From a virus: a DNA stretch of 64,000 bases. A program made the translations under genes and the position numbers. Below, in pieces: positions 1 through 64,000 of this stretch. Numbering within the stretch: position 1 is the first letter of the stretch; every line of letters starts with the position of its first letter. The stretch spans positions 1-64,000 of IMG/VR virus record IMGVR_UViG_3300046535_000406. The stretch is one strand, 5' to 3'. The notes below the pieces were generated by a model. That model saw only the letters and a list, made by a program, of their open reading frames with translations, was not told the DNA's origin and did no database searches.

Positions 1-150
1 AACGTCGAAGGCCCAGAAGTAGTCGAGCTTCCGGAAGCGGACCTTGTCCATGGCCTCAGCCCTCTCGATCAGGTTGACAACGTCGGTGTTGGTGAAGCCG
101 CCGTCGGGGAGCGGCAGGTCGTAGGGCGGTGCGTCGCGGTAGGTGCACAT
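1..150 (-). CDS. hypothetical protein, partial (runs off window start)
   Basis: ATG at 150 overlaps the upstream stop (TGATG); frame MCTYRDAPPYDLPLPDGGFTNTDVVNLIER... is open to the window edge. Confidence 0.55.
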   Translation of the reverse strand, partial: MCTYRDAPPYDLPLPDGGFTNTDVVNLIERAEAMDKVRFRKLDYFWAFDV

Positions 151-365
151 CAGCGGTGCCGCCTCAGTGCCGCCTTCCACTCGCGGATGGCCTCGCGCTT
201 GGCGATGGCCCGTGTCCCGCAGGTGCCGGTGAGCACCCAGCCGCGCCCGGTGAAGCGCATGACGCCCCAGCGGTCCGGCCCTTCGATCATCTGCGTGCGC
301 TGGACCTCGTAGTCGCCCGCCCCAACGCTCTCGCGGGGGTAGCGCGTGATGGTCGTGGTGGTCAC
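150..365 (-). CDS. small hypothetical protein (71 aa)
   Basis: GTG start with GGAGG RBS, overlapping the upstream stop (GTGA). Confidence 0.65.
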   Translation of the reverse strand: MTTTTITRYPRESVGAGDYEVQRTQMIEGPDRWGVMRFTGRGWVLTGTCGTRAIAKREAIREWKAALRRHR

Positions 366-601
366 TTGGGGCCTCCGTTCACGGCCACGAGGTGGGCCTT
401 GGCTGACGCGAGGGTGGAGTGGAAGGTGACCGCCGCGTCCGGCTTGGCCGGTCGGGTCCAGTCGTTGGCGAGGTAGGGGAGCATCCCGTGGGCGATGGCC
501 GTCGCGGGGAGCTTCACCACACGTCCGCCGAAGCGGTAGGTGTGGACGGGGCGACCGTAGTCGTCGCGACCCTTGGTCCAGTTGTCAGGCGAGTCAGGCA
601 T
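362..601 (-). CDS. small hypothetical protein (79 aa)
   Basis: ATG at 601 with GGAGG RBS, just downstream of the predicted promoter at 651-679. Confidence 0.65.
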   Translation of the reverse strand: MPDSPDNWTKGRDDYGRPVHTYRFGGRVVKLPATAIAHGMLPYLANDWTRPAKPDAAVTFHSTLASAKAHLVAVNGGPK

Positions 602-650
602 CTTGGCCTCCGTTCGGGGAGCCTCTTGGAGTGGGCTCCCTGACAAGTCC

Positions 651-679
651 ATGGTACTCCGGGCTTGTCAGGAAGTCAA
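651..679 (-). promoter_or_regulatory. sigma70-like promoter TTGACT-17-TACCAT with overlapping inverted repeat
   Basis: 17-nt spacer; CCTGACAAG (639-647) and CTTGTCAGG (664-672) flank the -10 box. Confidence 0.7.
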
Positions 680-683
680 CAGG

Positions 684-1265
684 TTAGAGCGCGTCCCAGC
701 AGACGGGACCGACGCCCCGGGCGCGACTCACGTCATCCGTGAGGTCCCGGTGGCAGCGAGCGCAGACACCAAGCTCGTCCGCGAAGGTCTTCATCGCGGC
801 CTTGGGGTCGGCCATGACGGTGGCGAGAAGGTCGGCAGCGCCGCCCTTGTAGTCGGAGCCCGGGCGAGCCGAGCCGAGCCGGTCGGCAGGACCCTGCCCA
901 CCGAGGTAGCGCCGGACGAACGTCCAGCCGTCCCACTTGCCCTTGTCCGGGCGATCGACGGAGAAGAAGACGAGCTTGCCCTTGTCGTCAGGAGCGGCGA
1001 AGTAGGACCGGCCCTTCGAGAGAGCGTCGAAGCTGATCCCGGTGGAGGGGGTGGAGTCGATGACCTTCGCGTTGCCGTGGGTCTTGACCCAGAGGTCGTA
1101 GTCGGCCATCTGGGAGTCGTCCCGGTCCGCGTCGCAATCGACGTGGCCGAAGCCGCTGGGACCCTTGGCGATCGTCTGGCCGACGAGGATCGGGAGCTTG
1201 CACGCCGGGCAGCGGCCCGGGTACTTGGCAAGTATTCCGGCTGACTTGGTGAGTGTGGCGGTCAT
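684..1265 (-). CDS. zinc-finger protein with C-terminal DUF6011-like domain
   Basis: N-terminal CPAC...HVDC; C-terminal CARCHRDLTDDVSRARGVGPVC; ATG at 1265 preferred over the ORF-track start. Confidence 0.7.
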   Translation of the reverse strand: MTATLTKSAGILAKYPGRCPACKLPILVGQTIAKGPSGFGHVDCDADRDDSQMADYDLWVKTHGNAKVIDSTPSTGISFDALSKGRSYFAAPDDKGKLVFFSVDRPDKGKWDGWTFVRRYLGGQGPADRLGSARPGSDYKGGAADLLATVMADPKAAMKTFADELGVCARCHRDLTDDVSRARGVGPVCWDAL

Positions 1266-1300
1266 TGGAGGACCTTCCGTGCGGATCAACTGACAACGTC

Positions 1301-1329
1301 AGTATGCTCCTTCCCGCACAGGAGGTCAA
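1301..1329 (-). promoter_or_regulatory. sigma70-like promoter TTGACC-17-CATACT
   Basis: 17-nt spacer; palindrome ACTGAC-AAC-GTCAGT (1289-1303) overlaps the -10/+1 region. Confidence 0.7.
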
Positions 1330-1353
1330 TAGGTAGCGCGCAGGATGACGTGA

Positions 1354-1396
1354 AACGAGGCCCGAGCGCGTCCGAGGGGACGGCAAGGGCCTCGTT
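1354..1396 (-). terminator. probable intrinsic terminator ending the virion/lysis operon
   Basis: 10-bp inverted repeat AACGAGGCCC/GGGCCTCGTT just after the holin stop; weak T tract. Confidence 0.55.
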
Positions 1397-1415
1397 GCCT
1401 ACGGGGTGTGCGGCG

Positions 1416-1793
1416 TCAGTCCGTGGGGACTGGGTTGCCCTTCACGGAGGCAGTCAGGGCGGCGATCTTGTCCCGGACGGAGGCGGGTGCCCAGTCGGTC
1501 AGGATCGAGCCGATCGTCTCGGCAGTGTAGGCGGCTGCGGCTGCGAGCCCGGCCATGGTGAGCAAGTCAACCTTGCCGATGTAGCCGAAGATCAGGAAGC
1601 CCCAGATCGGGAACACGCGGCCCATGACGTGCTTGCGCAGGAAGGCTGCGAACACGGCCAGCGTGAACGTGCCGTCGGTCAGGGACTTCAGCGTCCCGAA
1701 GAACACGTCGGCCAGCATCACGATCAGGGCGTACCACGCCGCGTTGCCAGCGTCGGACGTGAAGAACGTGTGGATCGCGGTGTGTATGTCCAT
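1416..1793 (-). CDS. putative holin (125 aa)
   Basis: About three hydrophobic segments; last gene of the cassette after the endolysin. Confidence 0.7.
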   Translation of the reverse strand: MDIHTAIHTFFTSDAGNAAWYALIVMLADVFFGTLKSLTDGTFTLAVFAAFLRKHVMGRVFPIWGFLIFGYIGKVDLLTMAGLAAAAAYTAETIGSILTDWAPASVRDKIAALTASVKGNPVPTD

Positions 1794-1969
1794 CAGCCTT
1801 GTCCTCCAAGCTCGGGCTCGAAGACGCTCACGTCATCGTTGACGGGTGGCGTCGGATCGGGATCGGTGTCCGGAGCGTCGTCGTCCGGAGCGGTGTCGAT
1901 GTCGGGATCGAGGGTGGGCACGAAGCGTTCCTCCGGGTCGTATCTGCTGGGTGGGGTTACGTCGGTCAT
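1793..1969 (-). CDS. acidic Asp/Pro-rich peptide (58 aa) in lysis cassette
   Basis: ATGA overlap upstream and TGATG overlap downstream. Confidence 0.55.
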   Translation of the reverse strand: MTDVTPPSRYDPEERFVPTLDPDIDTAPDDDAPDTDPDPTPPVNDDVSVFEPELGGQG

Positions 1970-2106
1970 GCGAGCCGGAGCAGGATCAGCCCAAGACTGA
2001 CGGCCCCGGCGGCCCACGCATCGGGGTCCTGCAACCTCGTGCGGGCCAGCTGGATGATCGAGATGACGAGCCCGGCGATGAACAGGGCGAGAGCGAGGTT
2101 CTGCAT
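1966..2106 (-). CDS. small 2-TM membrane protein (46 aa), holin/antiholin-like
   Basis: ATG at 2106 with AGGAGG RBS; MQNLALALFIAGLVISIIQL...AAGAVSLGLILLRLA. Confidence 0.65.
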   Translation of the reverse strand: MQNLALALFIAGLVISIIQLARTRLQDPDAWAAGAVSLGLILLRLA

Positions 2107-2116
2107 CGGATGCCTC

Positions 2117-3034
2117 CTACGCGAAGCGGCTGCTGTGGACCCAGTGGTCGCCGCCCATATTGCCGTACCAGACACGTGATCCGGCGATCAGGGTGCCCTG
2201 CGAGGTCTTCTGGAACACCTCGAAGCGATCGCCCTTGGCGAGATACCGGACCCGGTTCGCCGCCGGGTTGGCCTTGGAGCGGTAGGGACTCCATCGCTTC
2301 CAGCCCGGGCGACGTGCGACCAGCGATCGTCGGAACGCCACTCCGCCGTACTGAAGGGTGAGCTTGGGCTTGGTGGGGACGGTCACCTCGTAGCGGGCGT
2401 CAAGCGTGATCGCCCCGTAGAGCTTCCCCCCGATCAGGCTGCTCGCCACGATCTTCTGGACCAGCGACTCGGGGTAGACGACCGGACCCTTGGCGACCGT
2501 CGGGCGGCGGCCATCGCAGAGCGGGTCGAAGACGATCAGACCACGCTGATTGGGAGGCGCGGTCAACGTCTTGCCATGGATGACGCAGGTCGTCCCGGCG
2601 AGCAGCCAGCGGTGCCACGTCTCGGCGTGCCAGCCGGTGAAGCCGTGCTCCTGCCCGGTGATCAGGTCCGCCTGCTTGACGCCTGCCGCGATCTGTTTCA
2701 GGCCGTAGTCGTGGACCTCCTTGTAGAGGATCGCCGCGAGGAAGCCCTTGCCTTCCTGCAAGGCGTGGTCGATGCGGTCGAAGCCCCAGTAGCCGGTGGA
2801 CAGGTCGTCCACGCCCGTCTTCGAGGCGATGGCGTCATCAACCTGCTGGACCGTGGTGCCACCGGAAGTGTCGTGGGTGGCCGCACGGACCGCCTCGATG
2901 GTCAGGATCGTCTTGCCGAAGGTGTTCCGATCGGTCGAGACGACGCCTGCCCCGCAGGTGCAGGAGAGTCCACCGAGGGCGAAGCCGGGGATCAGCTGGT
3001 CGCACTGGGCCGGGTCATACCAAACGAGCGCCAT
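2117..3034 (-). CDS. putative endolysin: C39/papain-like Cys peptidase plus basic SH3-like cell-wall-binding domain
   Basis: ATG at 3034 with GGGAGG RBS; SCTCGAG...GWHA...FDPLC Cys/His/Asp pattern; C-terminal GDRFEV...VWYG...HWVHSSRF; upstream of holin-like genes. Confidence 0.65.
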   Translation of the reverse strand: MALVWYDPAQCDQLIPGFALGGLSCTCGAGVVSTDRNTFGKTILTIEAVRAATHDTSGGTTVQQVDDAIASKTGVDDLSTGYWGFDRIDHALQEGKGFLAAILYKEVHDYGLKQIAAGVKQADLITGQEHGFTGWHAETWHRWLLAGTTCVIHGKTLTAPPNQRGLIVFDPLCDGRRPTVAKGPVVYPESLVQKIVASSLIGGKLYGAITLDARYEVTVPTKPKLTLQYGGVAFRRSLVARRPGWKRWSPYRSKANPAANRVRYLAKGDRFEVFQKTSQGTLIAGSRVWYGNMGGDHWVHSSRFA

Positions 3035-3035
3035 G

Positions 3036-3431
3036 TCAGCCTCCCGGCTTCTTGACTCGGGTGATTGGGGTGGGCTCGACCACGGGTGGCATCGCCTCGT
3101 CCAGCGCCGCGCTCTGGGCCTCCATGGATGCCGTGGCCTTCGCGATGTCGGCATTCACCTTGGCGAGCCGCTTGTCGGCTGCCCGGCGGACCGCACGAGG
3201 GGCTGACCCGACAGGTGCGCCGTTCGGGAGTTGCTTGGTGTCGAGCGACTTCGCGAGCATCTGGTTCGCTGCGCGAAGCTGGGCGTTCTCCTGCGTCAAC
3301 GCAACAACGCGCCGGTTGGCAGCGTTCAGCTGGATCGTGGTCATCCCGTACTCAGCGAGGATCGTGTCCATGCTGATCTGTTCGGGCGGGACCTGAGATG
3401 CCTCCGGCGCGTCGGGAGCGGGCTGGGCCAA
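3036..3431 (-). CDS. coiled-coil protein (possible fibre chaperone or lysis accessory)
   Basis: TTG start with AGGAGG RBS; heptad-rich; directly follows the fibre gene. Confidence 0.55.
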   Translation of the reverse strand: MAQPAPDAPEASQVPPEQISMDTILAEYGMTTIQLNAANRRVVALTQENAQLRAANQMLAKSLDTKQLPNGAPVGSAPRAVRRAADKRLAKVNADIAKATASMEAQSAALDEAMPPVVEPTPITRVKKPGG

Positions 3432-3469
3432 GTGCGATACCTCCTGCTGGGTTACAGGAAGTATCGCAC
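3432..3469 (-). promoter_or_regulatory. 15-bp hairpin occluding the RBS of gene 3036-3431
   Basis: GTGCGATACTTCCTG-8 nt-CAGGAGGTATCGCAC; AGGAGG lies in the 3' arm. Confidence 0.6.
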
Positions 3470-3491
3470 CTCAGAGGGGTATTGCGAAGCG

Positions 3492-6400
3492 TTACGCGGA
3501 GCCCTTCATCGAGCCGTAGTTCACCATGGCCGTGCGTATCGCCGCGACGAGCGTGTAGAGCGCCGTGACATCGGCGGTGAGGTTGTTCGCCATCGCTGCG
3601 AGGTCCGCGAAGTTGTTGCGGATCGCCGCCACGTCAGTCGCGTACACGGACCCAGACGTGAGCGCCTGCAACGTCGCGTTGGCGGTGCCCGTCGTGTTAT
3701 CCGTGAGTGTGGCGCTCGACTGTGCCGCGAGTGCCGCTTGGTTCGCGCTGGCAGGCTGGATGATCGGCGTCTTGTTCCAGAGCGCCATCTTGTCGGTCGT
3801 GGCGGCCCCGAACTTGGTCCCGGTCGTGCCGCCGAAGGTGAAGACGGAGCCCTCGGCGAAGGTGAACAGGTTGTTGCGGTCGATGGAGAACGCCTCGCTC
3901 ATCACGTTGTTCAGGGCGGTCTGGAACGAGAGGAGGCCATCGACGCGGACGTTGTTCGTGATGGTGCCGTTGGGGTCCGCCTTCAGCGCGATCTGCGCGG
4001 CGTTCTTGTACGCGGTGCCGTCGAAGCCGAAGCCACGCACGATCCCGAGCGAGTCGCCCAACGACACGACCGTGTCGATGCCGAGCGTCGCGTTGTGGCT
4101 CCGGCGCATGTCCACCAGCGCGCCAGCAGCGGCCCCGGTCGCATAGCGCGTGCCTTGGAACGCGGCGTTCGTGCTGTCGCCGGTCACCACGACAGGCGCC
4201 CCGGTCACGGTCACGGTGCTCTGGAAGGTGGCTCCCTGCCCGGTGAAGGCACCGCCAATCGTGAGCGCGCCGACCATGATCACCAAGCCGTTGCGGTCGA
4301 TGATCATCTGCTCGGTCAGCGTCCCGGCAAGGGCGGTCCGGAACGACAGGTAGCCGTCCACGCGCCCTGAGCCGACCGTGCCTGACGGGTCCACCATGCC
4401 GTAGATGGCGGATGCAGGCTGGAACGCCGCCGCCGTGTCCATGCCTTGGAACGTCAGGTTGCCGAGCAGATCGGAGGTCGTGACGGCTGTCGTCGCGCCA
4501 ATCGTGCCGTTGTGGACCTTGCGCAAGATGATGGGGGCGCTCGCGGTGGGCGTGGCCGAATACATCGAGGCGAGGAACATGTTGCCGGTCGTGCGGGTGA
4601 CGCTGTAGGCCATACCCGTCGAAAGCAGCGTCGTGTTGGTCGGATCGACGCTGAGTCCTGCCGACGGCGAGGCCGCACCGACGAGTAGCACGCCGCTCGG
4701 AATGTTGACTAGGCCGTTCCGGTCGATGGTCAGTTGGTCGGTCAGGACGTTGTTCAGGAAGGTGCGCAACGCCACCAAGCCGTCCACGCGACCCGAGGCA
4801 ACGGTCCCATTCGGGTCTGCGTAGACCACGAAGCTGCCTGCGTTGCGGTACGTGCCGCTGTTCGAGTCCATGCCCTGACCCGAGATGTTGGCGAGCGTGT
4901 CGCCTGCGACCACCGCCGTGTCGGTGCCCACCGAGGCGCCTCGGCTCTTGCGTATCAGGATCGCGTTGGCGGTGGCGTTGTTGGCGTAGTAGGTGTCGAT
5001 GAGGTCCGACGATGACGTGCTCGCCACGGTCATCAGGGTGGTCGTCATCGCGGCGGGGGTGGTGCCACCGATGACCGTGTTGTCGATGGTCGCGCCGGTG
5101 ATCGTGCCGCCGGTGATGGCGACGGCGTTCGCGTTCTGCGACGACAGCGTTCCGCTGATCTTGAAGCCTGCCTGCCAGAGCATCGAGCCGCTGGGGGCGG
5201 CAGGCTGGTAGTAGAGGTCGCTCGTGCCGCCGTTGGTGACCGTGTAAAGAGCACCGAGCGGACCGACGCTCGCGAAGGTGCCAGACGAGACGCCGACCGT
5301 GAACGCCCTTGGGACCAGCCCGACCACGCCCGATCCGGGGGTGCCCGCCGCCGAGTCGTAGGTCGTGATCCAGAAGCCGTCCGTCCGCAGGATTGCCGAG
5401 GCATCCGTCGTGGCGTTGGCCTGCCATGTGTAGGTGGAACTAGAGTCAATCTGCGGGAGCAGGTGCAACCCGCCGTACTCGTGCAGCATCATGCTCGGCT
5501 TGCCGCCGAACCCGCCGCCAGCGCCGATCATCGTTTGCGCTTCGATGGGCACGAGAGTCAGCCCCCAGACATCCCACGTCAGCGTCGCCGTCGTCGCCGC
5601 CGAGTTGCGCTGAAGGCCGAGCGTGATCTTGAGATAGGCAGCGTCACTCGGCATCGTGCCGCCGTTCATCAGGACGCTGTGGGTGCTCTGATAGACGTTC
5701 GGCGCGATGCTCAGGGTGGTCGCACTGCCCGTCGTGGTCGTGCCGTCGGCCTTGTAATACTGGCCGGTGACGTAGAACCGTGGCCCCGTAAGGGCGCTGG
5801 CGGAACTGCCCCAGACGTGTATCCCCAGCCCGTTCGCGACGCCATCCTGCCCCGCAGCCACGGGCACCAACTGCGATACGGACTCGTCGTCGGCGGCGTT
5901 GCCCGGTCCGTTCAGCAGGTTGAACCGGATGACGGCGCCAGCGCCGAGCCCACCGCTGCTGATCCACTTGGTGGAGATGCCTGCGCTGGACCCGCCGTTC
6001 CTCGTCCACGGCCAGTTGGGTGTCGTCTTGCTGGCCGTGCCATCCATGACCACGTTGGTGCCCGCGCTCGGGCCGGACTCGAAGCCCGCGTTGTAGATCG
6101 CTCGCTGGATGAAGCCGATCCAGCTTCCGCCGAAGCCAGCCCCGGTGAGCACCGCCGAGCCACCCTGATCGGTGATCGTGATGCCCGTCGAGTTGATCGT
6201 GACGCCGTAGGTCGGAGTCCCGGGGCGGCTGTTGTCCACCGCTCCGGCGGTCGCCGAGACGTTCAGTTGGGTCGTCGCGATCGCGCCGTCTACGAGGATC
6301 GAGCCCGTCAGGGTGCGCCGGGCGTACACGTCATCGAACAGGACGTTGGTGCCGTCGAGAGCGACCACCTCGACTTCGATCTGAACGTAGTGCGTGTTCG

Positions 6401-9224
6401 TCGGCGTGGTGAAGTTGGCGCCCGTGTCGCCGACCGTGATCACGGCGTAGCTCGTGGTCATCTGGGTCGTGGCCCCCGACTGGCGGCTGATCAGCCCCCC
6501 GGCGGCGTCGTACGAGGCGACATCGACTCGTGCAGTCGTGCCCGCGTTGGTGCCGCCGGTGCGCCGGGCATAGACCTGCGCATAGATGCCGCCGCCTGCG
6601 CCCATGTAGACCTTGTTGGACGAGCTTCGCCCAGTCGCAGCAGCCGTGAGCACGTAGGTGCCCGAGCGCGGGTTCGTGGTGCCGATCGTGTGGCTGCCAG
6701 CGAGTGTCCAGTCCGAGGCGACGCCTGTCTCGAAGCCCGGGTTGACGACGAGGTTGTCGAACGATCCGACGGTGAGCTTGTCCACGGTGATCGAGTTGGC
6801 GGCGATCAGCGTGCTGGTGATCGTCCCGGCCACGATGCTGGCTGCCGTGATGGAGGCGACGTTGATAGTCGAGCCGTCGATCCACGAACGCCCATACGTG
6901 GCATCGAGCCCGATCCCGCCCGTGTACCAAGCGAGCACGGTGTTCCCGGCGGCGAACGCTGTCGCTGCACTCGTGCTGGTTTGCAGGACCGTGAGCGAAG
7001 TCGCGGGCGCGAAGTAGATGTAGATCGAGCCAGAGGACCATGTCGAGGTGTTGCCAGACGAGATTGACGCAGTCGCGGGCGTGCCGGTGGAGTCGATGTA
7101 CCCGATCGTCCCGGCAGACCAAGAGGCTTGGTTCGCAATGGGGCTGTTCGGCTTGAACACGAGTCCGGTGACGGTCAGGCCGATCGGGCCGATGCTCAGC
7201 TTGGCTGCCGAGAGAGTGTTGGCGGCAATCTGACCGCCAGTGATGGTGAGCGCAGCGATGTTGGCCGCCGTGACGCTCAGGGCGTTGATGGACGAGCCGT
7301 CGATCCATGTCCTGCCGTACGTCGCATCGAGGCCGATGCCCCCGGTGTACCACGCAAGGACCGTGTTCCCGGCTGCGAAGGCGGTGGCCGCCGTGGTCGT
7401 CGTCTGAAGCACCGTGGTGCTCGTGCCGGGGGCGAAGTAGATGTAGATGCTCCCGGAGGTCCACGTGGAGGTGGACCCGGACGAGATGGACGCGGTGACT
7501 GGCGTGTTCGTGGAGTCGATGTAGCCGATCGTCCCCGCCGTCCACGACACGCGGTTCACGCCGGGATCGTTGGGCTTGAACAGCAGCCCAGTGACGGTCA
7601 GCCCGATCGGCCCGATGGCGAGCTTGTCGGCGGTGATGACGTTCGCAGCGATCTTGACGGCGGTGATGCTGTTGGCCGCCAGCTGCGCCGTGTTCACCGA
7701 GGCGACGTTCAGGATCGACCCGTCGAGCCACGCTCGTCCGAAGGTCGCGTCGAGCGCAACCCCGCCGTTGTACCAAGCCAGCACGGTGTGGCCCGCAGCG
7801 AACGCCGTTGCGGCACTGGTCGTCGTCTGAAGGACGGTCAGGGAGGTGGTCGGAGAGAAGTAGATGTAGATCGAGCCGCTGGTCCACGTGGCCGTGTTGC
7901 CCGCCGAGATTGACGCAGTTGCAGGAGCCCCCGTGCTGTCGAGGTAGCCGATCGTCCCGGCGCTCCACGACGCTTGGTTGGCGATCGGGTTGTTGCCTTG
8001 GAAGATCAGCCCGCTCACGGTCAGGCCGATGGGGCCGATCGAGAGCTTGTCGGCAGTGATCGTGTTGGCGGCGATGAACGCCGCCGTGATCGTGCCCACC
8101 ACGAGGCGGTCGCCGGTGATCGTGCCCGCCGTGATGTCCGGCCCATCCACGGCCTTGGTCCACAGGTCGGCGACGTTCCGGTAGAGCTTCCCGTCCGTTT
8201 GGAGGAAGACGACCTTGCCCGGTGGGTAGGCGACGCTGGGCAGGATCGGCAGGGCGGCCACTGGCTCGATGCCATCGGCGAGCGCGCTCAGGTCAAACGA
8301 GCCGACCTGTGCGATCCACTGGGTGCCGTCCGAGACGTACAGGTGGTGGTCGGTCTTCAGGAGCACCGTCTGGTGAATGTAGGCAGCCGGGTCCGGCAGC
8401 ACATCCACCTGCTGGATCGGGCCGTAGCCGTCGGCGAAGGCGGTGATCGGGATGGTGCCGTCGGCGAGATTGGCGCCGTCCAGCACTTCCGAGGCCGTCG
8501 GGGCGTACTCGGCATCCTGATCGCCGGGGCCGAGGAAGGCGGCGTCAACCTCCCACGTGAACCGGGGCGCGTTGGCAGCTGCGAAGGCCACGCGCACGGA
8601 GGCCGTGTCGTTGTGCCACGGCACGTCGCCCGCCAGCGTGGGGCGCGGCACGAACCGCTTGGAGAAGCGCGCCCATGTGGTCAGGCCGGAGGTCATCTTG
8701 CCGACGATCGTGGTCCGCAGCAGGTTGCCGTCGGCGTCGTACTCGCGCAGCGCCATGCGCCCGATGCCGGAGGTGAAGGACGGCATCCGGCCCCGGAAGC
8801 TGGCCCAATAGTTGCGAGTGGTGTCAACGGGGATCGGCGCCGTGGTCGCCAACTCCGAGGCCCGCCCGGTGACCACGAGGCGAGCCACGGCTGCGCCGTG
8901 GAAGGCGGTCGCGGAGGCGTAGGGGATGGTCCACCCGGGACCCAGCGTCCAGCCACGGGCCGCCTCGAAGCTCGAATGCTGGATCAGGTTGCCGTGCGCG
9001 ACGGTAGGCGGCTGGGTGTCCTCGGTGAGGCTGTCGAGGATGCCGTCGGAGTAGGTCAGGTCAGGGCGCTTCTCCTGACCGATCGTCTCGCCGTCCTGCG
9101 GCGTCCAGTCGAACAGCGGGTCGCTGTCCCATGGCTGTAGCGGGTCAGCCGGGCCGAAGTCCGGGGTCAGCGTCCCAGCGGGGTCCCACGTGATGGAGAG
9201 GGAGCCGCCGCCGATGCCGCTCAT
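3492..9224 (-). CDS. long tail fibre / receptor-binding protein (1910 aa)
   Basis: Gly/Thr/Ala-rich; ITADKL-type fibre repeats; CBM-like NxxFE modules (HSSFE, NPGFE, NAGFE); C-terminal helical tail. Confidence 0.8.
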   Translation of the reverse strand: MSGIGGGSLSITWDPAGTLTPDFGPADPLQPWDSDPLFDWTPQDGETIGQEKRPDLTYSDGILDSLTEDTQPPTVAHGNLIQHSSFEAARGWTLGPGWTIPYASATAFHGAAVARLVVTGRASELATTAPIPVDTTRNYWASFRGRMPSFTSGIGRMALREYDADGNLLRTTIVGKMTSGLTTWARFSKRFVPRPTLAGDVPWHNDTASVRVAFAAANAPRFTWEVDAAFLGPGDQDAEYAPTASEVLDGANLADGTIPITAFADGYGPIQQVDVLPDPAAYIHQTVLLKTDHHLYVSDGTQWIAQVGSFDLSALADGIEPVAALPILPSVAYPPGKVVFLQTDGKLYRNVADLWTKAVDGPDITAGTITGDRLVVGTITAAFIAANTITADKLSIGPIGLTVSGLIFQGNNPIANQASWSAGTIGYLDSTGAPATASISAGNTATWTSGSIYIYFSPTTSLTVLQTTTSAATAFAAGHTVLAWYNGGVALDATFGRAWLDGSILNVASVNTAQLAANSITAVKIAANVITADKLAIGPIGLTVTGLLFKPNDPGVNRVSWTAGTIGYIDSTNTPVTASISSGSTSTWTSGSIYIYFAPGTSTTVLQTTTTAATAFAAGNTVLAWYTGGIGLDATYGRTWIDGSSINALSVTAANIAALTITGGQIAANTLSAAKLSIGPIGLTVTGLVFKPNSPIANQASWSAGTIGYIDSTGTPATASISSGNTSTWSSGSIYIYFAPATSLTVLQTSTSAATAFAAGNTVLAWYTGGIGLDATYGRSWIDGSTINVASITAASIVAGTITSTLIAANSITVDKLTVGSFDNLVVNPGFETGVASDWTLAGSHTIGTTNPRSGTYVLTAAATGRSSSNKVYMGAGGGIYAQVYARRTGGTNAGTTARVDVASYDAAGGLISRQSGATTQMTTSYAVITVGDTGANFTTPTNTHYVQIEVEVVALDGTNVLFDDVYARRTLTGSILVDGAIATTQLNVSATAGAVDNSRPGTPTYGVTINSTGITITDQGGSAVLTGAGFGGSWIGFIQRAIYNAGFESGPSAGTNVVMDGTASKTTPNWPWTRNGGSSAGISTKWISSGGLGAGAVIRFNLLNGPGNAADDESVSQLVPVAAGQDGVANGLGIHVWGSSASALTGPRFYVTGQYYKADGTTTTGSATTLSIAPNVYQSTHSVLMNGGTMPSDAAYLKITLGLQRNSAATTATLTWDVWGLTLVPIEAQTMIGAGGGFGGKPSMMLHEYGGLHLLPQIDSSSTYTWQANATTDASAILRTDGFWITTYDSAAGTPGSGVVGLVPRAFTVGVSSGTFASVGPLGALYTVTNGGTSDLYYQPAAPSGSMLWQAGFKISGTLSSQNANAVAITGGTITGATIDNTVIGGTTPAAMTTTLMTVASTSSSDLIDTYYANNATANAILIRKSRGASVGTDTAVVAGDTLANISGQGMDSNSGTYRNAGSFVVYADPNGTVASGRVDGLVALRTFLNNVLTDQLTIDRNGLVNIPSGVLLVGAASPSAGLSVDPTNTTLLSTGMAYSVTRTTGNMFLASMYSATPTASAPIILRKVHNGTIGATTAVTTSDLLGNLTFQGMDTAAAFQPASAIYGMVDPSGTVGSGRVDGYLSFRTALAGTLTEQMIIDRNGLVIMVGALTIGGAFTGQGATFQSTVTVTGAPVVVTGDSTNAAFQGTRYATGAAAGALVDMRRSHNATLGIDTVVSLGDSLGIVRGFGFDGTAYKNAAQIALKADPNGTITNNVRVDGLLSFQTALNNVMSEAFSIDRNNLFTFAEGSVFTFGGTTGTKFGAATTDKMALWNKTPIIQPASANQAALAAQSSATLTDNTTGTANATLQALTSGSVYATDVAAIRNNFADLAAMANNLTADVTALYTLVAAIRTAMVNYGSMKGSA
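3870..4990 (-). repeat. three tandem ~135-aa repeats in the fibre C-terminal region
   Basis: R(K/R)...G.D...DP.GT....RVDG...T.....IDRN repeated three times. Confidence 0.85.
6795..8060 (-). repeat. three tandem ~140-aa repeats in the fibre
   Basis: KLxIGPIGLTVxGL...SWxAGTIGYxDST...SGSIYIYF...VLAWY at ~420-nt spacing. Confidence 0.9.
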
Positions 9225-10381
9225 CGGCTGTTCTCAGGGTGCGAGTGCTTGGGCTGGTCGAACGTGAACTCATAGAGTTCGGCGGTGACGGTGAAGACGA
9301 CCTCGTGCAGGAAGCCGCCCGTCGAAGGCGCCCGGAAGGTACGCACGAGGACCAGCGGATTGCTCACGATCCACTCATCGGTCACGCCGCCAATCCCGTC
9401 CAGTGCGATGAAGTCCTTGCCCCACGACCACTTCGTGGTCATAAGCTCGGGCTGCCCAAGAATACCCGGCTTCCAGTCGGGGTTCTGGATGGTGAACGAG
9501 GCCCTGATCCAGAAGGTCGCCCCGCGCCCGATCTGGGCGTAGGTCGAGAACGACGGCAGGGACGGGTCAGGTTGGTGAGTGACCGGGTTGATGCCCGGCG
9601 TGCCGACCTCCATCTGGATTTCGATGTTCTGGACGAACTTGGGCTTCAGCTTGGAGAAGTCGATCCCGAAAGGCGTCGCCGAGGTCTTCTGAAGGAACAG
9701 GTTGACCCGCTTCAGCTGGGCCTCGATGTCCTTCATCCGGCGCATGATGTTTCGCTTCAGGAGGTGCTGGTCGGAGCGCGCCTGCTTCGACTGCTCGCGC
9801 AGGGACTCCAACTTTGACTTCAGTTCCTTGGCCCGCTTCTGGTACGCCAGACGCTGCTTGGAGTAGTAGCTCGGCCAGTGCGCCGGGTCGTCCCAGATAC
9901 GCTTCCCGTTCGCCAGATGGAAGCGCCGTCCAGCGGCGTCGTGGCCGGTCATGTAGATGCGGCGACCGCTGACGACCCGGTAGTAGCCCCGCGAGTCGTG
10001 GGAGAGGCCCTGACGGCGGGCCAGCACTTCCGCATTGGTCGGCGTGTAGCGCCAACGGTGCGCCCACTTGCCTGTCATCGGGTCGAAGTACCGCTCCCGC
10101 TGGTAGTACGGCGGGCGGGTCGGCTCGACGCCCTTGTTGCCGGTCGAGGACGGGCTGCCGTAGACCATGTGCTGGACGCGCTGGCCGTTCCAGAGGCCCC
10201 ATTCGAGGTGGCCGCCCTTGGTGGGGGCGGAGCCAGTCATCTGCTGGACGTGCCAGTGGCCGGACGAGTCGAGGGTCCACTGCTCCCACTGGTTGCCGTG
10301 CGGATCGCCACCGCTGGTGTTGCCGGTGTCGAGCGGGGTAGGCCCAGAGAGGACCGCGTCCTGAGTCGGGTCGTACGTCAT
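9221..10381 (-). CDS. tail-associated hypothetical protein (Trp/Gly/Arg-rich N-half, basic coiled coil)
   Basis: ATGA overlaps at both ends; between tail-tip protein and fibre. Confidence 0.65.
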   Translation of the reverse strand: MTYDPTQDAVLSGPTPLDTGNTSGGDPHGNQWEQWTLDSSGHWHVQQMTGSAPTKGGHLEWGLWNGQRVQHMVYGSPSSTGNKGVEPTRPPYYQRERYFDPMTGKWAHRWRYTPTNAEVLARRQGLSHDSRGYYRVVSGRRIYMTGHDAAGRRFHLANGKRIWDDPAHWPSYYSKQRLAYQKRAKELKSKLESLREQSKQARSDQHLLKRNIMRRMKDIEAQLKRVNLFLQKTSATPFGIDFSKLKPKFVQNIEIQMEVGTPGINPVTHQPDPSLPSFSTYAQIGRGATFWIRASFTIQNPDWKPGILGQPELMTTKWSWGKDFIALDGIGGVTDEWIVSNPLVLVRTFRAPSTGGFLHEVVFTVTAELYEFTFDQPKHSHPENSR

Positions 10382-13300
10382 CCGACCCACTCCGCTTCGA
10401 TCGCCATGGCGCCGGATAGCTCGTCAGGGCTGAAGCCGACCACGCGCACGGTCCCGGAGATGCCTCCGTCGGGTCCCTGAAGCGACACGTCGAGGTTGTA
10501 GATGCCGCCTCGTTCGACCTTGGTCCAGATGTTGTCGAGGTTGACGACCCCGAGGCTCTGCGCGCCCTGCTGCCGGTTGAACTTGGTCACGATTTCGAGG
10601 GCATACGCCTCGCCCTCGGGCCACGCTGGCTGGCCGATCGAGAACTTGTCCAGCGACACGTCCCACGGCACGAGGTGCCAGCCCTTCTGGGAGTGGATCG
10701 CCTGACCGCTGTCGGTCACGTAGTACGCCACCACTTGGGCGCCCCGGCCCATGGTGATCGGGTCCCAGTCGCCGACCCGGCCTTCCTCCCCGAGGATGAC
10801 CTGATCCACGGCAGCGATCTTGACCTTGTCCGCGCTCTGGGCGCCGACCTTCTGGGTGCCCGGGTCCCACGTCTTCTGAAGCACGATCGGCTGCCCGGCG
10901 CCCTGTGGCTGGTAGGTGTTCTTCCACTTGCCCTCGGACCAGACGCACCAGTAGCTGGTGGCCTTCTTCTTCTTGCCGCTGGCCGTATTGGGCGCCACCC
11001 CGGCGTTGGCGCTGGACTGGCCGGTGACCTTCGACCATCCGAACAGCGCCCGGCCCAGCAGGCCCGCTGGCAAGGCGCCGGTCGGATGCGTGGCGAACAG
11101 GCGGGCAGCGGCGTCTTCGAGGTCGGCGATGGGGATCAACTTCGGCCTTCTGCACAGAGGGTCGTACGTGGAGATGTGGTGGCCCACGATCCGGTCGAGG
11201 TAGAGCGCATGGAGGCCCTTCCCGCCGATGAACGCTTGGCACTTGTATTTCCGGGGCAGGTGGTTGTAGTAGACCGAGAGCATGATGCCCCGGCCCTCGC
11301 GCAGCTTGGCGATCAGGTCGGACCACCTCCCGCTGCTGTACCGGGTGTAGCCCAGATGGTGGCCGTAGTGCTTCCACGCGATCGCGATGTCGGACGGGTT
11401 GGAGCCATCGGTGTGGTCCTTGGACCACTTGCGCATCGTCGGCGGGTCGATGTCGAGGGCACCGGCTGTCTGGCGCTGAAGCAACATGCAGCCAGCTGAC
11501 TGGGTGCAGTTGGAGCCGTTGTAGTTCACGTGGGAGCCGTCGGGCCAGACCGTGTCGCCCCAGCTGTGCCACTTCCCGTCGCTGCCCTTGTAGATGAACT
11601 GGTTGACGAGCTTCACGGTGCCGCCGCCGAAGCCATCGGTCGGGCCGCCGACGGCACGATCGTCGGAGAGCACGATGTGCACGAACTTGCCGGTCGAGAT
11701 GGCCGGGAAGCTGGGCACGCCATCCACCGGCCCGCTCTGACCGGCCACCTGCGTGGCGATCACCGCCGAGTAGATGTTGGTCCCGTTGGCACCGAGCATC
11801 CAGACCTCGCTGTTGCGCGGGTCCACGAACAGGCCGACGATCCGGTGCGGGGTGCTCTTGGCCCCGGCATAGGTGCCTTCCTGACTGTCGTTCACGATGT
11901 GGCGGAACTCGATCTTGCCCTTGACCCCGCCGACGTAGGCGATGCCGCCCGAGATGGACACTCCGGCGCAGGCAATCAGGTTGGTCGAGTACGAGGCCAG
12001 ACTCACGCCGCTGTTCAGGTCCCGCTTGTGCAGGTCGCCGGTGTTGTCAGCGACGGTCCAGATCACGCCAGCCGGGGCATCCACCGCGATCCCGGCCATG
12101 TGCGGCAGCGCCTGCTTCCACTCGGTCAGCGGCTTCTTCGCCTGAATGTCCCATGAGCGCACGATGGCGTTAGTGCCGTCGGTCGTCAGCGCCCAGAGGA
12201 TGTCCGGCTCGGTGGGGTCGGTGGCGATGTCCACCCCCGTCTCGCCGGACAGGGCGATGGAGAAGTAGCCGTCGCTCCGGGTCGTGTAATCGACGGCGCT
12301 GAAGCTGACGACCTCGTCCTTGGAGCCGTTGAACTTCGAGAGCAGTATCCAGCGCCGGTCGATGGTGTTGTAGTCGAAGGCCGCCCCGAGCGCGTTGCCC
12401 GAGTCGCCGGTGAAGTGGAACTCGTGCTTGTGGTGCCAGCTGTCAAGCTCCACGTCCTGATCGAGGTTGGGGTCCTGCTCGGTCAGGACCGTCTTGTCGC
12501 CCATGAGCCCGAGCACGCTCAGGGTCCGGTAATACTTCATGCCATAGGTCACGCTGCCGGAGTCCGTGCGGTAGGAGCCCCAGTCGAAGCCATCGAGGAA
12601 GGGCGCCCCGAAGCGGGCGTGGTAGGCGTACAGGAACGACTTGTAGAAGGCGACGTAGTCGTCCTGCACCTGAAGCGCGTACTGGCGCTGGGTGGCCCGG
12701 GAGAGGCCCCACGGCACCGTCAGGTCGATGATTTCACGGCGTCGAGCGCCGGGCATGTCCGCTGGCCTCACGTTGATGATCGCCTCGGGCACGACATCCT
12801 GTACGACCGCGCCCACGGACGGGTAGTCGAGGTACTGCGAGAGGGTCGTCGGCTGGCCCGTCAGGCGCACCCAGTTGGCCCGGTCGGCGGTGGTGAAGTC
12901 AATCTCCGTTCCCGGCGTCAGGTTGCCGCTCAGGCCGTCCTTGAACGTCATCACGGCCCCGGAGGGGAGGTGGGTGGCCGTGTGGTCGATTTCGATCTGG
13001 TTGCCGAAGTGGAGCTTCGTGTGCAGCCTGCCGGTGTTGCCGTCGATCCACGACTCCATGAACATCTCGCTGATCGTCGTGGTGGCGAAGTCGTGGAGGC
13101 CGCCCAGCACGTAGCCCTGATAGCTGAACATGCCGTTGTAGTCCTTGGTCGAGTCCGCCACGAACTCGATCAGCATGTCGCCGTGTGCCGCCTTCTTGGC
13201 GTTGGCCGCCAGCACGAGCCGGTGGGCGATGGTCGCGGTCTTGCCTTCCTCCTGTTCGATCAGGTCAGCTGCGACCTTGTCAAGGAGGCCCATGGTGCCG

Positions 13301-14253
13301 AGGCACTGGGCCGTGACGATGCCGTTGGACCACTTCACCGTCTCGATCGATCCGGCCCAGTTGGGGATGCCGGGGAGGTTGCTCTCCATGAAGATGAGGT
13401 TGTCCTCGGCCAACAGGTCGTTGTCAGGCCGCTCGGCGTCGAGCGTCAGGGCATGGGCGAAGTAGGCCGTCCCGACTGACGATGTGGTGTGGAAGCCCGT
13501 CGGCGTAGCGTCCTTGGCGACGTTGGCCCGGGAGTAGGCGGCGATCGACGCCTTGGTGCGTGCGAGGTCCGCCCGTTCGGTCGTACCGTCGCTCTGGGAC
13601 GACGTAGCGGACCGATCGAGCCCGTAGGCGACCCACTGGGCGCTGCTGGCGATGGTGACCGCTGGGGAGGCGCAGGGATGCGATGTGATCGCTACGGCGG
13701 TTCCGGCGGCCTTCTGCACGCCACCGACCCCTCCGACGTATCTGAATGCGCCCATGGCAGCCACGATGTCACCGGAGAAGCCGGTCATGGTGAAGGTCCA
13801 CGAGGAAGGGTCCCCGGCCTTCAGGAACCGGCTCATGGTCACCATGCCGAAGTCGTATGACAGGTCGCTGCTGGGGGACCAGCCGCAGGCCCGGCCCTTG
13901 TCCGTGGCGTGAAGCGTCCAGCCAGCTGGGGTCGGCAGGCGGGCGGCGTCAACCCAGCCACGGTCGAAGCTCAGTGAGACGACCAGAAGGTCCCCGACGG
14001 CGTGCCCGGTCGGAGTGTTGACGGTCACCGAGCCCGCTCCGTTGGTGGCCGTGCTGGCCGCCACGAACGTCGGCAGGTTGGGCGGCACGCCGATCAGGGG
14101 CACGTCGCCGTCGTTGCGGGGCATGGCGAAGGCGAAGTCCTCCACCTCGTTCACGCGGAAGGTGCGCGGGGCGACGGTGCTCCACCCGGTGAGCGTGCCG
14201 ATCCTCTTGCCGCTGTGGTCGAAGACTGCCATGGCGCCGGGGACGAACGGCAT
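10378..14253 (-). CDS. tail tip/hub protein (1291 aa) with lectin-like insert, beta-propeller-like region and C39-like peptidase domain
   Basis: Hub-like N-terminus; GVDIATD/GIAVD/GLFVD repeats; NCTQSAG...LHALYL...YDPLC triad. Confidence 0.65.
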   Translation of the reverse strand: MPFVPGAMAVFDHSGKRIGTLTGWSTVAPRTFRVNEVEDFAFAMPRNDGDVPLIGVPPNLPTFVAASTATNGAGSVTVNTPTGHAVGDLLVVSLSFDRGWVDAARLPTPAGWTLHATDKGRACGWSPSSDLSYDFGMVTMSRFLKAGDPSSWTFTMTGFSGDIVAAMGAFRYVGGVGGVQKAAGTAVAITSHPCASPAVTIASSAQWVAYGLDRSATSSQSDGTTERADLARTKASIAAYSRANVAKDATPTGFHTTSSVGTAYFAHALTLDAERPDNDLLAEDNLIFMESNLPGIPNWAGSIETVKWSNGIVTAQCLGTMGLLDKVAADLIEQEEGKTATIAHRLVLAANAKKAAHGDMLIEFVADSTKDYNGMFSYQGYVLGGLHDFATTTISEMFMESWIDGNTGRLHTKLHFGNQIEIDHTATHLPSGAVMTFKDGLSGNLTPGTEIDFTTADRANWVRLTGQPTTLSQYLDYPSVGAVVQDVVPEAIINVRPADMPGARRREIIDLTVPWGLSRATQRQYALQVQDDYVAFYKSFLYAYHARFGAPFLDGFDWGSYRTDSGSVTYGMKYYRTLSVLGLMGDKTVLTEQDPNLDQDVELDSWHHKHEFHFTGDSGNALGAAFDYNTIDRRWILLSKFNGSKDEVVSFSAVDYTTRSDGYFSIALSGETGVDIATDPTEPDILWALTTDGTNAIVRSWDIQAKKPLTEWKQALPHMAGIAVDAPAGVIWTVADNTGDLHKRDLNSGVSLASYSTNLIACAGVSISGGIAYVGGVKGKIEFRHIVNDSQEGTYAGAKSTPHRIVGLFVDPRNSEVWMLGANGTNIYSAVIATQVAGQSGPVDGVPSFPAISTGKFVHIVLSDDRAVGGPTDGFGGGTVKLVNQFIYKGSDGKWHSWGDTVWPDGSHVNYNGSNCTQSAGCMLLQRQTAGALDIDPPTMRKWSKDHTDGSNPSDIAIAWKHYGHHLGYTRYSSGRWSDLIAKLREGRGIMLSVYYNHLPRKYKCQAFIGGKGLHALYLDRIVGHHISTYDPLCRRPKLIPIADLEDAAARLFATHPTGALPAGLLGRALFGWSKVTGQSSANAGVAPNTASGKKKKATSYWCVWSEGKWKNTYQPQGAGQPIVLQKTWDPGTQKVGAQSADKVKIAAVDQVILGEEGRVGDWDPITMGRGAQVVAYYVTDSGQAIHSQKGWHLVPWDVSLDKFSIGQPAWPEGEAYALEIVTKFNRQQGAQSLGVVNLDNIWTKVERGGIYNLDVSLQGPDGGISGTVRVVGFSPDELSGAMAIEAEWVG

Positions 14254-14588
14254 CAGCGCACCTCGCCCGGCTCTAGCTCGTAGAGGCCCACGAGCGGAGC
14301 GATGATGTAGCCCAGATCGTCAACGCCGGTGGTGTCATCGAGGATGCTGAAGGGGAAGCCGCAGCGTCGCTCGATGGGGCCGTCGAGTATCCATGGGCAG
14401 ACGAGCGAAGCCGATGCACCGCCCTCCATGCTGAACAGGAAGTCCGTGCTGACCGTGATGACCGGCGACTCGACGGTGAAGATGAAGTCGCAATCGACAT
14501 CGACAACGCCGATCGCGAACGGGACGACCAGCGCGGACCGGCTACCGCCTGCGCCCCTGAGCAGTAGCCCACGGCTCTGTGTCCCCAT
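14253..14588 (-). CDS. small tail protein (111 aa)
   Basis: Coupled to the next gene (TGATG); beta-rich. Confidence 0.55.
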   Translation of the reverse strand: MGTQSRGLLLRGAGGSRSALVVPFAIGVVDVDCDFIFTVESPVITVSTDFLFSMEGGASASLVCPWILDGPIERRCGFPFSILDDTTGVDDLGYIIAPLVGLYELEPGEVR

Positions 14589-14591
14589 GGC

Positions 14592-15632
14592 TCACTCCCA
14601 GATGCGAGCGGGGTGGGCATTGACGCGACCCGCCCAAGCGGTTTCCATGAGCGGATAGCCGATACCCGTCTCGTAGAAGCGGTTCGGGTCGCCGTAGTCG
14701 AAGTAGATGTAGCCCCGGACCGAAGGCTTGGTGACGAGGTAGCCGATCGCCGAGGTGAGCCACGCTGCGCGGTCGGTGTCGCTGAAGCCGTCATGGCCGA
14801 TGCCGGTTTCAGCGATGATGATCGGCTTTGACGTGATCTGGCTGACCACCGAGATGCCGTGGCCGTACAGGGCCTCGCCAGATGGACGGCCATTGCCACC
14901 GTTCGAGTAGCCGTCGAACGCCGCGTACTGGACGTATCCATCGCCGGGGTAGAAGGGCTGCGTCGTCGCCGCGCTCTGGCCCGGGGACCACGGGCACCAG
15001 ACCATCTTGACTCCGGTGGCTCCGTTGTGGACCCGGATGCGGTCGTGGACGTGCTGGAACACCTTGCGATAGATGGCGGCTGTGTTCGCCGTATCGCCCG
15101 CCACCTGCTGGCCGGGTTGCCACGGCAGCGGGCCGGGGCTGTAGGTGGTGTTCATCTCCCACGCCCAGCGGTAGAGCACCATCGGGTGCCGCCCGTCGCA
15201 CTGCGCCGAGTAGCCGCGCACCTGCGCAGCCCACGCGAGGTAGTCGGCAGTCCATGCGTCGAAGTAGGCATCCCACTCGCCGTCGAGGATGCGCTGAAGC
15301 GTGAAGTGGCCTACGTTCGGCCCAGTGCCCGGGCCGGTGGGCGCCGCGTTGAACATCGCAGTCACGCCCCGCGCCGCGAGGCCGTTCATCAGCGTGTTGG
15401 TCGGGAACACGCGCTGGGCTGGCCCGGGCGATCCGGCGTACGTGGCGACATCGCCCAACGAGCACCACAGCCCGAACATCGACGGGTAGATGTGGCGCGA
15501 GTCGGCCTCAGACTTGCCCACGTCGGCAGCCATGTCGAGACGGTAGGTGTCGATCCAGTCGAGGATGCCCGCGTCCGTGTAAAGGGAGGTAGCGCCGGGC
15601 GCTGCGTGGATGCCGAGCGACAGCTTCGCCAC
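14592..15632 (-). CDS. glycoside hydrolase family 26-like protein
   Basis: YRWAWEMN (acid/base Glu), FYPGDGYV...DGY, KPIIIAETG (nucleophile Glu). Confidence 0.85.
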   Translation of the reverse strand: MAKLSLGIHAAPGATSLYTDAGILDWIDTYRLDMAADVGKSEADSRHIYPSMFGLWCSLGDVATYAGSPGPAQRVFPTNTLMNGLAARGVTAMFNAAPTGPGTGPNVGHFTLQRILDGEWDAYFDAWTADYLAWAAQVRGYSAQCDGRHPMVLYRWAWEMNTTYSPGPLPWQPGQQVAGDTANTAAIYRKVFQHVHDRIRVHNGATGVKMVWCPWSPGQSAATTQPFYPGDGYVQYAAFDGYSNGGNGRPSGEALYGHGISVVSQITSKPIIIAETGIGHDGFSDTDRAAWLTSAIGYLVTKPSVRGYIYFDYGDPNRFYETGIGYPLMETAWAGRVNAHPARIWE

Positions 15633-15635
15633 GGC

Positions 15636-16433
15636 TCAGGAGAAGTAGACGAAGCTGACGCCGCACGCCCCTGTCGCCCGCACGTAGAGCCCGGTGTGCA
15701 GGTCGAGGGAGTCGGTCGTTATCTCCAACTCCTTCCCGGCGCTCAGCTGGTAGCCGCCAGTCGCAGGGGTGTTGTCGGCGGTCACGGTGCTGATACCGAT
15801 GTAGGCCACGAAGCTGTTGCCAGAGTCGGCGATCATCTTGATCTTGCGGCAGACGAGCGTGGACGGAGCGAACGGGACCGCCGCGCCTGACGTGAACGCG
15901 ACGTGTCCGCTGCCGGTGAGCGAGTAGCCGCCGTCGGTGATCTGGCGCCCAGTGGCGTCAACGAGCGCAGGCAGGGCGTTGCCGTTGTCGGATCGCTTGC
16001 CTCCCAGCACGGACACGCCGTCCGTGCTCCCGACCGCCGCGCCACCGATGTGAGTGGCGATCCCGATCCAGCCCACGTCTTCGCCGTGGATTGCGACCTG
16101 ACCGAGGATTTTGGGATGGCCGAAGGCCAGCGTAGCGCCACCGTCACGAGCGCCCAGAGGACGGATCGCGAGGTGCCCGGAGGCATCCGCGAGCAGCTTC
16201 AGGACAGCGTCGCCGGTCGAGTCGTAGCCGCCCAGCACGACGATCGGGCCACCGGCCACCCAGTCGTCGCCGTCGGCGTGGGTGGCGACCCCGGCGTACG
16301 CCACCTCGGTCCCGTTCATGCTCCCGGGCGCGACCGCGATCGGGATGGCCGGGTCGTTCGTCCCCGAGTTGTCGTAGGTCAGGAACAGTATCTTGTCGCC
16401 GTTGCCCTCTAGGGGCGCGTCAGGGACTGCCAT
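15636..16433 (-). CDS. minor tail protein (265 aa) with an internal duplication
   Basis: YAGVATH...VLGG...L.AD..G occurs twice; tail context. Confidence 0.6.
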   Translation of the reverse strand: MAVPDAPLEGNGDKILFLTYDNSGTNDPAIPIAVAPGSMNGTEVAYAGVATHADGDDWVAGGPIVVLGGYDSTGDAVLKLLADASGHLAIRPLGARDGGATLAFGHPKILGQVAIHGEDVGWIGIATHIGGAAVGSTDGVSVLGGKRSDNGNALPALVDATGRQITDGGYSLTGSGHVAFTSGAAVPFAPSTLVCRKIKMIADSGNSFVAYIGISTVTADNTPATGGYQLSAGKELEITTDSLDLHTGLYVRATGACGVSFVYFS

Positions 16434-16443
16434 TCAGGGCCTC

Positions 16444-17181
16444 CTACGCCGTCTCTTGGAAGGACACGGTGAACTGGTTCGGGCGCACCGCTCCGGCGCC
16501 CGCTGAGACGACGATCTTGATCCACACGCCGTAGGCGTCACCGGCGGCCAGATCGGGCATCAGCAGGCCCGAGGAGATGTCGTCCGGGCTGACGAGCCAG
16601 AGCCACGTCACGATTTCGTCCGGTGGGATGGAGCCCCGGACCGTGCCGCCGGAGCCCTGCTGGATGGTCACGTAGCGGGCCGAGTCCGTCCCATCGAGGG
16701 AGATGCCCCAGAGGCTGGACCAGACCGTCGTGGTCAGCACCTCGGTGAGGCCGTTCAGCGTGATCGACTCCTTGACGGGCACGGGCGAGCCTGAGTTGTC
16801 GAGGCCGAACAGGGTCGCTAGGCGAGCGTCCGCGCCATCACTGACGAGCGCCGCGACCGCAGCGGAGGTCCATCCCTGCAAGTTGCCCTGATCCGGGTCC
16901 GTGTCGTCAGCCGAGTCGATCCCGAGCCCGATCGAGAGGGTGCAGTTGGTGGGCAGGGTGGGCACCCAGATGCCCGGCGCAACAGCAGAGTCGGTGGCGT
17001 TGCCGTTCTTCACGAATATCTTGCGGTCCAACTCGATGCCGTTGGTGCGCTCGGTGGAGGTCACGTCCGGGAACAGGTTGTTCGCCACGCCAGACGGGAT
17101 CGCGGAACCCGTGATCGCCCCACCCGCCGAGCCGCTGACAGCCGACGCGAGGAAGGAGATGTCGCCAGTGCCGATGGACAT
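16444..17181 (-). CDS. minor tail/baseplate protein (245 aa)
   Basis: NNLFPDV...RKIFVKN...GVWIK beta-sandwich pattern; tail context. Confidence 0.65.
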   Translation of the reverse strand: MSIGTGDISFLASAVSGSAGGAITGSAIPSGVANNLFPDVTSTERTNGIELDRKIFVKNGNATDSAVAPGIWVPTLPTNCTLSIGLGIDSADDTDPDQGNLQGWTSAAVAALVSDGADARLATLFGLDNSGSPVPVKESITLNGLTEVLTTTVWSSLWGISLDGTDSARYVTIQQGSGGTVRGSIPPDEIVTWLWLVSPDDISSGLLMPDLAAGDAYGVWIKIVVSAGAGAVRPNQFTVSFQETA

Positions 17182-17191
17182 TCTTACCCCT

Positions 17192-17596
17192 TCAGGACAG
17201 GACCGGCTTTGGAACGACGCAGTTGACGACGAACGTCTTGGTGCGGAAGTCCGGCTTGCCCGACTCTACGATGAAGCGTAGCGACAGTGGCGACGCCATG
17301 CCGCGTATCTGGGCCGTGAGCGTGTGATAGGTGCCCTGAGCGAACAGGGCCTTCAGGAACAGCCAGCGCGTCCGGTAGTCCGTGTCGCTGGTCACGCGGT
17401 TCATGGCGATCAGGAAGGTGATCGGCATCTCGGCGGGCTGAGAGCGGATGAACACCGGGTAGCCGCCGTCGATGGGCGCGAGGATCAGGCGCTGGGGAGC
17501 CACGTCCTCCAACTCCGGGACCTGTGTCACGTAGCTGGTGAGCGTGTTCAGTTCGGTGCCGTCCACCTTGATCGACCAGTGCCCAGTCCACGTCAT
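17192..17596 (-). CDS. distal tail (Dit)-like protein (134 aa)
   Basis: Immediately follows the tape measure with a TAATG overlap; size and position fit. Confidence 0.55.
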   Translation of the reverse strand: MTWTGHWSIKVDGTELNTLTSYVTQVPELEDVAPQRLILAPIDGGYPVFIRSQPAEMPITFLIAMNRVTSDTDYRTRWLFLKALFAQGTYHTLTAQIRGMASPLSLRFIVESGKPDFRTKTFVVNCVVPKPVLS

Positions 17597-20500
17597 TACC
17601 AGCTACTCCCCGGGTCCATGAACGCAAGGGTATCGAGGATCGACTGCTCGTCGTTGGACCCGTAGATGTGCATGGTCTGGACGTTGATTGGCCGTGACGA
17701 GGGCTGCGTCGCCTCCGGTGGAGTGCCGCCGCCGGGGGGCGGGCTCATCGGAGACACCTGATACCCAGCCGGTGCGGTCATGTCACCGGCTCCGGCTCCG
17801 AAGGCGAGAGCGGGCATCGGTGGCCGGATTGACGCAGATGCGATCCGAGGCATGGCCTTGGCAGCCGCCGCAGCCGCCGCGAGGCCACCACGGGCGACCG
17901 TGGCGACGTTGTTCAGGGCGTCCAGCGCCGCGCTGCCGCGTCCGTGCCCACGGTTGGGATTGTGGGTCCCGCCGTTCTGCGGCAGCTGTGGACGAGTGCC
18001 GCTGCTGCCGCTGCCGTCGTTCGGCGTGTGGCCGCCCGGCGTGGTGGTTGCCGGGACCGGGAGGGCGGCGGCGATTGCAGCGCCGAGGGCGGCGGACAGG
18101 GCATTCCTCACCGCCGACCAGTCCGCTGCCGGGATGGCGCTCGCGAGGGTGTTCACCACGCCTTGTGCCGCAGGTGCGGCGTCCACCTTCCCCGGCACCG
18201 TGGCTGCCGTGAGGGCGTCTTGGACCATCGTCGCCAGACCGGCGGTGACCGGGTTGTCGGCGCCGACGGAGCCCTGATTGGGCTTCTGCGGCAGGAGCGA
18301 GGACATCGACCCGCCCGGGATGATGTCCTTCCACGTGATCTGGCCGTTCTTGGGCAGCAGCTTGTTGATGGCCGCGACGATCGCGTTCTCCTCGCCCGGC
18401 GTGTCGGCGGCAGCGATCTGGTCGGCGAACAGCGCGACGAAGTCCTTGGAGAGGGCCGCGACCTTCTCCTTCGTGGTCCCGGTGAGCAGCTTCATTGAGT
18501 CGGGGACCATGCTGTTCCAGAAGGCGATCACCGCGTCCTGCTGCTTGGAGGTCGCCGCCTTGTGCAGGCCCGTGCCCATGGCGTCGGTGAGCGCCTGCGA
18601 GATGCGCTCGGCGATCGCCGTCTTCTCGTCTCCGATGCCGTCCCACAGCTGGCTGAAGTCAACCTTCTTGCCGATGTATTTCAGGTTCAGGCCCTCTTTC
18701 AGGCCCTCGGTGATGACCGACTGAAGGTTGTTCGCGATCTTGTGCTGCTGGTCGTTGCCGGTGATCATGCCGATCTGCTCGAACTCGGCCCACAGCTGTG
18801 CCCACGCCGCGTTCAGCCCAGCCTGATCGCCCTTCTTGAACGTCTGGCCGGTGATCTGCTTCAGGGTCTTCCGACGCATGGCGTCGGAGTGGTCCGCTGC
18901 CTCGATCTGCGCGCCGTACGTGGTCAGGAAGCCCTGAGCTTCGCCGTAGATCGGCCCGTACTGAGCCTCTTGGGCCTTCCGCCATGACGCCAGCCCGGCG
19001 GCATCTCCGGCGAACGGGGCGAGGTTCTGGGCCAGCGCGTCCCGTGGAGCGATGCCGCCTCCGGCCTTGATCAGGCCGAGCGTGCCATTCCCGACGAGGT
19101 TCTGGGTGCCCAGACGCTGAAGCAGTTGGGCGGTCGCGGGGTCCACCCCAGCGGGGATGGGGCTGGTGAGCAGGTTGCCAATCTGGTTCAGCATGTTCGG
19201 GGACAGCTGGGCCAGCTTGTAGCCCGGCAGGTCGATCCCGGCGGCCTTCGCTGCGTCGGTGATCGCGTTCGCCAGCTGCCCAGTGGCGTCGGTGATCATC
19301 TGGGTGAACGCCGCTGACAACCTGTCCCGCAGACCCTTGACGTTGGCGTATGCGCCCAGCAGCTTCTGCTGGTTCTGCGGGTCCTTCATGTCGAGGTGAG
19401 TCACGGTCGTCAGGAAGCTCGTGAAGGCCGCGTCGCCCGGGCCGATGATCCCGAGGGCTGCCCCGATGTTCGCCATCCCGGTGATGGTGTCGGTGGCGGA
19501 CTTGCCCCACTGCTTCAGCTTCTCGGCGTAGTGCTTCGTGGTCGCCGGATCGGGTGGCGCCGTCACGTCGGGTCCGAGGCTGTCGCTGAGGTACTGCGAC
19601 ATGGACAGCACGGACGACATCTGGTCCATGGCGGTCTTCGAGTTGGTGAAGGCATCCATCAGGTCGCTGGCCCGCTGGTTGCCCATCCCAGTGTTGCCCT
19701 TCGACTCGTTGTAGCGCCCCAGCGCCTCTATCTGGGCCTCCGGGACGGTCACCGTGCCAGCGGTGAACCCCGAGGGCCGACCGACATAGGCGTCCGTGCC
19801 CTTGATGGCCGCCTGCCCGAGGCCCAGCAGCCCGTCGATCCAGCCCTTCTGGAACTCCGCCCCGACGCGCTTGAACTGGGTGTTGTTGGTGATGTAATCG
19901 CCGATCGGCTGAGCGACGAGGTCGGCGACCATGTTGCCGATGAACAGCGGCCAGAACGCCTGACTGATCAAGCCGAAGGTGCCCGAGATGCCGGACTTCA
20001 GGCTGCTCAGCCCGCCCTCCAAGCCAGTCGCCACCTTCCCTGCCGTCTCGGCAACGATGCCCTTGCCGACGGTGTCGTAGATGGCCTTGTTCTGCATGTA
20101 GTTTCCGACCGTCTCGGTCTGAAGACCGACGGCGCGCAGCATCCCCTTCTCGTCAAAGACGTTGCCGACATTCCCCGCACCGCCCGTACGCCAGCCCGTC
20201 GGCAGGGAGTTGGCGCCCGTCATCCGCATCCCCGGCTCCCCGCCGAAGGCTCGGTAGTCGATGGGCATGTTGCCGCCGTTCAGGTAGGGCAGCAGCCTCT
20301 GGTCCACCCCGGCGAGCACGCCGGGTCCGCCGCCGAGCCCTTCGCCCGGCAGGTAGGCTCCCATCCCGGAGCTTGCCAAGCCCACTGCGGAACCCATCGC
20401 CTTCGCGGCAGCCACCTGCGTCTCGGCTGCCACCTGCTGGGTCTGGGCAGCGGTCATCTGCACCTGTTCGGGACCAAGCGCGCCCGACTGACCCGGCAGG

Positions 20501-22302
20501 AAGCCACCGAGGCCCGCCATCCGCGCCGCGCCGCCGACCGCGCCGCCGACCGCGCCGGTCAGGCCGCGTACTGCCGCGATGCCGACGCGCACAGCCGTCA
20601 GGAGGACCACGAGCTTGCCGACCATCTGGACGACCGGGTTCTCGGCCAGTGAGGTGAACAGGTCGATGACCTTCGCTGTCTCGGTTGCCACGGTGCCCAG
20701 CACCTGAGCGAGCCCGGTCACGGCGTCGGTGGCCTCGCCTCCCGCGCCCGACGGACCCCAGAGCAGGAACATCTGGGAGAAGGCGCCGATCAGCTTCATC
20801 ACCGAGTCGAAGACCATCGAGAGGGGCTGTTCGAGGTCGTTCTTCCAGATGCCGGTCAGGAATGCGGCTGCCTTGGGGATGGCATCCGCGAGGAACGTCA
20901 CCAGCTGCTGAAGGACGGGCAGGCTGGCGCTGCCGATCGAGATGAAGACGTTGGTCAAGACATTGCGCAGCAACGCAAACTGGGAAGACAGGGTCGCGTA
21001 CTGGACACCGGCGGCAGCTGCGGCAGCCGTGTTTGACTTCCACGCGGCGTCAGCGGTCTTCAGGGTCGGCACGAGGCCCTGCGGCCCGCCCAGTGCGTTC
21101 GCCATGCCCAGCATCAGCTGGGTCACGCTCACCGCGCCACCGCTGCTGCCCGAGGTGCCGATCAGGTTCTGGATGAAGCCGGTCCGGCCAGCCGTGTCCA
21201 TGCCCTGCATGGCTTGGAAGATGCGCACGAGCAGGGCCGCTGGGTCCTGAGCCTGCAACTTGGCGAACTGGGCAGCCGTCATACCCAGCTGGTGCTGGAA
21301 GGTGTCGAGCGACCTTGACGAGGCCAGCAGCTGGGTGAACGTCTTGGTTGGTTCGTTCATGGCGTGGGCGAGCGCCGTCAGGGGCTTGCCACCGGCAGCC
21401 GCGATCGAGAGCAGGTGGCTGACGCTCATCCCGGCCTTGTCGGCCATCTGTTGTAGCTGCTGGGTCGTCGTCCCGAGCGCGTTCAGCCGCATCATCACGC
21501 GAGTCAGGGACGTGGCCGCCGAGCCCGGCATCATGCCGAGGTTCGCCGCTGCCGTGGACACCGCGAGGATTTGCTGGGCGGTCAGGCCAAACTGCTTGCC
21601 GGTCGCGGCCAGACGCCGGGTGACCGTGACGATCTGGTCAACGGTCGATGAGCCGGTGTGGCCCATCGCCACGAGGGTGGACGAGAACTTGGAGTAGTCC
21701 TGCTGCTGAAGGTTCAGGACCGTGCCCATCTGCGCCAGTGCGGTGGCGGCGTCGCTGGCCGCCATCCCAGTCGCGGCACCGAGGTCGGAGACGACCTTGA
21801 TGAAGTCCGTCATGTGGGCGATCGGGATGCCCAGCTGCGCTGCCTGCGCGCCGATGTTGGCAATCTCGACCGCCGTCAGCGGTATCTGGGTGGACAGCTG
21901 ACGGAACTGGTCGCTCAGGACCTGAAGCTGTGGCGCGGTGGCCTTGACTGACTTGGCGACGTTGGCGAAGGCGTCCTCGAAGTCGAGCGCCGACTTCACC
22001 GAGATAGCCATGCCCGCAGCTAGGGCGGTCAGGCCCACGAGCGTGCCCGCCTTCAGCGCCGTGTTCAGCAGGCTCACCTGCTTGACCGCGCCGCTCATCG
22101 AGTTGCCGAATGCCTTGGCGCTGGCACCGGCCTCGTTCATGCCCATCGCGCCAGCACGCATCTGGCCGCGAAGCTCGGTCATTGCGGCTGCCGCGCCGGA
22201 CCGGAGGCCGCTGTAGTCGGCAGCGATGCGGATCATGCCGGTGCCAACGTCGGCGGCACCCATCGCGGGGAGCGCGCCTGTCAGACCACGACCCAACACC
22301 AC
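17596..22302 (-). CDS. tape measure protein (TP901-like)
   Basis: 1568 aa, Ala/Gly-rich and helical; SALDFEDAFANVAK...AAQLGI core; follows tail chaperones; alternative start ATG 22263. Confidence 0.92.
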   Translation of the reverse strand: MVLGRGLTGALPAMGAADVGTGMIRIAADYSGLRSGAAAAMTELRGQMRAGAMGMNEAGASAKAFGNSMSGAVKQVSLLNTALKAGTLVGLTALAAGMAISVKSALDFEDAFANVAKSVKATAPQLQVLSDQFRQLSTQIPLTAVEIANIGAQAAQLGIPIAHMTDFIKVVSDLGAATGMAASDAATALAQMGTVLNLQQQDYSKFSSTLVAMGHTGSSTVDQIVTVTRRLAATGKQFGLTAQQILAVSTAAANLGMMPGSAATSLTRVMMRLNALGTTTQQLQQMADKAGMSVSHLLSIAAAGGKPLTALAHAMNEPTKTFTQLLASSRSLDTFQHQLGMTAAQFAKLQAQDPAALLVRIFQAMQGMDTAGRTGFIQNLIGTSGSSGGAVSVTQLMLGMANALGGPQGLVPTLKTADAAWKSNTAAAAAAGVQYATLSSQFALLRNVLTNVFISIGSASLPVLQQLVTFLADAIPKAAAFLTGIWKNDLEQPLSMVFDSVMKLIGAFSQMFLLWGPSGAGGEATDAVTGLAQVLGTVATETAKVIDLFTSLAENPVVQMVGKLVVLLTAVRVGIAAVRGLTGAVGGAVGGAARMAGLGGFLPGQSGALGPEQVQMTAAQTQQVAAETQVAAAKAMGSAVGLASSGMGAYLPGEGLGGGPGVLAGVDQRLLPYLNGGNMPIDYRAFGGEPGMRMTGANSLPTGWRTGGAGNVGNVFDEKGMLRAVGLQTETVGNYMQNKAIYDTVGKGIVAETAGKVATGLEGGLSSLKSGISGTFGLISQAFWPLFIGNMVADLVAQPIGDYITNNTQFKRVGAEFQKGWIDGLLGLGQAAIKGTDAYVGRPSGFTAGTVTVPEAQIEALGRYNESKGNTGMGNQRASDLMDAFTNSKTAMDQMSSVLSMSQYLSDSLGPDVTAPPDPATTKHYAEKLKQWGKSATDTITGMANIGAALGIIGPGDAAFTSFLTTVTHLDMKDPQNQQKLLGAYANVKGLRDRLSAAFTQMITDATGQLANAITDAAKAAGIDLPGYKLAQLSPNMLNQIGNLLTSPIPAGVDPATAQLLQRLGTQNLVGNGTLGLIKAGGGIAPRDALAQNLAPFAGDAAGLASWRKAQEAQYGPIYGEAQGFLTTYGAQIEAADHSDAMRRKTLKQITGQTFKKGDQAGLNAAWAQLWAEFEQIGMITGNDQQHKIANNLQSVITEGLKEGLNLKYIGKKVDFSQLWDGIGDEKTAIAERISQALTDAMGTGLHKAATSKQQDAVIAFWNSMVPDSMKLLTGTTKEKVAALSKDFVALFADQIAAADTPGEENAIVAAINKLLPKNGQITWKDIIPGGSMSSLLPQKPNQGSVGADNPVTAGLATMVQDALTAATVPGKVDAAPAAQGVVNTLASAIPAADWSAVRNALSAALGAAIAAALPVPATTTPGGHTPNDGSGSSGTRPQLPQNGGTHNPNRGHGRGSAALDALNNVATVARGGLAAAAAAAKAMPRIASASIRPPMPALAFGAGAGDMTAPAGYQVSPMSPPPGGGTPPEATQPSSRPINVQTMHIYGSNDEQSILDTLAFMDPGSSW

Positions 22303-22317
22303 GGCTTTGGCTCGCTC

Positions 22318-22670
22318 CTACTCGTCGTAACCGATGCGTTTCACGAGCGGGTTCCGGGCAAGGTCCGCTTCGATCTGTGCAATCAGGGCGTCCTGATTGG
22401 CTTGTTCGTCAGAGCCTTCGTAGTCCTCCCAGTCGTCAAGCTCGCCACCGGCGATCTGGAACTGGAAGCGGTGCTCATTGTGGAGCCGTCTGGCCGATGC
22501 GTCTAGCGCGGCGTTGAACGTGGACCACGTGAGCCATCGGGTAATCTCCCGGGGCCTTCCGTATCCGGCGCTGACGAGGAAGTCGAGCCCCCGGTCGAAG
22601 GCGACTGAGCCGGGCTCGCCGTTGTCCCCGTACCAATCTTCTGGAACGTGCTCAGCGCCATTTGAAAAGG
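22318..22670 (-). CDS. gpT-like extension reached by a -1 frameshift (gpGT)
   Basis: The -1 frame is open from CCT TTT to TAG at 22318 (FSNGAEHVPEDWYG...VKRIGYDE), has no ATG and fills the gap to the tape measure. Confidence 0.7.
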
Positions 22671-23123
22671 TGCCTTCAGCCTCTCGATGTCGTTCTGCTC
22701 CAAGAACGTGGTCAGCATTTCGAGGGCGTCGGCGGTGTGCATGGTCCGCCGGAGGAAGGCCACCTCGTCCGTGTACGTCTGGTTGCGTCGCCCCTGCTCG
22801 TCCACCGGGAAGATGCTGAGCAGGACCGCTGCCGCCTCGGAGATGAAGCTGGGCATGATCGACGCGGCTTCAGCGAGCATGGAGCCCGCGAGTGCGATGT
22901 TCACATCCGTGCCGCCGCCGGGCACATCCACGAGCACTTGGCCCGCTTGCGCGAAGTCAAACCCCGACTCGCGGAGCTTCACTGCCTGCCGGGCGATCAG
23001 CCCGAACAGCTGCATCTCGCCGTCGATCGTTAGCTCGGACTGCTCGTACGTCCGGGACTTGCCCTCCCGATCCGTGAACGTCCACTGTCTCGACGCGGTC
23101 AGGAAGGGTGATTGCTCCGGCAC
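22503..23123 (-). CDS. tail assembly chaperone (gpG-like)
   Basis: Between tail tube and tape measure; GTG with GGAGGG RBS; low-complexity tail after KAPF. Confidence 0.75.
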   Translation of the reverse strand: MPEQSPFLTASRQWTFTDREGKSRTYEQSELTIDGEMQLFGLIARQAVKLRESGFDFAQAGQVLVDVPGGGTDVNIALAGSMLAEAASIMPSFISEAAAVLLSIFPVDEQGRRNQTYTDEVAFLRRTMHTADALEMLTTFLEQNDIERLKAPFQMALSTFQKIGTGTTASPAQSPSTGGSTSSSAPDTEGPGRLPDGSRGPRSTPR

Positions 23124-23190
23124 GCCGTGCCCTCCGAGGCTCGGGCTCTAAGGCGGCCCGAGGACGGCGCGAGCGTAGCAGACACACTGA

Positions 23191-23220
23191 AGCCCGGGAC
23201 GGCGCGGTACGCCCCGGGCT
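23191..23220 (-). terminator. GC hairpin after the tail tube genes
   Basis: AGCCCGGG...CCCGGGCT inverted repeat in the intergenic gap; weak T tract. Confidence 0.45.
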
Positions 23221-23247
23221 CCGAGTGCAGGAGGGAATGGCGGAGGA

Positions 23248-23577
23248 TCAGGTCGGCGAGATGACTCCCACCGTGATCGTGGTGGCGGACGAGTAGGCGA
23301 CGTGCGCCTGCCCGTTGTCGTCGTTGTAGATGTCCTGCCGGAGGGGCGGGAACGTCTTGCGCACGCCGTTCGCGACGGTCGCCACGAAGTCGTGGCTCAC
23401 GCCCTGATTGCAGGTGTGCTGTGCCGCGATCGTCACGGTGATCGGTGCGACCGCGCCGTTGTTCACGACGAGGATCGACTTGCCGTCGTTGTAGAAGGTG
23501 TCGCCACCTCCTGACGCGGCGGCCAGCGACTCCACGGTCCCGGCAGCGACCGGGACCGACTTTGCGATGAGTGCCAT
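23248..23577 (-). CDS. small virion structural protein (109 aa)
   Basis: GDTFYNDGKSILVVNNG...ITVT beta-sandwich; GGAGG RBS; follows the tail tube. Confidence 0.65.
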   Translation of the reverse strand: MALIAKSVPVAAGTVESLAAASGGGDTFYNDGKSILVVNNGAVAPITVTIAAQHTCNQGVSHDFVATVANGVRKTFPPLRQDIYNDDNGQAHVAYSSATTITVGVISPT

Positions 23578-23596
23578 GTCTCAGAGTCCTCCGGGC

Positions 23597-24229
23597 TTAC
23601 GGGTTGGCCGCGTAGTCGGCGATCTGGAACAGCTGGTCGCCGACGGGGCGGGCAGCGTTCGCGAGAGCCCGGAAGCTCACGCCGATGCGGGTTTCGGACC
23701 GACGGTCGAAGTTCAGCGCCACGCCCTGATCGCTGTATGCCTGATACAGCGTCGCGACGTAGTAGCCGGTCCCCGAGCGGTGACGGCTCATCAGGACGAC
23801 CACGCTCAGGGCGGTCGTCGCCTTGCCGCCCACGAACACCGCGTTGTAGGCGGGCGGGCCGGTGACCACCTTCGTGGTTCCCTGCCCGATGCCGACCGCG
23901 AGGTTCTGGTAGCCGGACTCCAAGAGCGTGCAGCCGAGGGTCGTTTCCTCCCCGGTCGGCGTCACGACGACTTCAGCGAACGCCTGCTCCGTCTGGACCA
24001 TGTAGTAGGTCGGACGGTAGGTCAGGGTGGACGGGCCATTGGTGAACCCGACGTAGCGCCACGACGGCGACGCCGTGGTGGACGGAGCCGTGTAGTTCGT
24101 CAGCATCGCCATCACCGACGAGGTCGTCGGGTCGGTCAGATCGCCACCGAGCGTTGGGGCTGCCGTCAGGTCTGACGTGATCCACAGGTCCCCCGGACCG
24201 ATGTGGATTTTGCTGGCATCAGCGGCCAT
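23597..24229 (-). CDS. major tail (tube) protein
   Basis: IHIGPGDLW...VGFTNGP...LLES...FRAL pattern; position after the tail terminator. Confidence 0.8.
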   Translation of the reverse strand: MAADASKIHIGPGDLWITSDLTAAPTLGGDLTDPTTSSVMAMLTNYTAPSTTASPSWRYVGFTNGPSTLTYRPTYYMVQTEQAFAEVVVTPTGEETTLGCTLLESGYQNLAVGIGQGTTKVVTGPPAYNAVFVGGKATTALSVVVLMSRHRSGTGYYVATLYQAYSDQGVALNFDRRSETRIGVSFRALANAARPVGDQLFQIADYAANP

Positions 24230-24232
24230 CAG

Positions 24233-24613
24233 TTACTCCTCCTCGACCGGGGGAGCGGGCACCTTATCGGTGACCACGAACTCCTCGAATGGGGTCGTCA
24301 GGAGCACTTCGGCGATGGCCTTCGGTACTTCGACCGGGACGCCGGGCTCAAGTCGGTAGGTCTTGGCCGGGTCCACGCTCGTGTCCACGTGCTCGACCAC
24401 GTTGGCCGAACCATCGTAGGTCACGAATGAGTGGCCCCTCTTGGCCTTGATCCACCCTGCCTCGTCCTCGAACTGCGACACGTCGTCGTTCTCGGGCGGT
24501 GCGTTCTGTTCCTCCGCTGGCGTCTCGGACGCCTCCGTCGGTGTCTCGCTTGGGTCAGGTCCCGTCTCCGGTCCCTGCTCCGTAGCTACCTCGTCGGGCT
24601 TCTTCGATGCCAT
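24233..24613 (-). CDS. acidic hypothetical protein (126 aa)
   Basis: ATG at 24613 overlaps the upstream stop (TGATG). Confidence 0.6.
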   Translation of the reverse strand: MASKKPDEVATEQGPETGPDPSETPTEASETPAEEQNAPPENDDVSQFEDEAGWIKAKRGHSFVTYDGSANVVEHVDTSVDPAKTYRLEPGVPVEVPKAIAEVLLTTPFEEFVVTDKVPAPPVEEE

Positions 24614-25095
24614 CAGATCACTCCTACCAGTGGAGCGTGAAACTGGTGATGCAGGCGCCAAGCGTTCCGGAACGCGACCTCGCGAACCGGGTTGCGTGGC
24701 CCCAGCGGCACAAGCTCCCCGCAGATGATATGCGACGACTCCATCCACGTCGAGGCCATAAGCTCACGTTCTCGCGCATGGAGTGCTTCGCCCAGATCAC
24801 GATAGTCCGCATCGACCAGCGTGAACAGGTCGATGGTGACCCCAGCGAGCGGCACGGAGCCATCGGCAGACCGCTGCTCGACGGGGTACGGGACGCCGAC
24901 TGCGTCAATGAGGATGCGCGGCAGGACCTCCCGGATCGGGCCGTCAGGCAGCTGCGCGGTGGCCGAGTAGACCCGGTCGTCGTTCTCGTCAATGCGCGGC
25001 TGTAGCGAGAACAGCAGCGCCTGAAGCTCCGTGTCGAAGCGGAACAGGGCCACGATCGCATCGGTCAGTTCGTACTCGGGGCTGTTGGTGGTCAT
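24613..25095 (-). CDS. tail terminator / tail completion protein
   Basis: RVY...LPRI...IDLF pattern; 160 aa; upstream of the tail tube. Confidence 0.7.
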   Translation of the reverse strand: MTTNSPEYELTDAIVALFRFDTELQALLFSLQPRIDENDDRVYSATAQLPDGPIREVLPRILIDAVGVPYPVEQRSADGSVPLAGVTIDLFTLVDADYRDLGEALHARERELMASTWMESSHIICGELVPLGPRNPVREVAFRNAWRLHHQFHAPLVGVI

Positions 25096-26141
25096 GCCGG
25101 TCCGTTGCCCTTCAGGTACTGGACGAAGGCGTCGATGTGGTGGTCAGCCGACTTCGGGTGCAGCAGGGCACGCCGGGTGACGTGGCTGGACTCGCGCAGG
25201 TTGACTTCACGGGCACCCTTGATGTCCCACGCGGCCAGCTGGTGCGCGTCCTTGCCGATCTGGCGAGCCAAGTCCTCGGTCGCCACGTTCTGCGACACGT
25301 CGAGGTAGATCAGGCCGTTGTCGAGCCAGCCACCGAGGTAGTGGTCAGGCTTCATCAGCAGGTCTTGGTTCTTGGCGATGAACGACTTCACGTCGCGGCT
25401 GCCGAAGGCCGTCAGCGGGAAGGTGGCCTCACGGTCGGAGTAAGGCGACACCATGAAGCCGTTGGTGGGCGATCCGGCACCGAACGCCTTCACGCTGAAG
25501 CCGCCGTCCTTGGCTTGACTCACGAGCTTGCCGTAGCCGCCCGCAGGCCCAGCCGGATGGCCGCCCGCTGAAGCTCGGCCACCTTCCCAAGCTCCGTAGT
25601 AGTGGTCATCAGTCCCACCGGCCTCGCGGATGCTCGACGTGACCCGGGCGATGGCCGGACCATCGAAGCTCACGGAGCCGTCGCTCCCCGGCGTGCCGAT
25701 CTTCTGAAGCCACTGGGCGGCTGACGGCTCCATCTTGGCGAGCGCGCCCGAGGCGATCGTCAGGGCCGCCACGGCGGACCGCTTGGGACCCTGCGTCATC
25801 GCCCCGTACACGTAGCCCAGAGCCGCCGTCGTACGCGCCGCCGCCGTGCCACCCTCCGTGGACCAGCCGGTGATCGTCCTTGCTCCGCCCGCGTCGCTGT
25901 AGTGGGCGTTGATGATCGTGCCGTCTTGGAAGTGGAACGACTCGATGTCGGGGCTGTAGACGTGGTAGCCCAGCTGTACGGCGTTGGCGCGATCGGCCTT
26001 GGGCGGAGCGATCTGGCCGGGGTGGCCTCCGGATGCCTCCTTACCGCCGTACCAAGCACCATAGAAGTGATCGTCGCCCCCGGACTCGCGCACGCGCTCC
26101 ATCGCAGCGGCCATGTCATCAGCGATCGAGTCGCGGCTCAT
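25092..26141 (-). CDS. tagged cargo polyprotein (349 aa): tag, unknown domain, second tag, possible SAM-lyase-like domain
   Basis: Start MSRDSIADDMAAAM at 26141 (ATGA overlap); two tags; GFMVS...YLGGW...YLDVS...G...Q.A.WD domain. Confidence 0.7.
   Translation of the reverse strand: MSRDSIADDMAAAMERVRESGGDDHFYGAWYGGKEASGGHPGQIAPPKADRANAVQLGYHVYSPDIESFHFQDGTIINAHYSDAGGARTITGWSTEGGTAAARTTAALGYVYGAMTQGPKRSAVAALTIASGALAKMEPSAAQWLQKIGTPGSDGSVSFDGPAIARVTSSIREAGGTDDHYYGAWEGGRASAGGHPAGPAGGYGKLVSQAKDGGFSVKAFGAGSPTNGFMVSPYSDREATFPLTAFGSRDVKSFIAKNQDLLMKPDHYLGGWLDNGLIYLDVSQNVATEDLARQIGKDAHQLAAWDIKGAREVNLRESSHVTRRALLHPKSADHHIDAFVQYLKGNGPA
25554..25628 (-). repeat. tag copy 8 (internal)
   Basis: REAGGTDDHYYGAWEGGRASAGGHP. 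Confidence 0.95.
26019..26090 (-). repeat. tag copy 7
   Basis: RESGGDDHFYGAWYGGKEASGGHP. Confidence 0.95.
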
Positions 26142-26245
26142 GGCTTCTTCTTCTCCGGCTCGGGCTTCGGATGCGGTGGCGGAGGCGGCTTGACGACCAC
26201 GAACTTGCCGGGGTCCTTCTGCCAGCGATCGCCGATGCGTGTCAT
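26138..26245 (-). CDS. 35-aa peptide MTRIGDRWQKDPGKFVVVKPPPPPHPKPEPEKKKP
   Basis: Absent from the ORF track; ATGA overlaps with both neighbours and fills the gap exactly. Confidence 0.7.
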   Translation of the reverse strand: MTRIGDRWQKDPGKFVVVKPPPPPHPKPEPEKKKP

Positions 26246-27408
26246 TTCGGCACCACTGTAACGTGCAGGACCACGCCATCGGCGAGCTTCATGTCGCCCC
26301 ACATGCCGCTCAGGGGCTCGACGCTGTCGATCCGGAAGTGCGTGTCAGGGCCGAGGATCACCTCGCGCTCGCCGCCGAACCTCCCGAGGCTGCCGACGTT
26401 GATGCCCATGGTGCCTGCCGGGGCGCTGATCAGCAGCCGGACGGGTGCTCCGCCCCAGAACAGGTTGTCGTTGTTCAGGCTGGTGCTGACGAAGCCCTTG
26501 TCCGAGATGGTCGCCCCGGTCATAGCTTGGAAGTGGGCCAGCATCTGGTCCTGCGGCATGTGAGACGAGATGTCGAAGCCCTCGCCGGACGTGCCCCGGT
26601 AGAGGGTCATGTTGTCGGCCATCGGACGGAGCGCCTGACGCAGGGACTCAGCCGTCTGGGGAGCCTGCTCGTTGTAGCTGGGGACCTGCCCGGTGCGCAG
26701 GTACTCGTTCACTGGAATGTAGGCGAGGTCGGTGTAGCTGGTCACAGCTGCCGCCACGCCACCGGACAGCTGGTCGTTCCAGTTGCCTGCCGGATGGCCG
26801 CCCTCGCTGGCTCTACCCCCGTACCACGCGCCATAGAAGTGGTCGTCCGCTCCACCGGCTTCGCTGAGTGAGGCGTAGGGGCCGGAGGGCGTCAGCCCTA
26901 GCTCTGACGTGTGGGTCCGTCCATTCCGGGCGACGTTCAGCAGGCGATCGACATCGTCCGAGTTGACCCGTCCCCACGAGTACGGCGTCGCGCCGGAGTG
27001 CAGGGCCACGTTGTAGGCCGTCGCGTACGTCTCCGCCCGCTCGCCACGCGCCAGTCCGCCGAACGGGCGGGCGAGAGGCTTGTAGGCATCCGTCTGCGAC
27101 GGCCAGCCCAGCGCGTGGTCGAGGGCGTGCCCAACCTCATGCTGGACGGCGTCTTGGCTGCCATGCAGCGATGGCTCGATGTTGATTGTCTTGGTGCTGG
27201 GATCGTAGAACGTCGTCTTGGCGGCGTCGTTCACCTTGACCCCGTGCTTGTCGAGAATGCTGCGATCCGAGGCGGGAATGGAAGCGAGCAGAGGGTGGCC
27301 CCCAGCCGATGCCCGGCCTCCGCTCCACGCCCCATAGAAGTGGTCGTCCCCACCTTCGCGGATGCGGCCCATGGCGGCGGCAATCTCGTCGGCGACTGAG
27401 TCGGTCAT
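26242..27408 (-). CDS. tagged cargo polyprotein (388 aa): tag, HExxH metallopeptidase, second tag, VIP2/Alt-like ADP-ribosyltransferase
   Basis: Start MTDSVADEIAAAM at 27408 (ATGA overlap); QHEVGH...ERAETYA; VNEYLR, LYRG, GFVSTS, GEREVIL. Confidence 0.85.
   Translation of the reverse strand: MTDSVADEIAAAMGRIREGGDDHFYGAWSGGRASAGGHPLLASIPASDRSILDKHGVKVNDAAKTTFYDPSTKTINIEPSLHGSQDAVQHEVGHALDHALGWPSQTDAYKPLARPFGGLARGERAETYATAYNVALHSGATPYSWGRVNSDDVDRLLNVARNGRTHTSELGLTPSGPYASLSEAGGADDHFYGAWYGGRASEGGHPAGNWNDQLSGGVAAAVTSYTDLAYIPVNEYLRTGQVPSYNEQAPQTAESLRQALRPMADNMTLYRGTSGEGFDISSHMPQDQMLAHFQAMTGATISDKGFVSTSLNNDNLFWGGAPVRLLISAPAGTMGINVGSLGRFGGEREVILGPDTHFRIDSVEPLSGMWGDMKLADGVVLHVTVVPK
26791..26865 (-). 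repeat. tag copy 6 (internal)
   Basis: SEAGGADDHFYGAWYGGRASEGGHP. Confidence 0.95.
27292..27360 (-). repeat. tag copy 5
   Basis: REGGDDHFYGAWSGGRASAGGHP. Confidence 0.95.
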
Positions 27409-27797
27409 GGCTTCGCCTGCTCCGCCTTCCAGATGGCGAACCGGGTCTTCGCGGCCTGCTCCCAGTCGGCCTTCAGGGCATTGCACCGGGCGTTCCACTC
27501 GTCCCGGGCGTGCTCGTACTCGTCGCGCTTGTCAAGCCCGAAGTCGCGGAGGTTCGGGGCCTTCTCCACCTCGGCCTCGTACTTCGCCTTGGCGGCATCC
27601 TGCGCGTCACCGGCCTCGGCTGCGGTCATCGGATGTCCGCCAGAGCCCGCGCCGCCGCCCTCCCACGCACCGTAGAAGTGGTTGGTGTCGTCAGCTTCAC
27701 GCACGTGCTTGTCCGAGGCTCGGTGCAGGATCACGTCACCGGGCTTGTCCACGAACCGGGCCGGGTTGGGCGCCGGGCGCTTCAGCTTGCCGCTCAT
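27405..27797 (-). CDS. tagged small helical protein (130 aa)
   Basis: ATG at 27797 (ATGA overlap); VREADDTNHFYGAWEGGGAGSGGHP followed by a helical domain. Confidence 0.7.
   Translation of the reverse strand: MSGKLKRPAPNPARFVDKPGDVILHRASDKHVREADDTNHFYGAWEGGGAGSGGHPMTAAEAGDAQDAAKAKYEAEVEKAPNLRDFGLDKRDEYEHARDEWNARCNALKADWEQAAKTRFAIWKAEQAKP
27630..27701 (-). repeat. tag copy 4
   Basis: READDTNHFYGAWEGGGAGSGGHP. Confidence 0.95.
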
Positions 27798-28516
27798 GCT
27801 GGCACCAGTACGACGCGCTGCCACGTCGAGCCAGTCTCGTCCACCCCGAGGCTCGTCATCGACTCGATCCGCCAGCTGGTGTCCCGGCCCAGCAGCATCT
27901 CCTTCTCCATGGCAGTGCCGTAGCCGGAGTCAAGATACGCGGCGTGCATCCCAGCCGGGAGCAGCATCTTGTAGATCACCTTGTTCTGGACGCCGACGCC
28001 AAGCTCGTTCCGGCTGAAGCCCTCTGCGAGGGTCCGGCTGATCGAGGTGGAGGTGAAGCCCCTGCGCTCGATCACGTCGCCCACCTTGGCCCCCACGAGG
28101 TCGGCTCCGCTGCCGCCGTGCCAGACCGTGATCGACTGGGGCAGCGGCTCGACCGCAAGCGCGGCGTCCAGCGACTGGACCTCGCCGTCGATGGCGGCCT
28201 TGTCCGAGGCGCTGAGGTTCGGGGTGCGCCCTTGCAGGTACGGGTTGATGTCCTTGTATCCGTTGCCCGTGTAGATTTCCAGCGCCCTCAGCTGCTGGCT
28301 GGACAGCTTGCTGTCCCAGTTGGCGTACATCTTCGTCATCTGGGTGTGGGTCACGTCGCCGCCGGACGGGGTCCCGCCGCTCGTGATCGTGGCCGGGTGT
28401 CCGCCGTCGGACGAGCGGTGACCGAACCACGCACCGTAGAAGTGATCGTCAGGCCCGCCCTCGCGCAGGCGCGCACGGGTGACGGCGGCAATCTCAGCGG
28501 CCACGGAGTCGCGCAT
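27794..28516 (-). CDS. tagged VIP2/Alt-like ADP-ribosyltransferase (240 aa)
   Basis: YTGNGYKDINPYLQ, TVWHG (His at the usual Arg position), GFTSTS, MEKEMLLGR. Confidence 0.85.
   Translation of the reverse strand: MRDSVAAEIAAVTRARLREGGPDDHFYGAWFGHRSSDGGHPATITSGGTPSGGDVTHTQMTKMYANWDSKLSSQQLRALEIYTGNGYKDINPYLQGRTPNLSASDKAAIDGEVQSLDAALAVEPLPQSITVWHGGSGADLVGAKVGDVIERRGFTSTSISRTLAEGFSRNELGVGVQNKVIYKMLLPAGMHAAYLDSGYGTAMEKEMLLGRDTSWRIESMTSLGVDETGSTWQRVVLVPA
28394..28465 (-). repeat. tag copy 3
   Basis: REGGPDDHFYGAWFGHRSSDGGHP. Confidence 0.95.
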
Positions 28517-29100
28517 CAGACCACCGCCCCGATCGCGCCACCGATCAGGCCACCGACCCGCGCCTCACCGGCCAGATCGAACAGGGTGTCGCTCCACGCC
28601 ATCCGGACTGCCTGCCGGATCGCGGGCAGCATCTCCTCCACGGAGGTAGCGAGGAAGCGGTAGCCCGGCCACCACGTGCCGTTGCGCAGCATGTGCCCGA
28701 ACTCGACCCACATCCAGTAGTCGGCGCCATCGGACATGAGGTCGTAGGCCACGATGTGGGACGCCTCCAACTCGGTCACCAGAACGGCAGTCAAGGTGTC
28801 GTGCATGAGCCCAGTATCGAGGCCGTAGATGTTCCCGTCCGGCGTGATCACGTCGTCTGGCTTGCGCTTCAGCTTGCTCTTGGCAAGCTCGACCACGGCC
28901 TTGGAGACTTCCCCGAGCCTGATCGTGAGGTGGACGTGCATCGACTCGTCCATGCGCTCGGGCAGGGTCATCAGGTTGCCCATCTCGACATCGGCCCCGA
29001 ACAGGACCCAGCGATCCGGGTGCGGGATGAAGCTCGATCCGGCGCCGGGCGTGATCGTCGGCATCCCGCCGGTGAAGATGGAGAACAGGCGCGGCGGCAT
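28516..29100 (-). CDS. HK97 gp10-like neck protein
   Basis: DTGLMHDTL...YWMWVEFGH...PGYRFL; ATG at 29100 (TGATG overlap). Confidence 0.75.
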   Translation of the reverse strand: MPPRLFSIFTGGMPTITPGAGSSFIPHPDRWVLFGADVEMGNLMTLPERMDESMHVHLTIRLGEVSKAVVELAKSKLKRKPDDVITPDGNIYGLDTGLMHDTLTAVLVTELEASHIVAYDLMSDGADYWMWVEFGHMLRNGTWWPGYRFLATSVEEMLPAIRQAVRMAWSDTLFDLAGEARVGGLIGGAIGAVV

Positions 29101-29840
29101 CAGGGCTTCCCGCTGACTGACACGTCCCAGAAGGTGGTCGGCCTGCCACCCATGTTGACGCTTCGCGACCCGAGCACCGTCCAGTCGGCGTTCCGAGGCA
29201 GGACCACGTAGGGCTCGCCGTACTGGCTGTCGCCTTGGGGCGCGAAGGGCGTGCCCGGCATCACGTTGATCCGCATCAGGCTGCGCTCCACTCCGTAGCC
29301 CTCGTCCACGTGCAGGTTGCGACTGCCCATGTAGCCGACCGCGCCGGGCCGGTCGGCTGTCCATGTGTACGACGGGTCGCTGAAGTGGTCGCCCGTCTTC
29401 AGCCCAGCCGGGACCGCCCCCGCCCGGTACACCGTGAAGGGCGCGTCACGAGTGACGCCTTGGGCCATGACCGCGTCCCACGCTGCCAACTCATCCGGGT
29501 TGGGATCGCCGTGATAGATGTCGGCGTTGACTCGCGTCAGGTAGTGGAAGCCCTCGTTGCCGAGGTCCGGGATTTCCTCCACGCCTGAGATGTCCGGGTA
29601 CTTCGCTGCCACCGCTGCCGCCCGATCCATGAACGCCTTGCTCTCTGCCGATGAGACGTTCGACGGTCCGTAGCCGCCGGACTTGCGCATGGTCCCGGAC
29701 GCCTCCGGGTGACCACCGGCACTCGCCCGTCCTCCGAGCCACGCACCGTAGAAGTGGTCGTCGGAGCCGCCTGACTCCCACATGCTCGCCAGCACGGCAT
29801 CGGCCATCTCCTCGCGCAGGGAGCGGATCGAGTCGGGCAT
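29100..29840 (-). CDS. tagged divergent ADP-ribosyltransferase-like protein (246 aa)
   Basis: VNADIY, TVYRAG, GDHFSDPSYTWT, LMRINV.PG, YGEPYVVLPRN; STS and ExE motifs non-canonical. Confidence 0.7.
   Translation of the reverse strand: MPDSIRSLREEMADAVLASMWESGGSDDHFYGAWLGGRASAGGHPEASGTMRKSGGYGPSNVSSAESKAFMDRAAAVAAKYPDISGVEEIPDLGNEGFHYLTRVNADIYHGDPNPDELAAWDAVMAQGVTRDAPFTVYRAGAVPAGLKTGDHFSDPSYTWTADRPGAVGYMGSRNLHVDEGYGVERSLMRINVMPGTPFAPQGDSQYGEPYVVLPRNADWTVLGSRSVNMGGRPTTFWDVSVSGKP
29706..29777 (-). repeat. tag copy 2
   Basis: ESGGSDDHFYGAWLGGRASAGGHP. Confidence 0.95.
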
Positions 29841-30247
29841 CAGATCAGGCCCTGCTTGCGCAGATCGTCAACGGCCACTGGCCCGTTCTCGTAGCGCACG
29901 TGGGACCCACCGACACGGTGGACGTTGCAGCGATGGTCGTACTGGCTGTTGCTCATCAGGTCCTGCGACTGGCACGCCGGGCAGCCGGGCTCAGGCTGGT
30001 TGAACACGGCTCGCAGCACCTTGCGCGCCTGCTCCGCTGTGCAGCCTGCGACGGCGGCGTACTGGGAGGCATCGAGCAGCTGGTCCCACATCATCCGGTG
30101 AAGCTCCCCGGCCATGACCGAGCGCGGCACCATGGTGCCCTCGCCCTCGGGCGGGATCACGGGCGCGGCATAGTTGTCCTCCGGCCCGAAGTCAACCTTC
30201 AGGTGGTTCCGGCCAGTCAGCCGCGCCCAGTTCATGGGGCCGCCCAT
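29840..30247 (-). CDS. hypothetical zinc-binding protein (135 aa)
   Basis: TGATG overlaps at both ends; CPAC...CNVH. Confidence 0.6.
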   Translation of the reverse strand: MGGPMNWARLTGRNHLKVDFGPEDNYAAPVIPPEGEGTMVPRSVMAGELHRMMWDQLLDASQYAAVAGCTAEQARKVLRAVFNQPEPGCPACQSQDLMSNSQYDHRCNVHRVGGSHVRYENGPVAVDDLRKQGLI

Positions 30248-30549
30248 CAGGCGGGCACCCACTTGCCCTGTTGCACGAAGCCGTGCACGCCCGGGCAGTA
30301 GCTGCTGGGGTGTTCGAGGATCGAGGGCGACAGAGTCAGGTCGCCGTCGGCGAGAGAGCCGGTCATCGCCCACGTCACCTTGCCTGTGAGCGGGATGCGG
30401 TTCTCGCAGCGCACGTCGTTGTTGGGCGAGTCGTGGCTCAGCCAGAATGAAGTCAACGTGCCGTCGCTGGATCGCATCTCGGTCAGGCACACGTCATCGG
30501 CGAGCGGGGTGCAGTCGGTGCGGTCGTCGTAATGCCGGTGCTCGGTCAT
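30247..30549 (-). CDS. DUF6527-like protein (100 aa)
   Basis: W...LTLSPSIL...C..HGFV..GKW signature. Confidence 0.65.
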   Translation of the reverse strand: MTEHRHYDDRTDCTPLADDVCLTEMRSSDGTLTSFWLSHDSPNNDVRCENRIPLTGKVTWAMTGSLADGDLTLSPSILEHPSSYCPGVHGFVQQGKWVPA

Positions 30550-30662
30550 CGCCGTCGCCGACTACGGATGGCGATCACCCCGATGATCACTATCAAGATG
30601 ATCAGCAGGATCGCGCCCGCGTCGCCGTCGAGGTGCGTCACGCCTTCATCGATCAGGTGCAT
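30546..30662 (-). CDS. 38-aa single-TM peptide
   Basis: MHLIDEGVTHLDGDAGAILLIILIVIIGVIAIRSRRRR; TAATG and ATGA overlaps; absent from the ORF track. Confidence 0.6.
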   Translation of the reverse strand: MHLIDEGVTHLDGDAGAILLIILIVIIGVIAIRSRRRR

Positions 30663-31105
30663 TACTCGAATAGCTCCGTGTCGATCTGCATGAACGCACC
30701 GAGGTTCAGGGCGTCATAGACGTTCCGCACGTGCACCCGGCGCTCCACCCCCAGCGGGTCGGTCCAGATGAGCGTGTCGTCGCGCTGGGGCAGCGAGCGG
30801 CCATCCCACGACAGGGTGTCGGGATCGCCCACAGCCGGGTAGGAGATGAAGGCCCGGATCATCTGAAGGGTCTGGATGATGCCGTCGATCACGTTGGCCT
30901 GCGGGGCGTTGGAGTCAAGCTGGACGTGTCCCCGGCATTCGAGGTACTGGGTCGGCGCCCCGACGGCGCTGAAGCCGCCGTGAGACTTCGTCATCTGGGC
31001 CGGGCGCTCGAAGGCGACCACCGACTCCTTGGCAACCGATGGCAGGGACTGGCCGAAGTATGGCTCCGCCACCATGCCGCGACGGGACCATGCCCGGTCC
31101 ATCAC
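30662..31105 (-). CDS. head closure / stopper protein
   Basis: Beta-rich, P.RDD.L motif; follows the adaptor. Confidence 0.65.
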   Translation of the reverse strand: MMDRAWSRRGMVAEPYFGQSLPSVAKESVVAFERPAQMTKSHGGFSAVGAPTQYLECRGHVQLDSNAPQANVIDGIIQTLQMIRAFISYPAVGDPDTLSWDGRSLPQRDDTLIWTDPLGVERRVHVRNVYDALNLGAFMQIDTELFE

Positions 31106-31536
31106 TGGCCGTTCCGAAGGACGCGCTCCGTGACGATCGAGCGCAGCCCGAAGTCGTTGTAGGCCACCTCGGCGAAGCCGTCGGCAGGGGTTTCGTAGCC
31201 GCCCAGCCGCTCCTCGAACAGGGACTGAAGCGAGTCAGCCTGCTTCAGCAGGTCGGCCCGGAGCGCGCCGTAGTCAACCGTCGTGTCGCCGACCTGCCGC
31301 CGCATCACGAGCAGGCTCTTGTTGTTGGCGATCGTGCGCAGGGCGACCGAGGCGGCCAGCATCGGATCGGTGAACCGGCGCAGGAAGTTGTTGATTTCCG
31401 GGTCGCTGAAGATCACCGACCGCTTCTCCATGGGCAGGCTGTCGTCAGCCGCCGTCAGGTCGCGGTCATCGATGTAGAGCCGAACCTCGGACAGAGGGTC
31501 GGTGTTCGGGTCCCCGTAGGTCGCGATCACGGTCAT
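31102..31536 (-). CDS. head-tail adaptor protein
   Basis: EVRLYIDD...FSDPEI..FL...VGDTTVDY pattern. Confidence 0.75.
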   Translation of the reverse strand: MTVIATYGDPNTDPLSEVRLYIDDRDLTAADDSLPMEKRSVIFSDPEINNFLRRFTDPMLAASVALRTIANNKSLLVMRRQVGDTTVDYGALRADLLKQADSLQSLFEERLGGYETPADGFAEVAYNDFGLRSIVTERVLRNGQ

Positions 31537-32066
31537 TCTGGCTCTCCGGACTCTGGCTGTGTCCCCCCGGGACCGCCCATCACGATGTCCCCGCCGAAGG
31601 TTGGACCATATCCCGGCGGGGTCGCCAGCCCACGTCGGCGGGCAGCGAACACGAGCCCCAGCAGGGTCGGCACCGAGGCAGCTGCCAGCAGGGCCATCCC
31701 GAGCATCAGCGTGGCGTCGTCACCCGAGATAGTGATCTGGGGCAGGATCACGATGGCTGCTAGCAGCGCGATCGGTAGCAGGGCGATCTGGACTATGGTG
31801 GCGATGAAGGCGACCAGCAGCAGCAGCCACGAGCGCGGGCGGGACTCGTCTGCGAGGTACACGCGCCAGAGGTAGACCACGGATACCCAGCCGGGGAACG
31901 GCGCGATCAGCAGCATCAGTGCGATCAGTGCAACTGCGGTGCTTCGAGGCAACACCAGCAGGCCGACGGTGATCACGACCAGAGTCACCAAGATCAGGGT
32001 CAGCAGCCGGGGCACGTCGGCACCCAGAGACACGACTCGATCGATCAGCGACGCCATTCGTGTCAT
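31533..32066 (-). CDS. multi-pass membrane protein (177 aa)
   Basis: About four long hydrophobic segments; ATGA-coupled. Confidence 0.65.
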   Translation of the reverse strand: MTRMASLIDRVVSLGADVPRLLTLILVTLVVITVGLLVLPRSTAVALIALMLLIAPFPGWVSVVYLWRVYLADESRPRSWLLLLVAFIATIVQIALLPIALLAAIVILPQITISGDDATLMLGMALLAAASVPTLLGLVFAARRRGLATPPGYGPTFGGDIVMGGPGGTQPESGEPE

Positions 32067-32272
32067 CGCTTGTCCCTCCTGTCCACGACGTGCTGCGCTG
32101 CGACAACCTCGTCCATGAAGCGCGTTACCCGGTCCGATACCACTGTCGCACGCATCGCAGCACGCTGTGCCGCCCGCGCCGCGTCAGCCGAAGCACGATG
32201 GGCTTCGGCAGCCTCCGAGGCAGCATCAGTCATGCTGTTCAGGGCCTCCCGGAGCTTCTTTAGGGCGTTCAT
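32063..32272 (-). CDS. small helical protein (69 aa)
   Basis: ATG at 32272 (ATGA overlap) with GGAGG RBS. Confidence 0.55.
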   Translation of the reverse strand: MNALKKLREALNSMTDAASEAAEAHRASADAARAAQRAAMRATVVSDRVTRFMDEVVAAQHVVDRRDKR

Positions 32273-32691
32273 GTGCCCTCCCGCCGTGGCGGACGCGACG
32301 ACTTGCCCTCCTGCTCGATTTCCCGACGCAGACGGGACTCGGTGTTCATTTCCTCGAATGCCGATAGCAAGCGATCGGTGACGCTGCTCAGCTTCTCGAC
32401 CGAAGGCACGAGAGCCGAAGTGGTCTTGACTGACTCCTGAGCTATGGCCTTCCATTCAGATGAGACGGAGCCACGCTCCACCTTCCCGGACAGGAACAAC
32501 CCGATCAGGATCGCCATGCCCGTGATCAGACCGACCGTGCCGCCGGTCGCAAGGGTCGGTAGCTGATCGACCGTGTTCGCCGACGGAGCAATGGCCTCCG
32601 CGAGCACGGCGCCCGCGCCGATCCCCAGCAGCAGCCCGACCGTTGGCAGCATCGCCACCAGAGCGATGCGCACACTCAGGCGGAGCGGCAT
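32269..32691 (-). CDS. membrane protein with coiled-coil tail (140 aa)
   Basis: GAGGAGG RBS; two hydrophobic segments. Confidence 0.65.
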   Translation of the reverse strand: MPLRLSVRIALVAMLPTVGLLLGIGAGAVLAEAIAPSANTVDQLPTLATGGTVGLITGMAILIGLFLSGKVERGSVSSEWKAIAQESVKTTSALVPSVEKLSSVTDRLLSAFEEMNTESRLRREIEQEGKSSRPPRREGT

Positions 32692-32710
32692 GGGACCTCC
32701 TCAGATAGAG

Positions 32711-32740
32711 CGAGGGGCCGGGCCGAAGCCCGACCCCTCG
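32711..32740 (-). terminator. hairpin with cUUCGg tetraloop after the major capsid gene
   Basis: CGAGGGGTCGGGC-TTCG-GCCCGGCCCCTCG; no clear T tract. Confidence 0.6.
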
Positions 32741-32762
32741 GAACTCGGTGCGAGAGCGAGGT

Positions 32763-33755
32763 TTAGCTCGCGGCGACCCGCGACGCGCCCCACCACAGCC
32801 CGGGAGCCCCGCCCCACTCGTACCGGACCTTGTAGCGCATCACGTCGAAGTCAAACTCGTACGGATCGTCGCCACCGGCGACGTTCGTCGTGACTGGCTT
32901 CTCGATGAGCAGGTCCGGCGTGTCCTTCCCGTTCAGGAAGCCCACGAGGAAGGCAGGAACGTCGTTCGGGTCGGCGAAGACGTACCACGCATCCGTCTTG
33001 GTGAGGAACGGATCGACCACGATGTCGAGGTAGTTCTGCAAGACGTTGGCGTTGCCGATCTGCGTGACGGTGCCCGTTGTGCCCACTGCCACGATCAGCG
33101 CCGAGTTGATGATCTGCCGGGCGCTGAACTCAAGGTTCGGCGGCAACAGCAGGAACTTCGGCGTGGCCGAGTAGTAGTTGTTCAGGACCGTCTGGTTGCG
33201 CATGGTCGTGATGGCGGTCTGAATGTTGGTGCTGTTGAACAGCCCCAGCGTGCCGCTCACGACGTTGTTGTTGTGCGTGTTGGTGTCGAACAGGGCGACC
33301 GCGTCGAACGCGAGGCCGTTGGCCTCTACCAGCGAGCGGGCGACCCACTGCGACAAGGTCCGGGTGGCGGCACGGCCAAACCGGCGCGGTTGCTGCCGGA
33401 TATAGCCCATGTCGTCGTTCAGGATGACGTTGCGGTTGATGCTGAAGGCGCGGCCAAACGTGCCGATCTGCCACGTGAAGGCCGCATCCCCGAGCACCGA
33501 GTCCTGATATTGGCCTTCCTCGCCGATCGCGAGGAGGTCTTCGGACTCGTACCCGACCATCGCCGTCTGCGGGCGAAGGTCAGGCGCTTCGGTGATCGAC
33601 ACGTACTGTCGCCAGACCTGCGGGACGCTCTGCGCCCAGTCGATCAGTCGGCGGTACATGACGTTGCCGAGGATGTTCGGGAAGTCCGAGGTAGACCCGG
33701 ACTCGCGAAGCTCGGCGTAGTCGTCCAGAAGCGTCTGGCGGCGATACCGTCCCAC
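32763..33755 (-). CDS. major capsid protein (Mu gpT-like, HK97 fold)
   Basis: STSDFPNIL, FGRAFSINR..ILNDD, PKFLLLPP.LE, FLNG...P motifs; AAAGGAG RBS. Confidence 0.92.
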   Translation of the reverse strand: MGRYRRQTLLDDYAELRESGSTSDFPNILGNVMYRRLIDWAQSVPQVWRQYVSITEAPDLRPQTAMVGYESEDLLAIGEEGQYQDSVLGDAAFTWQIGTFGRAFSINRNVILNDDMGYIRQQPRRFGRAATRTLSQWVARSLVEANGLAFDAVALFDTNTHNNNVVSGTLGLFNSTNIQTAITTMRNQTVLNNYYSATPKFLLLPPNLEFSARQIINSALIVAVGTTGTVTQIGNANVLQNYLDIVVDPFLTKTDAWYVFADPNDVPAFLVGFLNGKDTPDLLIEKPVTTNVAGGDDPYEFDFDVMRYKVRYEWGGAPGLWWGASRVAAS

Positions 33756-33840
33756 CGGGGACTCCTTTCGTTACTGGACTCGGGTCACCCGCCGAGTCGC
33801 CCGGGGGCCGGTTGCCATCCGGTCCGTTGTACGGCTTGGG

Positions 33841-34479
33841 TTAGGCGAGGATGCCTGCCGTTTGCAGCTTCACGATGACCGCGTTCTGTTTGGTCGCAAG
33901 CTCGGTGACGGCGGCCTTCAGGGCGGTGATCGCTGCGTTGATGTCGGTGGCCTGCTGCGCGGTCGGGTCGGTCGAACCGTTCCACGAGAGGGTGGGGTTG
34001 GTGACAGCACCGATGGTGCCGTCCGCCGATGCCCCGGTGCTGTTGTCGATGAGCGCGGGCTCGGCGGTCACCGGGATGGCCGTTGCGAGCGTGTGAAGCT
34101 CGGCGGCATCCGCTGCGGACTCGTTGTAGGTGATGCCTTCGGGGGCCAGCTGGATGATGGCCTTGGTCGAGGCCCGGTCGGTGAGGGCGAACCCGATGAG
34201 GGTGTAGCCCGCGACCGGCGTTCGGGTCAGCACGAGCGGAACGATGTCCGCTCCCGCCGACAGGTCGGACCAGATGGCGTCGCCCTTCACGGTGCCGGTC
34301 GGCACCACGATGTTGTGCGACCCCTGTCGGTCCAGCTGCGTGCTCAGACCGACAGCCACGCCGGTGATGACGAGGCCCCAGTGACCTTCCTGCTTGACGA
34401 GTTGCCCGCCAGTCAGGGCCGTCGAGGCCGTCGCCACCGGAATGTGCTTGAAGTCCCCTCGGAACGTGTTTGCGGGCAT
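33841..34479 (-). CDS. capsid decoration protein (DUF2190-like) with C-terminal head-fibre domain
   Basis: Paralog of 34498-34866 plus a helical tail ending KLQTAGILA. Confidence 0.7.
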   Translation of the reverse strand: MPANTFRGDFKHIPVATASTALTGGQLVKQEGHWGLVITGVAVGLSTQLDRQGSHNIVVPTGTVKGDAIWSDLSAGADIVPLVLTRTPVAGYTLIGFALTDRASTKAIIQLAPEGITYNESAADAAELHTLATAIPVTAEPALIDNSTGASADGTIGAVTNPTLSWNGSTDPTAQQATDINAAITALKAAVTELATKQNAVIVKLQTAGILA

Positions 34480-34497
34480 GTGTCAGTCCCTCTCGGC

Positions 34498-34866
34498 TTA
34501 CGGCGCGAAGCTGGACTGGCTGGCGTTCAGCAGCACGACCGACTTGCCGCCCGAGTCGCGGTCGGTCAGGACCTTGCCGATCACGCGGTAGCCGCTGGTC
34601 GCGGTCCGGGTGAGCGTCACGGTCGTCGCGTCGGTGCCACCGGCGGCGATGTTGGCGTAGAGCAGGTCGCCCTTCACCGTGCTGGAAGGCACGGCGATGT
34701 TGTGGGCGCCTTGGCAGTCGAGCACGGTGCTCTTGCCGGACTTGCAGGTCGTGATGACCACGCCCACGAAGCCCTCTTGGCAGCTGAGGGTGCCGCCCGT
34801 CAGGTCCGCCGATGCGGAGGCGACGGGAATGTGCCGGAAGTCTCCCTTGTACGTGCTGGCGGGCAT
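34498..34866 (-). CDS. capsid decoration/cement protein (DUF2190-like)
   Basis: G.VGV...G.H....GD.LY...IG pattern; between scaffold and capsid genes. Confidence 0.7.
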   Translation of the reverse strand: MPASTYKGDFRHIPVASASADLTGGTLSCQEGFVGVVITTCKSGKSTVLDCQGAHNIAVPSSTVKGDLLYANIAAGGTDATTVTLTRTATSGYRVIGKVLTDRDSGGKSVVLLNASQSSFAP

Positions 34867-34917
34867 CTAGCCCCTCCTCTACTTCCGCAGCGTCCGTGCG
34901 CTGCTGATTGGGTTGAC

Positions 34918-35214
34918 TCAGCCCTCGTCGGGCTGAATGTCCTCGTCGGCCTCGTCGGCCTCGTCGGACTGGCTGTCGGCTCGGTCCTGAGCCGCTTGGC
35001 GAGACTGCTCGGCGAGAGCGGCCCCCAGCGCGTCCGAGGTGTCAATCCCGAGCGTGTGGTTGCCGCTGGTCCCGTCCATGACGGTGCCGTTGATGCGTGC
35101 AAGCTGCACGGCGGTCAGGCCAGCTTCGAGCATGGTCTGATCGTTCTCAGACAGACCGTCCTCGACGGGCGTCTCATCCGCGTCGTCCGTCTCGGTGGCC
35201 TTCTTGCGTGCCAT
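34918..35214 (-). CDS. acidic head-associated protein (98 aa)
   Basis: GGAGGA RBS; contains a GLSE site. Confidence 0.55.
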   Translation of the reverse strand: MARKKATETDDADETPVEDGLSENDQTMLEAGLTAVQLARINGTVMDGTSGNHTLGIDTSDALGAALAEQSRQAAQDRADSQSDEADEADEDIQPDEG

Positions 35215-35230
35215 TGGTTCGGTCCTCCGC

Positions 35231-37498
35231 TCAGGCGTTCATGCGGGAGGCGATGGACGCCTCCGCGCTGGCCGATGACTTGCTCGTCGCCGGAGCGCCA
35301 GCGGGGGTGCCCGTGTCCTTCGCCTCGCGAAGCGGGACATCCTCGTGGCCCATGCGCCGGTCGATGTCGCCTTCCATGGACTCGCGCAGGCTCTTGGGCT
35401 TGTCTGCCTCACCGGCAGCGCCCAGACCCCGGACGAGTGACGGACGCCGGATGCCGGTGGCCTCGGCGACCTTGCGGAAGCCCGCAATCTCGCGCTCGAC
35501 CTCGGTGCCCAGTGCGTCGTCGTCGGCGTAGCCGAAGCCTTCACCGACAGCCGACTCGCGGAAGCGATCGGCGATGTATTCCCGCGCCGGGCGCGGCAGG
35601 TCGCTCTCGGAGAGCATCGAGGTCACGAGCGCATTGGCCCGGCCCTTGGCCTCGACTGCGGCCTCCTTGACCTTCATCTCGGCAAGCTCGCGCTTCAGGG
35701 CGTCGAACTCCTCGCGAGAGGCGAACCCGGACTCGGCCACCTTGGCGTCTTCGGCCTTGGCCTCATCCTTGGGAGCAGCTGCGTCGTCGGCCTTCGCCTC
35801 GGTCTTCGCGGCTTCCTTGGGCTCACCCGCCTTGGGCTGCTCGTCTTCGTCGTCTGCCTCGCGGATGGCGAGATACAGGTCTGGCGCGGCCTCCCGCAGC
35901 TGCGCCGGTGTCATCTGCGCGATGTCGGCCATTTCCATCTCCTCGTAGTCGGCTTCAGCGAAGTCAATCGACCCGCCTGCACCTGCTTCGGTGACCCAGT
36001 CGATGCTGTTGATGTGCGCGATCGACTCCACGATCTGCGCGTCGCGGTTGCCCACTCGACCAGCGCGTGCCTTGCCCTTACCGAGCACGGAGAACGCCAC
36101 CTGATCGGGTGCGGCCTTCCACTTCGCGTAGACCCCGTCATCGATCACCTGAACACGGGAGCGCGGGACGCCACGGGTGTGGTCCCACTTCGTCTCCCGG
36201 ATGACGCCTACCCAGTCACGCACGTCACGCTCGGGGCGTTCGCCCTCCTCGCGACGGGTGGGATGGTTGGCGTACATCTTGCGTCCGTTGAACACGCCTG
36301 AGTCCACGGCCTCGCGGACGGAGTCCGTCGGGTAGTACCGCTTGTCACGCGAGTTGCCGAAGCCCGGTTTGATCGGGGTGATCCAGACCTCGTGCTTGGC
36401 GTCATCGAACTCGGCACCGGCCTCGGCCAGCGTCACGAGTGCATCGCCACCGCCGGACGACTCGTGGAAGCGCACGTCCTCGGGCTTTGACTCGGTGTCG
36501 GTGATGGAGAAGGACTCCTTCACCTGCGACACCGGCAGGTCGGGCTCCTTGCCCTCATCGTCGGCCCAGTTGGGGTCGTTCTTCATGTCGCAGGACGCCC
36601 CGGCCTTCATCAGGGCATCGTGGGCGCCTTGGATCATGCCCTGATCGGCTGCGCTGTTGCGCTTGCCGACCTCGGCCAGAGTCACGTCAACTGCCACGTC
36701 CATGGCCTCCTTCAGTCCCGTCAGGTAGCCACCACGGTCAGCGATTTCAGAGATGGCTTGCGCGTCGCCCTTGTCGGCGAGCATGAACAGAACGCTGTCG
36801 GACACGTGGTGGTAGGGATTGGAGTCGTCGCGAGACGACTGGGGACGCGAGTTGGTCAGGTCGCTGGCCTTGCCGCCGTACCGGGCGAACCGCTCCTCCG
36901 CCGACAGCATCTGCCCGGCGTCCTGCCCAGTGCTGGGCGGAATGTCACTGACGGGGACGGCGTCCTTGCGGCTGATCTTGAGTGCACCGATGTGCGCGAC
37001 CTCGTGGTAGCCGGGCGTGCCCTCTTTCGCGGCGGCCTTCGCTTCGAGCCCCGAGTAGAGCTTGCTCGCCGCCTCGGCGCGGTTCGCCATCGGACCGCCC
37101 GGGTGCCCGCCGGATGACGCTGAGCCGCCCTCCCAAGCGCCATAGAAGTGATCGCCCTCGTCCAGCGGCACCTCACTGGCCTCACGGAGGGTGCGATCCC
37201 ACTCGCCGGTGACCGCGTCGGCCTCACGGATGGAGTCCGGGTACTCGTCCGGGCTCTTGCCCCACTTCTTGTAGCCCTGCCGGAGCTTGGCTTTGACGGC
37301 CCCCATGGCCGCGTCGGGGATGTCGGCCTGCTGCCCTCGGAACCCGCCAGCTGAGAGTGCGGCAGCTGCGCCGGGGAGGTGGTCAGGATCAGGTGCGCCA
37401 GTCGCTGTGAGGTACGGCAGCTTCCACGTGGAGGGATCGGCTGACGGCGCGTAGGCGTAAGCCTTGCGCGGGAGCCCATCCTTCATCTGGTCGGCCAC
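35231..37498 (-). CDS. prohead protease (T4 gp21-like) fused to scaffold, with N-terminal accessory domains and one tag
   Basis: RYYP...MYANHP...AFSV...SIDWVTEAGAGG (His/Ser/Asp); Ala/Glu/Lys-rich C-terminal scaffold; GTG at 37498 with GGAGGG RBS. Confidence 0.85.
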   Translation of the reverse strand: MADQMKDGLPRKAYAYAPSADPSTWKLPYLTATGAPDPDHLPGAAAALSAGGFRGQQADIPDAAMGAVKAKLRQGYKKWGKSPDEYPDSIREADAVTGEWDRTLREASEVPLDEGDHFYGAWEGGSASSGGHPGGPMANRAEAASKLYSGLEAKAAAKEGTPGYHEVAHIGALKISRKDAVPVSDIPPSTGQDAGQMLSAEERFARYGGKASDLTNSRPQSSRDDSNPYHHVSDSVLFMLADKGDAQAISEIADRGGYLTGLKEAMDVAVDVTLAEVGKRNSAADQGMIQGAHDALMKAGASCDMKNDPNWADDEGKEPDLPVSQVKESFSITDTESKPEDVRFHESSGGGDALVTLAEAGAEFDDAKHEVWITPIKPGFGNSRDKRYYPTDSVREAVDSGVFNGRKMYANHPTRREEGERPERDVRDWVGVIRETKWDHTRGVPRSRVQVIDDGVYAKWKAAPDQVAFSVLGKGKARAGRVGNRDAQIVESIAHINSIDWVTEAGAGGSIDFAEADYEEMEMADIAQMTPAQLREAAPDLYLAIREADDEDEQPKAGEPKEAAKTEAKADDAAAPKDEAKAEDAKVAESGFASREEFDALKRELAEMKVKEAAVEAKGRANALVTSMLSESDLPRPAREYIADRFRESAVGEGFGYADDDALGTEVEREIAGFRKVAEATGIRRPSLVRGLGAAGEADKPKSLRESMEGDIDRRMGHEDVPLREAKDTGTPAGAPATSKSSASAEASIASRMNA
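37100..37159 (-). repeat. tag copy 1 (in protease)
   Basis: EGDHFYGAWEGGSASSGGHP. Confidence 0.95.
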
Positions 37499-37592
37499 GG
37501 ACCGCCCTCCACAGGTGCACGCCTGAAACGGCGTCTGCAACGACTGGGAGGGGCCGGGCTTACGCCTTCGGCTGACCTACTTCCGGGATCGC

Positions 37593-37622
37593 AGTCTAGC
37601 GATGCTGATAACACTGCGTCAA
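37593..37622 (-). promoter_or_regulatory. sigma70-like promoter TTGACG-18-TAGACT upstream of the head genes
   Basis: Intergenic, ~95 nt upstream of the protease start. Confidence 0.55.
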
Positions 37623-37635
37623 TCAGGAACGCGCA

Positions 37636-38088
37636 CTACTGGCGTAGGACGACCTCGACTGGCGCTCGACGTGGGCTGAATGATCGCCCACAACCTTCCA
37701 TTCCGCAACGGAACACGGGGTGGAGGACCGATGCGTACTTGCGCGGGATGATCGCCGGGGTGATCTTCTGACGAGGAATGGGCACCTCGTCCCACGGACA
37801 TATCAGCGGCTCGGGGATCGGCGGCAGCGCGCTCGGTTGTATCGGACCGGCCACCTCCACGATCAGGCCACCACGCGGGCTGAAGTGCTTCCCGCACATG
37901 CCACAGCGGATGATGTCGTTCAGAAGCTCGGCCCAGTTGGGCGGCTTGGTGATCATGCTGCTGAGCCGGATCGGGATGATCCGCTCGCAGAAGGGGCAGA
38001 CCCAGCGGTTCTGGTAGACCGGGACGGTCAGGTCTTGGGGCTGGTCCTCGGACTCGGCGTCAGGCTTGGGGTTGACGACTGCTGCCAC
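37636..38088 (-). CDS. double zinc-ribbon protein
   Basis: CPFC...CGMCGKHFSPR and CPWD...CGMEGCGRSFSPR; start uncertain. Confidence 0.7.
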   Translation of the reverse strand: MAAVVNPKPDAESEDQPQDLTVPVYQNRWVCPFCERIIPIRLSSMITKPPNWAELLNDIIRCGMCGKHFSPRGGLIVEVAGPIQPSALPPIPEPLICPWDEVPIPRQKITPAIIPRKYASVLHPVFRCGMEGCGRSFSPRRAPVEVVLRQ

Positions 38089-38204
38089 GAGGGCAAGCCT
38101 ACAACCCGCCGGGCACGAGCGCGGGCTTCTTCCTCGGTGGTGACGAAGCCGATGCGCAGCCGCCGGGCGATCGCCAGCAACTCCTCGGGCGGTCGTTCGA
38201 TCAT
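38028..38204 (-). CDS. small hypothetical protein (58 aa)
   Basis: ATGA overlap with the upstream gene. Confidence 0.4.
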   Translation of the reverse strand: MIERPPEELLAIARRLRIGFVTTEEEARARARRVVGLPSWQQSSTPSLTPSPRTSPKT

Positions 38205-38584
38205 CCGACGGCCCAGCGGCGGGTCCACAGCACGATCCCGCCACCCACCATGAAGGTGGCGTCGGCCAGCGGGGGAGCGCCGACCGGCTGGGAGAAGAAC
38301 AGTTCCACACCTTCCGTGGTCGCCTCCGCCGCCACTCCCCCAGCCCGCTCGAATGCCTTCGCGGCCTTGCGGTTCATGCGCGCCCGGACTTGGATGGAGC
38401 CGGGCTGCCACGTGGCGTCAATGACCCTCCCCACCCGCTCGCCAGACTCGAACACTGCCACGCCAGACATCGAGGAGGCGTTCGCCGGAGTGAGGTGCGC
38501 CAACTCCTCCCTGTCTTCGATGACGAAGGTCACGATGGGGTCGAGCGACCGAGGCCGCTTGTGCCGCTGCATCGGATTGGTCAT
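38201..38584 (-). CDS. hypothetical protein (127 aa)
   Basis: ATG at 38584 (ATGA overlap) with GGAGG RBS. Confidence 0.6.
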   Translation of the reverse strand: MTNPMQRHKRPRSLDPIVTFVIEDREELAHLTPANASSMSGVAVFESGERVGRVIDATWQPGSIQVRARMNRKAAKAFERAGGVAAEATTEGVELFFSQPVGAPPLADATFMVGGGIVLWTRRWAVG

Positions 38585-38991
38585 GCCTTCGCCTCCGGCC
38601 CGATGATGGCGGGCACTGGACGGGAGACGAACGACGCCACGCTGGCTGGCCGGTAGCTGGTCAGGGCGTCGCCGCTCAGGCCCAGCACGAGTGAGGCGTA
38701 GAGCAGGTCGATGGTCGGCTGCATGTTCGCAGCTGGCACTTCCTCGATCCACAGGTCCTGCCCGTTCGACAGGGCGTCAAGCGAGTAGCCGATCCAGTCT
38801 TCCCATGTCCCACGGACCGTCTCGCCCTCGGGGATCGGCGGCTTGGCGTTCTCGATGATCGTCTGGACCATGGTCGTCAGGACGCCGGGCAGGAAGCGCG
38901 CAGCGAGCGCGATCTTGGTTCCCTGCCACACGCCGACGGGCTTCCACGTGCCGGTGCCCTGTCGGAGGTACTGCAACGCGGCCCTAGACAT
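38581..38991 (-). CDS. hypothetical protein (~136 aa)
   Basis: MSRAALQYLRQG...; overlaps both neighbours; globular composition. Confidence 0.6.
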   Translation of the reverse strand: MSRAALQYLRQGTGTWKPVGVWQGTKIALAARFLPGVLTTMVQTIIENAKPPIPEGETVRGTWEDWIGYSLDALSNGQDLWIEEVPAANMQPTIDLLYASLVLGLSGDALTSYRPASVASFVSRPVPAIIGPEAKA

Positions 38992-39289
38992 CGTCATCCA
39001 CCGGGGCGTCCCAACTCGTGCCCGAGCTTCCCGGGATGCTGAGCACCATCTCACTCACCCCGGCGCAGATCAGCGTCAACGCACCCTCCGCCGCTCTCTC
39101 CTGCTCGGCCACCGTCTTCGGCGGCCATGAGGGCACGTCGTCCAGCGGAGGGGAGAGCCGGAAGACCGCCTCTGCCTCGCACGAGTCGTGCTTGACCTCC
39201 GGTCCGTGTTCGCCGGGGCAGAACTGGACGCTGACGATCACGGCGATGCTCAGCTTTGCGCCGCTGTGGACCTCGGTGCGCTCACTCAC
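38984..39289 (-). CDS. hypothetical protein (101 aa)
   Basis: Part of an overlapping gene chain; C..H....H..C cluster. Confidence 0.55.
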   Translation of the reverse strand: MSERTEVHSGAKLSIAVIVSVQFCPGEHGPEVKHDSCEAEAVFRLSPPLDDVPSWPPKTVAEQERAAEGALTLICAGVSEMVLSIPGSSGTSWDAPVDDDV

Positions 39290-39554
39290 CGAACGGTCCC
39301 GGGACTCGGCGCACGGTGCGACCGTCCATGCGGATCACCACCTCGTCTCTCACTGGGTTGGGCACTGGACGGAAGAAGTCTCGCAGGCCGCGCTCGATGG
39401 CCTCGTCAACCGTGACCACCTCCGCGCTCGCCGGAGCGTCGAGTGGTTCACCCATGGCTTCGAGCCGCCTCACGGCGATCGCCGCCTCGTGTGGCGAGTC
39501 GGTCTGGTGGGCCATCGCCCGGAGCTTGGCGATGCGGGCCTGACGATCAGACAT
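39282..39554 (-). CDS. DUF2786-like protein (90 aa)
   Basis: RIAKLRAMAHQTDSPHEAAIA. Confidence 0.6.
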   Translation of the reverse strand: MSDRQARIAKLRAMAHQTDSPHEAAIAVRRLEAMGEPLDAPASAEVVTVDEAIERGLRDFFRPVPNPVRDEVVIRMDGRTVRRVPGPFGE

Positions 39555-39723
39555 GGGGCTTGGTCCACGTGAGCGGCGGCTCGGGCGCCCGCTGGCGCGG
39601 CCTGTTGATGGACACGCCCATGGCTGCCAGCGCAGCCTTCGCTGCCCGGGCCTCGTGGGGCGACTTCGTCTGCTCGGCCATGGCTCGCAGCTTAGCGATC
39701 CGGGCGGAGCGGTCAGCTGCCAT
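39547..39723 (-). CDS. DUF2786-like protein (58 aa), tandem paralog
   Basis: RIAKLRAMAEQTKSPHEARAA. Confidence 0.6.
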   Translation of the reverse strand: MAADRSARIAKLRAMAEQTKSPHEARAAKAALAAMGVSINRPRQRAPEPPLTWTKPHV

Positions 39724-39815
39724 GGAGGCGGTCCCGGTTGACGCGAAGCGCATCCACGCATTCGGTGGCGTCCTTCAGCAGCACTTCGAGGTGCGCAATG
39801 ATCTGGATGATCCGC

Positions 39816-40019
39816 TCAGCCTGATCGGGCGCGGCTGGCTTGCTGGGTGGCTTCTGCGAGCATGATCGCAGCCTTAGCACGGTCCCTCCATCCCGGGTCC
39901 ATCGCCCAGACCCCGAGGCGCTGTTTCGCCTGCGACACGGTGCAACCGTGCAGCCGGGCGTATCGATCGAGCAGCGTGGCGTCACCGAGCCCCAGCAGGC
40001 TCTTGGGATCAGCTGCCAT
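39816..40019 (-). CDS. small hypothetical protein (67 aa)
   Basis: Overlaps the upstream gene end; helical. Confidence 0.5.
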   Translation of the reverse strand: MAADPKSLLGLGDATLLDRYARLHGCTVSQAKQRLGVWAMDPGWRDRAKAAIMLAEATQQASRARSG

Positions 40020-40296
40020 TCATCACCGCCAACTTCCTTGCCTCCCTTCTGGTCCTCTCGTGGGTTGCCTTGGTCACGGTCCGAGCCACTTGGGGCTCGA
40101 ACACGTCTAGGAGCCTTGCCGGGATGGGGTCGTCCGAGGCGACCGCCCGGACGTTGCCCTCCCTGTCGATCCATGCCGCAACGAACGCATCCGCCGTGAT
40201 CGTCTCCGGGTCACCGGGCTCGGGCACGATCGTCCGGCCACATTCGCCACAGTGATCCACGTCATCGGTGTCAAGGACCACGAGCCGCAGGCTCAT
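40009..40296 (-). CDS. hypothetical protein with CxxC (95 aa)
   Basis: ATGA overlap; HCGECG. Confidence 0.55.
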   Translation of the reverse strand: MSLRLVVLDTDDVDHCGECGRTIVPEPGDPETITADAFVAAWIDREGNVRAVASDDPIPARLLDVFEPQVARTVTKATHERTRREARKLAVMNGS

Positions 40297-40616
40297 GCGC
40301 CCTCGCTCTCGACGCCACTGGCGTAGAAGCCGATCCAGTAAGCCATGGCCTCGTTGATGTCCTGAGTGATCGCCTCATCGGTGTGGCGGTCCACAATCTC
40401 GATCGCCTCGCGGTCGGAGGCGCCCATGGCGAGCGTCCAGAGCAGCATCGGGTGGCGCGGACCCAGCGCGTTGCGGGCGATCAGGAACAGGCGCAGACGG
40501 CGCGACTGGTCCTGCTTGGGGATCGACCAGAAGCGTTGCGGCGGCTCCTCATGGTCGATCAGTTGGAGGAACGGATCAGGGTCCGGGAAGGTGCGCGGCG
40601 GCACGGTAGGAAGCAT
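40293..40616 (-). CDS. hypothetical protein directly downstream of the giant MuF protein (candidate immunity/partner)
   Basis: 107 aa; role inferred from position only. Confidence 0.55.
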   Translation of the reverse strand: MLPTVPPRTFPDPDPFLQLIDHEEPPQRFWSIPKQDQSRRLRLFLIARNALGPRHPMLLWTLAMGASDREAIEIVDRHTDEAITQDINEAMAYWIGFYASGVESEGA

Positions 40617-40668
40617 GAAGCTAACCGGCGCTCAGAGCTATTGTTCCCGCTCCGTACATCGTACTTCC

Positions 40669-43600
40669 TCACCAGCCGCTGGACGTGCTGTTCTGGACCA
40701 CCGGGCCGCTGTAGTTCTTGGTGTATTCCCACGGGTCCATGCCCGCCTTCCGGGCTTCGTTGTTCCACATGCTGCCGTCGTACTTGGACAGCCGGATGAT
40801 CTGGGGCAGCTGAAGGTCGCGGGCGATGATTTCGCGCTCGCCCTCGGTGGACTGGAACCAGCTGGGGTTGACGAAAGAGGTGGCGTAGAAGTTTTCGAGG
40901 TTCATCTTGGCCGTGATCATCACGCCCGCGTCCTGCACGAAGCCCGCGCTCAGGCCCAGCGAGCCGCCGCGACCTGACGGGTAGCCCAGCCTGCTGAGTC
41001 GTTCGTAGTACGCCTGCGCATCCGTCGTGTCGGCGACGTTGCGCACCCACAGCCACGTGCCGGTGGCCGGGTCGTAGGCGTTGCGAATGTCCTTGATCCA
41101 CTGGACGCTGCTGTTCTCGTAGCGCGGGTCGAAGGTGGCATGGAGCACGGCCCACTGGTTGATCTTGGAGGCGTAGGCGTAGGCATCGGCGTCCGTCTTG
41201 GAGGCGATGAGCCCGGCACCGTAGGTGCGAGCCGAACCCATCTTCTCGACCGTCTTCTCGCCCGACATGCCGCTGCCGGAGTAGCTATGCACGTATCCGA
41301 GGGCTTCCTGCATGGACGACTTGCTCGGGCGACCCGGCACGTCGGAACTCGGGTCCAGTAGTCGCCGCGCCTCCTTCAGGGGATCGGTGGTCGGCGACGG
41401 CAGCAGGTCGCGGTCCCACTCGGCCATCTTGTCGATGTGCTGCTCGTCGTACGTCAGTTGGAGCCGGAAGACGCCGCCGTCCTGAAGCAGCCAGTCACGC
41501 CACGACTGCGGCACATCGGCGCCCTTGGGACCGGCCATGGCAGCCTTGACTTCACTCGCGAAGAAGGTCTGGTAGTCGCCGCGCACTTGGTTCTTGCGCA
41601 GCAGCGCGGCCTCGCGGAAGGCGTCGTACGACTTCTGGCGCAGGCCCTTCCAGTCGTTCAGCACCGGCTGAATGATCTGTAGGAACTGCTGGTCCGACAT
41701 GGCTTCGAGGTGGCCCAGCGTGCGGGCGATGGCCTTGGGATCGACGTTCGCCAGCAGGGCCGGGTTCTTCCGGGCGTCGCGCCAGAACATGCTCCACATG
41801 GGCAGCAGGCCCATCTCGCCGCCCTGCCCCTCGTTGGCCGGGTCCAGCGTGTCGAACTTGCCGCCCATGCCCACCCAAGAGCGCGTCTTGTCGATGCCCC
41901 AGAGGTGGCCGTCGCTCTGGGACACCATCCAGTTGCCGATGTGGGCGTCGTCGTTGGCCGTCAGCCAGTCAAGGACCGACTGCTGGAAGAACTCGGTCGT
42001 CTGGTCTGGCGTCAGTTCGCCGGGGCTCTTTACGTGCTCGATGTCCGGCACGAGCTTCTGAAGCGCGCCGTTGGTCATCTTGCCGTTGATTTCGAGGGTG
42101 TATTGCTTCACCGGCGGCGTGCGCAGGTCGAGCAGCCCAGCCAGCTGGTTCACGGCCACGTCGGTGCGCGCTCCGCGACCAGAGGCACCGATCTTGAACA
42201 TCCACTCGTTGCCCTGCGAGTCAATGAAGGCGGCCTTGGGCGACTGGCCGCCGAGCCCCTTGGCGCTGAGCAGCTTCAGGTCCTGCGGCACCGGCCAGAT
42301 GGTTGGAGCCACGATCGGGGTCGCGACCGTCCCGGCGGCGGAGGACGCGCCCATCTCGGCTTCGATGTCCTGCCGCATCATGTTGGCCCGGTCGGCGGTC
42401 ACCCTGATCCATGCGCGGCTCGTGGTGGCCGCTTCGGCGCCCTTGTAGCGCAGCAGCAGGTCACGCAGAGCCGGGTTGGCGCTCAGCACCTGCTGGTCCA
42501 CTTCGAGCACGGTGCCGGGCGTGGCAGCGATGTTGGAGAGCAGCGAGTGGAGCATCCGGACGGTGGAGGCGGTGACCTCGGCCTCGGTCGTGCCGGAGGC
42601 GATCGTCAGGTTGGTCCATTCCATGATCGGCCCGGTGCGCAGCCACTCGGCTTCGACCTTGCCGCCCGCCCAGCTGGACACGGCTCGCAGGCCGTTGGCG
42701 CGGATCGTCTCGCCCCCGGCCAGCCACAGGTTGTCGGGGGTTCCGCCCATGATCTTGATGGGCTGGTTGGCGAGCACGCCCTTGGGCAGGTCCACCAGCT
42801 GGGGAGGCTTGGGGATCGCCGCGAGGACTTGCCCCTGAAGGAGCGGGTCTTCGGTGTTGGCGAGCAGCGCGTTGGCGAGCGTTTCAGCCTGCGGCCCTTC
42901 GAGCCTGACGCCGGGACCCAGTGCGTCGAAGAAGCCACCGCCCTGCCCCTCGGCAGGCCGGACCCTGAAGTCCGTGCCGCCCGCACGCAACAGCAGGTCC
43001 TTCATGCCCGGGTGCGCGTCGAGGACCGCGTCGATCACGTACAGGCGGGAGGCGGCCATCACGTTGCCGTCTTCGTCCACGCGCTGGGCCGTCTTCTGTG
43101 CGAGGTCCAGCAACTCGGACCACGTGGCGTCGTTGACTTCCTTCGCGGTGGCACCCAAGCTCTCGGCGCCGACCAAGCTCACCAGCGATCCCGTGGTGCT
43201 GACGGCGTACAGGGTCTTGACTTGGTTGCCGCCCGACACGGTGTACGTGGCTGTCTGGATCGTCTGTGGCAGCTTCGTCCCGGGCACGATCTGCTGGGGA
43301 CCCGGGAGCGCCGCCTCGGACGCACCGAGGTGGTGGGTCGCGATCATCTCGGAGTGGTCGTAGCCCAGCAGGGTGTCGAGCCGGGAGGACGCGGGGATCA
43401 GCGGACCCTGAGCTACCTGCGACAGGGACTGGGCGCTGACCGGCGGCACGTAGAGCGGGCTGTTGGGCGTGATCAGCTTGGCGTTCGGGACGTAGGGCAC
43501 GATCGGTGCCGCCTTCAGGGCGCCCGGCACCATGGTCACCGGCGTGCCGTCTTCGAGCTTCACGCTGACCGTGCTCATGGTCGTGGAGGTGACGGTGCCG

Positions 43601-46600
43601 TTGCCCTGCGGCGTGATCACCTTGTCGCCGAACTTCCACGGGTTCGGCGCGTACGGGCTGGCCTTCAGTTGGTCCAGCGTGGCCGTCTGGATGACGGATG
43701 AGCCCTTCATCGAGAGGGTCACATCGCCGACCGGGCTGATCGAGGTGATCATGGCGTTGACGCCATTGGGGAGCAGCGCGTAGTCGCCGACCTTCCACGG
43801 CTGGGGCAACTGCTTCAGCAGCAGCTGGTTGTACGTCTCGACCACCGGCGGCAGGCCCTCGGGTGCCACGTTGACGAGCAGCCCGGACGGAGAGGCGGCG
43901 TTGGTGACCACGCCCATCTGGCCCTTCGGCGTCATCACGAAGTCGCCGGTCTTCAGCGGATTGGCAGGCGGCTCGGGAGCCTTCAGGTCGGGGATCGCCG
44001 CGCTGGCCGGGTTGCCGCCCACGTCGAGCGTGATGGTGTCGGTGCTCACGTTGGTGACGGTGCCGACCTTGCCGCTGGGAAGCTGGCCGATGTCACCCGC
44101 CTTCCACAGCTTGGGGATCGGCTTGATGTCCTGCCCGACCAACGTCTGCGTGGTGCCGTCTTCGAGCGCCACGGTCACGGTGGCCGGGTTCACGGTGCTA
44201 TCGACCGACACGACCTCGGCGAGCCCGAAGCCGGAGGCGAACACCGGGTCGCCGGTTTCGAGGTTGCCGACGCCCTTCTGGACGATGGTGACCGAGGTCT
44301 TGCCCAGCTGCTGCACGTTGCCCGTGGTGTTGCCCGAGTAGAGGGCCTTCAGGTAGTAGCCGGTGTCGGGTATCTCGGTGACGACGTAGGGCTTGCCGCC
44401 GGTGTAGTAGACGACCGTGTCGCCCACGGCCACTTCGGATGCGGGCCACGTCTGGACGTAGGACAGCTGCGACATGGGGATGTTCGCGCCGGAGCCGTAG
44501 CTCTGGATGGTGACCTTCGCCTTGCCGTTCTTGAAGACCTTGACGATCTTGCCGTAGTTACCGTCCTGCTTCAGCACCCAGTCGCCCACGGCGAGCTTGT
44601 GGGCCGAGAGGGCCGCCTTGGACAGGGTGGGCGCAACGACCTTGGGCACGTTCACGCCGGTCGGCGTCAGGAAAGCTACGTTGGTCCACGACTTGGGATA
44701 CGTGTCCCAGTCCACCAGCACGGTGCTGCCGCTGGACACCTCGGTCACGGTGCCGGTGCCGAAGCTCGGGTGGGTGACCTGATCGCCGACCTTCAGCCCA
44801 GCCGGGGCCGTGCTCGCCTTCACGGTCGCGACTGTCCCCGGCTCGACCTTGGTCAGGGTCGAGATGCCGACCAGCTGCTTGCCGTTGGCCCCGAAGTCCA
44901 CCATCGCGGTCGGGCTGTAGGGGGTCTTCTCAATGACCGTGCCGGTGCCGTAGAGGGGCTGAGCCACGGTGTCCCCGGGCTTGGGGACGTACGTCTCACC
45001 GGCGGACGGCACGGGCTTGACGATGCTGGCGTAGGCGCTGCCGGGTCCACCCTTGGCGGTGCTGACCGTGCCGCTGCCCTCCCACTTCACCGTGACGGCG
45101 TTGTCGCTGACATTGGTGACAACGCCGCTGGTGCCGGTGGGGGTCCACTTCACCTTGTCGCCGACGACGAAGGTCGCAGGGACTGGCTCGGGCGCCACGA
45201 ACGGGGTCAGGTCGCTCTCCGCCTTCAGGAGCGGGTAGCCAGTCACGTCGGAGGTCACGATGACCATGCCGCTCGGCTGGTTCAGCTGGGTCACGGTCGC
45301 CGTGATGGGCTGGTTTCCGGCGTCAGTGAACGTCACCTTGTCGCCGATGGCGTACTTGGGCGCGGCGGCTGGCTTCAGGAGTTCCGTCTTCACGGTCAGG
45401 GTGCCCGTCCCGGAGCCCACTCCTGCTGTCCCGAGGGTCACGTTGGCCTTCGTGCCGTCGTCGGTCACGTAGGCGATCTTGCCGGTCTGGCCGGTCGGCA
45501 CGGTCACCCAGTCGCCTTGGTGAAAGCCCGGTTGGACCTTGACCAGCGTCAGGTCCTTCGTCTCCTGAGTGAGGTTCGCCGTCATGGTCGTGACATGGGC
45601 CGTCAGGCCGTCGGGAGAGAGGTAGTTCACGACGCCCTCGTCGCCGCCGTAGGTGAGCACGGAGTCGCCGACCTTGATCTGAGGCTTGGGCGTGAGCTTC
45701 GCTGGGTTGTAGATTTTCGATGACGGGGCGTTGGGCGACGTGAGCGGGTCGAACGACACCTCGACGGTGGCCGAGTTGACTTGGGCGATCGTGCCGATGC
45801 CGTAGTCGTTCGTCAGCACCTTGTCGCCGACGGCAAACTTGGGCGCAGGCGTGGTCGCCGTGATCCAGCCCTTGTTCACGCTCTCCGGGACCAGCACGAA
45901 TGGCGTGCCGTCCACGCCCATCGCCTGCACGTTGCCGGTCACCGGGAACAGCTTGGTGACGGTCAGGTTCTGGCCGCCATAGTTGACGTGTTCGCCGATG
46001 CGGAACGGCGCCGGGTTGGCGTTCTCCAACTCGCTCGGCTCGAACGTCACCTGTGTGGCGTGCTCGTCGTTCAGGATCACTTCGATGTCCAAGCCGTCAG
46101 GCGAGATGGCCGTGATCGTGCCCGTCTCGCCGTCGAAGGCGCCACCGATCGCCTTCACGGTGACCTTGCCACCGACCTTGGGACCGACAGCCGCCGACAA
46201 CTGGGAGGTTGGGAAGTAGCCCCATACGGGCTCGCCCGGGAACTCGACTCCCCACGTCATCTCGCCGTTCACGATCCCGTGGGTGCCCATGACGGTCCCT
46301 GTCTTGCCGTTCACGCTGACGGTGTCTCCGGCCTTGGGGGTAAGCGGGCTCGGGACAGCGGCAGGCGTCAATGTGCCTGCCTTGGCAGAGACGATCACCT
46401 CGTTCTGGGCGAAGGTCCCCGTACTCCCATCGAGCATGGTCACGTCCATCATCTGGCCGTTCAGTGACACGTAGTTCACGGTGCCCATCTGCCCGCCGTA
46501 CGTGGCGACATCGCCGGTGGCGTCGCCGCCGCCGGGCTTGACCACGATTTCGTCGCCCACCTTGGCGAGCACAGGCGGCGGAGCACCGACCAGCTTCAGG

Positions 46601-49600
46601 TTCACCTGCGGCGACTCAAGCCCCTGCGCTCCACCGAACCCCGGCCACTTCACATTGGCGGTCTTGGATACGTCGTTGATCGCCACGACCGTGCCGCCCT
46701 TGTATGCGGAGTTGCCGTTCATGTGGTCCACGATGTCGCCGACCTTCAGGCCAGCTGGCTCAGCCGGTTTCGCGAGCAGCATGTCCTTGCCGAAGAAGGG
46801 CAGGCCCGGCGCACCGGCAACGTGGTATTCGTCCACGCCGTCGATCGAGGCGATCACGTCCACCTTGCCGTTCGGGAGCACGACCTGATCGCCGATGCTG
46901 AAGGCCGCCTGCTTGGTGGGCTCGGCCACCTTCGTCACGCTGCCCGCCGGAACGATGTCGCCGGGCGCGAAGGTGTTGCCGATCGACAGCTGCACGTTGC
47001 CGTTGTCGAAGGTGTGCATGACCTTGGCGTACTTGCCGTCCGGCTTCAGCGCCCAGTCTCCGACCTTCAGGCCCTCGGGCGGGATCGGCGTGAAGGCCGG
47101 GACCACGCCCACCTTCACGGCGTGCTCGCCGTTCATGTCGGCCCAGAGATTGCCGTCTGAGTCCTTCACGTCGATCAGGCCGTTCGGCTTCACGGCCATG
47201 ACCTCGTACGTGGGCGGACCGGAGCCGACGAACTTCACCTTGTCGCCGACAGCCAGTGTCGTCGGCGGCGGCTCGATCACGCCCTTCGCGAAGGAGACGG
47301 CAGGCGCGACCTTCGAGAGGTTGGGGTTGGTGGCGGCCTTGTGCACGACCGCGCCGGACTGGGTCGTGATCGTAAGCTCGCCGGACTGGCTGATCTGGGT
47401 GACGGTGCCGGTCTGCATGGGCGTGCCCAAGCTCGGCTTCCCCCACTGCACCTGATCCCCGAGGTTGTAGCCGCCCGCCTTACTGCCCGGGAAGACGACG
47501 TTCGGGGTGGTCGCGGTGTAGGGCGTCACGTCCTCGGGCTTCAGCTTGAACGTCGTGCCGCTGACGGAGGTGACGCTCAGCTTCCCGTTGTGGTCCACGG
47601 AGGTCACGAAGCCGTTCAGCCCCTTGCCCCAGACGATGTGATCGCCTGCCGCGTAGCTGCTTGCGACGGTGGTGGCAGGGACCGGCTTGGGCGCTGACTG
47701 GATCGTCGGCGCGATGCCGGGCGCAGCCTTGGCTTTGACTTCGTCGGCCTTCAGGTCCTTCAGCAGGGCCTCGGCGTCGAGTCGGCCCATCTTGATGTCG
47801 CCCTTGGTGGCAGCGGTGCCGTAGGCCACCTCGAACAGGTTGCGCAGGTCGAGCGGCATCCCGCCCACGATCGACGCCCGGACGACGGTGTATTCGATGC
47901 CCGGCGTGGTTTCCATGGCCTCCGCCATGCGCTTCATGTGGGCCAGCAGCAGGGTGGGCGTGTAGTCGCCTTCGGCGCTTGACACCTCGATGCGCTGGCC
48001 GATCCGCCGCCACTGGACCTTCAGGGCCTGATTGCCGTCGCCGTAGATCGTCTCCTTCAGGGCCTTGTTGGCCGTGCCCGCGAGGTGCACCGGGTGGATC
48101 GTCTGCTCGATGTCAGGGATCGACGCCAGAGCGATCGCCTGCGGGTCGTAGCCCTCGATGGTGCCGAGTGTCGAGAACGTCGGAGCGACCGGCGGTGGGG
48201 CGACGGTCACGATGGTGGGCGCCTGCCCATCGGCCACCAGCTTGTCCCGGATGGCCTGCACGTCCTCCGGCTTGAACGCCATGTCGTTGGTCTTGGACAG
48301 CACGCCGCCGTACGCCTTCAGGGTGTCGCGCATCGACAGGCTGGTCGCGAGGAAGGCGTCGGAGTCAATGCGCAGCCGGTACAGGGAAGGCGTCTTGTCG
48401 AACAGGTCCGCCGCGTGCTGGATGAACGCGAACGCGACGTTGTCCGCGATGTGCTCGGATGGCGCGGTCAGCTTCAGAAGCTCCACCCGGTTGCCCAGTC
48501 GGCGGTAGTCGAGCGAGGAACCGCCGCCCCAGACGACGTGCTTGACGCTCGTGTTGGCACCCGACAGGTAGGCCGCCTTCTCGTTCGTCTCCACGCCCCA
48601 GTGCATGGCGAAGTTGTCCACCACGGCGGGGTCGTATCCGGGCACTGAGCCGAAGGCGAGCGTCACCGGGACAGCGTTGGTCGCGGCTCCCACCTCGGAG
48701 TCGAGGTCGGACACGATCTGGTCCACGTCGGACTTCAGCAGCTTCTGGCTCGGGTCCCAGCCAGCCTCCTCCAACCATGTGCGCACGGGACCCGGTTCGA
48801 GGATCGGCCCCTTCAGGTTCAGGTGAGTCAAGGACGGCGTCGCGTCCATGTAGTCGTTGAACTTCCGCATCTGGGCGGCGAACACACCCAGCTGGTCGCC
48901 GGTGGTCTGCCATAGCTCCAAGCGGTTGCCGATGCGCCGCCACTCCGCCGTGCCGCCGTCGATCGCGCCGGTGCCGTAGTGCGTCTGCTTCATGGTCGTG
49001 TTGGCGCCCGACAGGAGCGAGTGGCCGCTGACCGACTTCTCGTACTGGACGGTGTAGAGGGACGCCGTCAGGGGGTCGTACGCGCCGACGGTGACGGGAT
49101 TGGGCACTGCCAGCGTCGCGCCGGTCAGCACGCCCGTCTGGGGCGGCACAGGGAGCGCCTGTGGACTGGCGATGCCCGACGCCTGCTTGATGTCCTTGGC
49201 AAGCTGCTGGGCGTCTTCGTAGGGCAGGATGATGCGGGTCTGGGAGCCGCTGAGGTCCAGCGATCCGTTGTAGTGGTCGAGCAGCATGTTCTTCCAGTGC
49301 TCATCGATCACGGACAGCGCCTGATCCTCGTAGATGAGCTTCTGCCCGTAGCTCAGTGACTCACCGGCGTACTGGGTGACGACCATGAAGGTCGTGTTCT
49401 GCATGGCGATAGGCGAGGTCAGGTTCAGGATGCGCATCGGCTTGGTGGCGTTGGGCGGGTAGTCGAGCGTCCCGCCGATGTCGAACTTGCCCGCCTTCCA
49501 TGACAGGCTGAGCGCGCCACCTCCGAGGGCCAGCGTGTCTGGGATGGCTCCGATGGCGGCTGCCATCTGGGCGATGTCCTCGGTGGCCCAGCCTGCGAAG

Positions 49601-52600
49601 TCAATCGACCCGGCGACCTTGGTGCCACCGGCTGCCAGCGATCCGACGGTGATCAGCTGGGTGTCCGTGGAGAGTTTCGTCGCGAGGTCCGTGGCCTGCG
49701 CAGCCGTCAGCGTCAACCAGCCGTACTGGCTCTCGACCGCGCCCGCCTGCTTCATCAGGTCGCTCAGCGTGGGCATGGCGTTGAGGAACGAGGTGGGCAC
49801 GATCAGGTTCTTTGGCGCGATCTTCAGCGGGTCGAGCGGGAACGAGGCGATGCCGGACAGCGCGGCCAGATACGAGGCGTCGCTGCCCAGCGTCGTGCCG
49901 CCGATCGAGTAGAGGACCAGATCGCCTTGCAGGTTCTTCTTCATCGAGGCGTACAGGCCGCCGATCGCGCCGCCGACGGGCTTGACTTGGTACGCAGACT
50001 CACCCGTGGCGAGTTGGGTCTGCCAGCCCTTGTCGAACTCAGCCTTGCTGACGCCCAGCTTCTGGAACAGGCCGCCGACTGCCCCCGGCGGACGGGTCAT
50101 CTTCAGTGTCGCGGGGCTCGTCACGAGCGAAGTGCCGTCGGGGAGCTTCATCACGATCATCCCGCCGGACACGCCCTGCGGCGGAGTGATTTCGCTGACC
50201 ACGCCCGAGGAGCCTGACGGCGTCGTCACGTGGTCGCCGATCTTGAACGGATTGGTGGGTACGACAGGCGTCGGTGCGGCCCCGGCTGGCTTCACCAGCG
50301 CCCAGACAGGCCACTTGTCGATGTGGCCGTCGGCGTATTGGACGGTCGCGCCGTAGAAGTCGAGGCCAGTGATCGACTTGATTTCGACCTTGGTGCCGCT
50401 CGGCAGCAGGGCCGTGTCACCCACGTTCCACGTCAGGAACGGGTGCAGGTTCTTGGCGCTCACGTCCTGCGCGGTCGCGCCGTCGAGCTTGGTGACCGCG
50501 TACGTGCCGTTCGGGTGGATGGCAGAGATGATGCCGTCTTGGCCGTCGAGCGAGGACACGCCGGTGCCAGAGATGTGGACCTTGCCGTCGATCCGCAATG
50601 GCGGGCCGTGCTGGACCATCACCACCTTGGCGTCGCCGATCCCATAGGCCGTGGTCGAGCCCCCGGTATCGACCGCGATGGTCAGGATGCCGTTCGGCGC
50701 GATCTGGGTGACCGTGCCGGTCAGGCCCTCGATTTCGACCTTGGCCCCCACGGTGATGCCCGCAGGCACCCCGCCGGGAGCCATGACGCCGGGCGCCGTA
50801 CCCGGAGCGGGCGCCAACTCCTCGGCCTTGAACGAGACATAGGGAGCGCCGGGCAGCGCCACGTCGTAATACGTCTCGCCGGACGAGAGCAGCCCCACGT
50901 GGGTGATCGAGCCGACCTGCCCGCTGAACGCAGCGCCCTTGGTGACCAGCACCGCATCGCCGACCTTGAACGGCTCGGTAGTCGCTGCCGGGACCCGCGC
51001 CAGTTCCGTCGGTGCGACGGGGAAGGCGTTGGCCGCAGCGCCCTTGACGGTGATCAGGCCGCTGGGCGAGACTGCTTGGATGGTCACCTGCTCCGGGTGG
51101 GCGAAGCCGGGTGGCTGCCAGAGAGCCTGATCGCCGACCTTCCACGGCTCGGCAGCAGTCGTCACGGCACCCGTGCCCGGCGTAAGGCCCGGGTACTTGC
51201 CGAGCTTCAGGTCCTTCTGAACCTCGGAGACGGGGCTGGTGAACTTCGCGCCGCCCGTGACGGCGATGACTTGGTTCGCGTCGATGGTCTGGACGATCGC
51301 TCCGTGTTGGAGCTTGTCGCCGACCTTCACCACGTTGTCCGGGTTAGCCCACGCCCAAGCCTCGCTGCCGACAGCCTTGACCTGTATCTGGACCGGCGTG
51401 ATCCCGGTGTCGATCTTGGTGATCGTGGCGTGGCCCAGCGTCGGGTGGATGACCGCGTCGCCCACCTGCGGAGCCACCGAGGACAACTCGCCGACGGTGA
51501 AGCTCTTGTAGGCGCCGGACGGCAGGGTCACCTCGATCACGTCACCGGGCAGGACCTTGTTGACCTTGCCCACGCCGAACGCGGTCTTCACCACGTCGCC
51601 CTGCACGAAGGTGGTGACGGCGGCCACGGGGGTGGCTGTTCCGACCGCCCACGCCGGGCTGCTGAAGCCGGGTTTCACGAGCGACGACACGGCCATCCAC
51701 GTGGTCGAGCCATCCGGAAGCTCCACGAGCGCGAGTGTCCCGACCGGGTCGATGGTCTGAACGGTGACCATCTGGCCCTTGCCGCTGATCTGCTCGATGA
51801 CCGTGTCGCCGACCTTCAGCGGCGGCTGGGTCACGCCGACATCCGGTACGTGCTTCAGGCCAACGGTGGTCGGGTCGATCAGCAGCCCCGCTCCCGCTCC
51901 GGGCGAGATGTCCCACGTGATGCCGACCTTGCCGTCCGCCACGTTCGTGATCGTGCCGGTGGCGTCCCACATATTCGCGACGTGATCCCCGACCTTGAAC
52001 GTGGCCGACGGCTCGACGTGCTTCAGCATGACGTTCGGGTGCGTGGGATCGAAGGCGGTGCTCGTGATGCCGCTGTCCCACGTGACGGTCACCTTGCCTG
52101 CGTCTGGGAACACGGCAGCGATCACGCCCTTGGTGCCAGAGAGGCCGCCGGACTGGACCTTGTCGCCGACGCGGAAGCCAGCAGCAGAGGGAGCCGCAGG
52201 CGCAGTAGGCGCACCGAGCGACCCGGTCTTGGTGAGGGGAACGCCGAGCGTCGTCGCGTTGGGGTCCACGTGGATGGAGGGTGAGGTTCCAGTGGCCCAG
52301 TGCACGTCGATGAAGCCATCGGCATGGACGAACGTCACCGCGCCCTTCACGCCTGCGCCGTTGACGAGCGTGTCGCCGACCTCCCACGCGGGCTGCGACC
52401 CGATGAACGTCAGGTTCGCGTTCCATGGCTCGGTCGCGAACAGCTTGCCATCGGCGGTGGTCTTCAGGAACAGGATGTCCGGCTCGATCTTGGTGATCGA
52501 GCCCTCGTTGCCGAGATAGTTGACGAGGTCGCCGATCTGCCATTGGTGGGCCAGCGACAGGTCGGCGATCGAGAAGGTCTGCTCCCCGAAGCCGATCTTC

Positions 52601-55600
52601 ACGAGGGCCTTCTGCCCATCGGCGCTGATCGAGGCGATCAGGGCGGGCTTGTTGTCGAGGGTGTGCACCATGTCGCCGGGCTTCAGCGACGTGATCGCCT
52701 TCACGATCGGCTTCAGCTGGTCCGCGAGGAAGTAGCTCGTCACGCTCGGGAACTTCACGTAGAACGTGCCGCCCGCCACGGCATCGATCACCGTGCCGAT
52801 CCCATAGGTCGCGTGGAGCACGGTGTCGCCGATCGCGAACGCTGCCGGGGCGACCGAGGCGACCGCCGCCACGTCGGTCAGGTCGTTCAGCAGCGAATGG
52901 ACGAGGCCGATGGTGTTGGGGCGGCTGAGTATCCAGCCACCGAGCACGCTCGACGGCTTCAGCCCGGCAGCCGTGAGCATCTGCTTGGTCTTGTCGCCCA
53001 GCACGTTCATAACCGCGTCATCGATGCGGACCGCGAGGTGGTTGACCCCGTACAGGGCGGGGTTCTGCATCACGCCCGCGAAGTATTGGAGTTGCCCCAC
53101 CAGCGCCGCCGCCACGTCAGGCTCGCTTACGTTCTCGCCGGTGATCACTTGGTTCAGCCGGAGGTTGCCGTTGGGCGACGTGTCCCAGTAGAACTCCACG
53201 TCGCCGCCCTTGCTGGTCGTCCACACCTGCTTCTGCGGGTGCGACTTCAGGTCAGGGCCGTCAGGCGTCGGGATGCCGGTCCCGGTGCCGTTGACGAAGT
53301 TGTACGCCTCGTGCTGGTCGAAGCCCCACTTCTCGCCGATGCCCGTGGTGCCTTGGGCCGACAGCTTGTTCGGCGTGGCCGTGACCACGTGGCCCAGCGT
53401 CTGATCGAGCGACTTGGCCTGCGCAGCAGGGTGCATGGCAGCCGTGGTGATCCCGGGTGGCGGCAGCAGTGACGTGATCGAGACGTTCTGGTCGGTGGCC
53501 TTCCGGAGCAGCTGAAGCTGCGGAGCGTCAAGCCGCCACGAGCCACCCTCGCTCTTGCTGCCGAGCACGGTGAACAGGTCCGCCAGCTTGGCCGTCTCGG
53601 TGGTGGAGACGGTGACTTCGACCTCCATGCCCTTGTCGGCCTGTCGCAGGATTTCCTTCAGCAGGATCGCCCGGCGCGTCTCGATGCCGGTGACCTTCCA
53701 CTCGGGCACGCCCATGCGGACGAAGCTGCTGGCCGCGTTCGGGTAGAACAGGTTGATGGGCTGATCGGTGGTGCCGATCTTCCAGTGCACGCTGCTCAGG
53801 ACTTCGTCCGGTGCCTTGCCTTCGCTGACGAACAGCGAGGTGTCCCATGCGGGCTTGGCGACGCCGTACGTCTCGAAGAACGGGTCCGCCGGAGCCTCCA
53901 CGCCATGGGTGGCGAAGTGCGTTGGCGTGTTCGTGCCGACGATCTGTCCCACGGCGATGGTCGGGTCAGCCGGTCCCAGCTTGGCCGCGAGGGTGTCAGT
54001 GACAGCCGGTGTCAGTGTCAGTGTCGGGGCGTCAGCCGACAGGGCGGTGGGATCGGCCATGATCTTGGCGACCTTCACCGCATCGCCGTTGCCGATCAGC
54101 AGGGTCTTGCCGAAGCCGGGCACCTCGCCCGGGATGCCCAGCAGGGCGAAGTCAGCCTTGCCGAAGCCCATGGAGCCCTCGATCGAGAGGTCCCAGCCCT
54201 TGGGCAGGTTGGTCACCATGGCGAGCATCGCGTTGGCCCGAAGCTGGGCCATGGCCGGATCAGCCGCCGCCACCAGCACGCCGCTGTCGTTCTTGAACGC
54301 CGTCAGCACCCAGCGACGTGTCTTGGCCGCTTCGTCGTCGCGGAAGAACACCGAGGACGTGCCATCTGGTCCGCCCGGAAGCTCGACCTTCATCAGCCCG
54401 GTCGGCATCGAGGTGGGCGTCCAGACGCCAGCCGATGCCTCAGCGATCTGGGGGTCGTACCCCAGTTGCTCGTGGAGGAACGGCGATCCGCCACTCACGT
54501 CATCGGGGGACATGCCCAGCAGGCGGGCAGGCGGCTCGGTGATCGGAGGCGCGACCGGCGGCAGGCCAGCCTGTTCGAGGTAGGAGTCGAGCACCTTGGT
54601 GTCGCGGGAGTCGGGCTTGTCGTAGCGCAGCAGGACCGGGCGCACCTCGGACGGAGTGCCCAGTCTTACGCTGTACGTCTCCTTGATCGTCTTGGCCCAC
54701 GCCGGACCGCCGCCTGTCCGGTGGGCCACGTAGTAGCGGGTGATCGAGCCGTTGTCGGTGGCGGTGAAGTCACCGAGGTACTTGTCAAGCTCCACGCTGA
54801 AGCCCATTTCCTCACGGGCCTCGCGCACGGCAGCCTGCGCGGTCGTCTCGTTCAGGTCCACGCCGCCCTTGGCGAAGGTGTTCTCGTAGCCCGCCCAGCG
54901 GTTGCGCGGGGAGATGATCCACATGCGGCCATCGGGCTCGACCAGCACCACGCCTGCACGGAGGCTGTGTGTGCCCTTCTTTGCCACGTCGTAGGCGTCG
55001 ATCGTGTCCAGCTGCTTCTGGCTGTAGCCCAGCGTGTCCTTCCAGAACGCATCGCTGTTGGTGTCGAGCCCACCCTTGACGGCCTTGTCCAGCGCATCGA
55101 GGTCGGCCTTGGACTTGGCCGCGTAATACTGGCTGCCGATCTTCTGCTCGAACAGGCCAGCCTTCTTTGCGGCGTCCGACTCGGCTTGGCTCCACGTGAT
55201 CGCGTACTTGGCCTCGCCCGACTGGACGGCCTCCCAGCGCAGCCACGCCTTGTCGGCGGCCTCGCGCATGTCCTTCAGCTGCCAGTCCGCCACGGCGCCT
55301 TCAGGCAGCGGAGGCTCCTCGGGCACATGGCCGGTCCAGTCAACCGGCGGCGTGTTCAGCGGAGCGATCCCTTCGACGGGGATGGGCTCCACCGTGGTGC
55401 CGGGTTCGAGCACCGGCGCCTTCTCATCGATCTTGAACGTCAGCCCGTCGAACGGCGTGTCAGGCTTTGGCGGGGCCGTGAACGACTTGAACGGGACGCC
55501 CGTGTATTGGTAGCCCGGCACGACCCCGGTGTCCGGCACGAGGTCTACGACCGAGACGTTCTCGGCCAGCCCAAGCTCCTTGCCGTCGGTGACGCGCACG

Positions 55601-58600
55601 ATCCGCCAGCGCAGGTTGCGCGGCAACTGGACCTGATAGGTGGCCTCGCCTGCGCTGAGCCGGAAGCCCTTGGGCACGTGCATTCGCTGGACCACCCCGC
55701 CGGGGATCGCGAAGTTGTACGCCTTGTTGCCGCTGCTCGTGGCGAACGGGATGGCCTTGTCCACGTAGCTGTCGCCGACCTTGCCCAGCGCGCCCGCCTT
55801 CAGGCTCTGGCCTCGGTACAGGATGCCCGGGGCCGTCGTCTCGGCTTGGGTGGACAGGCGGTCGTAGTAGTCGAGCAGGTCCTTGCCCTTGACCATGGTT
55901 CCATCGACCGACTGGTCGGCGACGTGCTCCCCTGCGCGAAGGGACTTGTTGATGGCGCCCGTGTCCACCGCGTTCCACTCGGCGGCGTCCGCGATGGGCT
56001 TCAGGTTCGGTTCCAGCCACCACTCGTCCTTCGGGTTCAGCAGCTGGGTGACGATGCCAGCCGAGCCCTCCGGCGCAAACTCGGCGGCGGTGGGCGCTGG
56101 CGGCAGTGGCACTTCTGGCTTGGACCACTGCGGCGTGAGCTTCTTGTCCCAGAGCGTCGCCGCAGCCGGTAGCACCTCGGTGGGCGCCTCGAACGTGCTG
56201 CCCTTGATGAGCCACACCTGCCAGTCGGTGGGCACGACGGACACGTCCTTCTTCCACAGCGTCGCCATGTTCCGGATCAGCTTGGTGGCGCCTTCGCGCT
56301 CAGCCTCGGGCAGAGCGAGCACGGCGTCGCGCACCGCCTGCGGCGTGTTGTTCTTGAAGAAGCCGGTGTCCTTGGGCTTCATCACGTCCGTCAGGTTCAC
56401 GCTCGGCAGGTCCTGCGGAGAGAAGCCCAGCAGCGGATCGGCTGGCTTGGCCGGGTAGAACTTGTCGAAGATCGCGGCCAGCTGCTTCGTCTCGGGCTGG
56501 TTCATCCCCTCGATGGCGCCCGCGAACGTCTCGGCCCATAGCTCGTGCTGGTTCGAGCGGGCGTACTTCGAGATGTGCGTCGTCTTCAGGGCAGGCCAGA
56601 GGGTTGACTTCAGCCACGGCTCCAACTCCTGCCGCACCGGCGCGTAGCGATCCGCGCCCAGCCGCGAGTGGAGGTTCATGCCCAGCCATTCGTGGCCCAT
56701 CTCGTGGGTCACCACGTCGGAGGCCCACTCGTCGGCGTTGGTCGCGATCTGGCCGCCGACGCTGAACGGGACGTTGGCCTTGTCCCGCAGGAACGCCTTC
56801 TGCAAGGCCGTCGAGTCGGTGAACATGGCGCGGTTCAGGAACACCTTGGAGCCGGGCACGTTGGGGTCGATGCGGGCCACTTCGGCGATCGTGCCCTTGC
56901 CCGGCGCGTAGGTGCGCAGCGCGACGCCACGGAAGCTGGGGATCGTGCCGAAGCGGCTGAACAGCATGTCCATGCGCTTCGCCAGCACCTTGCCGGTGTC
57001 AAACGGCACTTCGAGCAGGCCGCTCCAATCCGTGCCCGGGTAGCGGGCCTCCATGCGCGCCACAAGCTCGGACACGTTGGTGACCTCGGACACGGTCGCG
57101 CCCAGATCAGCCGGTGGCGTGTACGGGAAGGTGCCGCCGTCATCGAGCCACGCCTTCCACGCTGCGCTCGGGTGGTCGGCGATGGTGGTGCGATCTGCGA
57201 ACAGGTCCTCGACCGATTGACGCAGGTTGTGCTTGCGGCTCAGCAGGTCGGCCTTGGCGGCGTCCGTGGTGAGCGCGTCACCGACGGCGTTCAGCAACTG
57301 CTGGTCGGTGACGCCATCGAAGCGATCGAGCGTGGTCGCCACGTCCTGTGGGGTGAGGCGCAGCAGCAGGTCCGGGGAGTGGTCGATCCTGCCGAACATC
57401 GACGCATCAGCCCGCTCATAGAAGTCCGTCAGGGATGGCGTCAGGCCGGAGCCCAGCCGGTCGAAGCCGTAGCCCTTGTCGATCGCCCACACGCGCCCGG
57501 AGTCGTAGAGGTAGTTCCCGCCGTGGCCGTCGGCGTTGTGGATCAGGTAGTCAACGAGCCCGTGGCCGAACAGCTGCCGTTCCTCGTCGTGGCCCAGCAC
57601 CCGGGCCAGCGTGGCGGCGTCGGGCGCTCGGACCCAGTAGCTCTGGGCGGTGCGAGGCACGAGTGCCTGCCACGCATACCACGGGTTGTCGCCGGTGCCG
57701 AACGCGATCCGCGCAACCGGCGGAGCATCGAGGCCAAACAGGGTGGTGACGCGGGAGCCTGCGACTTCCTCCGAGACGCCGTAGGGCTTCAGCAGGAACT
57801 CCTGCCCGGTCGGGTCCTTCAGCAGGACACGCGGCGTGGTGCCCTTGCCCAGCTTGTCCGCGCTGCCCCACTTCCAGCCGGGCAGCAGGCCGCCGGTGCC
57901 CCACTTGCTCGGGTCAACGAGCACCTGCTCGGTCGGGAAGGCGCCGAACTTGGTGACCGGGAACGTAATCTCGGGCGTGTGCCACACACCCCCTTCGCGC
58001 ATCAGCGACCACGCCTCGGTGTCACCGGCCAGCGTGCCGGGAATGTAGTCGGGCCGGGTCATGGCGGTGAACGCCTCGGCCCAGAACTCCTCGTCCGAGG
58101 TGTCGGCGTAGGACTTCAGCTTCAGCAGGTTGTCGCCCCGGAAGTCAGCCTTGAACGTGTTCCAGCGATCAGCGCCCAGTCGCTGAGAGAGGCGGTTCGA
58201 CACGAGGTGGCCGTACTCGTGAGCCCATGCGTCGCCGAAGGTGTTCGAGACGGTGATCTTCCCGGCCAGCCCCATCTCGGGTTCGAGGTTGATGCGCCCG
58301 TCGCTGAAGGCTCGGCCCGCGTAGCCCACGCCGTCGCTTGACTCGATCACGGACAGCGCGCTGTTCAGGGAGCGGTCGATGCCCAGCTGGTCGAATAGCT
58401 CGGCCTTGGCTCGCAGCATGTCCCACTGGGCAGACGAGAACGCCTCGCCCGCGAGGTTCTTCATGCCCGGGAACAGGGCCATGGCGTCGGCCATGGGGTG
58501 CTCCGGCGACGGCTCGAAGGCGGTCTGGACGATGGCGTTGGCGTTGCTGACGTGCGGCTCCGCCGCAAGGGCGCGGAAGCTGGGCATCTCCGGCATCTCG

Positions 58601-60780
58601 CGCATCCACGTCAACTGCGGCCCGGGCAGGATCGGGTGCTCGGTGAAGATCGAGGCTCCGGCGGCGATCGTGTCGGGGATGCGCTGTGCCAGCGGTAGCT
58701 CGGCGGACACCGCGCCCAGCCCGTTCAGGAAGTCGGCCAGCCCCTGATTGACCAGCCGGTTGTCGAACTGAAGGCTGAGCCCGCGCTCTGCTGCGCTCTG
58801 AGCGGCCCAGCGGATGGCCGCCACGGTCATTTCCGGCTCGAAGGTGTGTGAAGACGCACCCGTCATCGCGCCGGTGATGAAGCGCAGGTTCTTGGCGTCC
58901 TCCTGATAGACGGCGGAGTAGGTGTTGTCGCCCAGCGCGAACTTCTGGACCAGCACCGGACCGACGCCCGGCTCGCGTATCCCATCCCGAATGTACGGAG
59001 CGTGCAGATCGGGCGGGTGCTTCAGCCACGCAAGCTCCTCGGGCAGGGCCAGCGCCGGGGCGTCAACGACGATCTGGGAGGCCACGTCGGTGTCCCACGT
59101 GAAGGCGTTCTGGTCGGCCACCGGCTGCTGCGACGGACCGTAGTCAGGCAGGTCGCCCAGCAGCGACGCCACCGGGATGGGCGTGCCGCAGGCGTCGGCC
59201 TCCTTGATCCACACGAGGTTGATCGGTCCCTCGGTGACCATGGACTCGGCGAAGTCGGAGATGCCTGCCAGCGGGTCGCCGCAGACGGTGTCGGGCACGT
59301 CGTACTCGAAGCGGCACTTGCAGTTGAGTCCGCACTGGGTGTGGCCGGAGCCCGGGAACAGGCCCATGCTCATCAGCGCGTCGTAGCTGTACGGGCTCAT
59401 GTCCGATAGCTCGATGCAGTCGTCGCAGTGGTCCGCGTCGCCCAGCGTCCACCAGACTTGGATGATCTGGCCCATGGGCGTCGGCGAGAACACGTGATCC
59501 TGACCGATGGCCGACTGCACGTTCGCCACGTCGGCAACCGTCTGGGCCGTGGGTGTGGCGCCCGTCACGGGCGCGATGTTGTCGCCCACTCGGAAGGCTG
59601 CGCGCTCGCCCGCCTGCGCGAGGGAGTGGAAGTCGTTCAGGGCACCGCCGACCAGCAGCGCCCGGAGCCACTTCACCGTGTCCGGCTGTGCGAGGTTCCA
59701 CGGGTTCAGGACGTTCTTCACGATCCAGTTCAGCAGGCCGCCCTTGGCGTGGAGCGCGGCATCTGCCGCCACCATGCTGTCGGTGATGTCGCCTTGGTTG
59801 TCGGCGCTCAGCTGGTTCGCGTTGCGAGCACCAGCGGCCCTGCGCGCTGCCCGCATGGCACGGAGAGCTTGGGCGTGCAGGATGGCGTTGACTCGGGCAG
59901 CGGCCTCCTGCGGCGTGATCCTCCCGGATTGGAGCAGCCGGGTGACCACGGCCAGCTGGTTGCGCACGGCGGCCTGAGCACTGGCGCTGATCTTGGCGAT
60001 GGCGGCCAGCAGCTTCCTGACTTGGGCCTGCTGCACCAGCGTCTGGTTGGCCTGTGCCAGCTTCGCTCGCTCAGCCGCGATGCGATCGAGGATGACCGGG
60101 ATTGACGTGTTCTCGGAGTCGGCCACCGCCCGAGCGAAGCCCTTGCGCATCACGTCGTCCATGCGCACGGCGACCGACTGCAACAGCAGGGCCTCCATGG
60201 CCGGGGCGTCCTTGGCCTGCTTGGGGTCCTTGCCGTTGGTGGTGGTGATCAGGCGCCCGATCAGGTCGCCCACGGAGCCGACCGGGATGACCGTCTCGGC
60301 GGGTGCCAGCCCGGCGGCCATGAGCGTGCGCTGAATGTCCTGCTGGTCCTGCGTCGAGAGCCGTGACAGGTTGCCCAGCGATCGCTTGCCGACGGTGTAG
60401 GCGTTGCTCGCCTGACGCAGGTAGGCCGCGCTGAGCGCCGCCGTGAACTGGGTGCTGGTCAGCGTGCCAGCCTGAAACTGCTCGATCAGCAGCAGCGCCG
60501 ACTCCACGAACTGGCGCACTGCCCGGGACAGGCGCTCATCGGCGCCGGGGTTGCGCTGGGCCGGTCCCCAGCCGATCACCGGCAGCCCTGCGCTCAGCGC
60601 GTAGGCGATCGCCTGAAGGTGGTTGATGTCCCGGTCCGAGGCGACGATGCCCGTCGCGTCCTCTTGGATGGCAACGTCGTACTGGGGGTCGTACCAGAGA
60701 GGATCACTGGCGCTTCGCAGCGCCTCGGTGATCTGTTCCAGCAGCGCCTCGGTGAGGTCCCGGTCAGTCTCCGCGACCAT
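40669..60780 (-). CDS. giant MuF (SPP1 gp7-like) polyvalent head protein, ~6703 aa
   Basis: Follows the portal; MuF-like Cys cluster HCDDC...PG.G.TQCGLNCKC (~59290-59460); HEYGH and HEMGH peptidases; two kinase-like domains; ART-like domain; Nudix box; ~40 SH3/KOW-like repeats; C-terminal ART-like domain; ATG 60780 overlaps the portal end. Confidence 0.9.
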   Translation of the reverse strand: MVAETDRDLTEALLEQITEALRSASDPLWYDPQYDVAIQEDATGIVASDRDINHLQAIAYALSAGLPVIGWGPAQRNPGADERLSRAVRQFVESALLLIEQFQAGTLTSTQFTAALSAAYLRQASNAYTVGKRSLGNLSRLSTQDQQDIQRTLMAAGLAPAETVIPVGSVGDLIGRLITTTNGKDPKQAKDAPAMEALLLQSVAVRMDDVMRKGFARAVADSENTSIPVILDRIAAERAKLAQANQTLVQQAQVRKLLAAIAKISASAQAAVRNQLAVVTRLLQSGRITPQEAAARVNAILHAQALRAMRAARRAAGARNANQLSADNQGDITDSMVAADAALHAKGGLLNWIVKNVLNPWNLAQPDTVKWLRALLVGGALNDFHSLAQAGERAAFRVGDNIAPVTGATPTAQTVADVANVQSAIGQDHVFSPTPMGQIIQVWWTLGDADHCDDCIELSDMSPYSYDALMSMGLFPGSGHTQCGLNCKCRFEYDVPDTVCGDPLAGISDFAESMVTEGPINLVWIKEADACGTPIPVASLLGDLPDYGPSQQPVADQNAFTWDTDVASQIVVDAPALALPEELAWLKHPPDLHAPYIRDGIREPGVGPVLVQKFALGDNTYSAVYQEDAKNLRFITGAMTGASSHTFEPEMTVAAIRWAAQSAAERGLSLQFDNRLVNQGLADFLNGLGAVSAELPLAQRIPDTIAAGASIFTEHPILPGPQLTWMREMPEMPSFRALAAEPHVSNANAIVQTAFEPSPEHPMADAMALFPGMKNLAGEAFSSAQWDMLRAKAELFDQLGIDRSLNSALSVIESSDGVGYAGRAFSDGRINLEPEMGLAGKITVSNTFGDAWAHEYGHLVSNRLSQRLGADRWNTFKADFRGDNLLKLKSYADTSDEEFWAEAFTAMTRPDYIPGTLAGDTEAWSLMREGGVWHTPEITFPVTKFGAFPTEQVLVDPSKWGTGGLLPGWKWGSADKLGKGTTPRVLLKDPTGQEFLLKPYGVSEEVAGSRVTTLFGLDAPPVARIAFGTGDNPWYAWQALVPRTAQSYWVRAPDAATLARVLGHDEERQLFGHGLVDYLIHNADGHGGNYLYDSGRVWAIDKGYGFDRLGSGLTPSLTDFYERADASMFGRIDHSPDLLLRLTPQDVATTLDRFDGVTDQQLLNAVGDALTTDAAKADLLSRKHNLRQSVEDLFADRTTIADHPSAAWKAWLDDGGTFPYTPPADLGATVSEVTNVSELVARMEARYPGTDWSGLLEVPFDTGKVLAKRMDMLFSRFGTIPSFRGVALRTYAPGKGTIAEVARIDPNVPGSKVFLNRAMFTDSTALQKAFLRDKANVPFSVGGQIATNADEWASDVVTHEMGHEWLGMNLHSRLGADRYAPVRQELEPWLKSTLWPALKTTHISKYARSNQHELWAETFAGAIEGMNQPETKQLAAIFDKFYPAKPADPLLGFSPQDLPSVNLTDVMKPKDTGFFKNNTPQAVRDAVLALPEAEREGATKLIRNMATLWKKDVSVVPTDWQVWLIKGSTFEAPTEVLPAAATLWDKKLTPQWSKPEVPLPPAPTAAEFAPEGSAGIVTQLLNPKDEWWLEPNLKPIADAAEWNAVDTGAINKSLRAGEHVADQSVDGTMVKGKDLLDYYDRLSTQAETTAPGILYRGQSLKAGALGKVGDSYVDKAIPFATSSGNKAYNFAIPGGVVQRMHVPKGFRLSAGEATYQVQLPRNLRWRIVRVTDGKELGLAENVSVVDLVPDTGVVPGYQYTGVPFKSFTAPPKPDTPFDGLTFKIDEKAPVLEPGTTVEPIPVEGIAPLNTPPVDWTGHVPEEPPLPEGAVADWQLKDMREAADKAWLRWEAVQSGEAKYAITWSQAESDAAKKAGLFEQKIGSQYYAAKSKADLDALDKAVKGGLDTNSDAFWKDTLGYSQKQLDTIDAYDVAKKGTHSLRAGVVLVEPDGRMWIISPRNRWAGYENTFAKGGVDLNETTAQAAVREAREEMGFSVELDKYLGDFTATDNGSITRYYVAHRTGGGPAWAKTIKETYSVRLGTPSEVRPVLLRYDKPDSRDTKVLDSYLEQAGLPPVAPPITEPPARLLGMSPDDVSGGSPFLHEQLGYDPQIAEASAGVWTPTSMPTGLMKVELPGGPDGTSSVFFRDDEAAKTRRWVLTAFKNDSGVLVAAADPAMAQLRANAMLAMVTNLPKGWDLSIEGSMGFGKADFALLGIPGEVPGFGKTLLIGNGDAVKVAKIMADPTALSADAPTLTLTPAVTDTLAAKLGPADPTIAVGQIVGTNTPTHFATHGVEAPADPFFETYGVAKPAWDTSLFVSEGKAPDEVLSSVHWKIGTTDQPINLFYPNAASSFVRMGVPEWKVTGIETRRAILLKEILRQADKGMEVEVTVSTTETAKLADLFTVLGSKSEGGSWRLDAPQLQLLRKATDQNVSITSLLPPPGITTAAMHPAAQAKSLDQTLGHVVTATPNKLSAQGTTGIGEKWGFDQHEAYNFVNGTGTGIPTPDGPDLKSHPQKQVWTTSKGGDVEFYWDTSPNGNLRLNQVITGENVSEPDVAAALVGQLQYFAGVMQNPALYGVNHLAVRIDDAVMNVLGDKTKQMLTAAGLKPSSVLGGWILSRPNTIGLVHSLLNDLTDVAAVASVAPAAFAIGDTVLHATYGIGTVIDAVAGGTFYVKFPSVTSYFLADQLKPIVKAITSLKPGDMVHTLDNKPALIASISADGQKALVKIGFGEQTFSIADLSLAHQWQIGDLVNYLGNEGSITKIEPDILFLKTTADGKLFATEPWNANLTFIGSQPAWEVGDTLVNGAGVKGAVTFVHADGFIDVHWATGTSPSIHVDPNATTLGVPLTKTGSLGAPTAPAAPSAAGFRVGDKVQSGGLSGTKGVIAAVFPDAGKVTVTWDSGITSTAFDPTHPNVMLKHVEPSATFKVGDHVANMWDATGTITNVADGKVGITWDISPGAGAGLLIDPTTVGLKHVPDVGVTQPPLKVGDTVIEQISGKGQMVTVQTIDPVGTLALVELPDGSTTWMAVSSLVKPGFSSPAWAVGTATPVAAVTTFVQGDVVKTAFGVGKVNKVLPGDVIEVTLPSGAYKSFTVGELSSVAPQVGDAVIHPTLGHATITKIDTGITPVQIQVKAVGSEAWAWANPDNVVKVGDKLQHGAIVQTIDANQVIAVTGGAKFTSPVSEVQKDLKLGKYPGLTPGTGAVTTAAEPWKVGDQALWQPPGFAHPEQVTIQAVSPSGLITVKGAAANAFPVAPTELARVPAATTEPFKVGDAVLVTKGAAFSGQVGSITHVGLLSSGETYYDVALPGAPYVSFKAEELAPAPGTAPGVMAPGGVPAGITVGAKVEIEGLTGTVTQIAPNGILTIAVDTGGSTTAYGIGDAKVVMVQHGPPLRIDGKVHISGTGVSSLDGQDGIISAIHPNGTYAVTKLDGATAQDVSAKNLHPFLTWNVGDTALLPSGTKVEIKSITGLDFYGATVQYADGHIDKWPVWALVKPAGAAPTPVVPTNPFKIGDHVTTPSGSSGVVSEITPPQGVSGGMIVMKLPDGTSLVTSPATLKMTRPPGAVGGLFQKLGVSKAEFDKGWQTQLATGESAYQVKPVGGAIGGLYASMKKNLQGDLVLYSIGGTTLGSDASYLAALSGIASFPLDPLKIAPKNLIVPTSFLNAMPTLSDLMKQAGAVESQYGWLTLTAAQATDLATKLSTDTQLITVGSLAAGGTKVAGSIDFAGWATEDIAQMAAAIGAIPDTLALGGGALSLSWKAGKFDIGGTLDYPPNATKPMRILNLTSPIAMQNTTFMVVTQYAGESLSYGQKLIYEDQALSVIDEHWKNMLLDHYNGSLDLSGSQTRIILPYEDAQQLAKDIKQASGIASPQALPVPPQTGVLTGATLAVPNPVTVGAYDPLTASLYTVQYEKSVSGHSLLSGANTTMKQTHYGTGAIDGGTAEWRRIGNRLELWQTTGDQLGVFAAQMRKFNDYMDATPSLTHLNLKGPILEPGPVRTWLEEAGWDPSQKLLKSDVDQIVSDLDSEVGAATNAVPVTLAFGSVPGYDPAVVDNFAMHWGVETNEKAAYLSGANTSVKHVVWGGGSSLDYRRLGNRVELLKLTAPSEHIADNVAFAFIQHAADLFDKTPSLYRLRIDSDAFLATSLSMRDTLKAYGGVLSKTNDMAFKPEDVQAIRDKLVADGQAPTIVTVAPPPVAPTFSTLGTIEGYDPQAIALASIPDIEQTIHPVHLAGTANKALKETIYGDGNQALKVQWRRIGQRIEVSSAEGDYTPTLLLAHMKRMAEAMETTPGIEYTVVRASIVGGMPLDLRNLFEVAYGTAATKGDIKMGRLDAEALLKDLKADEVKAKAAPGIAPTIQSAPKPVPATTVASSYAAGDHIVWGKGLNGFVTSVDHNGKLSVTSVSGTTFKLKPEDVTPYTATTPNVVFPGSKAGGYNLGDQVQWGKPSLGTPMQTGTVTQISQSGELTITTQSGAVVHKAATNPNLSKVAPAVSFAKGVIEPPPTTLAVGDKVKFVGSGPPTYEVMAVKPNGLIDVKDSDGNLWADMNGEHAVKVGVVPAFTPIPPEGLKVGDWALKPDGKYAKVMHTFDNGNVQLSIGNTFAPGDIVPAGSVTKVAEPTKQAAFSIGDQVVLPNGKVDVIASIDGVDEYHVAGAPGLPFFGKDMLLAKPAEPAGLKVGDIVDHMNGNSAYKGGTVVAINDVSKTANVKWPGFGGAQGLESPQVNLKLVGAPPPVLAKVGDEIVVKPGGGDATGDVATYGGQMGTVNYVSLNGQMMDVTMLDGSTGTFAQNEVIVSAKAGTLTPAAVPSPLTPKAGDTVSVNGKTGTVMGTHGIVNGEMTWGVEFPGEPVWGYFPTSQLSAAVGPKVGGKVTVKAIGGAFDGETGTITAISPDGLDIEVILNDEHATQVTFEPSELENANPAPFRIGEHVNYGGQNLTVTKLFPVTGNVQAMGVDGTPFVLVPESVNKGWITATTPAPKFAVGDKVLTNDYGIGTIAQVNSATVEVSFDPLTSPNAPSSKIYNPAKLTPKPQIKVGDSVLTYGGDEGVVNYLSPDGLTAHVTTMTANLTQETKDLTLVKVQPGFHQGDWVTVPTGQTGKIAYVTDDGTKANVTLGTAGVGSGTGTLTVKTELLKPAAAPKYAIGDKVTFTDAGNQPITATVTQLNQPSGMVIVTSDVTGYPLLKAESDLTPFVAPEPVPATFVVGDKVKWTPTGTSGVVTNVSDNAVTVKWEGSGTVSTAKGGPGSAYASIVKPVPSAGETYVPKPGDTVAQPLYGTGTVIEKTPYSPTAMVDFGANGKQLVGISTLTKVEPGTVATVKASTAPAGLKVGDQVTHPSFGTGTVTEVSSGSTVLVDWDTYPKSWTNVAFLTPTGVNVPKVVAPTLSKAALSAHKLAVGDWVLKQDGNYGKIVKVFKNGKAKVTIQSYGSGANIPMSQLSYVQTWPASEVAVGDTVVYYTGGKPYVVTEIPDTGYYLKALYSGNTTGNVQQLGKTSVTIVQKGVGNLETGDPVFASGFGLAEVVSVDSTVNPATVTVALEDGTTQTLVGQDIKPIPKLWKAGDIGQLPSGKVGTVTNVSTDTITLDVGGNPASAAIPDLKAPEPPANPLKTGDFVMTPKGQMGVVTNAASPSGLLVNVAPEGLPPVVETYNQLLLKQLPQPWKVGDYALLPNGVNAMITSISPVGDVTLSMKGSSVIQTATLDQLKASPYAPNPWKFGDKVITPQGNGTVTSTTMSTVSVKLEDGTPVTMVPGALKAAPIVPYVPNAKLITPNSPLYVPPVSAQSLSQVAQGPLIPASSRLDTLLGYDHSEMIATHHLGASEAALPGPQQIVPGTKLPQTIQTATYTVSGGNQVKTLYAVSTTGSLVSLVGAESLGATAKEVNDATWSELLDLAQKTAQRVDEDGNVMAASRLYVIDAVLDAHPGMKDLLLRAGGTDFRVRPAEGQGGGFFDALGPGVRLEGPQAETLANALLANTEDPLLQGQVLAAIPKPPQLVDLPKGVLANQPIKIMGGTPDNLWLAGGETIRANGLRAVSSWAGGKVEAEWLRTGPIMEWTNLTIASGTTEAEVTASTVRMLHSLLSNIAATPGTVLEVDQQVLSANPALRDLLLRYKGAEAATTSRAWIRVTADRANMMRQDIEAEMGASSAAGTVATPIVAPTIWPVPQDLKLLSAKGLGGQSPKAAFIDSQGNEWMFKIGASGRGARTDVAVNQLAGLLDLRTPPVKQYTLEINGKMTNGALQKLVPDIEHVKSPGELTPDQTTEFFQQSVLDWLTANDDAHIGNWMVSQSDGHLWGIDKTRSWVGMGGKFDTLDPANEGQGGEMGLLPMWSMFWRDARKNPALLANVDPKAIARTLGHLEAMSDQQFLQIIQPVLNDWKGLRQKSYDAFREAALLRKNQVRGDYQTFFASEVKAAMAGPKGADVPQSWRDWLLQDGGVFRLQLTYDEQHIDKMAEWDRDLLPSPTTDPLKEARRLLDPSSDVPGRPSKSSMQEALGYVHSYSGSGMSGEKTVEKMGSARTYGAGLIASKTDADAYAYASKINQWAVLHATFDPRYENSSVQWIKDIRNAYDPATGTWLWVRNVADTTDAQAYYERLSRLGYPSGRGGSLGLSAGFVQDAGVMITAKMNLENFYATSFVNPSWFQSTEGEREIIARDLQLPQIIRLSKYDGSMWNNEARKAGMDPWEYTKNYSGPVVQNSTSSGW
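43510..47655 (-). repeat. array 2 of ~24 SH3/KOW-like beta-barrel repeats
   Basis: Same consensus, e.g. LKVGDQVTHPSFGTGTVTEV. Confidence 0.85.
50100..52839 (-). repeat. array 1 of ~16 SH3/KOW-like beta-barrel repeats
   Basis: (F/W/L)x(V/I)GDxV...G.(V/I)...V units of ~50-60 aa, counted by eye. Confidence 0.85.
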
Positions 60781-62839
60781 ACGTCGCCTCGGCAGCATCT
60801 GCGGCCTGCCGTGCAATCTCTACCAGACGGTGGACGCGGACCCGCTCGTCCGGCGGAGCCCACGACTCCTGAATGGGAGGCGCGGTGTCCTGCTTGACTC
60901 CGGCCTTCTGTGCCGCCGTCGGCATCATGCCCGGCACCGGCGAGAGCTTCGTCGGGAAGCCGCCCTGAGCCGCCAGTGGCGTCAACAGCGACTGCGGGTC
61001 GATCGGCTGTGGGCCGGTGGCGCCCTTCATCATGCCCTCGGGCAGCGGCGGGAACAGGCGGTCCATCAGCTGGTCCACGTCCTCGATTTCGAGCGCGACC
61101 ATGGCGATGGACAGGACCCACTTGCCAGCCTCGGGGTTCTGAAGCGGCAGCATGTCGTAGAGCGCCTTCAGGGCCGTGAAGTAGGCCGCAAGGTCCTTCT
61201 TGATGATCGGCGGGAAGACGACGCTCACGTACCAGTCGATCGGCTTGCTCGGCCCCGGGTCTTGGTCCGACAGGGCCGTGAAGACCATCGGCTGGACGGC
61301 AGGCGGCGGCGGCGGCACGAACGGCTGGGGCGGGCCACCCGGCGCGGCGGGGTCGGCAGGCTTGGACGGATCGGCAGTCGCCTTGGCAGGGTCGGCGCCG
61401 TTCACCTTGGCGCTGTCGCCCTTCACGTGAATGTTGATGTCGCCCTCGTGCAGTTGCACCGGCGAGCCTGCGCGACCGGCAGGCGGTCCACCTGCGCCGA
61501 CGGGTGCCGTGGTCGGACCCGGGTTCAGCTGAGGCGGTCCAGCTGGCTGTGCGGACGAGGTGTCAAGCACCTGCTGCGCCGTCATCGACCGCTCGCTGTA
61601 TTTCGTGGAGTCGTCGCGTGGGCCGAGCTTGCCAGCGTCGTGAGCCGTCTCCAACGCGAAGGTGACGATGTCCGACATGATGTCGCCCAGCCACTTCTGC
61701 CACGACTCGTACATCTTCAGGAGCGGAAGCTCCATGGCGGTCGCGGTCGCGAGGTTGGCGTTGGCCTCGTCGCCGAAGTAGTGGTTCGGGATGCCGCCCA
61801 TGCCCGAGCCGCCCATCATGCGGAGGATGCGCTCGTCGGCCAGCGCGTTCGTGCCGCCGGTGTCGTTCTTCATCCATTCGAGGGACGAGTAGTCGTTCTC
61901 CACGATGGTCGAGCCCGGCGCCGGAGCAGGGTTGGTGTCGTAGCCGGTGGCGCTCACCTGCATTGACGACTGAAGCCGGGCGACCTCGGCGGCCACATCC
62001 TGAGCCGTGCTGTTCTTGCGCTTCTTCTTCCACGCGAACGTGGCAGCTGCGTCAGTGATCGTGGAGCGGTTCTCCATGAACCGCTTGTGCGCGTTGACCC
62101 AGTCGAGCGCGGCCTCTATCTCGGACTCGCCCATCTTCGACTTGCCACGGCGGCAGAGCATGACCAGCCCGTCCTCGACCGCCTTGGGCGCGGTCTGGCC
62201 CTTGGGGTCCAGAGGAGCGTCGTTGCGCCACTCGCGATACCAGATGAAGTCGTCTGCCGTGGTGGCGGAGTAGGAGCCAACGTTGAAGTCGTAGCTGCCG
62301 CCCAGCTTGCGCACCTTCACCCAGAGCGGGATGCGCCAGTTCTCGGGATCGGTGACCACGTCCTCGATCAGCAGCGAGTCGATCGAGCCAAGCTCGACCT
62401 TGCCTTCATCGGTGTCGGGGAACATGACCAGCACTTGCAGGCCGTCGGTGAAGGCACCCTTCAGGAAGTCGGACTGGGCCATGTAGCCGAAGAACGTCTG
62501 CTGGTTCACCGGGTTCTGGACAAGCTCGTCAACGATCTTCGCGACACGGGTCTTGTTGGCGGCGGAGAGAGTCACGCCGCGCCCGATGGTGTAGTTCACG
62601 AGCAGGTTGGACGCCTGCTTCACGAGCGGGCTGCGCCGGGCTGCGCGTCGCGCACGGCGGATCGTCGTGATCCGCTCGTCTCGGGTCAGGTACGTCTCGT
62701 CGCCGGAACGGTCGTACGAGAGGTTCGTCCAGTTGGCGTCTTCGAGAGCGCGCTCGACCGTCAACAGGGCTTCGCGAATGCTGACCGGCTTGGGTCCAGC
62801 GAAGGCGGGAGCGCCGTTCGGCTGCACGGTGAGTCCCAT
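60764..62839 (-). CDS. portal protein
   Basis: RSPLVKQASNLLVNYTIGRGV, GESEI..A..W, GIPNHYFGD...NLATA..ME motifs; first head gene; ATG 62839 preferred. Confidence 0.88.
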   Translation of the reverse strand: MGLTVQPNGAPAFAGPKPVSIREALLTVERALEDANWTNLSYDRSGDETYLTRDERITTIRRARRAARRSPLVKQASNLLVNYTIGRGVTLSAANKTRVAKIVDELVQNPVNQQTFFGYMAQSDFLKGAFTDGLQVLVMFPDTDEGKVELGSIDSLLIEDVVTDPENWRIPLWVKVRKLGGSYDFNVGSYSATTADDFIWYREWRNDAPLDPKGQTAPKAVEDGLVMLCRRGKSKMGESEIEAALDWVNAHKRFMENRSTITDAAATFAWKKKRKNSTAQDVAAEVARLQSSMQVSATGYDTNPAPAPGSTIVENDYSSLEWMKNDTGGTNALADERILRMMGGSGMGGIPNHYFGDEANANLATATAMELPLLKMYESWQKWLGDIMSDIVTFALETAHDAGKLGPRDDSTKYSERSMTAQQVLDTSSAQPAGPPQLNPGPTTAPVGAGGPPAGRAGSPVQLHEGDINIHVKGDSAKVNGADPAKATADPSKPADPAAPGGPPQPFVPPPPPAVQPMVFTALSDQDPGPSKPIDWYVSVVFPPIIKKDLAAYFTALKALYDMLPLQNPEAGKWVLSIAMVALEIEDVDQLMDRLFPPLPEGMMKGATGPQPIDPQSLLTPLAAQGGFPTKLSPVPGMMPTAAQKAGVKQDTAPPIQESWAPPDERVRVHRLVEIARQAADAAEATYGRGD

Positions 62840-62982
62840 CACCAGCACCTGAAGTGCGCCCCATCCTGAACGTCGAAGCTCGGCACGCCCGGATGGGGCA
62901 GAACGCCGCTCCTCAAGAACCGGGGTTGCCGGTCGCGGGGAAAGCCTATCACGGGCGTCCAGACTGCTGGTACTGTGCGCGC

Positions 62983-63210
62983 ATGACCCGCCCCCATCCA
63001 CGCCAAGCGGACGCGCTTGCGCTCGCCTCGGGCATCGCCATCGTCTCCGTGGCCCTCATTGCCGTCGCAGACATCGTCGCCCACGGATCACTCGAACCGG
63101 CGGTGATGACGCTCGTGGCCTCCACGATCGCGCCTCTGACGCCCGCCCTGATCATCCGCTACGGGATCAACCCGAACCGTAGCGGGCACGAGCAGAGCCC
63201 GCCCCAGTGA
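62983..63210 (+). CDS. small 2-TM membrane protein (75 aa)
   Basis: Hydrophobic; GTGA-coupled to the next gene; TGGTACTGT ends 6 nt upstream of the ATG. Confidence 0.55.
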   Translation: MTRPHPRQADALALASGIAIVSVALIAVADIVAHGSLEPAVMTLVASTIAPLTPALIIRYGINPNRSGHEQSPPQ

Positions 63211-63524
63211 ACATTCCCGACTGGCTCGCGTGGGTCCTGCTGGCGATCCCCGTATTCACGTCGGTCGTGTTCGTGCGCATGGCGTGGCGAGCAGGGAAGG
63301 ACATGCTCGGGCTGAAGGCGACGACGCTGCCGCTGGTGGAGGCGCGGCTGGTGGTCGGCTGCGGGTTGGCCCTGATCAGCCTCGGTAACGTCCAGACCGG
63401 GATCGGCTACATCGCCCAGATCGGGAGTGCGACGGACATCAACATCGCCGTCGGCGCCATCGTGGTCCGGGGAGCCCTCCTGCCGGTCGCGCTGTACGTC
63501 CTGCTGCGGTATCGGGGCGGCTGA
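63207..63524 (+). CDS. 3-TM membrane protein (105 aa)
   Basis: Three hydrophobic segments; GC-rich third codon positions on the plus strand. Confidence 0.65.
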   Translation: MNIPDWLAWVLLAIPVFTSVVFVRMAWRAGKDMLGLKATTLPLVEARLVVGCGLALISLGNVQTGIGYIAQIGSATDINIAVGAIVVRGALLPVALYVLLRYRGG

Positions 63525-63768
63525 GGAAGTTAGCACCCGGGGGTTGCTACCGGAGTCCCAGAGCGGCGTTCTGATCGCTCGCCCCAGACCTTCCTGCCGG
63601 TCAGAGCTTCCCTATCACCTCAGTTGCGGCTACCGCAGAGACAGTTGGCGTCCAGCACGCTCGGGCCACATGCAACCCGGGCTGCGCCCTCCCGTGAGAC
63701 GGCGCGAAGCTGACGCCCGTCGTCATTAGCGCCGGGCTCCGCCAGTGTACCGCAGGGAGTCAATAGGT

Positions 63769-64000
63769 CTAGTGGAAGCGTCCCGTGGAGCGGTGGCTCC
63801 CAAAGCGCCTCATGCGGGCTCCCGGCGCTCCCGTTGGCGGCGGGATGCCAACGGAGACGGCTGGCGTACCCGGGCGAGCGTGCGCCACGACCGGGTCCGG
63901 GTGGAGCCCGTAGGCCCAGTTGATGGTCGGAGCCTTGGCAAGCGCGGCCACTGCGGTCGGCGTGAGGGTGACGTTGTTGTAGCCGAGCAGGACCGTGGCC
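63769..64000 (-). CDS. 3' end of a hypothetical protein (partial)
   Basis: Frame open from the window edge to TAG at 63769. Confidence 0.45.
   Translation of the reverse strand, partial: ATVLLGYNNVTLTPTAVAALAKAPTINWAYGLHPDPVVAHARPGTPAVSVGIPPPTGAPGARMRRFGSHRSTGRFH

Follow-up and report, generated by a model that had tools for sequence, protein, structure and literature searches.

The earliest phage weapons to arrive in a cell are the injected proteins, which are difficult to identify from sequence except in T4, P1, N4 and the phiKZ group. In T4, the prohead protease gp21 recognizes the motif L/I-x-E. The capsid-targeting sequences (CTS) of T4 are 10-20-aa N-terminal leaders on IPI-III and Alt, and are removed by gp21 (PMC3012670, PMC9958956, PMC5694885). 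Head proteases of the gp21 type cut after Glu, and the motifs are AXE in SPN3US and SXE in phiKZ (PMC5694885). Also described are the MuF polymorphic toxins and phage polyvalent proteins (Iyer et al. 2017, PMC5512222).

The locus analysed here belongs to a 109,497-bp virus record, and its first 64 kb are referred to as the window. The source phage is uncultured and known solely from soil and rhizosphere metagenomes, and the sequencing runs listed include no RNA dataset for it. A tag HMM finds exactly 12 copies of a peptide of ~20 residues in the genome (34-51 bits, with noise below 6 bits), eight in the window and four beyond it at 76695, 76302, 75383 and 74660 (74.6-76.7 kb). The consensus is phi-x-E-[AGS]-x-D-D-H-[FY]-Y-G-A-W-x-G-G-x-x-x-x-G-G-H-P, where phi is hydrophobic. 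An earlier note on this DNA had reported eight tags in six genes, each at a hydrophobic-x-Glu site. All eight are located where that note placed them, on the minus strand (Table 1), with Pro codons that end at 37100 in the first tag and at 25554 in the last, and phi-x-E precedes 8 of 8.

Table 1. Tags and associated genes in the window (positions are those of the window; the His codon is that of the tag).
Feature	Coordinates	Strand	His codon	Description
Portal protein	60764..63001	-		phrog_10963, 2.3e-34
6715-aa gene directly after portal	40669..60816	-		without tag
769-aa protease/scaffold protein	35231..37540	-		N-domain, tag-bearing linker, gp21-fold core, C-terminus
Tag 1	37100..37174	-	37150	L-D-E site upstream; in variable linker of protease/scaffold gene
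Major capsid protein	32763..33755	-		Phage_capsid_4 / Mu gpT-like
Gene E	29100..29840	-		leader-tag-ART-like
Tag 2	29706..29780	-	29756	M-W-E site; before divergent ART-like domain
Neck1/tail-completion-like gene between tagged genes	28516..29103	-		weak match to phrog_5, E 2.3e-5
Gene D	27794..28516	-		leader-tag-ART
Tag 3	28394..28468	-	28444	L-R-E site; before ADPrib_exo_Tox domain
Gene C	27405..27824	-		tag plus small helical protein, 139 aa
Tag 4	27630..27704	-	27680	V-R-E site; before ~75-aa helical segment, function unassigned
Gene B	26242..27411	-		leader-tag-zincin-tag-ART polyprotein
Tag 5	27292..27366	-	27342	I-R-E site; before HExxH zincin-like domain
Tag 6	26791..26865	-	26841	L-S-E site; internal to tag 5's gene; before ADPrib_exo_Tox domain
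Gene A	25092..26144	-		leader-tag-X-tag-Y polyprotein
Tag 7	26019..26093	-	26069	V-R-E site; before ~130-aa domain of no known kind
Tag 8	25554..25628	-	25604	I-R-E site; internal; before well-folded alpha/beta domain (phrog_17808)

The codon-position pattern of the copies indicates that the peptide, and not the DNA, is conserved, as had been proposed from their synonymous differences. Pairwise identity is 0.80, 0.84 and 0.47 at the three codon positions, 51% of the codon pairs that encode the same residue differ, and DNA 31-90 nt away from the tags is 31-33% identical. The same pattern largely refutes the view that the repeat matters as DNA, as a recombination cassette that shuffles effector modules and in which the peptide is incidental. 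Such shuffling would suit a cargo that is highly mosaic, with the same cargo family behind different junction motifs in different phages. The codon positions tell against it, with only 47% identity at the third and 80-84% at the first two, and a core nucleotide identity of ~70% over 54 nt is too low for efficient homologous exchange. We consider this reading extremely improbable.

We see the tag cassette as a variant of the T4 CTS/internal-protein and MuF-toxin systems, with a tag that appears to be new and to be retained. The T4 leaders stand before diverse, dispensable, injected anti-host proteins that include an ART; here, likewise, diverse cargo follows a conserved signal, a putative propeptide ends in phi-x-Glu, the N-terminal leaders measure 21 aa in the median and show a heptad-like hydrophobic pattern, and the head module encodes a gp21-family protease with a fold like that of T4, predicted to cut after Glu. 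In T4, however, the conserved element is the propeptide that is removed, whereas the far more conserved tag of this phage appears to sit after the cut and to be retained. The tag is also found inside polyproteins and at portal-effector junctions, and we saw no sequence similarity to the T4 CTS. Encapsulin cargo peptides, too, are short disordered peptides on unrelated enzymes, and they target an HK97-fold shell. Their consensus is different and they are usually C-terminal, whereas the phage tag occurs once per domain and its binding to a shell is a proposal only. Resemblances to the Trp-cage miniprotein, double-glycine bacteriocin leaders, 2A skipping peptides, ATCUN metal sites and SecM/TnaC arrest peptides were considered and set aside, in part as poor fits. 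The ejection proteins of phiKZ and SPN3US are comparable as head-internal proteins that are cut after Glu, at (S/A/G)-x-E and at multiple sites per protein (PMC5694885), but they share no retained motif, and their propeptides are long and differ between proteins. With MuF toxins the tagged proteins share cargo kinds (ART, zincin, zeta toxin, GNAT and, by eye, ParB-like and RelA/SpoT-like) and, we suspect, delivery through the head. MuF toxins are fused directly, whereas tagged domains are joined by a conserved cleavage-plus-tag cassette. The MuF domain PF04233 has no match in the genome and is absent from the families on 118 tagged proteins, and a word search in PMC5512222 found no junction motif of the tag type.

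Cleavage just before the tag would make the tag a new N-terminus. A profile search of 1.84 billion representative proteins recovered 119 tagged proteins with up to six tags each, 167 tags in total, and phi-x-E lies upstream of 153 of the 167 (92%), at 4-5 residues from the His in 124. The 61 N-terminal modules have L, I or V at P3, R at P2 in 61%, and E at P1; this profile was re-anchored with phi required at P3 and is therefore partly circular, which the count of 153/167 is not. The most conserved element is the tag, downstream of phi-x-E, and there is no conserved site after it. Three observations point to a cut at phi-x-E: the gp21 fold of the head protease, the 11-fold enrichment of phi-R-E-[ASG] in the scaffold part of that protein (10.4 sites per 1000 aa of protease/scaffold, compared with 0.95 over the whole genome), and an N-terminal L-R-E-S in the capsid protein that is kept in 118 of 120 homologues. 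The proposal in the earlier note that maturation cleavage exposes the tag is thus the natural reading of these sequences and models. Alternatively, phi-x-E might belong to the structure of the leader and not mark a cut.

The protease itself was recognized by its fold. The 769-aa protein consists of a conserved N-domain (aa 20-110), a variable linker with the tag, a gp21-fold core and a helical, scaffold-like C-terminus, and contains eight phi-R-E-[ASG] sites. The AF2 model (pLDDT >90 over the core) matches T4 gp21 (5jbl) with E 1.2e-6 and probability 1.00, and a His and a Ser 58 residues apart are invariant in 32 homologues. The tag had been described as heading the prohead protease; the fold supports a protease, but the tag is in the variable linker, and ~150 residues separate it from the conserved protease body downstream. 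Among 63 protease homologues, only 4 have a tag. Since the other 59 lack one and the head regions of capsid-gene relatives are tagged in 0 of 17 loci, the cassette appears to be optional. A co-fold of the capsid protein, the protease/scaffold (aa 285-690) and the tag scored 0.00, which is evidence neither way.

The tag could be a docking (exosite) element for the maturation protease that lets the upstream phi-x-E be cut fast and whatever the local fold, a portable "cut-here" signal without a later role. The tight spacing of 4-5 residues between the Glu and the tag, the presence of a tag at every domain boundary and portal-effector junction, and the one tag within the protease's own linker would all make sense for such an element. 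Nonetheless, the same tag accompanies two protease families that differ in P1 preference, the capsid protein and scaffold have phi-R-E-[ASG] sites without tags, and 59 of 63 homologous proteases do without a tag of their own, and we find the exosite role distinctly unlikely.

The tagged proteins are probably head-associated cargo, judging from the position of their genes in the head-tail module, from portal-effector fusions elsewhere and from the match of their cargo to MuF-type domains. The tag cluster of the window has the capsid gene on one side and tail genes on the other, and the cargo of this genome matches C-terminal domains of "head morphogenesis/minor head" PHROGs. The alpha/beta domain behind tag 8 is fused to portal C-termini in other phages. 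No terminase (PF03237) was found in the record. Of three ART-like domains claimed earlier, two are confirmed by Pfam (3.8e-22 and 5.2e-26); the third, in gene E, resembles an ART in hhalign (96% probability, E 2e-9), with Tyr at the second Glu of the ExE motif. The HExxH peptidase was recovered with weak matches (Pfam E 0.014, PHROG E 0.0022). A SAM-lyase-like domain, which we assumed to mean the second domain of gene A, was not borne out (Foldseek E 0.19; the top VIA match, with Z 5.3, is an unrelated toxin). AF2 pLDDT is ~30 over leader, tag and linker versus 80-96 over the cargo, which places the tag outside the cargo fold. Some cargo domains look RelA/SpoT-like and ParB-like by eye only, with no family model behind them.

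Beyond this genome, the domains behind the tag are diverse. Tag-headed segments number 175; their median length is 206 aa, and by sequence they form at least 86 clusters. Cargo families on tagged proteins include GNAT (11), Zeta_toxin (10), the lethal-factor-like peptidase ATLF (4) and ART (2). The variable downstream domains expected of a tag HMM search were found, but confinement to head modules was not: the four tags outside the window adjoin a DNA methyltransferase 11-14 kb beyond the portal, outside the structural module. Context was usable for four viral contigs, and in each of them the tagged gene either forms a fusion with the portal or stands no more than three genes from it. The spacing W-x10-P is nearly fixed. 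There was no megablast or tblastn match in isolated phages (50,697 records) and no real tag match in 185,579 reference bacterial and archaeal genomes, where three pattern matches without the Gly-rich half were attributed to chance. As the earlier note had supposed, the motif appears to be undescribed so far: no Pfam, PHROG or NCBIfam model covers the tag, including that of the 139-aa tag-plus-helix protein, and its motif strings are in no relevant paper of the literature searched. The ESM Atlas gave no informative match for the leader-plus-tag region.

Several features argue against the proposal that the tag itself is the capsid-loading address, docking on the capsid interior or scaffold like an encapsulin peptide or the T4 CTS. 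An address might well look like one conserved peptide shared by many unrelated cargo domains and the protease/scaffold, and the form of the tag, disordered and linear with Gly on either side of an aromatic knob, is typical of docking peptides. Yet the tag is repeated before every domain of a polyprotein, where one address suffices, and it persists in the portal-effector fusions of two portal families, although a fused effector needs no address. It is the same in Phage_capsid_4/gp21-fold and Phage_capsid/S78 heads, even though phages with S78-type protease-capsid fusions have [KR]-[AS] as the site before the tag. As it follows the likely cut, it would not be removed as the T4 CTS is, and a distinct conserved helical leader precedes it. 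We therefore think it rather unlikely that the tag is the loading address. That address is more likely upstream, in the helical leader, the protease N-domain (which also heads other tag polyproteins) or the portal. Because there is one tag per domain, kept in portal fusions and unchanged across head proteins, the tag probably acts after cleavage. It might then be a portable delivery signal, independent of head lineage, that leads unfolded cargo through the portal-tail channel, for example, or engages a conserved host factor on entry, an idea that we hold only tentatively.

A partner outside the head could also explain why the tag is invariant across head lineages, and the tag might have a non-virion role on some universally conserved machine of the cytoplasm, either as a handle by which a host chaperone or protease refolds the effectors or removes them at a set time, or as a nascent-chain pausing peptide in the ribosome tunnel. 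The four tags outside the structural module and the almost constant W-x10-P spacing are in keeping with this, and the W-to-P spacing of 11 recalls SecM. Against it stand the portal fusions, the embedding of tagged genes in the head-tail module, the absence of the tag from the reference genomes noted above and one genomic copy with a 3-residue deletion between W and P. With a 20-aa leader, moreover, almost nothing would be out of the tunnel at the pause point. We regard such a role as very improbable.

We also considered a "cargo rack" in which the 34 KOW/SH3-like units of ~50 aa in the 6715-aa protein are tag receptors. This is unlikely in general, as such units are missing from a tag-bearing phage of 36.6 kb that is rated 100% complete. 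Tag-headed cargo of related contigs has a homologue in one segment of the 6715-aa protein (aa 1214-1455).

Overall we favor, at roughly 55%, a bipartite junction cassette: a cut site and a retained N-terminal tag on effectors that are packaged in the capsid and probably ejected, with the loading address upstream. Its order would be capsid anchor, phi-(R)-E (cut), [AGS]-x-D-D, H-F-Y-G-A-W-x-G-G-x4-G-G-(H/G/R)-P, Gly/Pro-rich linker and cargo domain. We postulate that the anchor, which may be an amphipathic leader of ~20 aa, the N-domain of the protease/scaffold or the portal, carries the precursor into the procapsid. The gp21-fold prohead protease would cut after Glu there, as its fold, the motif enrichment and the conserved spacing suggest, and would release all cargo domains, those within polyproteins included, each with the tag as its new N-terminus. 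As a disordered linear motif that stays on the mature protein, the tag could hold or order the cargo in the filled head, lead it out via the portal-tail channel, or serve a first step in the host. The cargo would be toxin-like enzymes (ARTs and zincins here, GNATs and zeta-toxin kinases elsewhere), presumably injected with the DNA.

If the tag is indeed a portable delivery signal that acts after maturation, the leader, cut site and tag would form a general cassette to load any protein into the phage head and inject it. The suggested modular design of anchor, protease site and retained tag might be reusable for loading foreign proteins into phage particles. The near constancy of a 17-residue motif across phages with different head proteins raises the question of which partner is so conserved. 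The tag, which heads many segments of no recognised fold or function, would mark likely packaged effectors directly: twelve in this genome, and 175 segments in at least 86 clusters across metagenomes.

The canonical tag (phi-x-E-[AGS]-x-D-D-H-[FY]-Y-G-A-W-x-G-G-x-x-x-x-G-G-H-P, where phi is hydrophobic) occurs in a linear virus record of 109,497 bp (GC 0.67; CheckV completeness 87%), of which the window is the first 64,000 bases. The source phage is uncultured, and many metagenome runs from soil and rhizosphere contain near-identical sequence. A six-frame scan of the window returned exactly the eight copies listed in the earlier note, all on the minus strand, and four more lie beyond it, in two neighbouring genes at 74.0-76.8 kb of the genome. 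An HMM trained on every instance of the family gave 12 matches in the genome at 34-51 bits, and everything else scored 6 bits or less; therefore the repeat is discrete and not a compositional artefact. The claim that the peptide is conserved rather than the DNA also held. Among the 11 full-length copies, nucleotide identity at codon positions 1, 2 and 3 is 0.80, 0.84 and 0.47, half of the same-residue codon pairs use different codons, and DNA similarity around the copies drops to background within 30 nt on both sides. Judged from these sequence comparisons, selection acts on the tag peptide.

Searched against 1.84 billion representative proteins (E<=1e-3), a profile of the 12 tags matched 119 proteins, with up to six matched stretches each, and a looser regular expression located 167 tags in 116 of them. 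The His, Tyr, Gly, Trp, Gly-Gly and, exactly five residues on, a second Gly-Gly are kept in at least 95% of the 167 tags; the Pro after the second Gly-Gly is present in 85% and the Asp-Asp ahead of the His in 77-86%. Clustering of the 175 segments headed by a tag (median 206 aa) gave at least 86 sequence clusters, including 60 singletons. Pfam matches in the tagged proteins include GNAT (11), Zeta_toxin (10), lethal-factor-like peptidase (4), portal (3) and ART (2). No Pfam, NCBIfam or PHROG model covers the tag, and the motif strings appear in no relevant paper. The tag was not found among 50,697 isolated-phage records, and 185,579 bacterial and archaeal species, one genome each, gave no real match. 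The cassette that contains the tag is optional by this comparison, because the head regions of 17 capsid-gene relatives have no tag.

After the capsid gene in the window come connector-region genes and then five tagged genes, with a weakly Neck1-like gene interspersed; further on are tail genes and a 1568-aa ORF, read as the tape-measure gene on account of its size and location. The Pfam MuF model matched nothing in the whole genome. Within the 6715-aa ORF are a NUDIX domain and two arrays (aa 2660-3573 and 4388-5781) that together comprise 34 divergent KOW/SH3-like units, each ~50 aa long; its segment at aa 1214-1455 is a homologue of cargo headed by tags in two other viral contigs (L014 and L023). 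The 177-aa connector-region protein has several hydrophobic, membrane-like segments by eye and no family match.

Coordinates of head-region genes, tagged genes and related sites (window positions unless the genome or a contig is named; L001 is the same genome beyond the window, and L004, L007 and L010 are other viral contigs)
Feature	Position	Strand	Remarks
Portal	60764-63001	-	phrog_10963, 2.3e-34
6715-aa gene	40669-60816	-	directly after portal; without tag
769-aa protease/scaffold protein	35231-37540	-	
Apparent paralogue of cement-like gene	34498-34866		by eye
Cement-like gene	33841-34479		weak Pfam match, under family cut-off
Mu gpT-like capsid protein	32763-33755	-	family match
177-aa protein	31533-32066	-	head-connector region
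Gene A	25092-26144	-	leader-tag-X-tag-Y polyprotein
Two coupled tagged genes	genome 74001-76770 (L001:10001-12770)	-	four tags
Second junction motif	L007:4472-4573, 5470-5571, 6165-6266, 7358-7459		
Second junction motif	L004:3982-4074		
Portal C-terminus with gene-A-type cargo domain	L007:3040-3498		
Portal C-terminus with gene-A-type cargo domain	L010:4381-4803		

Three ART-like domains had been proposed as cargo, that is, as domains headed by window tags. Two are clear (Pfam 3.8e-22 and 5.2e-26), and the third was recovered as a divergent domain (hhalign 96%, E 2e-9) in which Tyr replaces the second Glu of ExE. An HExxH zincin behind one tag is weakly supported, and the remaining window cargo consists of three further segments without assigned function and a ~135-aa variable segment behind the protease tag. 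The two out-of-window genes adjoin a DNA methyltransferase (phrog_67, 8.6e-64), outside the head module, and read tag-X-tag-(RelA/SpoT-like) and tag-zincin-tag-(ParB-like), the RelA/SpoT-like and ParB-like labels being by eye. The C-terminal domains of these genes gave matches to "head morphogenesis/minor head" PHROGs, in the C-terminal part, and to the C-terminus of XopAD-type effectors.

Besides the canonical tag, there is a second junction motif of different sequence, R-G-[VK]-A-Q-D-[YW]-[IT]-K-[GA]-E-[HG]-G-[YL]-F-x-G-[AS]-R-P. L007 is a 36.6-kb phage with a completeness rating of 100%; there this motif precedes DUF3626, ART and RelA/SpoT-like cargo, and one canonical tag is present too. 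The L004 copy stands in front of the cargo family that follows the canonical tag in gene A, and one representative protein (P0108) has both motifs. The second motif is rare: in an IMG/VR scan it turned up in contigs of one phage (L007 and its near-identical copies) and in just one other contig (L046).

We favour, at a probability of roughly 0.55, a cassette in which an anchor would be followed by a cut site and then by a tag that is retained. Ahead of the first tag stands one of three kinds of element: a ~21-aa leader, the N-domain of the protease/scaffold protein, or a portal. The leader is hydrophobic at P3, P6, P10, P13/14 and P17, counting back from the putative cut, with acidic positions between, and is similar to the T4 CTS both in its length and in its character. 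Because the conserved N-domain (residues 20-110) is also found at the head of other tag polyproteins that are not proteases, it is a candidate for the procapsid anchor. All close homologues share it; in more distant homologues PF06150, which we take to be ChaB, is present, possibly over the N-domain. The earlier note had the tag heading the prohead protease. A tag does lie in this gene, in the variable linker that joins N-domain and conserved body, and only 4 of 63 protease homologues are tagged, so the statement is true only loosely. In AF2 models, leader, tag and linker are predicted to be disordered (pLDDT about 30) beside a confident cargo domain.

The AF2 model of protease residues 285-690 (core pLDDT above 90) has the gp21 protease of T4 as its only good match (5jbl; E 1.2e-6, probability 1.00), with the runner-up at E 0.02. 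Its His and Ser, invariant among 32 homologues, are 58 residues apart, close to the 55 of gp21. The T4 head protease motif is L/I-x-E. Glu is at P1 of gp21-type sites, with the motifs AXE in SPN3US and SXE in phiKZ (PMC5694885). In 153 of 167 instances the tag has a phi-x-E at most 12 residues upstream, and in 124 of these the distance to the His is 4-5 residues; we infer a cut after this Glu. Phi-R-E-[ASG] occurs 31 times in the 32.6 k residues of the genome, eight of them in the protease/scaffold protein (0.7 expected). The capsid protein has one, at residue 16, where 118 of 120 homologues have phi-x-E, almost always as L-R-E-S. Its first 19 residues include L-L-D-D-Y-x-E-L-R-E-S-G-S-T-S, which looks like the effector leaders. 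This N-terminus is conserved in 118 of 120 homologues; likeness and conservation together suggest that the capsid protein loses a ~18-residue propeptide at L-R-E/S. That the tag is instead an exosite for the protease seems to us quite improbable.

Several observations suggest a link between the tag and the virion. The portal C-terminus runs on into a tag-effector in three representative proteins and in viral contig L005, with a lethal-factor-like peptidase, a zeta toxin or one further effector, and these fusions span two different portal families. Four viral contigs gave usable context, and in all of them the portal is either fused to the tagged gene or no more than three genes away from it. 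The well-folded domain behind tag 8, the internal tag of gene A, is a portal C-terminal fusion in two other phages. A Gly-rich stretch, G-G-Q-F-G-Y-A-G-G, precedes the portal-fused cargo in L007 and L010 and resembles a degenerate tag. A cytoplasmic role for the tag is, in our estimate, very improbable.

The minority of tags without phi-x-E have [KR]-[AS] about seven residues upstream instead. These include the copies of L004, L005 and L007; the head protease of each of these contigs matches an S78-type or head-maturation-protease family and, in L005 and L007, is fused to the capsid protein. Thus, the site ahead of the tag seems to change with the resident protease, and the tag itself does not. 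A tag serving as the capsid-loading address is unlikely, since the tag is repeated for each domain, retained in portal fusions and the same across head lineages. We argue from these same sequence features that the tag would work after cleavage rather than as a loading address.

Follow-up and report, generated by a model that had tools for sequence, protein, structure and literature searches.

Polyvalent proteins of phages combine several unrelated effector-type domains in one polypeptide. The concept, and that of a lethal-factor-like MPTase hub, was set out by Iyer, Burroughs, Anand, de Souza and Aravind in 2017 (PMC5512222). These proteins are encoded in a virion-gene setting, have 2-15 domains and often exceed 2,000 aa. 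They include lethal-factor-related zincin-like MPTases, ADP-ribosyltransferases (ARTs) and kinases of a truncated Ser/Thr kinase clade, and their packaging in the capsid and injection are predicted.

Other described proteins resemble the locus analyzed here in the position or the size of their genes. MuF proteins such as SPP1 gp7, and MuF-toxin fusions (PF04233; PMC5576092) that include the Microbacterium MuF-VIP2 protein (PMC7302621), are encoded directly after the portal gene and carry enzymes after an N-terminal domain. Very large genes (>4,400 aa) of Microbacterium cluster EK phages and of Burro have products that are likely processed and virion associated (PMC7302621); these are huge, highly divergent proteins with few recognizable domains. 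The virion RNA polymerase of N4, a protein of ~3,500 aa, is encapsidated and ejected, and an MPTase-like region is needed for its encapsidation (PMC13434306, PMC5512222).

The DNA examined here, referred to as the window, is a stretch of 64,000 nucleotides (positions 1 to 64,000 of the IMG/VR virus record IMGVR_UViG_3300046535_000406), in which a single gene encodes a protein of 6,703 aa. Like polyvalent proteins, this giant has many effector domains and is encoded among virion and packaging genes, but it comprises ~55 folded units, and its ~40 SH3-like repeats and N-terminal cluster of the phrog_24776 type are not described in PMC5512222. It shares with MuF proteins and their fusions the gene position and the placement of enzymes after an N-terminal domain, yet it is 6 to 20 times longer and has no MuF profile match. 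Compared with the cluster EK and Burro proteins, which it resembles in size, divergence and scarcity of recognizable domains, it is longer by half and its enzymes can be identified; when three of its parts were searched by tblastn in 50,697 phage records, no cluster EK or Burro gene was found. In contrast to the N4 polymerase, it lacks an RNA polymerase domain, belongs to another phage type and is twice the size. Our preferred reading, to which we give a probability of roughly 60%, is that the giant is a late-gene, 709-kDa polyvalent protein of the head module, enclosed in the head, ejected with the DNA and used in host takeover or counter-defence. Its packaging and injection are what we infer.

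The giant gene, its relatives and its neighbours

The gene occupies positions 40669-60780 of the minus strand, on which all its domains and the portal gene also lie. It starts with ATG at 60780 and ends with TGA at 40669-40671, and its product has a pI of 5.2. This start is common to the relatives and to the database gene call (P0002, 6703 aa). An alternative first start is a TTG at 60816, from which the residues of the open reading frame (ORF) are numbered below. GC content at third codon positions (GC3) is 0.88-0.94 in each block of 300 codons, and that at the first and second positions is about 0.63 and 0.47. The giant is an intact, uninterrupted and evenly coding single gene.

The N-terminus, core and C-terminus recur in identical order in at least 16 relatives from metagenomes, which measure 4,805-7,742 aa. 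One of them, in another virus record (G001/L004), is an open frame of 5,719 aa directly behind its own portal gene (phrog_10963, 1.4e-45). Because the source record is a metagenomic assembly, the giant could in principle have been joined wrongly during assembly, or its frame could be open by chance because the DNA is GC-rich. We consider either origin extremely improbable: GC3 is uniform, relatives from other assemblies are collinear in all three parts, and by our estimate a stop-free run of this length would arise by chance with a probability of ~e^-160, given ~2.4% stop triplets at 66% GC. The original prediction of one contiguous ORF is therefore borne out. The size is extreme, as originally noted, but lengths of up to 7,742 aa occur among the relatives, so it is not unique.

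Within the known polyvalent class, the giant belongs to an undescribed family of proteins of 4.8-7.7 thousand residues from uncultured phages, of which it is an extreme member. As read from the sequences, the family has a fixed order of predicted parts: N-terminal helices and a Cys/His metal cluster, one or more zincins and kinases, a helical-plus-Nudix core, variable arrays, and a C-terminal kinase with an ART-like domain. DNA and protein searches with the N-terminus of the giant gave no match in 50,697 GenBank phage records, and related-locus searches seeded with individual proteins yielded no loci other than near-identical or unrelated Nudix ones. When 2,500 N-terminal and 943 C-terminal residues were compared with PDB by phmmer, only weak Nudix matches were obtained.

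Immediately upstream of the giant gene is a portal gene (60764-63001, 745 aa; phrog_10963 portal, 2.3e-34), whose stop overlaps the start of the giant by 17 nt and which tblastn aligned with portal genes annotated in Arthrobacter and Brevibacterium phages. The giant gene is thus in the position typical of MuF genes. Its head-module neighbours also include a protease-like gene, a capsid gene (PF25209) and a tape measure gene; no recognizable terminase turned up when the genes on the upstream side of the portal were compared with PHROGs.

The N-terminal region and its Cys/His cluster

The N-terminal helical region (aa 13-440, 59497-60780) is conserved in all giant relatives. Its AF2 model has a pLDDT of 85-94 for aa 60-170 and 270-410. 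A fold search of this model against PDB gave only generic helical bundles, and Foldseek against BFVD gave nothing at E <= 1e-3; among the 50 best matches, all short of that threshold, eight were labelled MuF, head morphogenesis or minor capsid.

This region is followed by a Cys/His cluster domain (59272-59484), a member of phrog_24776, with W456, H463-C464-x2-C467, P488, G491-H492, C495 and C499-x-C501. The Cys cluster spans aa 464-501, and its columns are invariant in 61-133 sequences. All seven Cys residues of the giant are located in the cluster region; the other ~6,170 residues contain none, versus 0.47% Cys in neighbouring virion genes. In three relatives, an intein lies directly before the invariant Cys of the cluster, and this exact placement marks the site as functionally critical. 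Fifty of 60 short homologues of the Cys domain belong to phrog_24776, a group of unknown function, and none of the 60 to PF04233. One of these short homologues (in L002) sits behind terminase and portal genes. With the Cys/His domain of the giant placed in the MuF slot that follows the portal, this PHROG would gain its first functional context.

The giant had been described as MuF-anchored, a label that our comparisons do not sustain. PF04233 had no match at E <= 10 in the giant or in the whole 109-kb record, and the MuF models of NCBIfam and PHROGs matched neither the N-terminus of the giant nor any other part of the record. The family HMM found neither SPP1 gp7 nor mycobacteriophage gp54, and phmmer searches with these two proteins against the family gave only motif-level, non-significant alignments. 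In hhalign comparisons, the cluster motif was in register with MuF-like gp54 (P = 0.05) and with the CNCRC motif of SPP1 gp7 (P = 0.006, over 8 columns only). The arrangement W...CxxC...H...NCxC is likewise in register with an actinophage MuF-like variant (GACEFC...GHDNCHC). Prediction of a complex between the portal and N-terminal residues 300-530 scored 0.00, which is evidence neither way. The N-terminus appears MuF-like only in gene position and in the register of the CxxC...H...NCxC motif, and the MuF label is not proven. Between the cluster and the first peptidase, we also noted a possible GNAT-like fold (aa 577-715, 58672-59088), a lead that the original prediction did not list.

Enzyme domains

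The polyvalent make-up proposed for the giant was supported: besides a Nudix domain, it has two zincins and two atypical kinases, a pair of SH3-like arrays and, at the C-terminus, a probable ART. Each of the features named beforehand was also recovered in its expected place, i.e., the Cys cluster, the HEYGH and HEMGH peptidases, the kinases, the INKSLR, LYRG, FATS and QVQLPR motifs, the Nudix box, the arrays and the C-terminal R...ExE.

Both predicted peptidases have HExxH motifs and resemble the catalytic domain of anthrax lethal factor, as in polyvalent proteins. Zincin 1 (57937-58479; HEYGH ... Y ... EEFWAE) matched Pfam ATLF at 8.9e-4, under the gathering cut-off. Zincin 2 (56437-56949; HEMGH ... 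Y ... HELWAE), which is absent from the relative P0003, is a paralogue of zincin 1 with 29% identity and matched Peptidase_Mx at 3.9e-3. A profile of three zincin copies found only lethal-factor catalytic domains in PDB (E = 1.3e-3), with HExxH, the Tyr and the third-ligand Glu aligned.

The two kinase-like regions were likewise supported by fold and motifs. Kinase 1 (57037-57894; K...DGHGGN...IDK) is a paralogue of kinase 2 (E = 2.5e-12); it matched TIGR03843 at 3e-4 and both HipA_C and PI3_PI4_kinase at 0.13, and its motifs are conserved across the giant family. Kinase 2 (41467-42309) has K6208, an N-D-D-A-H-x-x-N catalytic loop and I-D-K, so that the ATP-binding Lys, DxHxxN loop and metal-binding Asp of a kinase fold are present. 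The curated Pfam cut-offs were missed (HipA_C, 22.9 versus 30.5 bits; PI3_PI4_kinase, 19.2 versus 27.1). The kinases of the giant belong to the PI4K/HipA/CtkA type and have a helical lobe at the C-terminus, in contrast to the truncated Ser/Thr clade of PMC5512222.

The most conserved block of the family consists of a helical region and a Nudix hydrolase (54547-55449), with the Nudix domain proper at ~54577-54984. The predicted Nudix assignment is supported: PF00293 matched at 3.7e-10 (40.4 bits versus a cut-off of 21.1), and the box is intact, reading GGVDLNETTAQAAVREAREEMGF (consensus GX5EX7REUXEEXGU). This block is 41-65% identical to that of 15 of 15 relatives, and R232, E233, E236 and E237 of the box are invariant in the 16 sequences. 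The Nudix domain is thus central and best conserved in the giant, while it is barely mentioned in PMC5512222. The core (Nudix, PI4K/HipA-like kinase and ART-like domain) is present in at least 16 diverged clusters, which, if the giant is packaged, points to a widespread and unstudied chemistry of early host takeover or counter-defence among uncultured phages.

Two regions had been predicted as ARTs, and they fared differently. The internal insert (55447-56049) has the LYRG, FATS and QVQLPR motifs as predicted, and a protein-language-model Atlas links it to PF03496 clusters (0.95, 17 of 30 matches). However, at aa 1590-1790 it reads QVQLPR in place of the catalytic [QE]xE and contains no ExE, and it has no HMM match, no sequence homologue and no counterpart in any giant relative; as an ART, it is a lead only, drawn from motifs and the language model.

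The C-terminal ART-like domain (40672-41229) has invariant R6578, E6660 and E6662, a nearly invariant R6592, and a GxSxG motif. R6592 is on predicted strand 1, GxSxG on strand 2 and ExE before strand 5, and the predicted strand-helix-strand order fits ADP-ribosyltransferases of the R-S-E type. In hhalign, the C-terminal family profile matched the PF03496 ART encoded elsewhere in the window (P = 5e-4, 99 columns) and the ART of mycobacteriophage gp54 (P = 1.7e-3), both with R, S and ExE in register, and the Atlas gave a weak lead (0.86) to ART-PolyVal and PARP. The domain had no Pfam match and no PDB sequence match (a two-sequence profile gave nothing meaningful), BLASTP of both ART-like parts against the ART of the window was not significant, and a search for shorter homologues of the C-terminal part returned only a fragment of the same protein. 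A fold search of the C-terminal part had its match list filled by the kinase domain. With its invariant R and ExE and the profile match, the predicted C-terminal ART is probable, and we regard the assignment as moderately supported.

A head anchor followed by repeats and a C-terminal ART-like toxin domain is also the layout expected of a MuF-type polymorphic toxin, as Jamet et al. (2017; PMC5576092) use the term, in which case particles would kill competing bacteria and the protein would have no part in the phage's own infection. This seems to us quite improbable. Throughout the family, the C-terminal module is conserved and not polymorphic, nothing like an immunity gene was recognized (the small ORF immediately downstream of the giant, 40293-40631, had no PHROG match), and the phage genome is ~110 kb, with no integrase or lysogeny gene noticed in the parts examined.

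Repeat arrays, packaging and free cargo genes

Two SH3-like arrays had been predicted, and iterated HMM searches delineated ~40 units in them, for a total of ~2,400 SH3-fold-like residues. Array 1 (50092-52848) has ~15 SH3/KOW/Tudor-like units of ~55 aa, with weak Pfam matches to SH3-fold families. Array 2 (43495-47817) has ~25 such units by an internal HMM and matched YajC (2e-8), CarD_TRCF_RID (9.9e-6) and PcrA_UvrD_tudor (4e-5). Summed over repeats, the scores exceeded the cut-offs for YajC (34.4 versus 28.2) and CarD_TRCF_RID (26 versus 23), with no single repeat giving a full-length match. Three copies of a ~125-aa domain (GYD...WRRxGNxxE; 47872-49197) are located between the arrays, and 2-5 copies are found in every giant relative. 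Two further conserved regions flank the arrays: aa 2090-2655 (52852-54549), with 33-49% identity to P0003, P0006 and P0008 and no family match, and aa 5775-6160 (42337-43494), with 52% identity to P0003 and 26-35% to other relatives. The unnamed regions and ~125-aa repeats, about 40% of the chain, have no assigned function.

Repeats of this extent could also belong to a structural protein that is external to the virion or acts on the envelope, such as a head fibre, an adhesin or a trans-envelope conduit, with arrays that bind the cell wall or a surface polymer and enzymes that act on the envelope. SH3b-type domains of phage lysins bind peptidoglycan, and extracellular proteins, too, are typically free of Cys. 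However, the repeats match models of the KOW/Tudor/YajC type only weakly and have no match to SH3b or cell-wall-binding families, and the gene takes the slot between portal and capsid rather than a place with the tail genes. In addition, Nudix enzymes, ATP-dependent kinases and NAD-dependent ARTs require cytoplasmic cofactors. We regard an envelope role as unlikely.

If the giant is instead a head protein that is packaged and injected, its N-terminal domain would fill the MuF/gp7 slot and guide a few copies of the protein to the portal or procapsid. Enclosed in the head, the chain would then leave through the tail with the DNA. It would have to pass a siphovirus-type tail as a 709-kDa chain of ~55 folded domains, and its Cys-free, beads-on-a-string build with ~40 small barrels may be suited to unfolding and threading. 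Once in the host, the lethal-factor-like zincins could cleave either the giant itself or host proteins. Modification of host proteins would fall to the kinases and to the R-S-ExE ART at the C-terminus, and the Nudix hydrolase could remove a nucleotide or a compound derived from ADP-ribose; this set of activities would serve early takeover or counter-defence. The pattern [ILV][RS]E[AS], taken for candidate prohead-protease sites, occurs once in the giant versus 0.8 expected; with no enrichment, cleavage at domain boundaries is not supported by this pattern.

A packaged giant would set a new upper size for a protein carried and injected by a tailed phage, and would be a natural test of the loading and threading of very long multi-domain chains. 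In a more speculative version, which we hold only tentatively and think is probably not correct in full, these proteins would exceed in size any phage virion protein seen so far. The phrog_24776 metal cluster, which an intein interrupts in some members, would be a new anchor close to the portal and independent of a peptide-tag route that loads the small effectors of the same phage; the ~40 Cys-free mini-barrels would be mechanically unfoldable spacers for threading a chain of >700 kDa through the tail; and the giant's own zincins would release the kit of kinase, ART and Nudix enzymes inside the host.

The peptide tag is found in free cargo genes at 25-37 kb, which carry eight copies of a common sequence, DHFYGAWxGG..GGHP, that is absent from the giant. 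This fits two loading routes, and agrees with the original prediction that tagged cargo and the giant are delivered in parallel. Lack of the tag, together with the lack of matches to MuF models, could also mean that the giant is a late cytoplasmic polyprotein that is not packaged, acting in the cell that produces it as a multi-enzyme host-manipulation or assembly factor whose adjacency to the portal gene is incidental. Even so, the family would be an unusually rich and unannotated set of phage enzymes. We find a purely cytoplasmic role unlikely, as the overlap with the portal gene is kept in two phages (those of the window and of G001/L004), that slot is also where short homologues of the N-terminal domain are encoded, and kinase and Nudix modules homologous to those of the giant occur in proteins with minor capsid or particle-associated annotations. 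A kinase-like domain is common to the giant and gp54 of mycobacteriophage prophiFSQJ01-1, a "minor capsid and ADP-ribosyltransferase fusion" encoded directly after the portal. The closest Nudix domain from an isolated phage is that of a "particle associated protein" of Yersinia phage fHe-Yen8-01, which is encoded beside a particle-associated ART toxin of 2,146 aa.

The giant gene and its relatives

The source record is linear (109,497 bp, estimated completeness 87%), and the window, its first 64 kb, has a G+C content of 66% and carries every real gene on the minus strand. The flagged stretch (40669-60780) is a single open frame of 6,715 codons counted from the first TTG. Translation probably begins at the ATG at 60780, a start common to the database gene call (P0002) and its relatives, which gives a protein of 6,703 aa (709 kDa, pI 5.2). 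GC3 is 0.88-0.94 in each 300-codon block, and the gene is therefore read in one coding frame throughout, which confirms the single long ORF of the original prediction.

The giant gene overlaps by 17 nt the stop of the upstream gene, which encodes a portal protein (phrog_10963, 2.3e-34; tblastn matches to annotated actinophage portals were weak). Downstream are a protease-like gene (35231-37540, 769 aa, with a weak head-maturation-protease match), which lies upstream of a capsid gene (32763-33755) matching PF25209 and PHROGs annotated as fused protease-capsid proteins, as well as tagged effector genes and the tape measure gene. A PHROG search of the 12 kb preceding the portal found no recognisable terminase. 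A 321-aa protein encoded upstream of the portal region (L114:11002-11967, or 74001-74966 of the record) matches phrog_2859 (1.6e-26), as do two short Cys-cluster homologues.

A HMMER scan with residues 1-560 against 1.84 billion representatives returned 178 matches. Among these, 15 are proteins of 4,805-7,742 aa, and several others are shorter and probably truncated. By BLASTP, the giants have a common order of parts. The N-terminus (aa 13-165 and 420-710) is followed by kinase-like domains and one or more peptidases, then by a block at aa 1767-2090 that is their best conserved part (40-52% identity in pairwise matches), by ~125-aa repeats, and by a C-terminal block (aa ~6050-6710). In G001, a separate IMG/VR record of 47.6 kb, the relative is a 5,719-aa open frame whose start lies 26 nt before the end of the portal gene of that record (phrog_10963, 1.4e-45). 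The relatives, including that in G001, are collinear, and independent assemblies therefore agree on the architecture; this makes an assembly chimera, the alternative raised with the original prediction, very unlikely.

The N-terminal Cys/His cluster

The giant had been proposed to be anchored by an N-terminal MuF domain with a Cys cluster. The cluster is real: W456, H463, C464, C467, P488, G491, C495, C499, and C501 (numbered from the first TTG) show no or almost no variation across alignments of 61-133 sequences. The giant has seven Cys in total, i.e., five of the cluster and two just downstream, all within aa 452-531 of the 6,703-aa protein; the ~6,170 residues outside the metal cluster contain none, versus a mean of 0.47% in other virion genes. 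Cys is likewise absent from the tape measure (17596-22302) and from a 1,910-aa tail protein (3492-9224).

Membership in the MuF family was not demonstrated by sequence searches. PF04233, which matched 8 of 14 control genomes, had no match at E <= 10 in the giant or anywhere in the 109-kb record, and the MuF models of NCBIfam and PHROGs did not match. Among 60 proteins of 200-500 aa that match the cluster alone, 50 are in phrog_24776, a PHROG of unknown function, and none matches PF04233. The family HMM misses both SPP1 gp7 and gp54, a mycobacteriophage 'minor capsid' protein. With hhalign, HCDDC...GHTQCGLNCKC is in register with GACEFC...GHDNCHC of gp54 at P = 0.05 only, and the alignment with CNCRC of SPP1 spans only 8 columns. 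When aa 1-720 were modelled with AlphaFold (pLDDT 75.7), a fold search with the model revealed nothing significant in PDB or BFVD; 8 of the best 50 BFVD rows, none of them significant, carry MuF, head morphogenesis, or minor capsid labels.

A MuF-like role is favored by gene position: a short phrog_24776 homologue in locus L002 (behind terminase and portal) directly follows the portal, as do the giant and the G001 relative. We consider the N-terminus a functional analogue of MuF (probability roughly 0.8), and the chances that it is a very divergent MuF homologue are about even. The data support the MuF slot and leave MuF membership unproven.

Three giant relatives have a class-1 intein-like insert of ~240-275 aa (L004:6962-7787 in the G001 relative, apparently P0023; aa 481-754 of P0003; aa 215-489 of P0028). 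It begins with CL..GT.VAGA and ends with VVSN or VLVSN, directly before the invariant Cys equivalent to C495 of the metal cluster, and P0003 has a precomputed match to PF14890 (intein splicing). Inteins commonly occupy critical sites.

Enzymatic domains

The proposal of a polyvalent enzyme chain located in the MuF slot was supported. The predicted Nudix domain (PF00293, 40.4 bits versus a cut-off of 21.1) was borne out; it belongs to the block that is best conserved in the family, with a perfect Nudix box and catalytic R, E, E, and E invariant in 16 sequences. Among isolated phages, its closest counterpart is encoded by Yersinia phage fHe-Yen8-01, where it is annotated as a 'particle associated protein' and adjoins a 2,146-aa particle-associated ART toxin. 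The two peptidases were likewise recovered as paralogous HExxH...Y...E domains. Their Pfam matches (ATLF and Peptidase_Mx) are sub-threshold, and a three-copy profile matched only anthrax lethal-factor catalytic domains in PDB (E = 1.3e-3), the link on which Iyer et al. based their definition of the polyvalent-protein MPTase (PMC5512222).

The kinase-like domain also occurs in the 1,170-aa gp54, a 'minor capsid and ADP-ribosyltransferase fusion protein' encoded directly behind the portal in Mycobacterium prophage prophiFSQJ01-1. Viral or metagenomic contigs reached via the Nudix motif (L005, i.e., IMGVR_UViG_3300029922_000014, L033, and L007) contain ORFs of 1,677 to >2,500 aa with a gp54-type kinase-like domain, which suggests that more distant polyvalent proteins appear to pair the two.

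The C-terminal ART-like domain had no match by HMM or PDB sequence search and only a weak lead in Atlas, a protein-language-model search; in the fold search, the hit lists were taken up by kinases. R6578, E6660, and E6662 are invariant in its columns and R6592 nearly so, and the predicted order, i.e., strand (Arg), helix, strand (GxSxG), two strands, loop, ExE, and strand, fits an R-S-E ART. The family profile aligned in the R-S-E register with the gp54 ART (P = 1.7e-3) and, over 99 columns, with the PF03496 ART encoded elsewhere in the window (P = 5e-4). These data support the original assignment, and the domain is probably an ART. In the proposed degenerate ART (aa 1590-1790), LYRG, FATS, and QVQLPR are present and ExE is absent; no homologues were found, including in any giant relative, and the only lead came from Atlas (0.95). 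This segment looks like a lineage-specific insert and is probably inactive.

Repeats, known systems, and tagged cargo

The two predicted SH3-like arrays were recovered with an iterated HMM as a ~55-aa unit (PAPFKVGDTV...G.TGTV..V) present in ~15 copies at aa 2657-3575 and ~25 copies at aa 4334-5774, with weak matches to SH3-fold models (YajC, CarD-RID, PcrA Tudor, and SH3). A ~125-aa domain (GYD...WRRxGNxxE; 47872-49197) is repeated three times between the arrays, and each giant relative contains 2-5 of these domains. Three further regions of the giant (aa 2090-2655, 3576-3873, and 5775-6160) fall outside the assigned domains.

Polyvalent proteins (PMC5512222) and MuF-toxin fusions (PMC5576092, PMC7302621) are known concepts, and N4 vRNAP is a known encapsidated giant (PMC13434306). 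In 2020, proteins of >4,400 aa in Microbacterium EK and Burro phages were described as exceeding in size all others from actinobacteriophages and as ranking among the largest viral proteins (PMC7302621). The giant family is larger, and tblastn with three parts of the giant against 50,697 GenBank phage records detected no similarity to these phages; the N-terminus matched none of the records. The giant is an extreme new form of the known polyvalent-protein kind, and we infer that it is delivered into the host.

A tag, DDHFYGAWxGG(4-5 residues)GGHP, occurs in eight copies (25554-37150, minus strand) distributed over several genes, the protease-like gene among them. The giant has no copy of DHFYGAWxGG..GGHP, and this distribution fits the originally proposed two parallel routes, which may separate the loading of tagged cargo from that of the giant. 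Another tag-bearing gene (26242-27498, minus strand) encodes a free-standing 418-aa protein, in which two tag copies precede a bona fide ART domain (PF03496, 4.5e-22).

Follow-up and report, generated by a model that had tools for sequence, protein, structure and literature searches.

Two arginine-poor arrays of predicted SH3-like barrels in a giant protein encoded next to a phage portal gene

What use might a phage make of some forty small barrels strung together inside a single giant protein? The question is raised by the window analysed here, a stretch of 64,000 nucleotides (positions 1 to 64,000 of the IMG/VR record IMGVR_UViG_3300046535_000406) from an uncultured phage of 109.5 kb, in which one open frame encodes a protein of 6715 aa (P0001). 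A first-pass annotation of this DNA had described two arrays of diverged SH3/KOW/Tudor-like barrels and had proposed, among other roles, a multivalent platform binding a host factor or nucleic acid.

The giant protein and its genomic context

The portal gene lies directly upstream of the giant ORF and overlaps its start; its tblastn matches are annotated portal proteins of Arthrobacter, Brevibacterium, Clavibacter and Stenotrophomonas phages. Downstream of the ORF are a probable capsid gene and a tape-measure gene, the product of which has 1568 aa, and an ADPrib_exo_Tox protein is also encoded by the phage, at positions 26242-27498. The coordinates of the features are collected in Table 1.

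Table 1. Features of the giant ORF and of the neighbouring portal gene (positions in the window)
Feature	Position	Strand	Residues of P0001	Basis and remarks
Portal gene	60764..63001	-		tblastn, 22-29% identity to annotated phage portal proteins
Giant ORF P0001, containing both arrays	40669..60816	-	6715 aa	single open frame; GC3 0.90
Cys/His motif, probable MuF-like anchor	59308..59454	-	455-503	invariant columns in the alignment of relatives
NUDIX domain	54745..54966	-	1951-2024	PF00293, 37.6-39.7 bits (cut-off 21.1)
Array 1, 16 barrel units	50080..52845	-	2658-3579	self-HMM and unit alignment; 4 Arg in 922 aa, no Cys
Unit 1, second unit with the full GDxVxHxxYGxGxV signature	52702..52845	-	2658-2705	sub-threshold matches to PF21196 (17.6 bits) and PF02559 (16.6 bits)
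Non-barrel segment between the arrays	47662..50079	-	3580-4385	~806 aa
Unnamed domain of ~155 aa, three copies in tandem	47707-49125	-	3898-4370	self-BLAST and domain HMM
Array 2, 24 barrel units	43486..47661	-	4386-5777	self-HMM and unit alignment; 1 Arg in 1397 aa, no Cys
Unit 33, the most PcrA/UvrD-like; the modelled unit	44656..44802	-	5339-5387	AF2, Foldseek, PF21196

Outside the arrays, the NUDIX domain is the only Pfam domain of P0001 above its cut-off. Matches to HipA_C/PI3_PI4_kinase-like and zincin-like domains are sub-threshold, two kinase-like regions are paralogous to each other, and no helicase domain was found in the Pfam search. The copies of the ~155-aa domain, which has no Pfam match, were recognised by the domain HMM with i-Evalues of 1e-63 to 2e-74, and a fourth copy is found at aa 6032-6166. 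The Cys/His motif close to the N-terminus is invariant across six of six relatives; there is a weak alignment between its NCKC end and the final part of the Pfam Phage_Mu_F match in another phage protein, P0005. Phage_Mu_F clusters make up 26 of the 30 atlas feature matches of P0001 (score 0.92), and a search of aa 1-600 gave no match to Phage_Mu_F/SPP1 gp7 (PF04233) at E <= 0.5. Of a head-module context, P0001 has the adjacency to the portal gene, and to a putative MuF-like anchor only the atlas features and the weakly aligned Cys motif point, not Pfam. Several unrelated enzymatic or effector domains are present in the one polypeptide, as in polyvalent proteins, and on sequence grounds P0001 is probably a MuF-anchored polyvalent head protein.

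The plan of a giant, multi-domain protein adjacent to the portal is shared with the polyvalent proteins of phages and conjugative elements, for which a role as early effectors packaged in the head has been proposed (Iyer et al. 2017, PMC5512222), and with the MuF polymorphic toxins (Jamet et al. 2017, PMC5576092); also in common are the probable MuF-like N-terminus, the enzyme-like modules and the ADP-ribosyltransferase domains, the last found in relatives of P0001. These proteins were described with 2-15 domains each (PMC5512222, PMC5576092), and SH3, Tudor, KOW or barrel arrays are not mentioned in the text of either paper. Very large proteins that travel in the capsid and enter the host together with the DNA, or are proposed to do so, include the virion RNA polymerase of phage N4 (~3500 aa, PMC13434306) and gp47 of phi24B, a polyvalent protein of 2811 aa that proteomics detected in virions (bioRxiv 10.64898/2026.04.10.717836). 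We found no description of barrel arrays in these two. P0001 is about twice as long as the N4 enzyme, and one of its relatives reaches 7742 aa.

Barrel units, their divergence and the exclusion of arginine

The arrays account for 35% of P0001. A profile HMM, built from the [VIL]GD-anchored segments of P0001 itself and iterated, recovered exactly the 16 and 24 units that had been estimated by the first-pass annotation, at aa 2659-3577 and 4387-5782. The i-Evalues range from 1e-14 to 2e-5 for 38 of the 40 units, the weak ones being units 32 (6e-4) and 36 (1.0), while among the other 4396 residues of the protein only two weak stray matches were obtained, at aa 1300 and 2392. The span given earlier, 43510-52839, also includes the non-barrel segment that separates the arrays.

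The units recur every 46-76 aa (mean 58) and are joined by linkers of 0-21 aa, rich in Pro, Ala and Thr. Their strong divergence, also noticed at first reading, is borne out by a median pairwise identity of 30% (maximum 54%) and a mean column identity of 22%. Conservation of at least 90% is limited to two positions of the xVGD turn, G and D; elsewhere, conservation falls on hydrophobic residues in alternation and on glycines of turns, i.e., positions of the core and of the turns, and no surface column conserved across units was seen in the 40-unit alignment. At the DNA level no tandem repeat was found in the arrays, but only stretches of ~45 nt with 60-77% identity around the GD motif; thus, the arrays are not an assembly artefact.

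The AF2 model of unit 33 is a five-stranded SH3-like barrel (pLDDT 96.1). The Foldseek comparison suggested by the first-pass annotation was run on this unit, and the best matches were the UvrD/PcrA Tudor domains 7egt_B, 9dqs, 5dma and 7egs_B (TM 0.76-0.82, rmsd 1.4-2.1 A). In VIA, Z scores of 7.6-7.9 were obtained for UvrD/PcrA Tudor domains, tied with those of KOW and PWWP barrels; NusG/Spt5 KOW barrels scored 7.0-8.2, so that the three classes are not distinguished. A model of four consecutive units (aa 5339-5568) contains four separate barrels, with linkers below pLDDT 50, a pTM of 0.41 and no packing between units, although this low inter-domain confidence, obtained with only 10 paralogous rows, is weak evidence for flexibility. 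These models support the discrete barrels originally proposed, and the units are predicted to be independently folding SH3-like barrels of ~50 residues, of the Tudor/KOW type. Many standalone phage proteins of 44-74 aa share this fold.

Arginine is almost excluded from the arrays: it occurs at 5 of 2319 positions, versus 4.3% in the rest of P0001 (binomial P 6e-37), and it makes up 5.5% of the residues in the 36 other ORFs of the phage. Lysine is at 6.3%, compared with 3.3%, cysteine is absent and the net charge is acidic (-38). The longest Arg-free runs extend for 872 and 593 aa, whereas they do not exceed 165 aa in any other ORF. The near-exclusion of Arg and the absence of Cys in barrel arrays are new here. 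Exclusion of Arg is also found in the arrays of the ortholog P0003 (2 of 1170 residues) and in P0005, whose barrel tail has 3 Arg in 520 residues. P0005 is a MuF and ADP-ribosyltransferase protein unrelated to P0001, encoded directly after the portal gene on a 41.8-kb IMG/VR phage contig; its Phage_Mu_F match (PF04233, E 0.00099) has 20.3 bits, below the cut-off of 29.6, and its ADPrib_exo_Tox domain is fused directly to a C-terminal, Arg-poor barrel array. Small barrels, ~2300 residues of them in P0001, are found in two unrelated head-protein lineages, and Arg is excluded ~20-fold in phages of 65-66% GC, where it would otherwise be favoured over Lys.

The relatives of P0001 (4805-7742 aa) share its N-terminal, NUDIX and C-terminal blocks; their precomputed Pfam domains are HipA_C, PI3_PI4_kinase, ADPrib_exo_Tox and NUDIX, and two of them, P0154 and P0156, carry PF03496. 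A comparison of repeat number among relatives, which had also been recommended, gave ~40 units in P0001, ~22 in P0003 (5 + ~17) and ~6 in P0155; P0153, P0154 and P0156 share the flanking blocks and have none. Orthology between the units of P0001 and P0003 is only partly collinear: G17 corresponds to Q06 and G19 to Q09, but the pairs G04/Q16 and G31/Q05 are in opposite arrays. A block of three units is duplicated. Most units of P0001 have no clear ortholog in P0003, while some orthologous pairs are 50-57% identical, compared with 49-54% for the enzyme blocks; this conservation, which includes positions that may be on the surface, hints at unit-specific functions.

Similarity to polymerase-binding Tudor domains

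Resemblance of some units to the RNA-polymerase-binding domains of CarD and UvrD/PcrA had been pointed out from the beginning. It holds for the two units then quoted, 1 and 33, which are the only ones with the full GDxVxHxx[FWY]GxGxV signature; the other 38 lack it. At the profile level, three to four units give sub-threshold matches confined to the N-terminal half of the profiles, and none of the 40 units reaches a Pfam cut-off. PF21196 (PcrA_UvrD_tudor, gathering score 23.9 bits) matches three of 40 units at all, the best being unit 33 with 21.2 bits; in a six-frame search of the genome the scores were 19.6, 17.6 and 14.1 bits, over profile positions 1-18/21 of 48. For PF02559 (CarD_TRCF_RID, gathering score 23 bits) four units are weakly matched, with at most 17.0 bits and a best E of 0.003 for a single unit; the genome search gave 16.6, 15.5, 13.7 and 11.4 bits (best E 9.7e-4), over the first 19-24 of 57 profile positions only. 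KOW membership (PF00467) is not assigned, with one matching unit in 40 (E 0.0049). When unit 33 was searched against 177,635 PDB sequences, the six best matches were all UvrD/PcrA Tudor domains, each with an E of only 0.08-0.34.

The C-terminal Tudor domain of UvrD/PcrA (PDB 5DMA, 7EGT, 7EGS, 9DQS; PF21196) is also a five-stranded SH3-like barrel of ~50 aa; it is 24-29% identical to unit 33 and shares with units 1 and 33 the beta-hairpin motif hxVGDxVxHxx[FWY]GxGxV. In PcrA, the surface residues H681, W684, K712 and L714 are needed for binding to RNA polymerase (PMC5397179). Of these four, the alignment covered H681 and W684. The equivalents of both (His and aromatic) are present only in units 1 and 33; unit 9 has His and Leu at these positions, and units 8, 27 and 32 keep the aromatic residue but not the His. 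Whereas an SF1 helicase carries one such Tudor domain, at its C-terminus, P0001 has 40 units, internal and in tandem, no helicase and arrays almost devoid of Arg. Similarly, the RNA-polymerase-interacting domain of CarD/TRCF (Mfd) has the fold class and the N-terminal hairpin motif of the units, but an unrelated domain architecture.

The 40-unit profile also retrieves stramenopile proteins with 10-17 Tudor_5/Agenet repeats (E 1e-31 to 1e-34); thus, by profile comparison the repeat can be recognised as a member of the Tudor class, and P0001 is not alone in arranging this fold in tandem. The scores of these eukaryotic arrays (Tudor_5, Agenet, Tudor_3) add up many weak matches to individual repeats; the units of P0001 are matched by neither the Tudor_5 nor the Agenet model and have no conserved aromatic cage, and the organisms and context are unrelated.

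Possible roles of the arrays

The reading that we favour, with a probability of about 0.45, is that the arrays are a string of beads, variable in extent, within a polyvalent protein that is packaged in the head and probably injected, and that their role is mainly physical. It agrees with the data and takes up one option of the first-pass annotation, an easily unfolded chain able to traverse the tail. We infer packaging, ejection and a spacer or threading function as follows. The start of P0001 would be a portal-binding, MuF-like anchor followed by enzyme-like blocks, and the barrels would form a long, soluble and acidic string that does not stick to DNA and keeps the N-terminal, central and C-terminal blocks apart. 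The string would sit beside the tightly packed DNA and be fed through the portal and the tail channel; because a bead is presumably about as wide as DNA, passage is suggested to occur with the barrels folded or after easy unfolding. The arrays would grow, shrink and shuffle by duplication of units and of blocks, and units 1 and 33, perhaps with 9 and 27, would keep a PcrA/UvrD/CarD-type face with which they may, in addition, contact RNA polymerase or another host protein. The array of P0005 lies at the C-terminus, so its function there must go beyond keeping blocks apart. A stronger version, which we consider unlikely, makes the Arg-free strings a dedicated threading and tether device: their chemistry (no Arg, no Cys, net negative charge) would be selected for the sliding of thousands of residues past packed DNA and through the tail channel, the number of units would set a length possibly matched to the tail or the envelope, and a few specialised barrels would dock the payload on the host RNA polymerase.

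In the multivalent-platform reading of the first-pass annotation, a single host target (RNA polymerase beta, ribosomes or nucleic acid) would be held with high avidity by many or all of the barrels, which would serve as a platform or sponge once injected. It has in its favour the fold matches of unit 33 to RNAP-binding Tudor domains, the alignment of His and aromatic residues of units 1 and 33 with PcrA H681 and W684 (PMC5397179) and the sub-threshold CarD_TRCF_RID and PcrA_UvrD_tudor matches. However, the full signature is confined to two of 40 units, the Pfam matches do not extend beyond the first 18-24 positions of the profiles, the columns conserved across units are of the core and turns and not of the surface, and three relatives have no barrels at all; moreover, acidic arrays almost free of Arg are unusual for DNA- or RNA-binding barrels. 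A ligand common to all units is thus unlikely, binding of nucleic acid is disfavoured and the platform as a whole appears quite improbable, although single units may act as decoys or binders. A less unlikely alternative, still rather doubtful, is a diversified library, where each barrel or small group would bind a different host protein (e.g., of defence or housekeeping) and the panel of small inhibitors would be delivered with the DNA. The variable surfaces on a constant scaffold, the conservation of some units between the two phages, as strong as that of the enzyme blocks, the classic use of Tudor/SH3 barrels as protein-binding modules (PMC5397179) and the small standalone phage proteins all agree with it; yet, the lack of clear P0003 orthologs for most units and a unit number from 0 to 40 are explained equally well by relaxed constraint.

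Immunity to the ADP-ribosyltransferases of the phage, if these are arginine-specific, is a possible cause of the Arg exclusion, as are solubility and protease avoidance. As an explanation of the arrays, self-protection would imply that exposed segments are kept Arg-free against transferases packaged or fused alongside, with lysines maybe as decoy substrates. The phage-encoded ADPrib_exo_Tox protein, the fusion in P0005 and PF03496 in P0154 and P0156 are in line with this, but the rest of P0001 keeps its Arg, the transferase-bearing P0154 and P0156 are the barrel-free relatives, and the proposal accounts for the composition of the arrays, not for their existence; we regard it as very improbable. 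The odds are equally small for a structural role, in which the barrels would coat the inside of the capsid, organise the DNA or, after ejection, form an envelope-spanning conduit or tether with a length set by the number of units. We take the Arg-poor, Cys-free and Thr/Val/Gly-rich composition to resemble that of extracellular beta-repeat proteins and, assuming that a unit spans roughly 5 nm and that each residue of the tape measure adds about 0.15 nm of tail, the 40 units and the tail would both be ~200-235 nm long. A conduit was also proposed for phi24B gp47 (bioRxiv 10.64898/2026.04.10.717836); on the other hand, no features of oligomerisation or membrane binding were seen in the arrays, and the AF2 model has its barrels unpacked.

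How very large proteins are packed beside pressurised DNA and pushed through a narrow tail is poorly understood, and P0001 offers a clear sequence-level handle on this process. If the exclusion of Arg reflects non-adhesion to DNA or easy translocation, it would provide a design rule for deliverable cargo and a metagenome marker for injected proteins; if single barrels bind host factors, the array would be a source of small inhibitor domains.

Two arrays of diverged barrels

The units of the giant protein were delimited with a repeat HMM seeded with [VIL]GD-anchored segments of that protein and iterated against it, which gave i-Evalues between 1e-14 and 2e-5 for 38 of the 40 units, unit 32 (6e-4) and unit 36 (1.0) being weak; the 4396 residues outside the arrays produced just two weak stray matches. 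The units recur with a period of 46-76 aa (mean 58), are separated by linkers of 0-21 aa enriched in Pro, Ala and Thr, and have a median pairwise identity of 30% (maximum 54%). The first-pass annotation, which had described about 40 divergent SH3/KOW/Tudor-like barrels in two arrays, is thus borne out in its counts, its coordinates and its description of the units. In the 40-unit alignment, conservation of at least 90% is limited to two residues of the xVGD turn, Gly and Asp, and the DNA of the arrays holds no tandem repeat, just stretches of about 45 nt with 60-77% identity around the GD codons; judged from these sequences, the barrel units are old and diverged. Searches of a phage database with the whole gene (megablast) and with the first 700 aa (tblastn) had no match, and PHROGs gave nothing informative within the arrays.

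Features of the giant protein and of its surroundings
Feature	Giant protein (aa)	Window (strand)	Remarks
Portal-like gene		60764-63001	directly upstream of giant ORF; 22-29% identity to annotated portal proteins
Giant ORF		40669-60816 (-)	6715 aa; 6703 aa from protein-collection start
HExxH zincin-like region 1	~866-919	58060-58221	sub-threshold Pfam
Kinase-like region 1	~982-1275	about 57000-57870	paralog of region 2
HExxH zincin-like region 2	~1408-1445	56482-56595	sub-threshold Pfam
NUDIX	1951-2024		sole Pfam domain above cut-off in giant protein
Array 1	2659-3577		16 units (self-built HMM)
~155-aa domain, three tandem copies	3898-4370	47707-49125	between arrays
Array 2	4387-5782		24 units (self-built HMM)
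~155-aa domain, fourth copy	6032-6166	42319-42723	after array 2
Kinase-like region 2	~6180-6450	about 41480-42280	HipA_C, PI3_PI4_kinase sub-threshold
Probable major capsid gene		32763-33755	downstream of giant ORF
Separate ADPrib_exo_Tox protein		26242-27498 (-)	418 aa; above Pfam cut-off (78.8 bits)

Unit 33 (aa 5339-5387), modeled on an alignment of the 40 units, is predicted with a pLDDT of 96.1; DSSP assigns four strands and, at the C-terminus, a short bridge, arranged in an SH3-like order. In Foldseek the model came closest to C-terminal Tudor domains of UvrD/PcrA proteins, from T. thermophilus (UvrD), M. smegmatis (UvrD1), G. stearothermophilus (PcrA) and E. coli (UvrD), with TM 0.76-0.82, rmsd 1.4-2.1 A and 24-29% identity; the PHF1/PHF19 Tudor came next, along with ribosomal KOW-type barrels and with MutS2 and Mfd. 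A structure search independent of Foldseek returned many KOW, Tudor and PWWP barrels at Z 7-8.4, with no one family ahead of the others; thus, as far as the model goes, the fold class is secure, while the family is not. Designed beta-propellers that topped a PDB profile search were discarded, their scores being sums of chance matches to a "DGT" turn. The model of four consecutive units (aa 5339-5568), built on an alignment of ten non-overlapping four-unit paralogous frames, contains four separate barrels (pTM 0.41), which speaks for discrete beads and against the continuous solenoid or fibre that would have contradicted the first-pass annotation; the linkers, with pLDDT below 50, weakly suggest flexibility between the beads, since this alignment is shallow.

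The annotation had also likened some units to the RNA polymerase (RNAP)-binding Tudor-like domains of CarD and UvrD/PcrA, a likeness that holds for a handful of units and fails for the array as a whole. Indeed, Pfam found nothing above cut-off in the arrays; unit by unit, PcrA_UvrD_tudor appeared in three units (best 21.2 bits, cut-off 23.9), CarD_TRCF_RID in four and KOW in one, all below the cut-off. Six-frame genome searches with the PcrA_UvrD_tudor and CarD_TRCF_RID profiles agreed with the unit scan, and their matches were limited to the first 18-24 profile positions, corresponding to the beta1-beta2 hairpin. When unit 33 was compared with 177,635 PDB sequences, the top six were all UvrD/PcrA Tudor domains, each non-significant alone (E 0.08-0.34). 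RNAP binding by PcrA requires H681, W684, K712 and L714 (PMC5397179); a His and an aromatic residue of unit 33 align with H681 and W684, and both are found only in units 1 and 33, while unit 9 has His and Leu, units 8, 27 and 32 have the aromatic residue without the His, and the majority of units show instead xPxGxxGxV, nearer a KOW-like hairpin. Co-folding of unit 33 with a stand-in for the host subunit, Streptomyces coelicolor RpoB (residues 30-450), scored 0.01 (mark 0.32), which speaks neither for nor against RNAP binding by this unit.

Relatives, copy number and composition

The unit profile, searched against 1.84 billion representatives, retrieved 687 hits. Among the top ones, P0003 (5452 aa) is a true ortholog, its N-terminal, NUDIX and C-terminal blocks being 49-54% identical to those of the giant protein, and P0005 (1210 aa) has about 9-11 barrels together with ADPrib_exo_Tox and a weak match to Phage_Mu_F; further hits came from stramenopiles, in proteins that contain 10-17 Tudor_5/Agenet repeats, and from metagenomic KOW-like arrays. 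One metagenomic protein, P0075 (1091 aa), carries a KOW-like barrel array and a Sigma70_r1_1 domain near the C-terminus (45.9 bits), and may, on sequence grounds, connect such arrays with the transcription machinery. Searching with the C-terminal block brought in four more giants (P0153, P0154, P0155 and P0156; 4805-7742 aa).

The comparison of repeat number among relatives, which the first-pass annotation had proposed, revealed wide variation: against the 16+24 units of the giant protein, P0003 has 5 + about 17 around the same central segment, P0155 about 6, and P0153, P0154 and P0156 none, although the flanking blocks are common to all family giants. The three barrel-free relatives come from Logan assemblies, P0154 being 7742 aa long. 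Unit orthology between the giant protein (G) and P0003 (Q) is collinear for G17=Q06 and G19=Q09 and crosses arrays for G04=Q16 and G31=Q05; clear ortholog pairs share 50-57% identity, on a par with the enzyme blocks, and the majority of units have no clear ortholog in P0003. Within the giant protein, a three-unit block is duplicated (G19-21 resemble G33-35). The P0005 gene, on an IMG/VR contig of 65% GC, follows a portal-like gene, starting at its stop codon, and a terminase lies upstream; a MuF-type head protein and an Arg-poor barrel array are thus joined in an independent phage lineage too. Searches for related loci with the central segment (viral contigs), the NUDIX block (genome contigs) and P0005 (metagenome contigs) found nothing.

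Arginine is almost excluded from the arrays. The 2319 aa of barrels contain 5 Arg (0.2%) and 6.3% Lys, versus 4.3% Arg and about 4.5% Lys in the remainder of the giant protein (binomial P 6e-37 for Arg) and 5.5% Arg and 3.3% Lys in 36 other ORFs of the phage. The longest Arg-free runs span 872 and 593 residues in the arrays and at most 165 in any other phage ORF; the arrays also lack Cys and carry a net charge of -38. Likewise, the P0003 arrays (1170 aa) contain 2 Arg and 6.5-6.9% Lys, and the barrel part of P0005 (520 aa) 3 Arg and 9.6% Lys. A profile made from Arg-poor units favours Arg-poor hits, so that low Arg in other database hits counts for little; these contrasts within single proteins do count as sequence evidence.

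Genome setting and possible roles

The virus record, of which the window covers the first 64 kb, is linear and 109,497 bp long, with an estimated completeness of 87% (CheckV), 66% GC and its likely genes on the minus strand; the giant ORF occupies 18% of it. The portal-like gene matches annotated portals of Arthrobacter, Brevibacterium, Clavibacter and Stenotrophomonas phages, and downstream of the giant ORF lie, besides the capsid gene, genes for a cement-like protein, an ADPrib_exo_Tox protein and a tape-measure protein of 1568 aa. This arrangement is that of a head module in a long-tailed phage, in which the giant gene occupies the usual slot of MuF/gp7-type minor head proteins. Pfam detected no N-terminal anchor in the giant protein; nevertheless, a MuF-like one is probable, since a Cys/His motif (aa 455-503) does not vary among the six relatives and aligns weakly with the end of the MuF match of P0005, and Phage_Mu_F clusters accounted for 26 of 30 hits (score 0.92) in a protein-atlas feature search. 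Among the other regions, the two kinase-like ones are 26-29% identical to each other, with one to three such copies in relatives; the HExxH regions gave ATLF-like (E 0.0056) and Peptidase_Mx (E 0.018) matches; the ~155-aa domain, without Pfam match, has a conserved W-R-R-[IL]-G-N/Q-R strand.

The width of a small barrel is close to that of DNA, and SH3-type barrels unfold at low force when pulled from adjacent termini. The first-pass annotation had offered several roles, from a multivalent platform binding RNAP, ribosomes or nucleic acid, or a decoy for host factors, to an easily unfolded chain passing through the tail. A physical role close to the last option fits best: discrete barrels, conservation that looks confined to core and turn positions, Arg exclusion, variable and shuffled copy number and portal adjacency are consistent with arrays that would form a long, soluble, non-adhesive, modular string within a head-packaged giant protein. 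The acidic, Arg-free surface predicted from composition would suit a stretch of protein that has to avoid sticking to packed DNA, although it could have other causes, and argues against general nucleic-acid binding. One ligand common to all 40 units is unlikely; single units may bind specific partners, including RNAP in the case of units 1 and 33. From the gene position, the polyvalent-protein concept (PMC5512222) and a 2811-aa polyvalent protein detected in phi24B virions (bioRxiv 10.64898/2026.04.10.717836), we infer that the giant protein would be packaged in the head and probably ejected.

Neither polyvalent MuF proteins nor the Tudor/KOW fold is new. SH3, Tudor, KOW and barrel arrays are unmentioned in Iyer et al. 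2017 (PMC5512222) and Jamet et al. 2017 (PMC5576092), and a wider search of literature text turned up no ejected phage protein described with Tudor-type arrays; what is added here is the scale (40 units, 35% of the 6715-aa protein), the comparative evidence of unit gain, loss and shuffling, and the exclusion of arginine. Identification of the barrels with LPD29/LPD30 of Iyer et al. was dropped, the hits being sub-threshold and in other proteins.

Several small genes of effector-like character, the separate ADPrib_exo_Tox gene among them, lie between the capsid and tail modules. The phage genome contains 12 copies of the motif DHFYGAWxGG..(A/S)xGGHP, as a rule following an acidic "E(S/G)GG.DD" stretch, with eight in the window (25554-37144) and four beyond it (74654-76689 of the whole genome record, G000:C1); the giant gene has zero copies. 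A role of the barrels as docks for proteins with this tag was set aside, as the barrels have no common conserved surface and the motif is often ORF-internal. Some ORFs contain it twice (e.g., at aa 65 and 232 of the ADPrib_exo_Tox protein), and its placement suggests a processing or junction signal rather than an N-terminal address tag.
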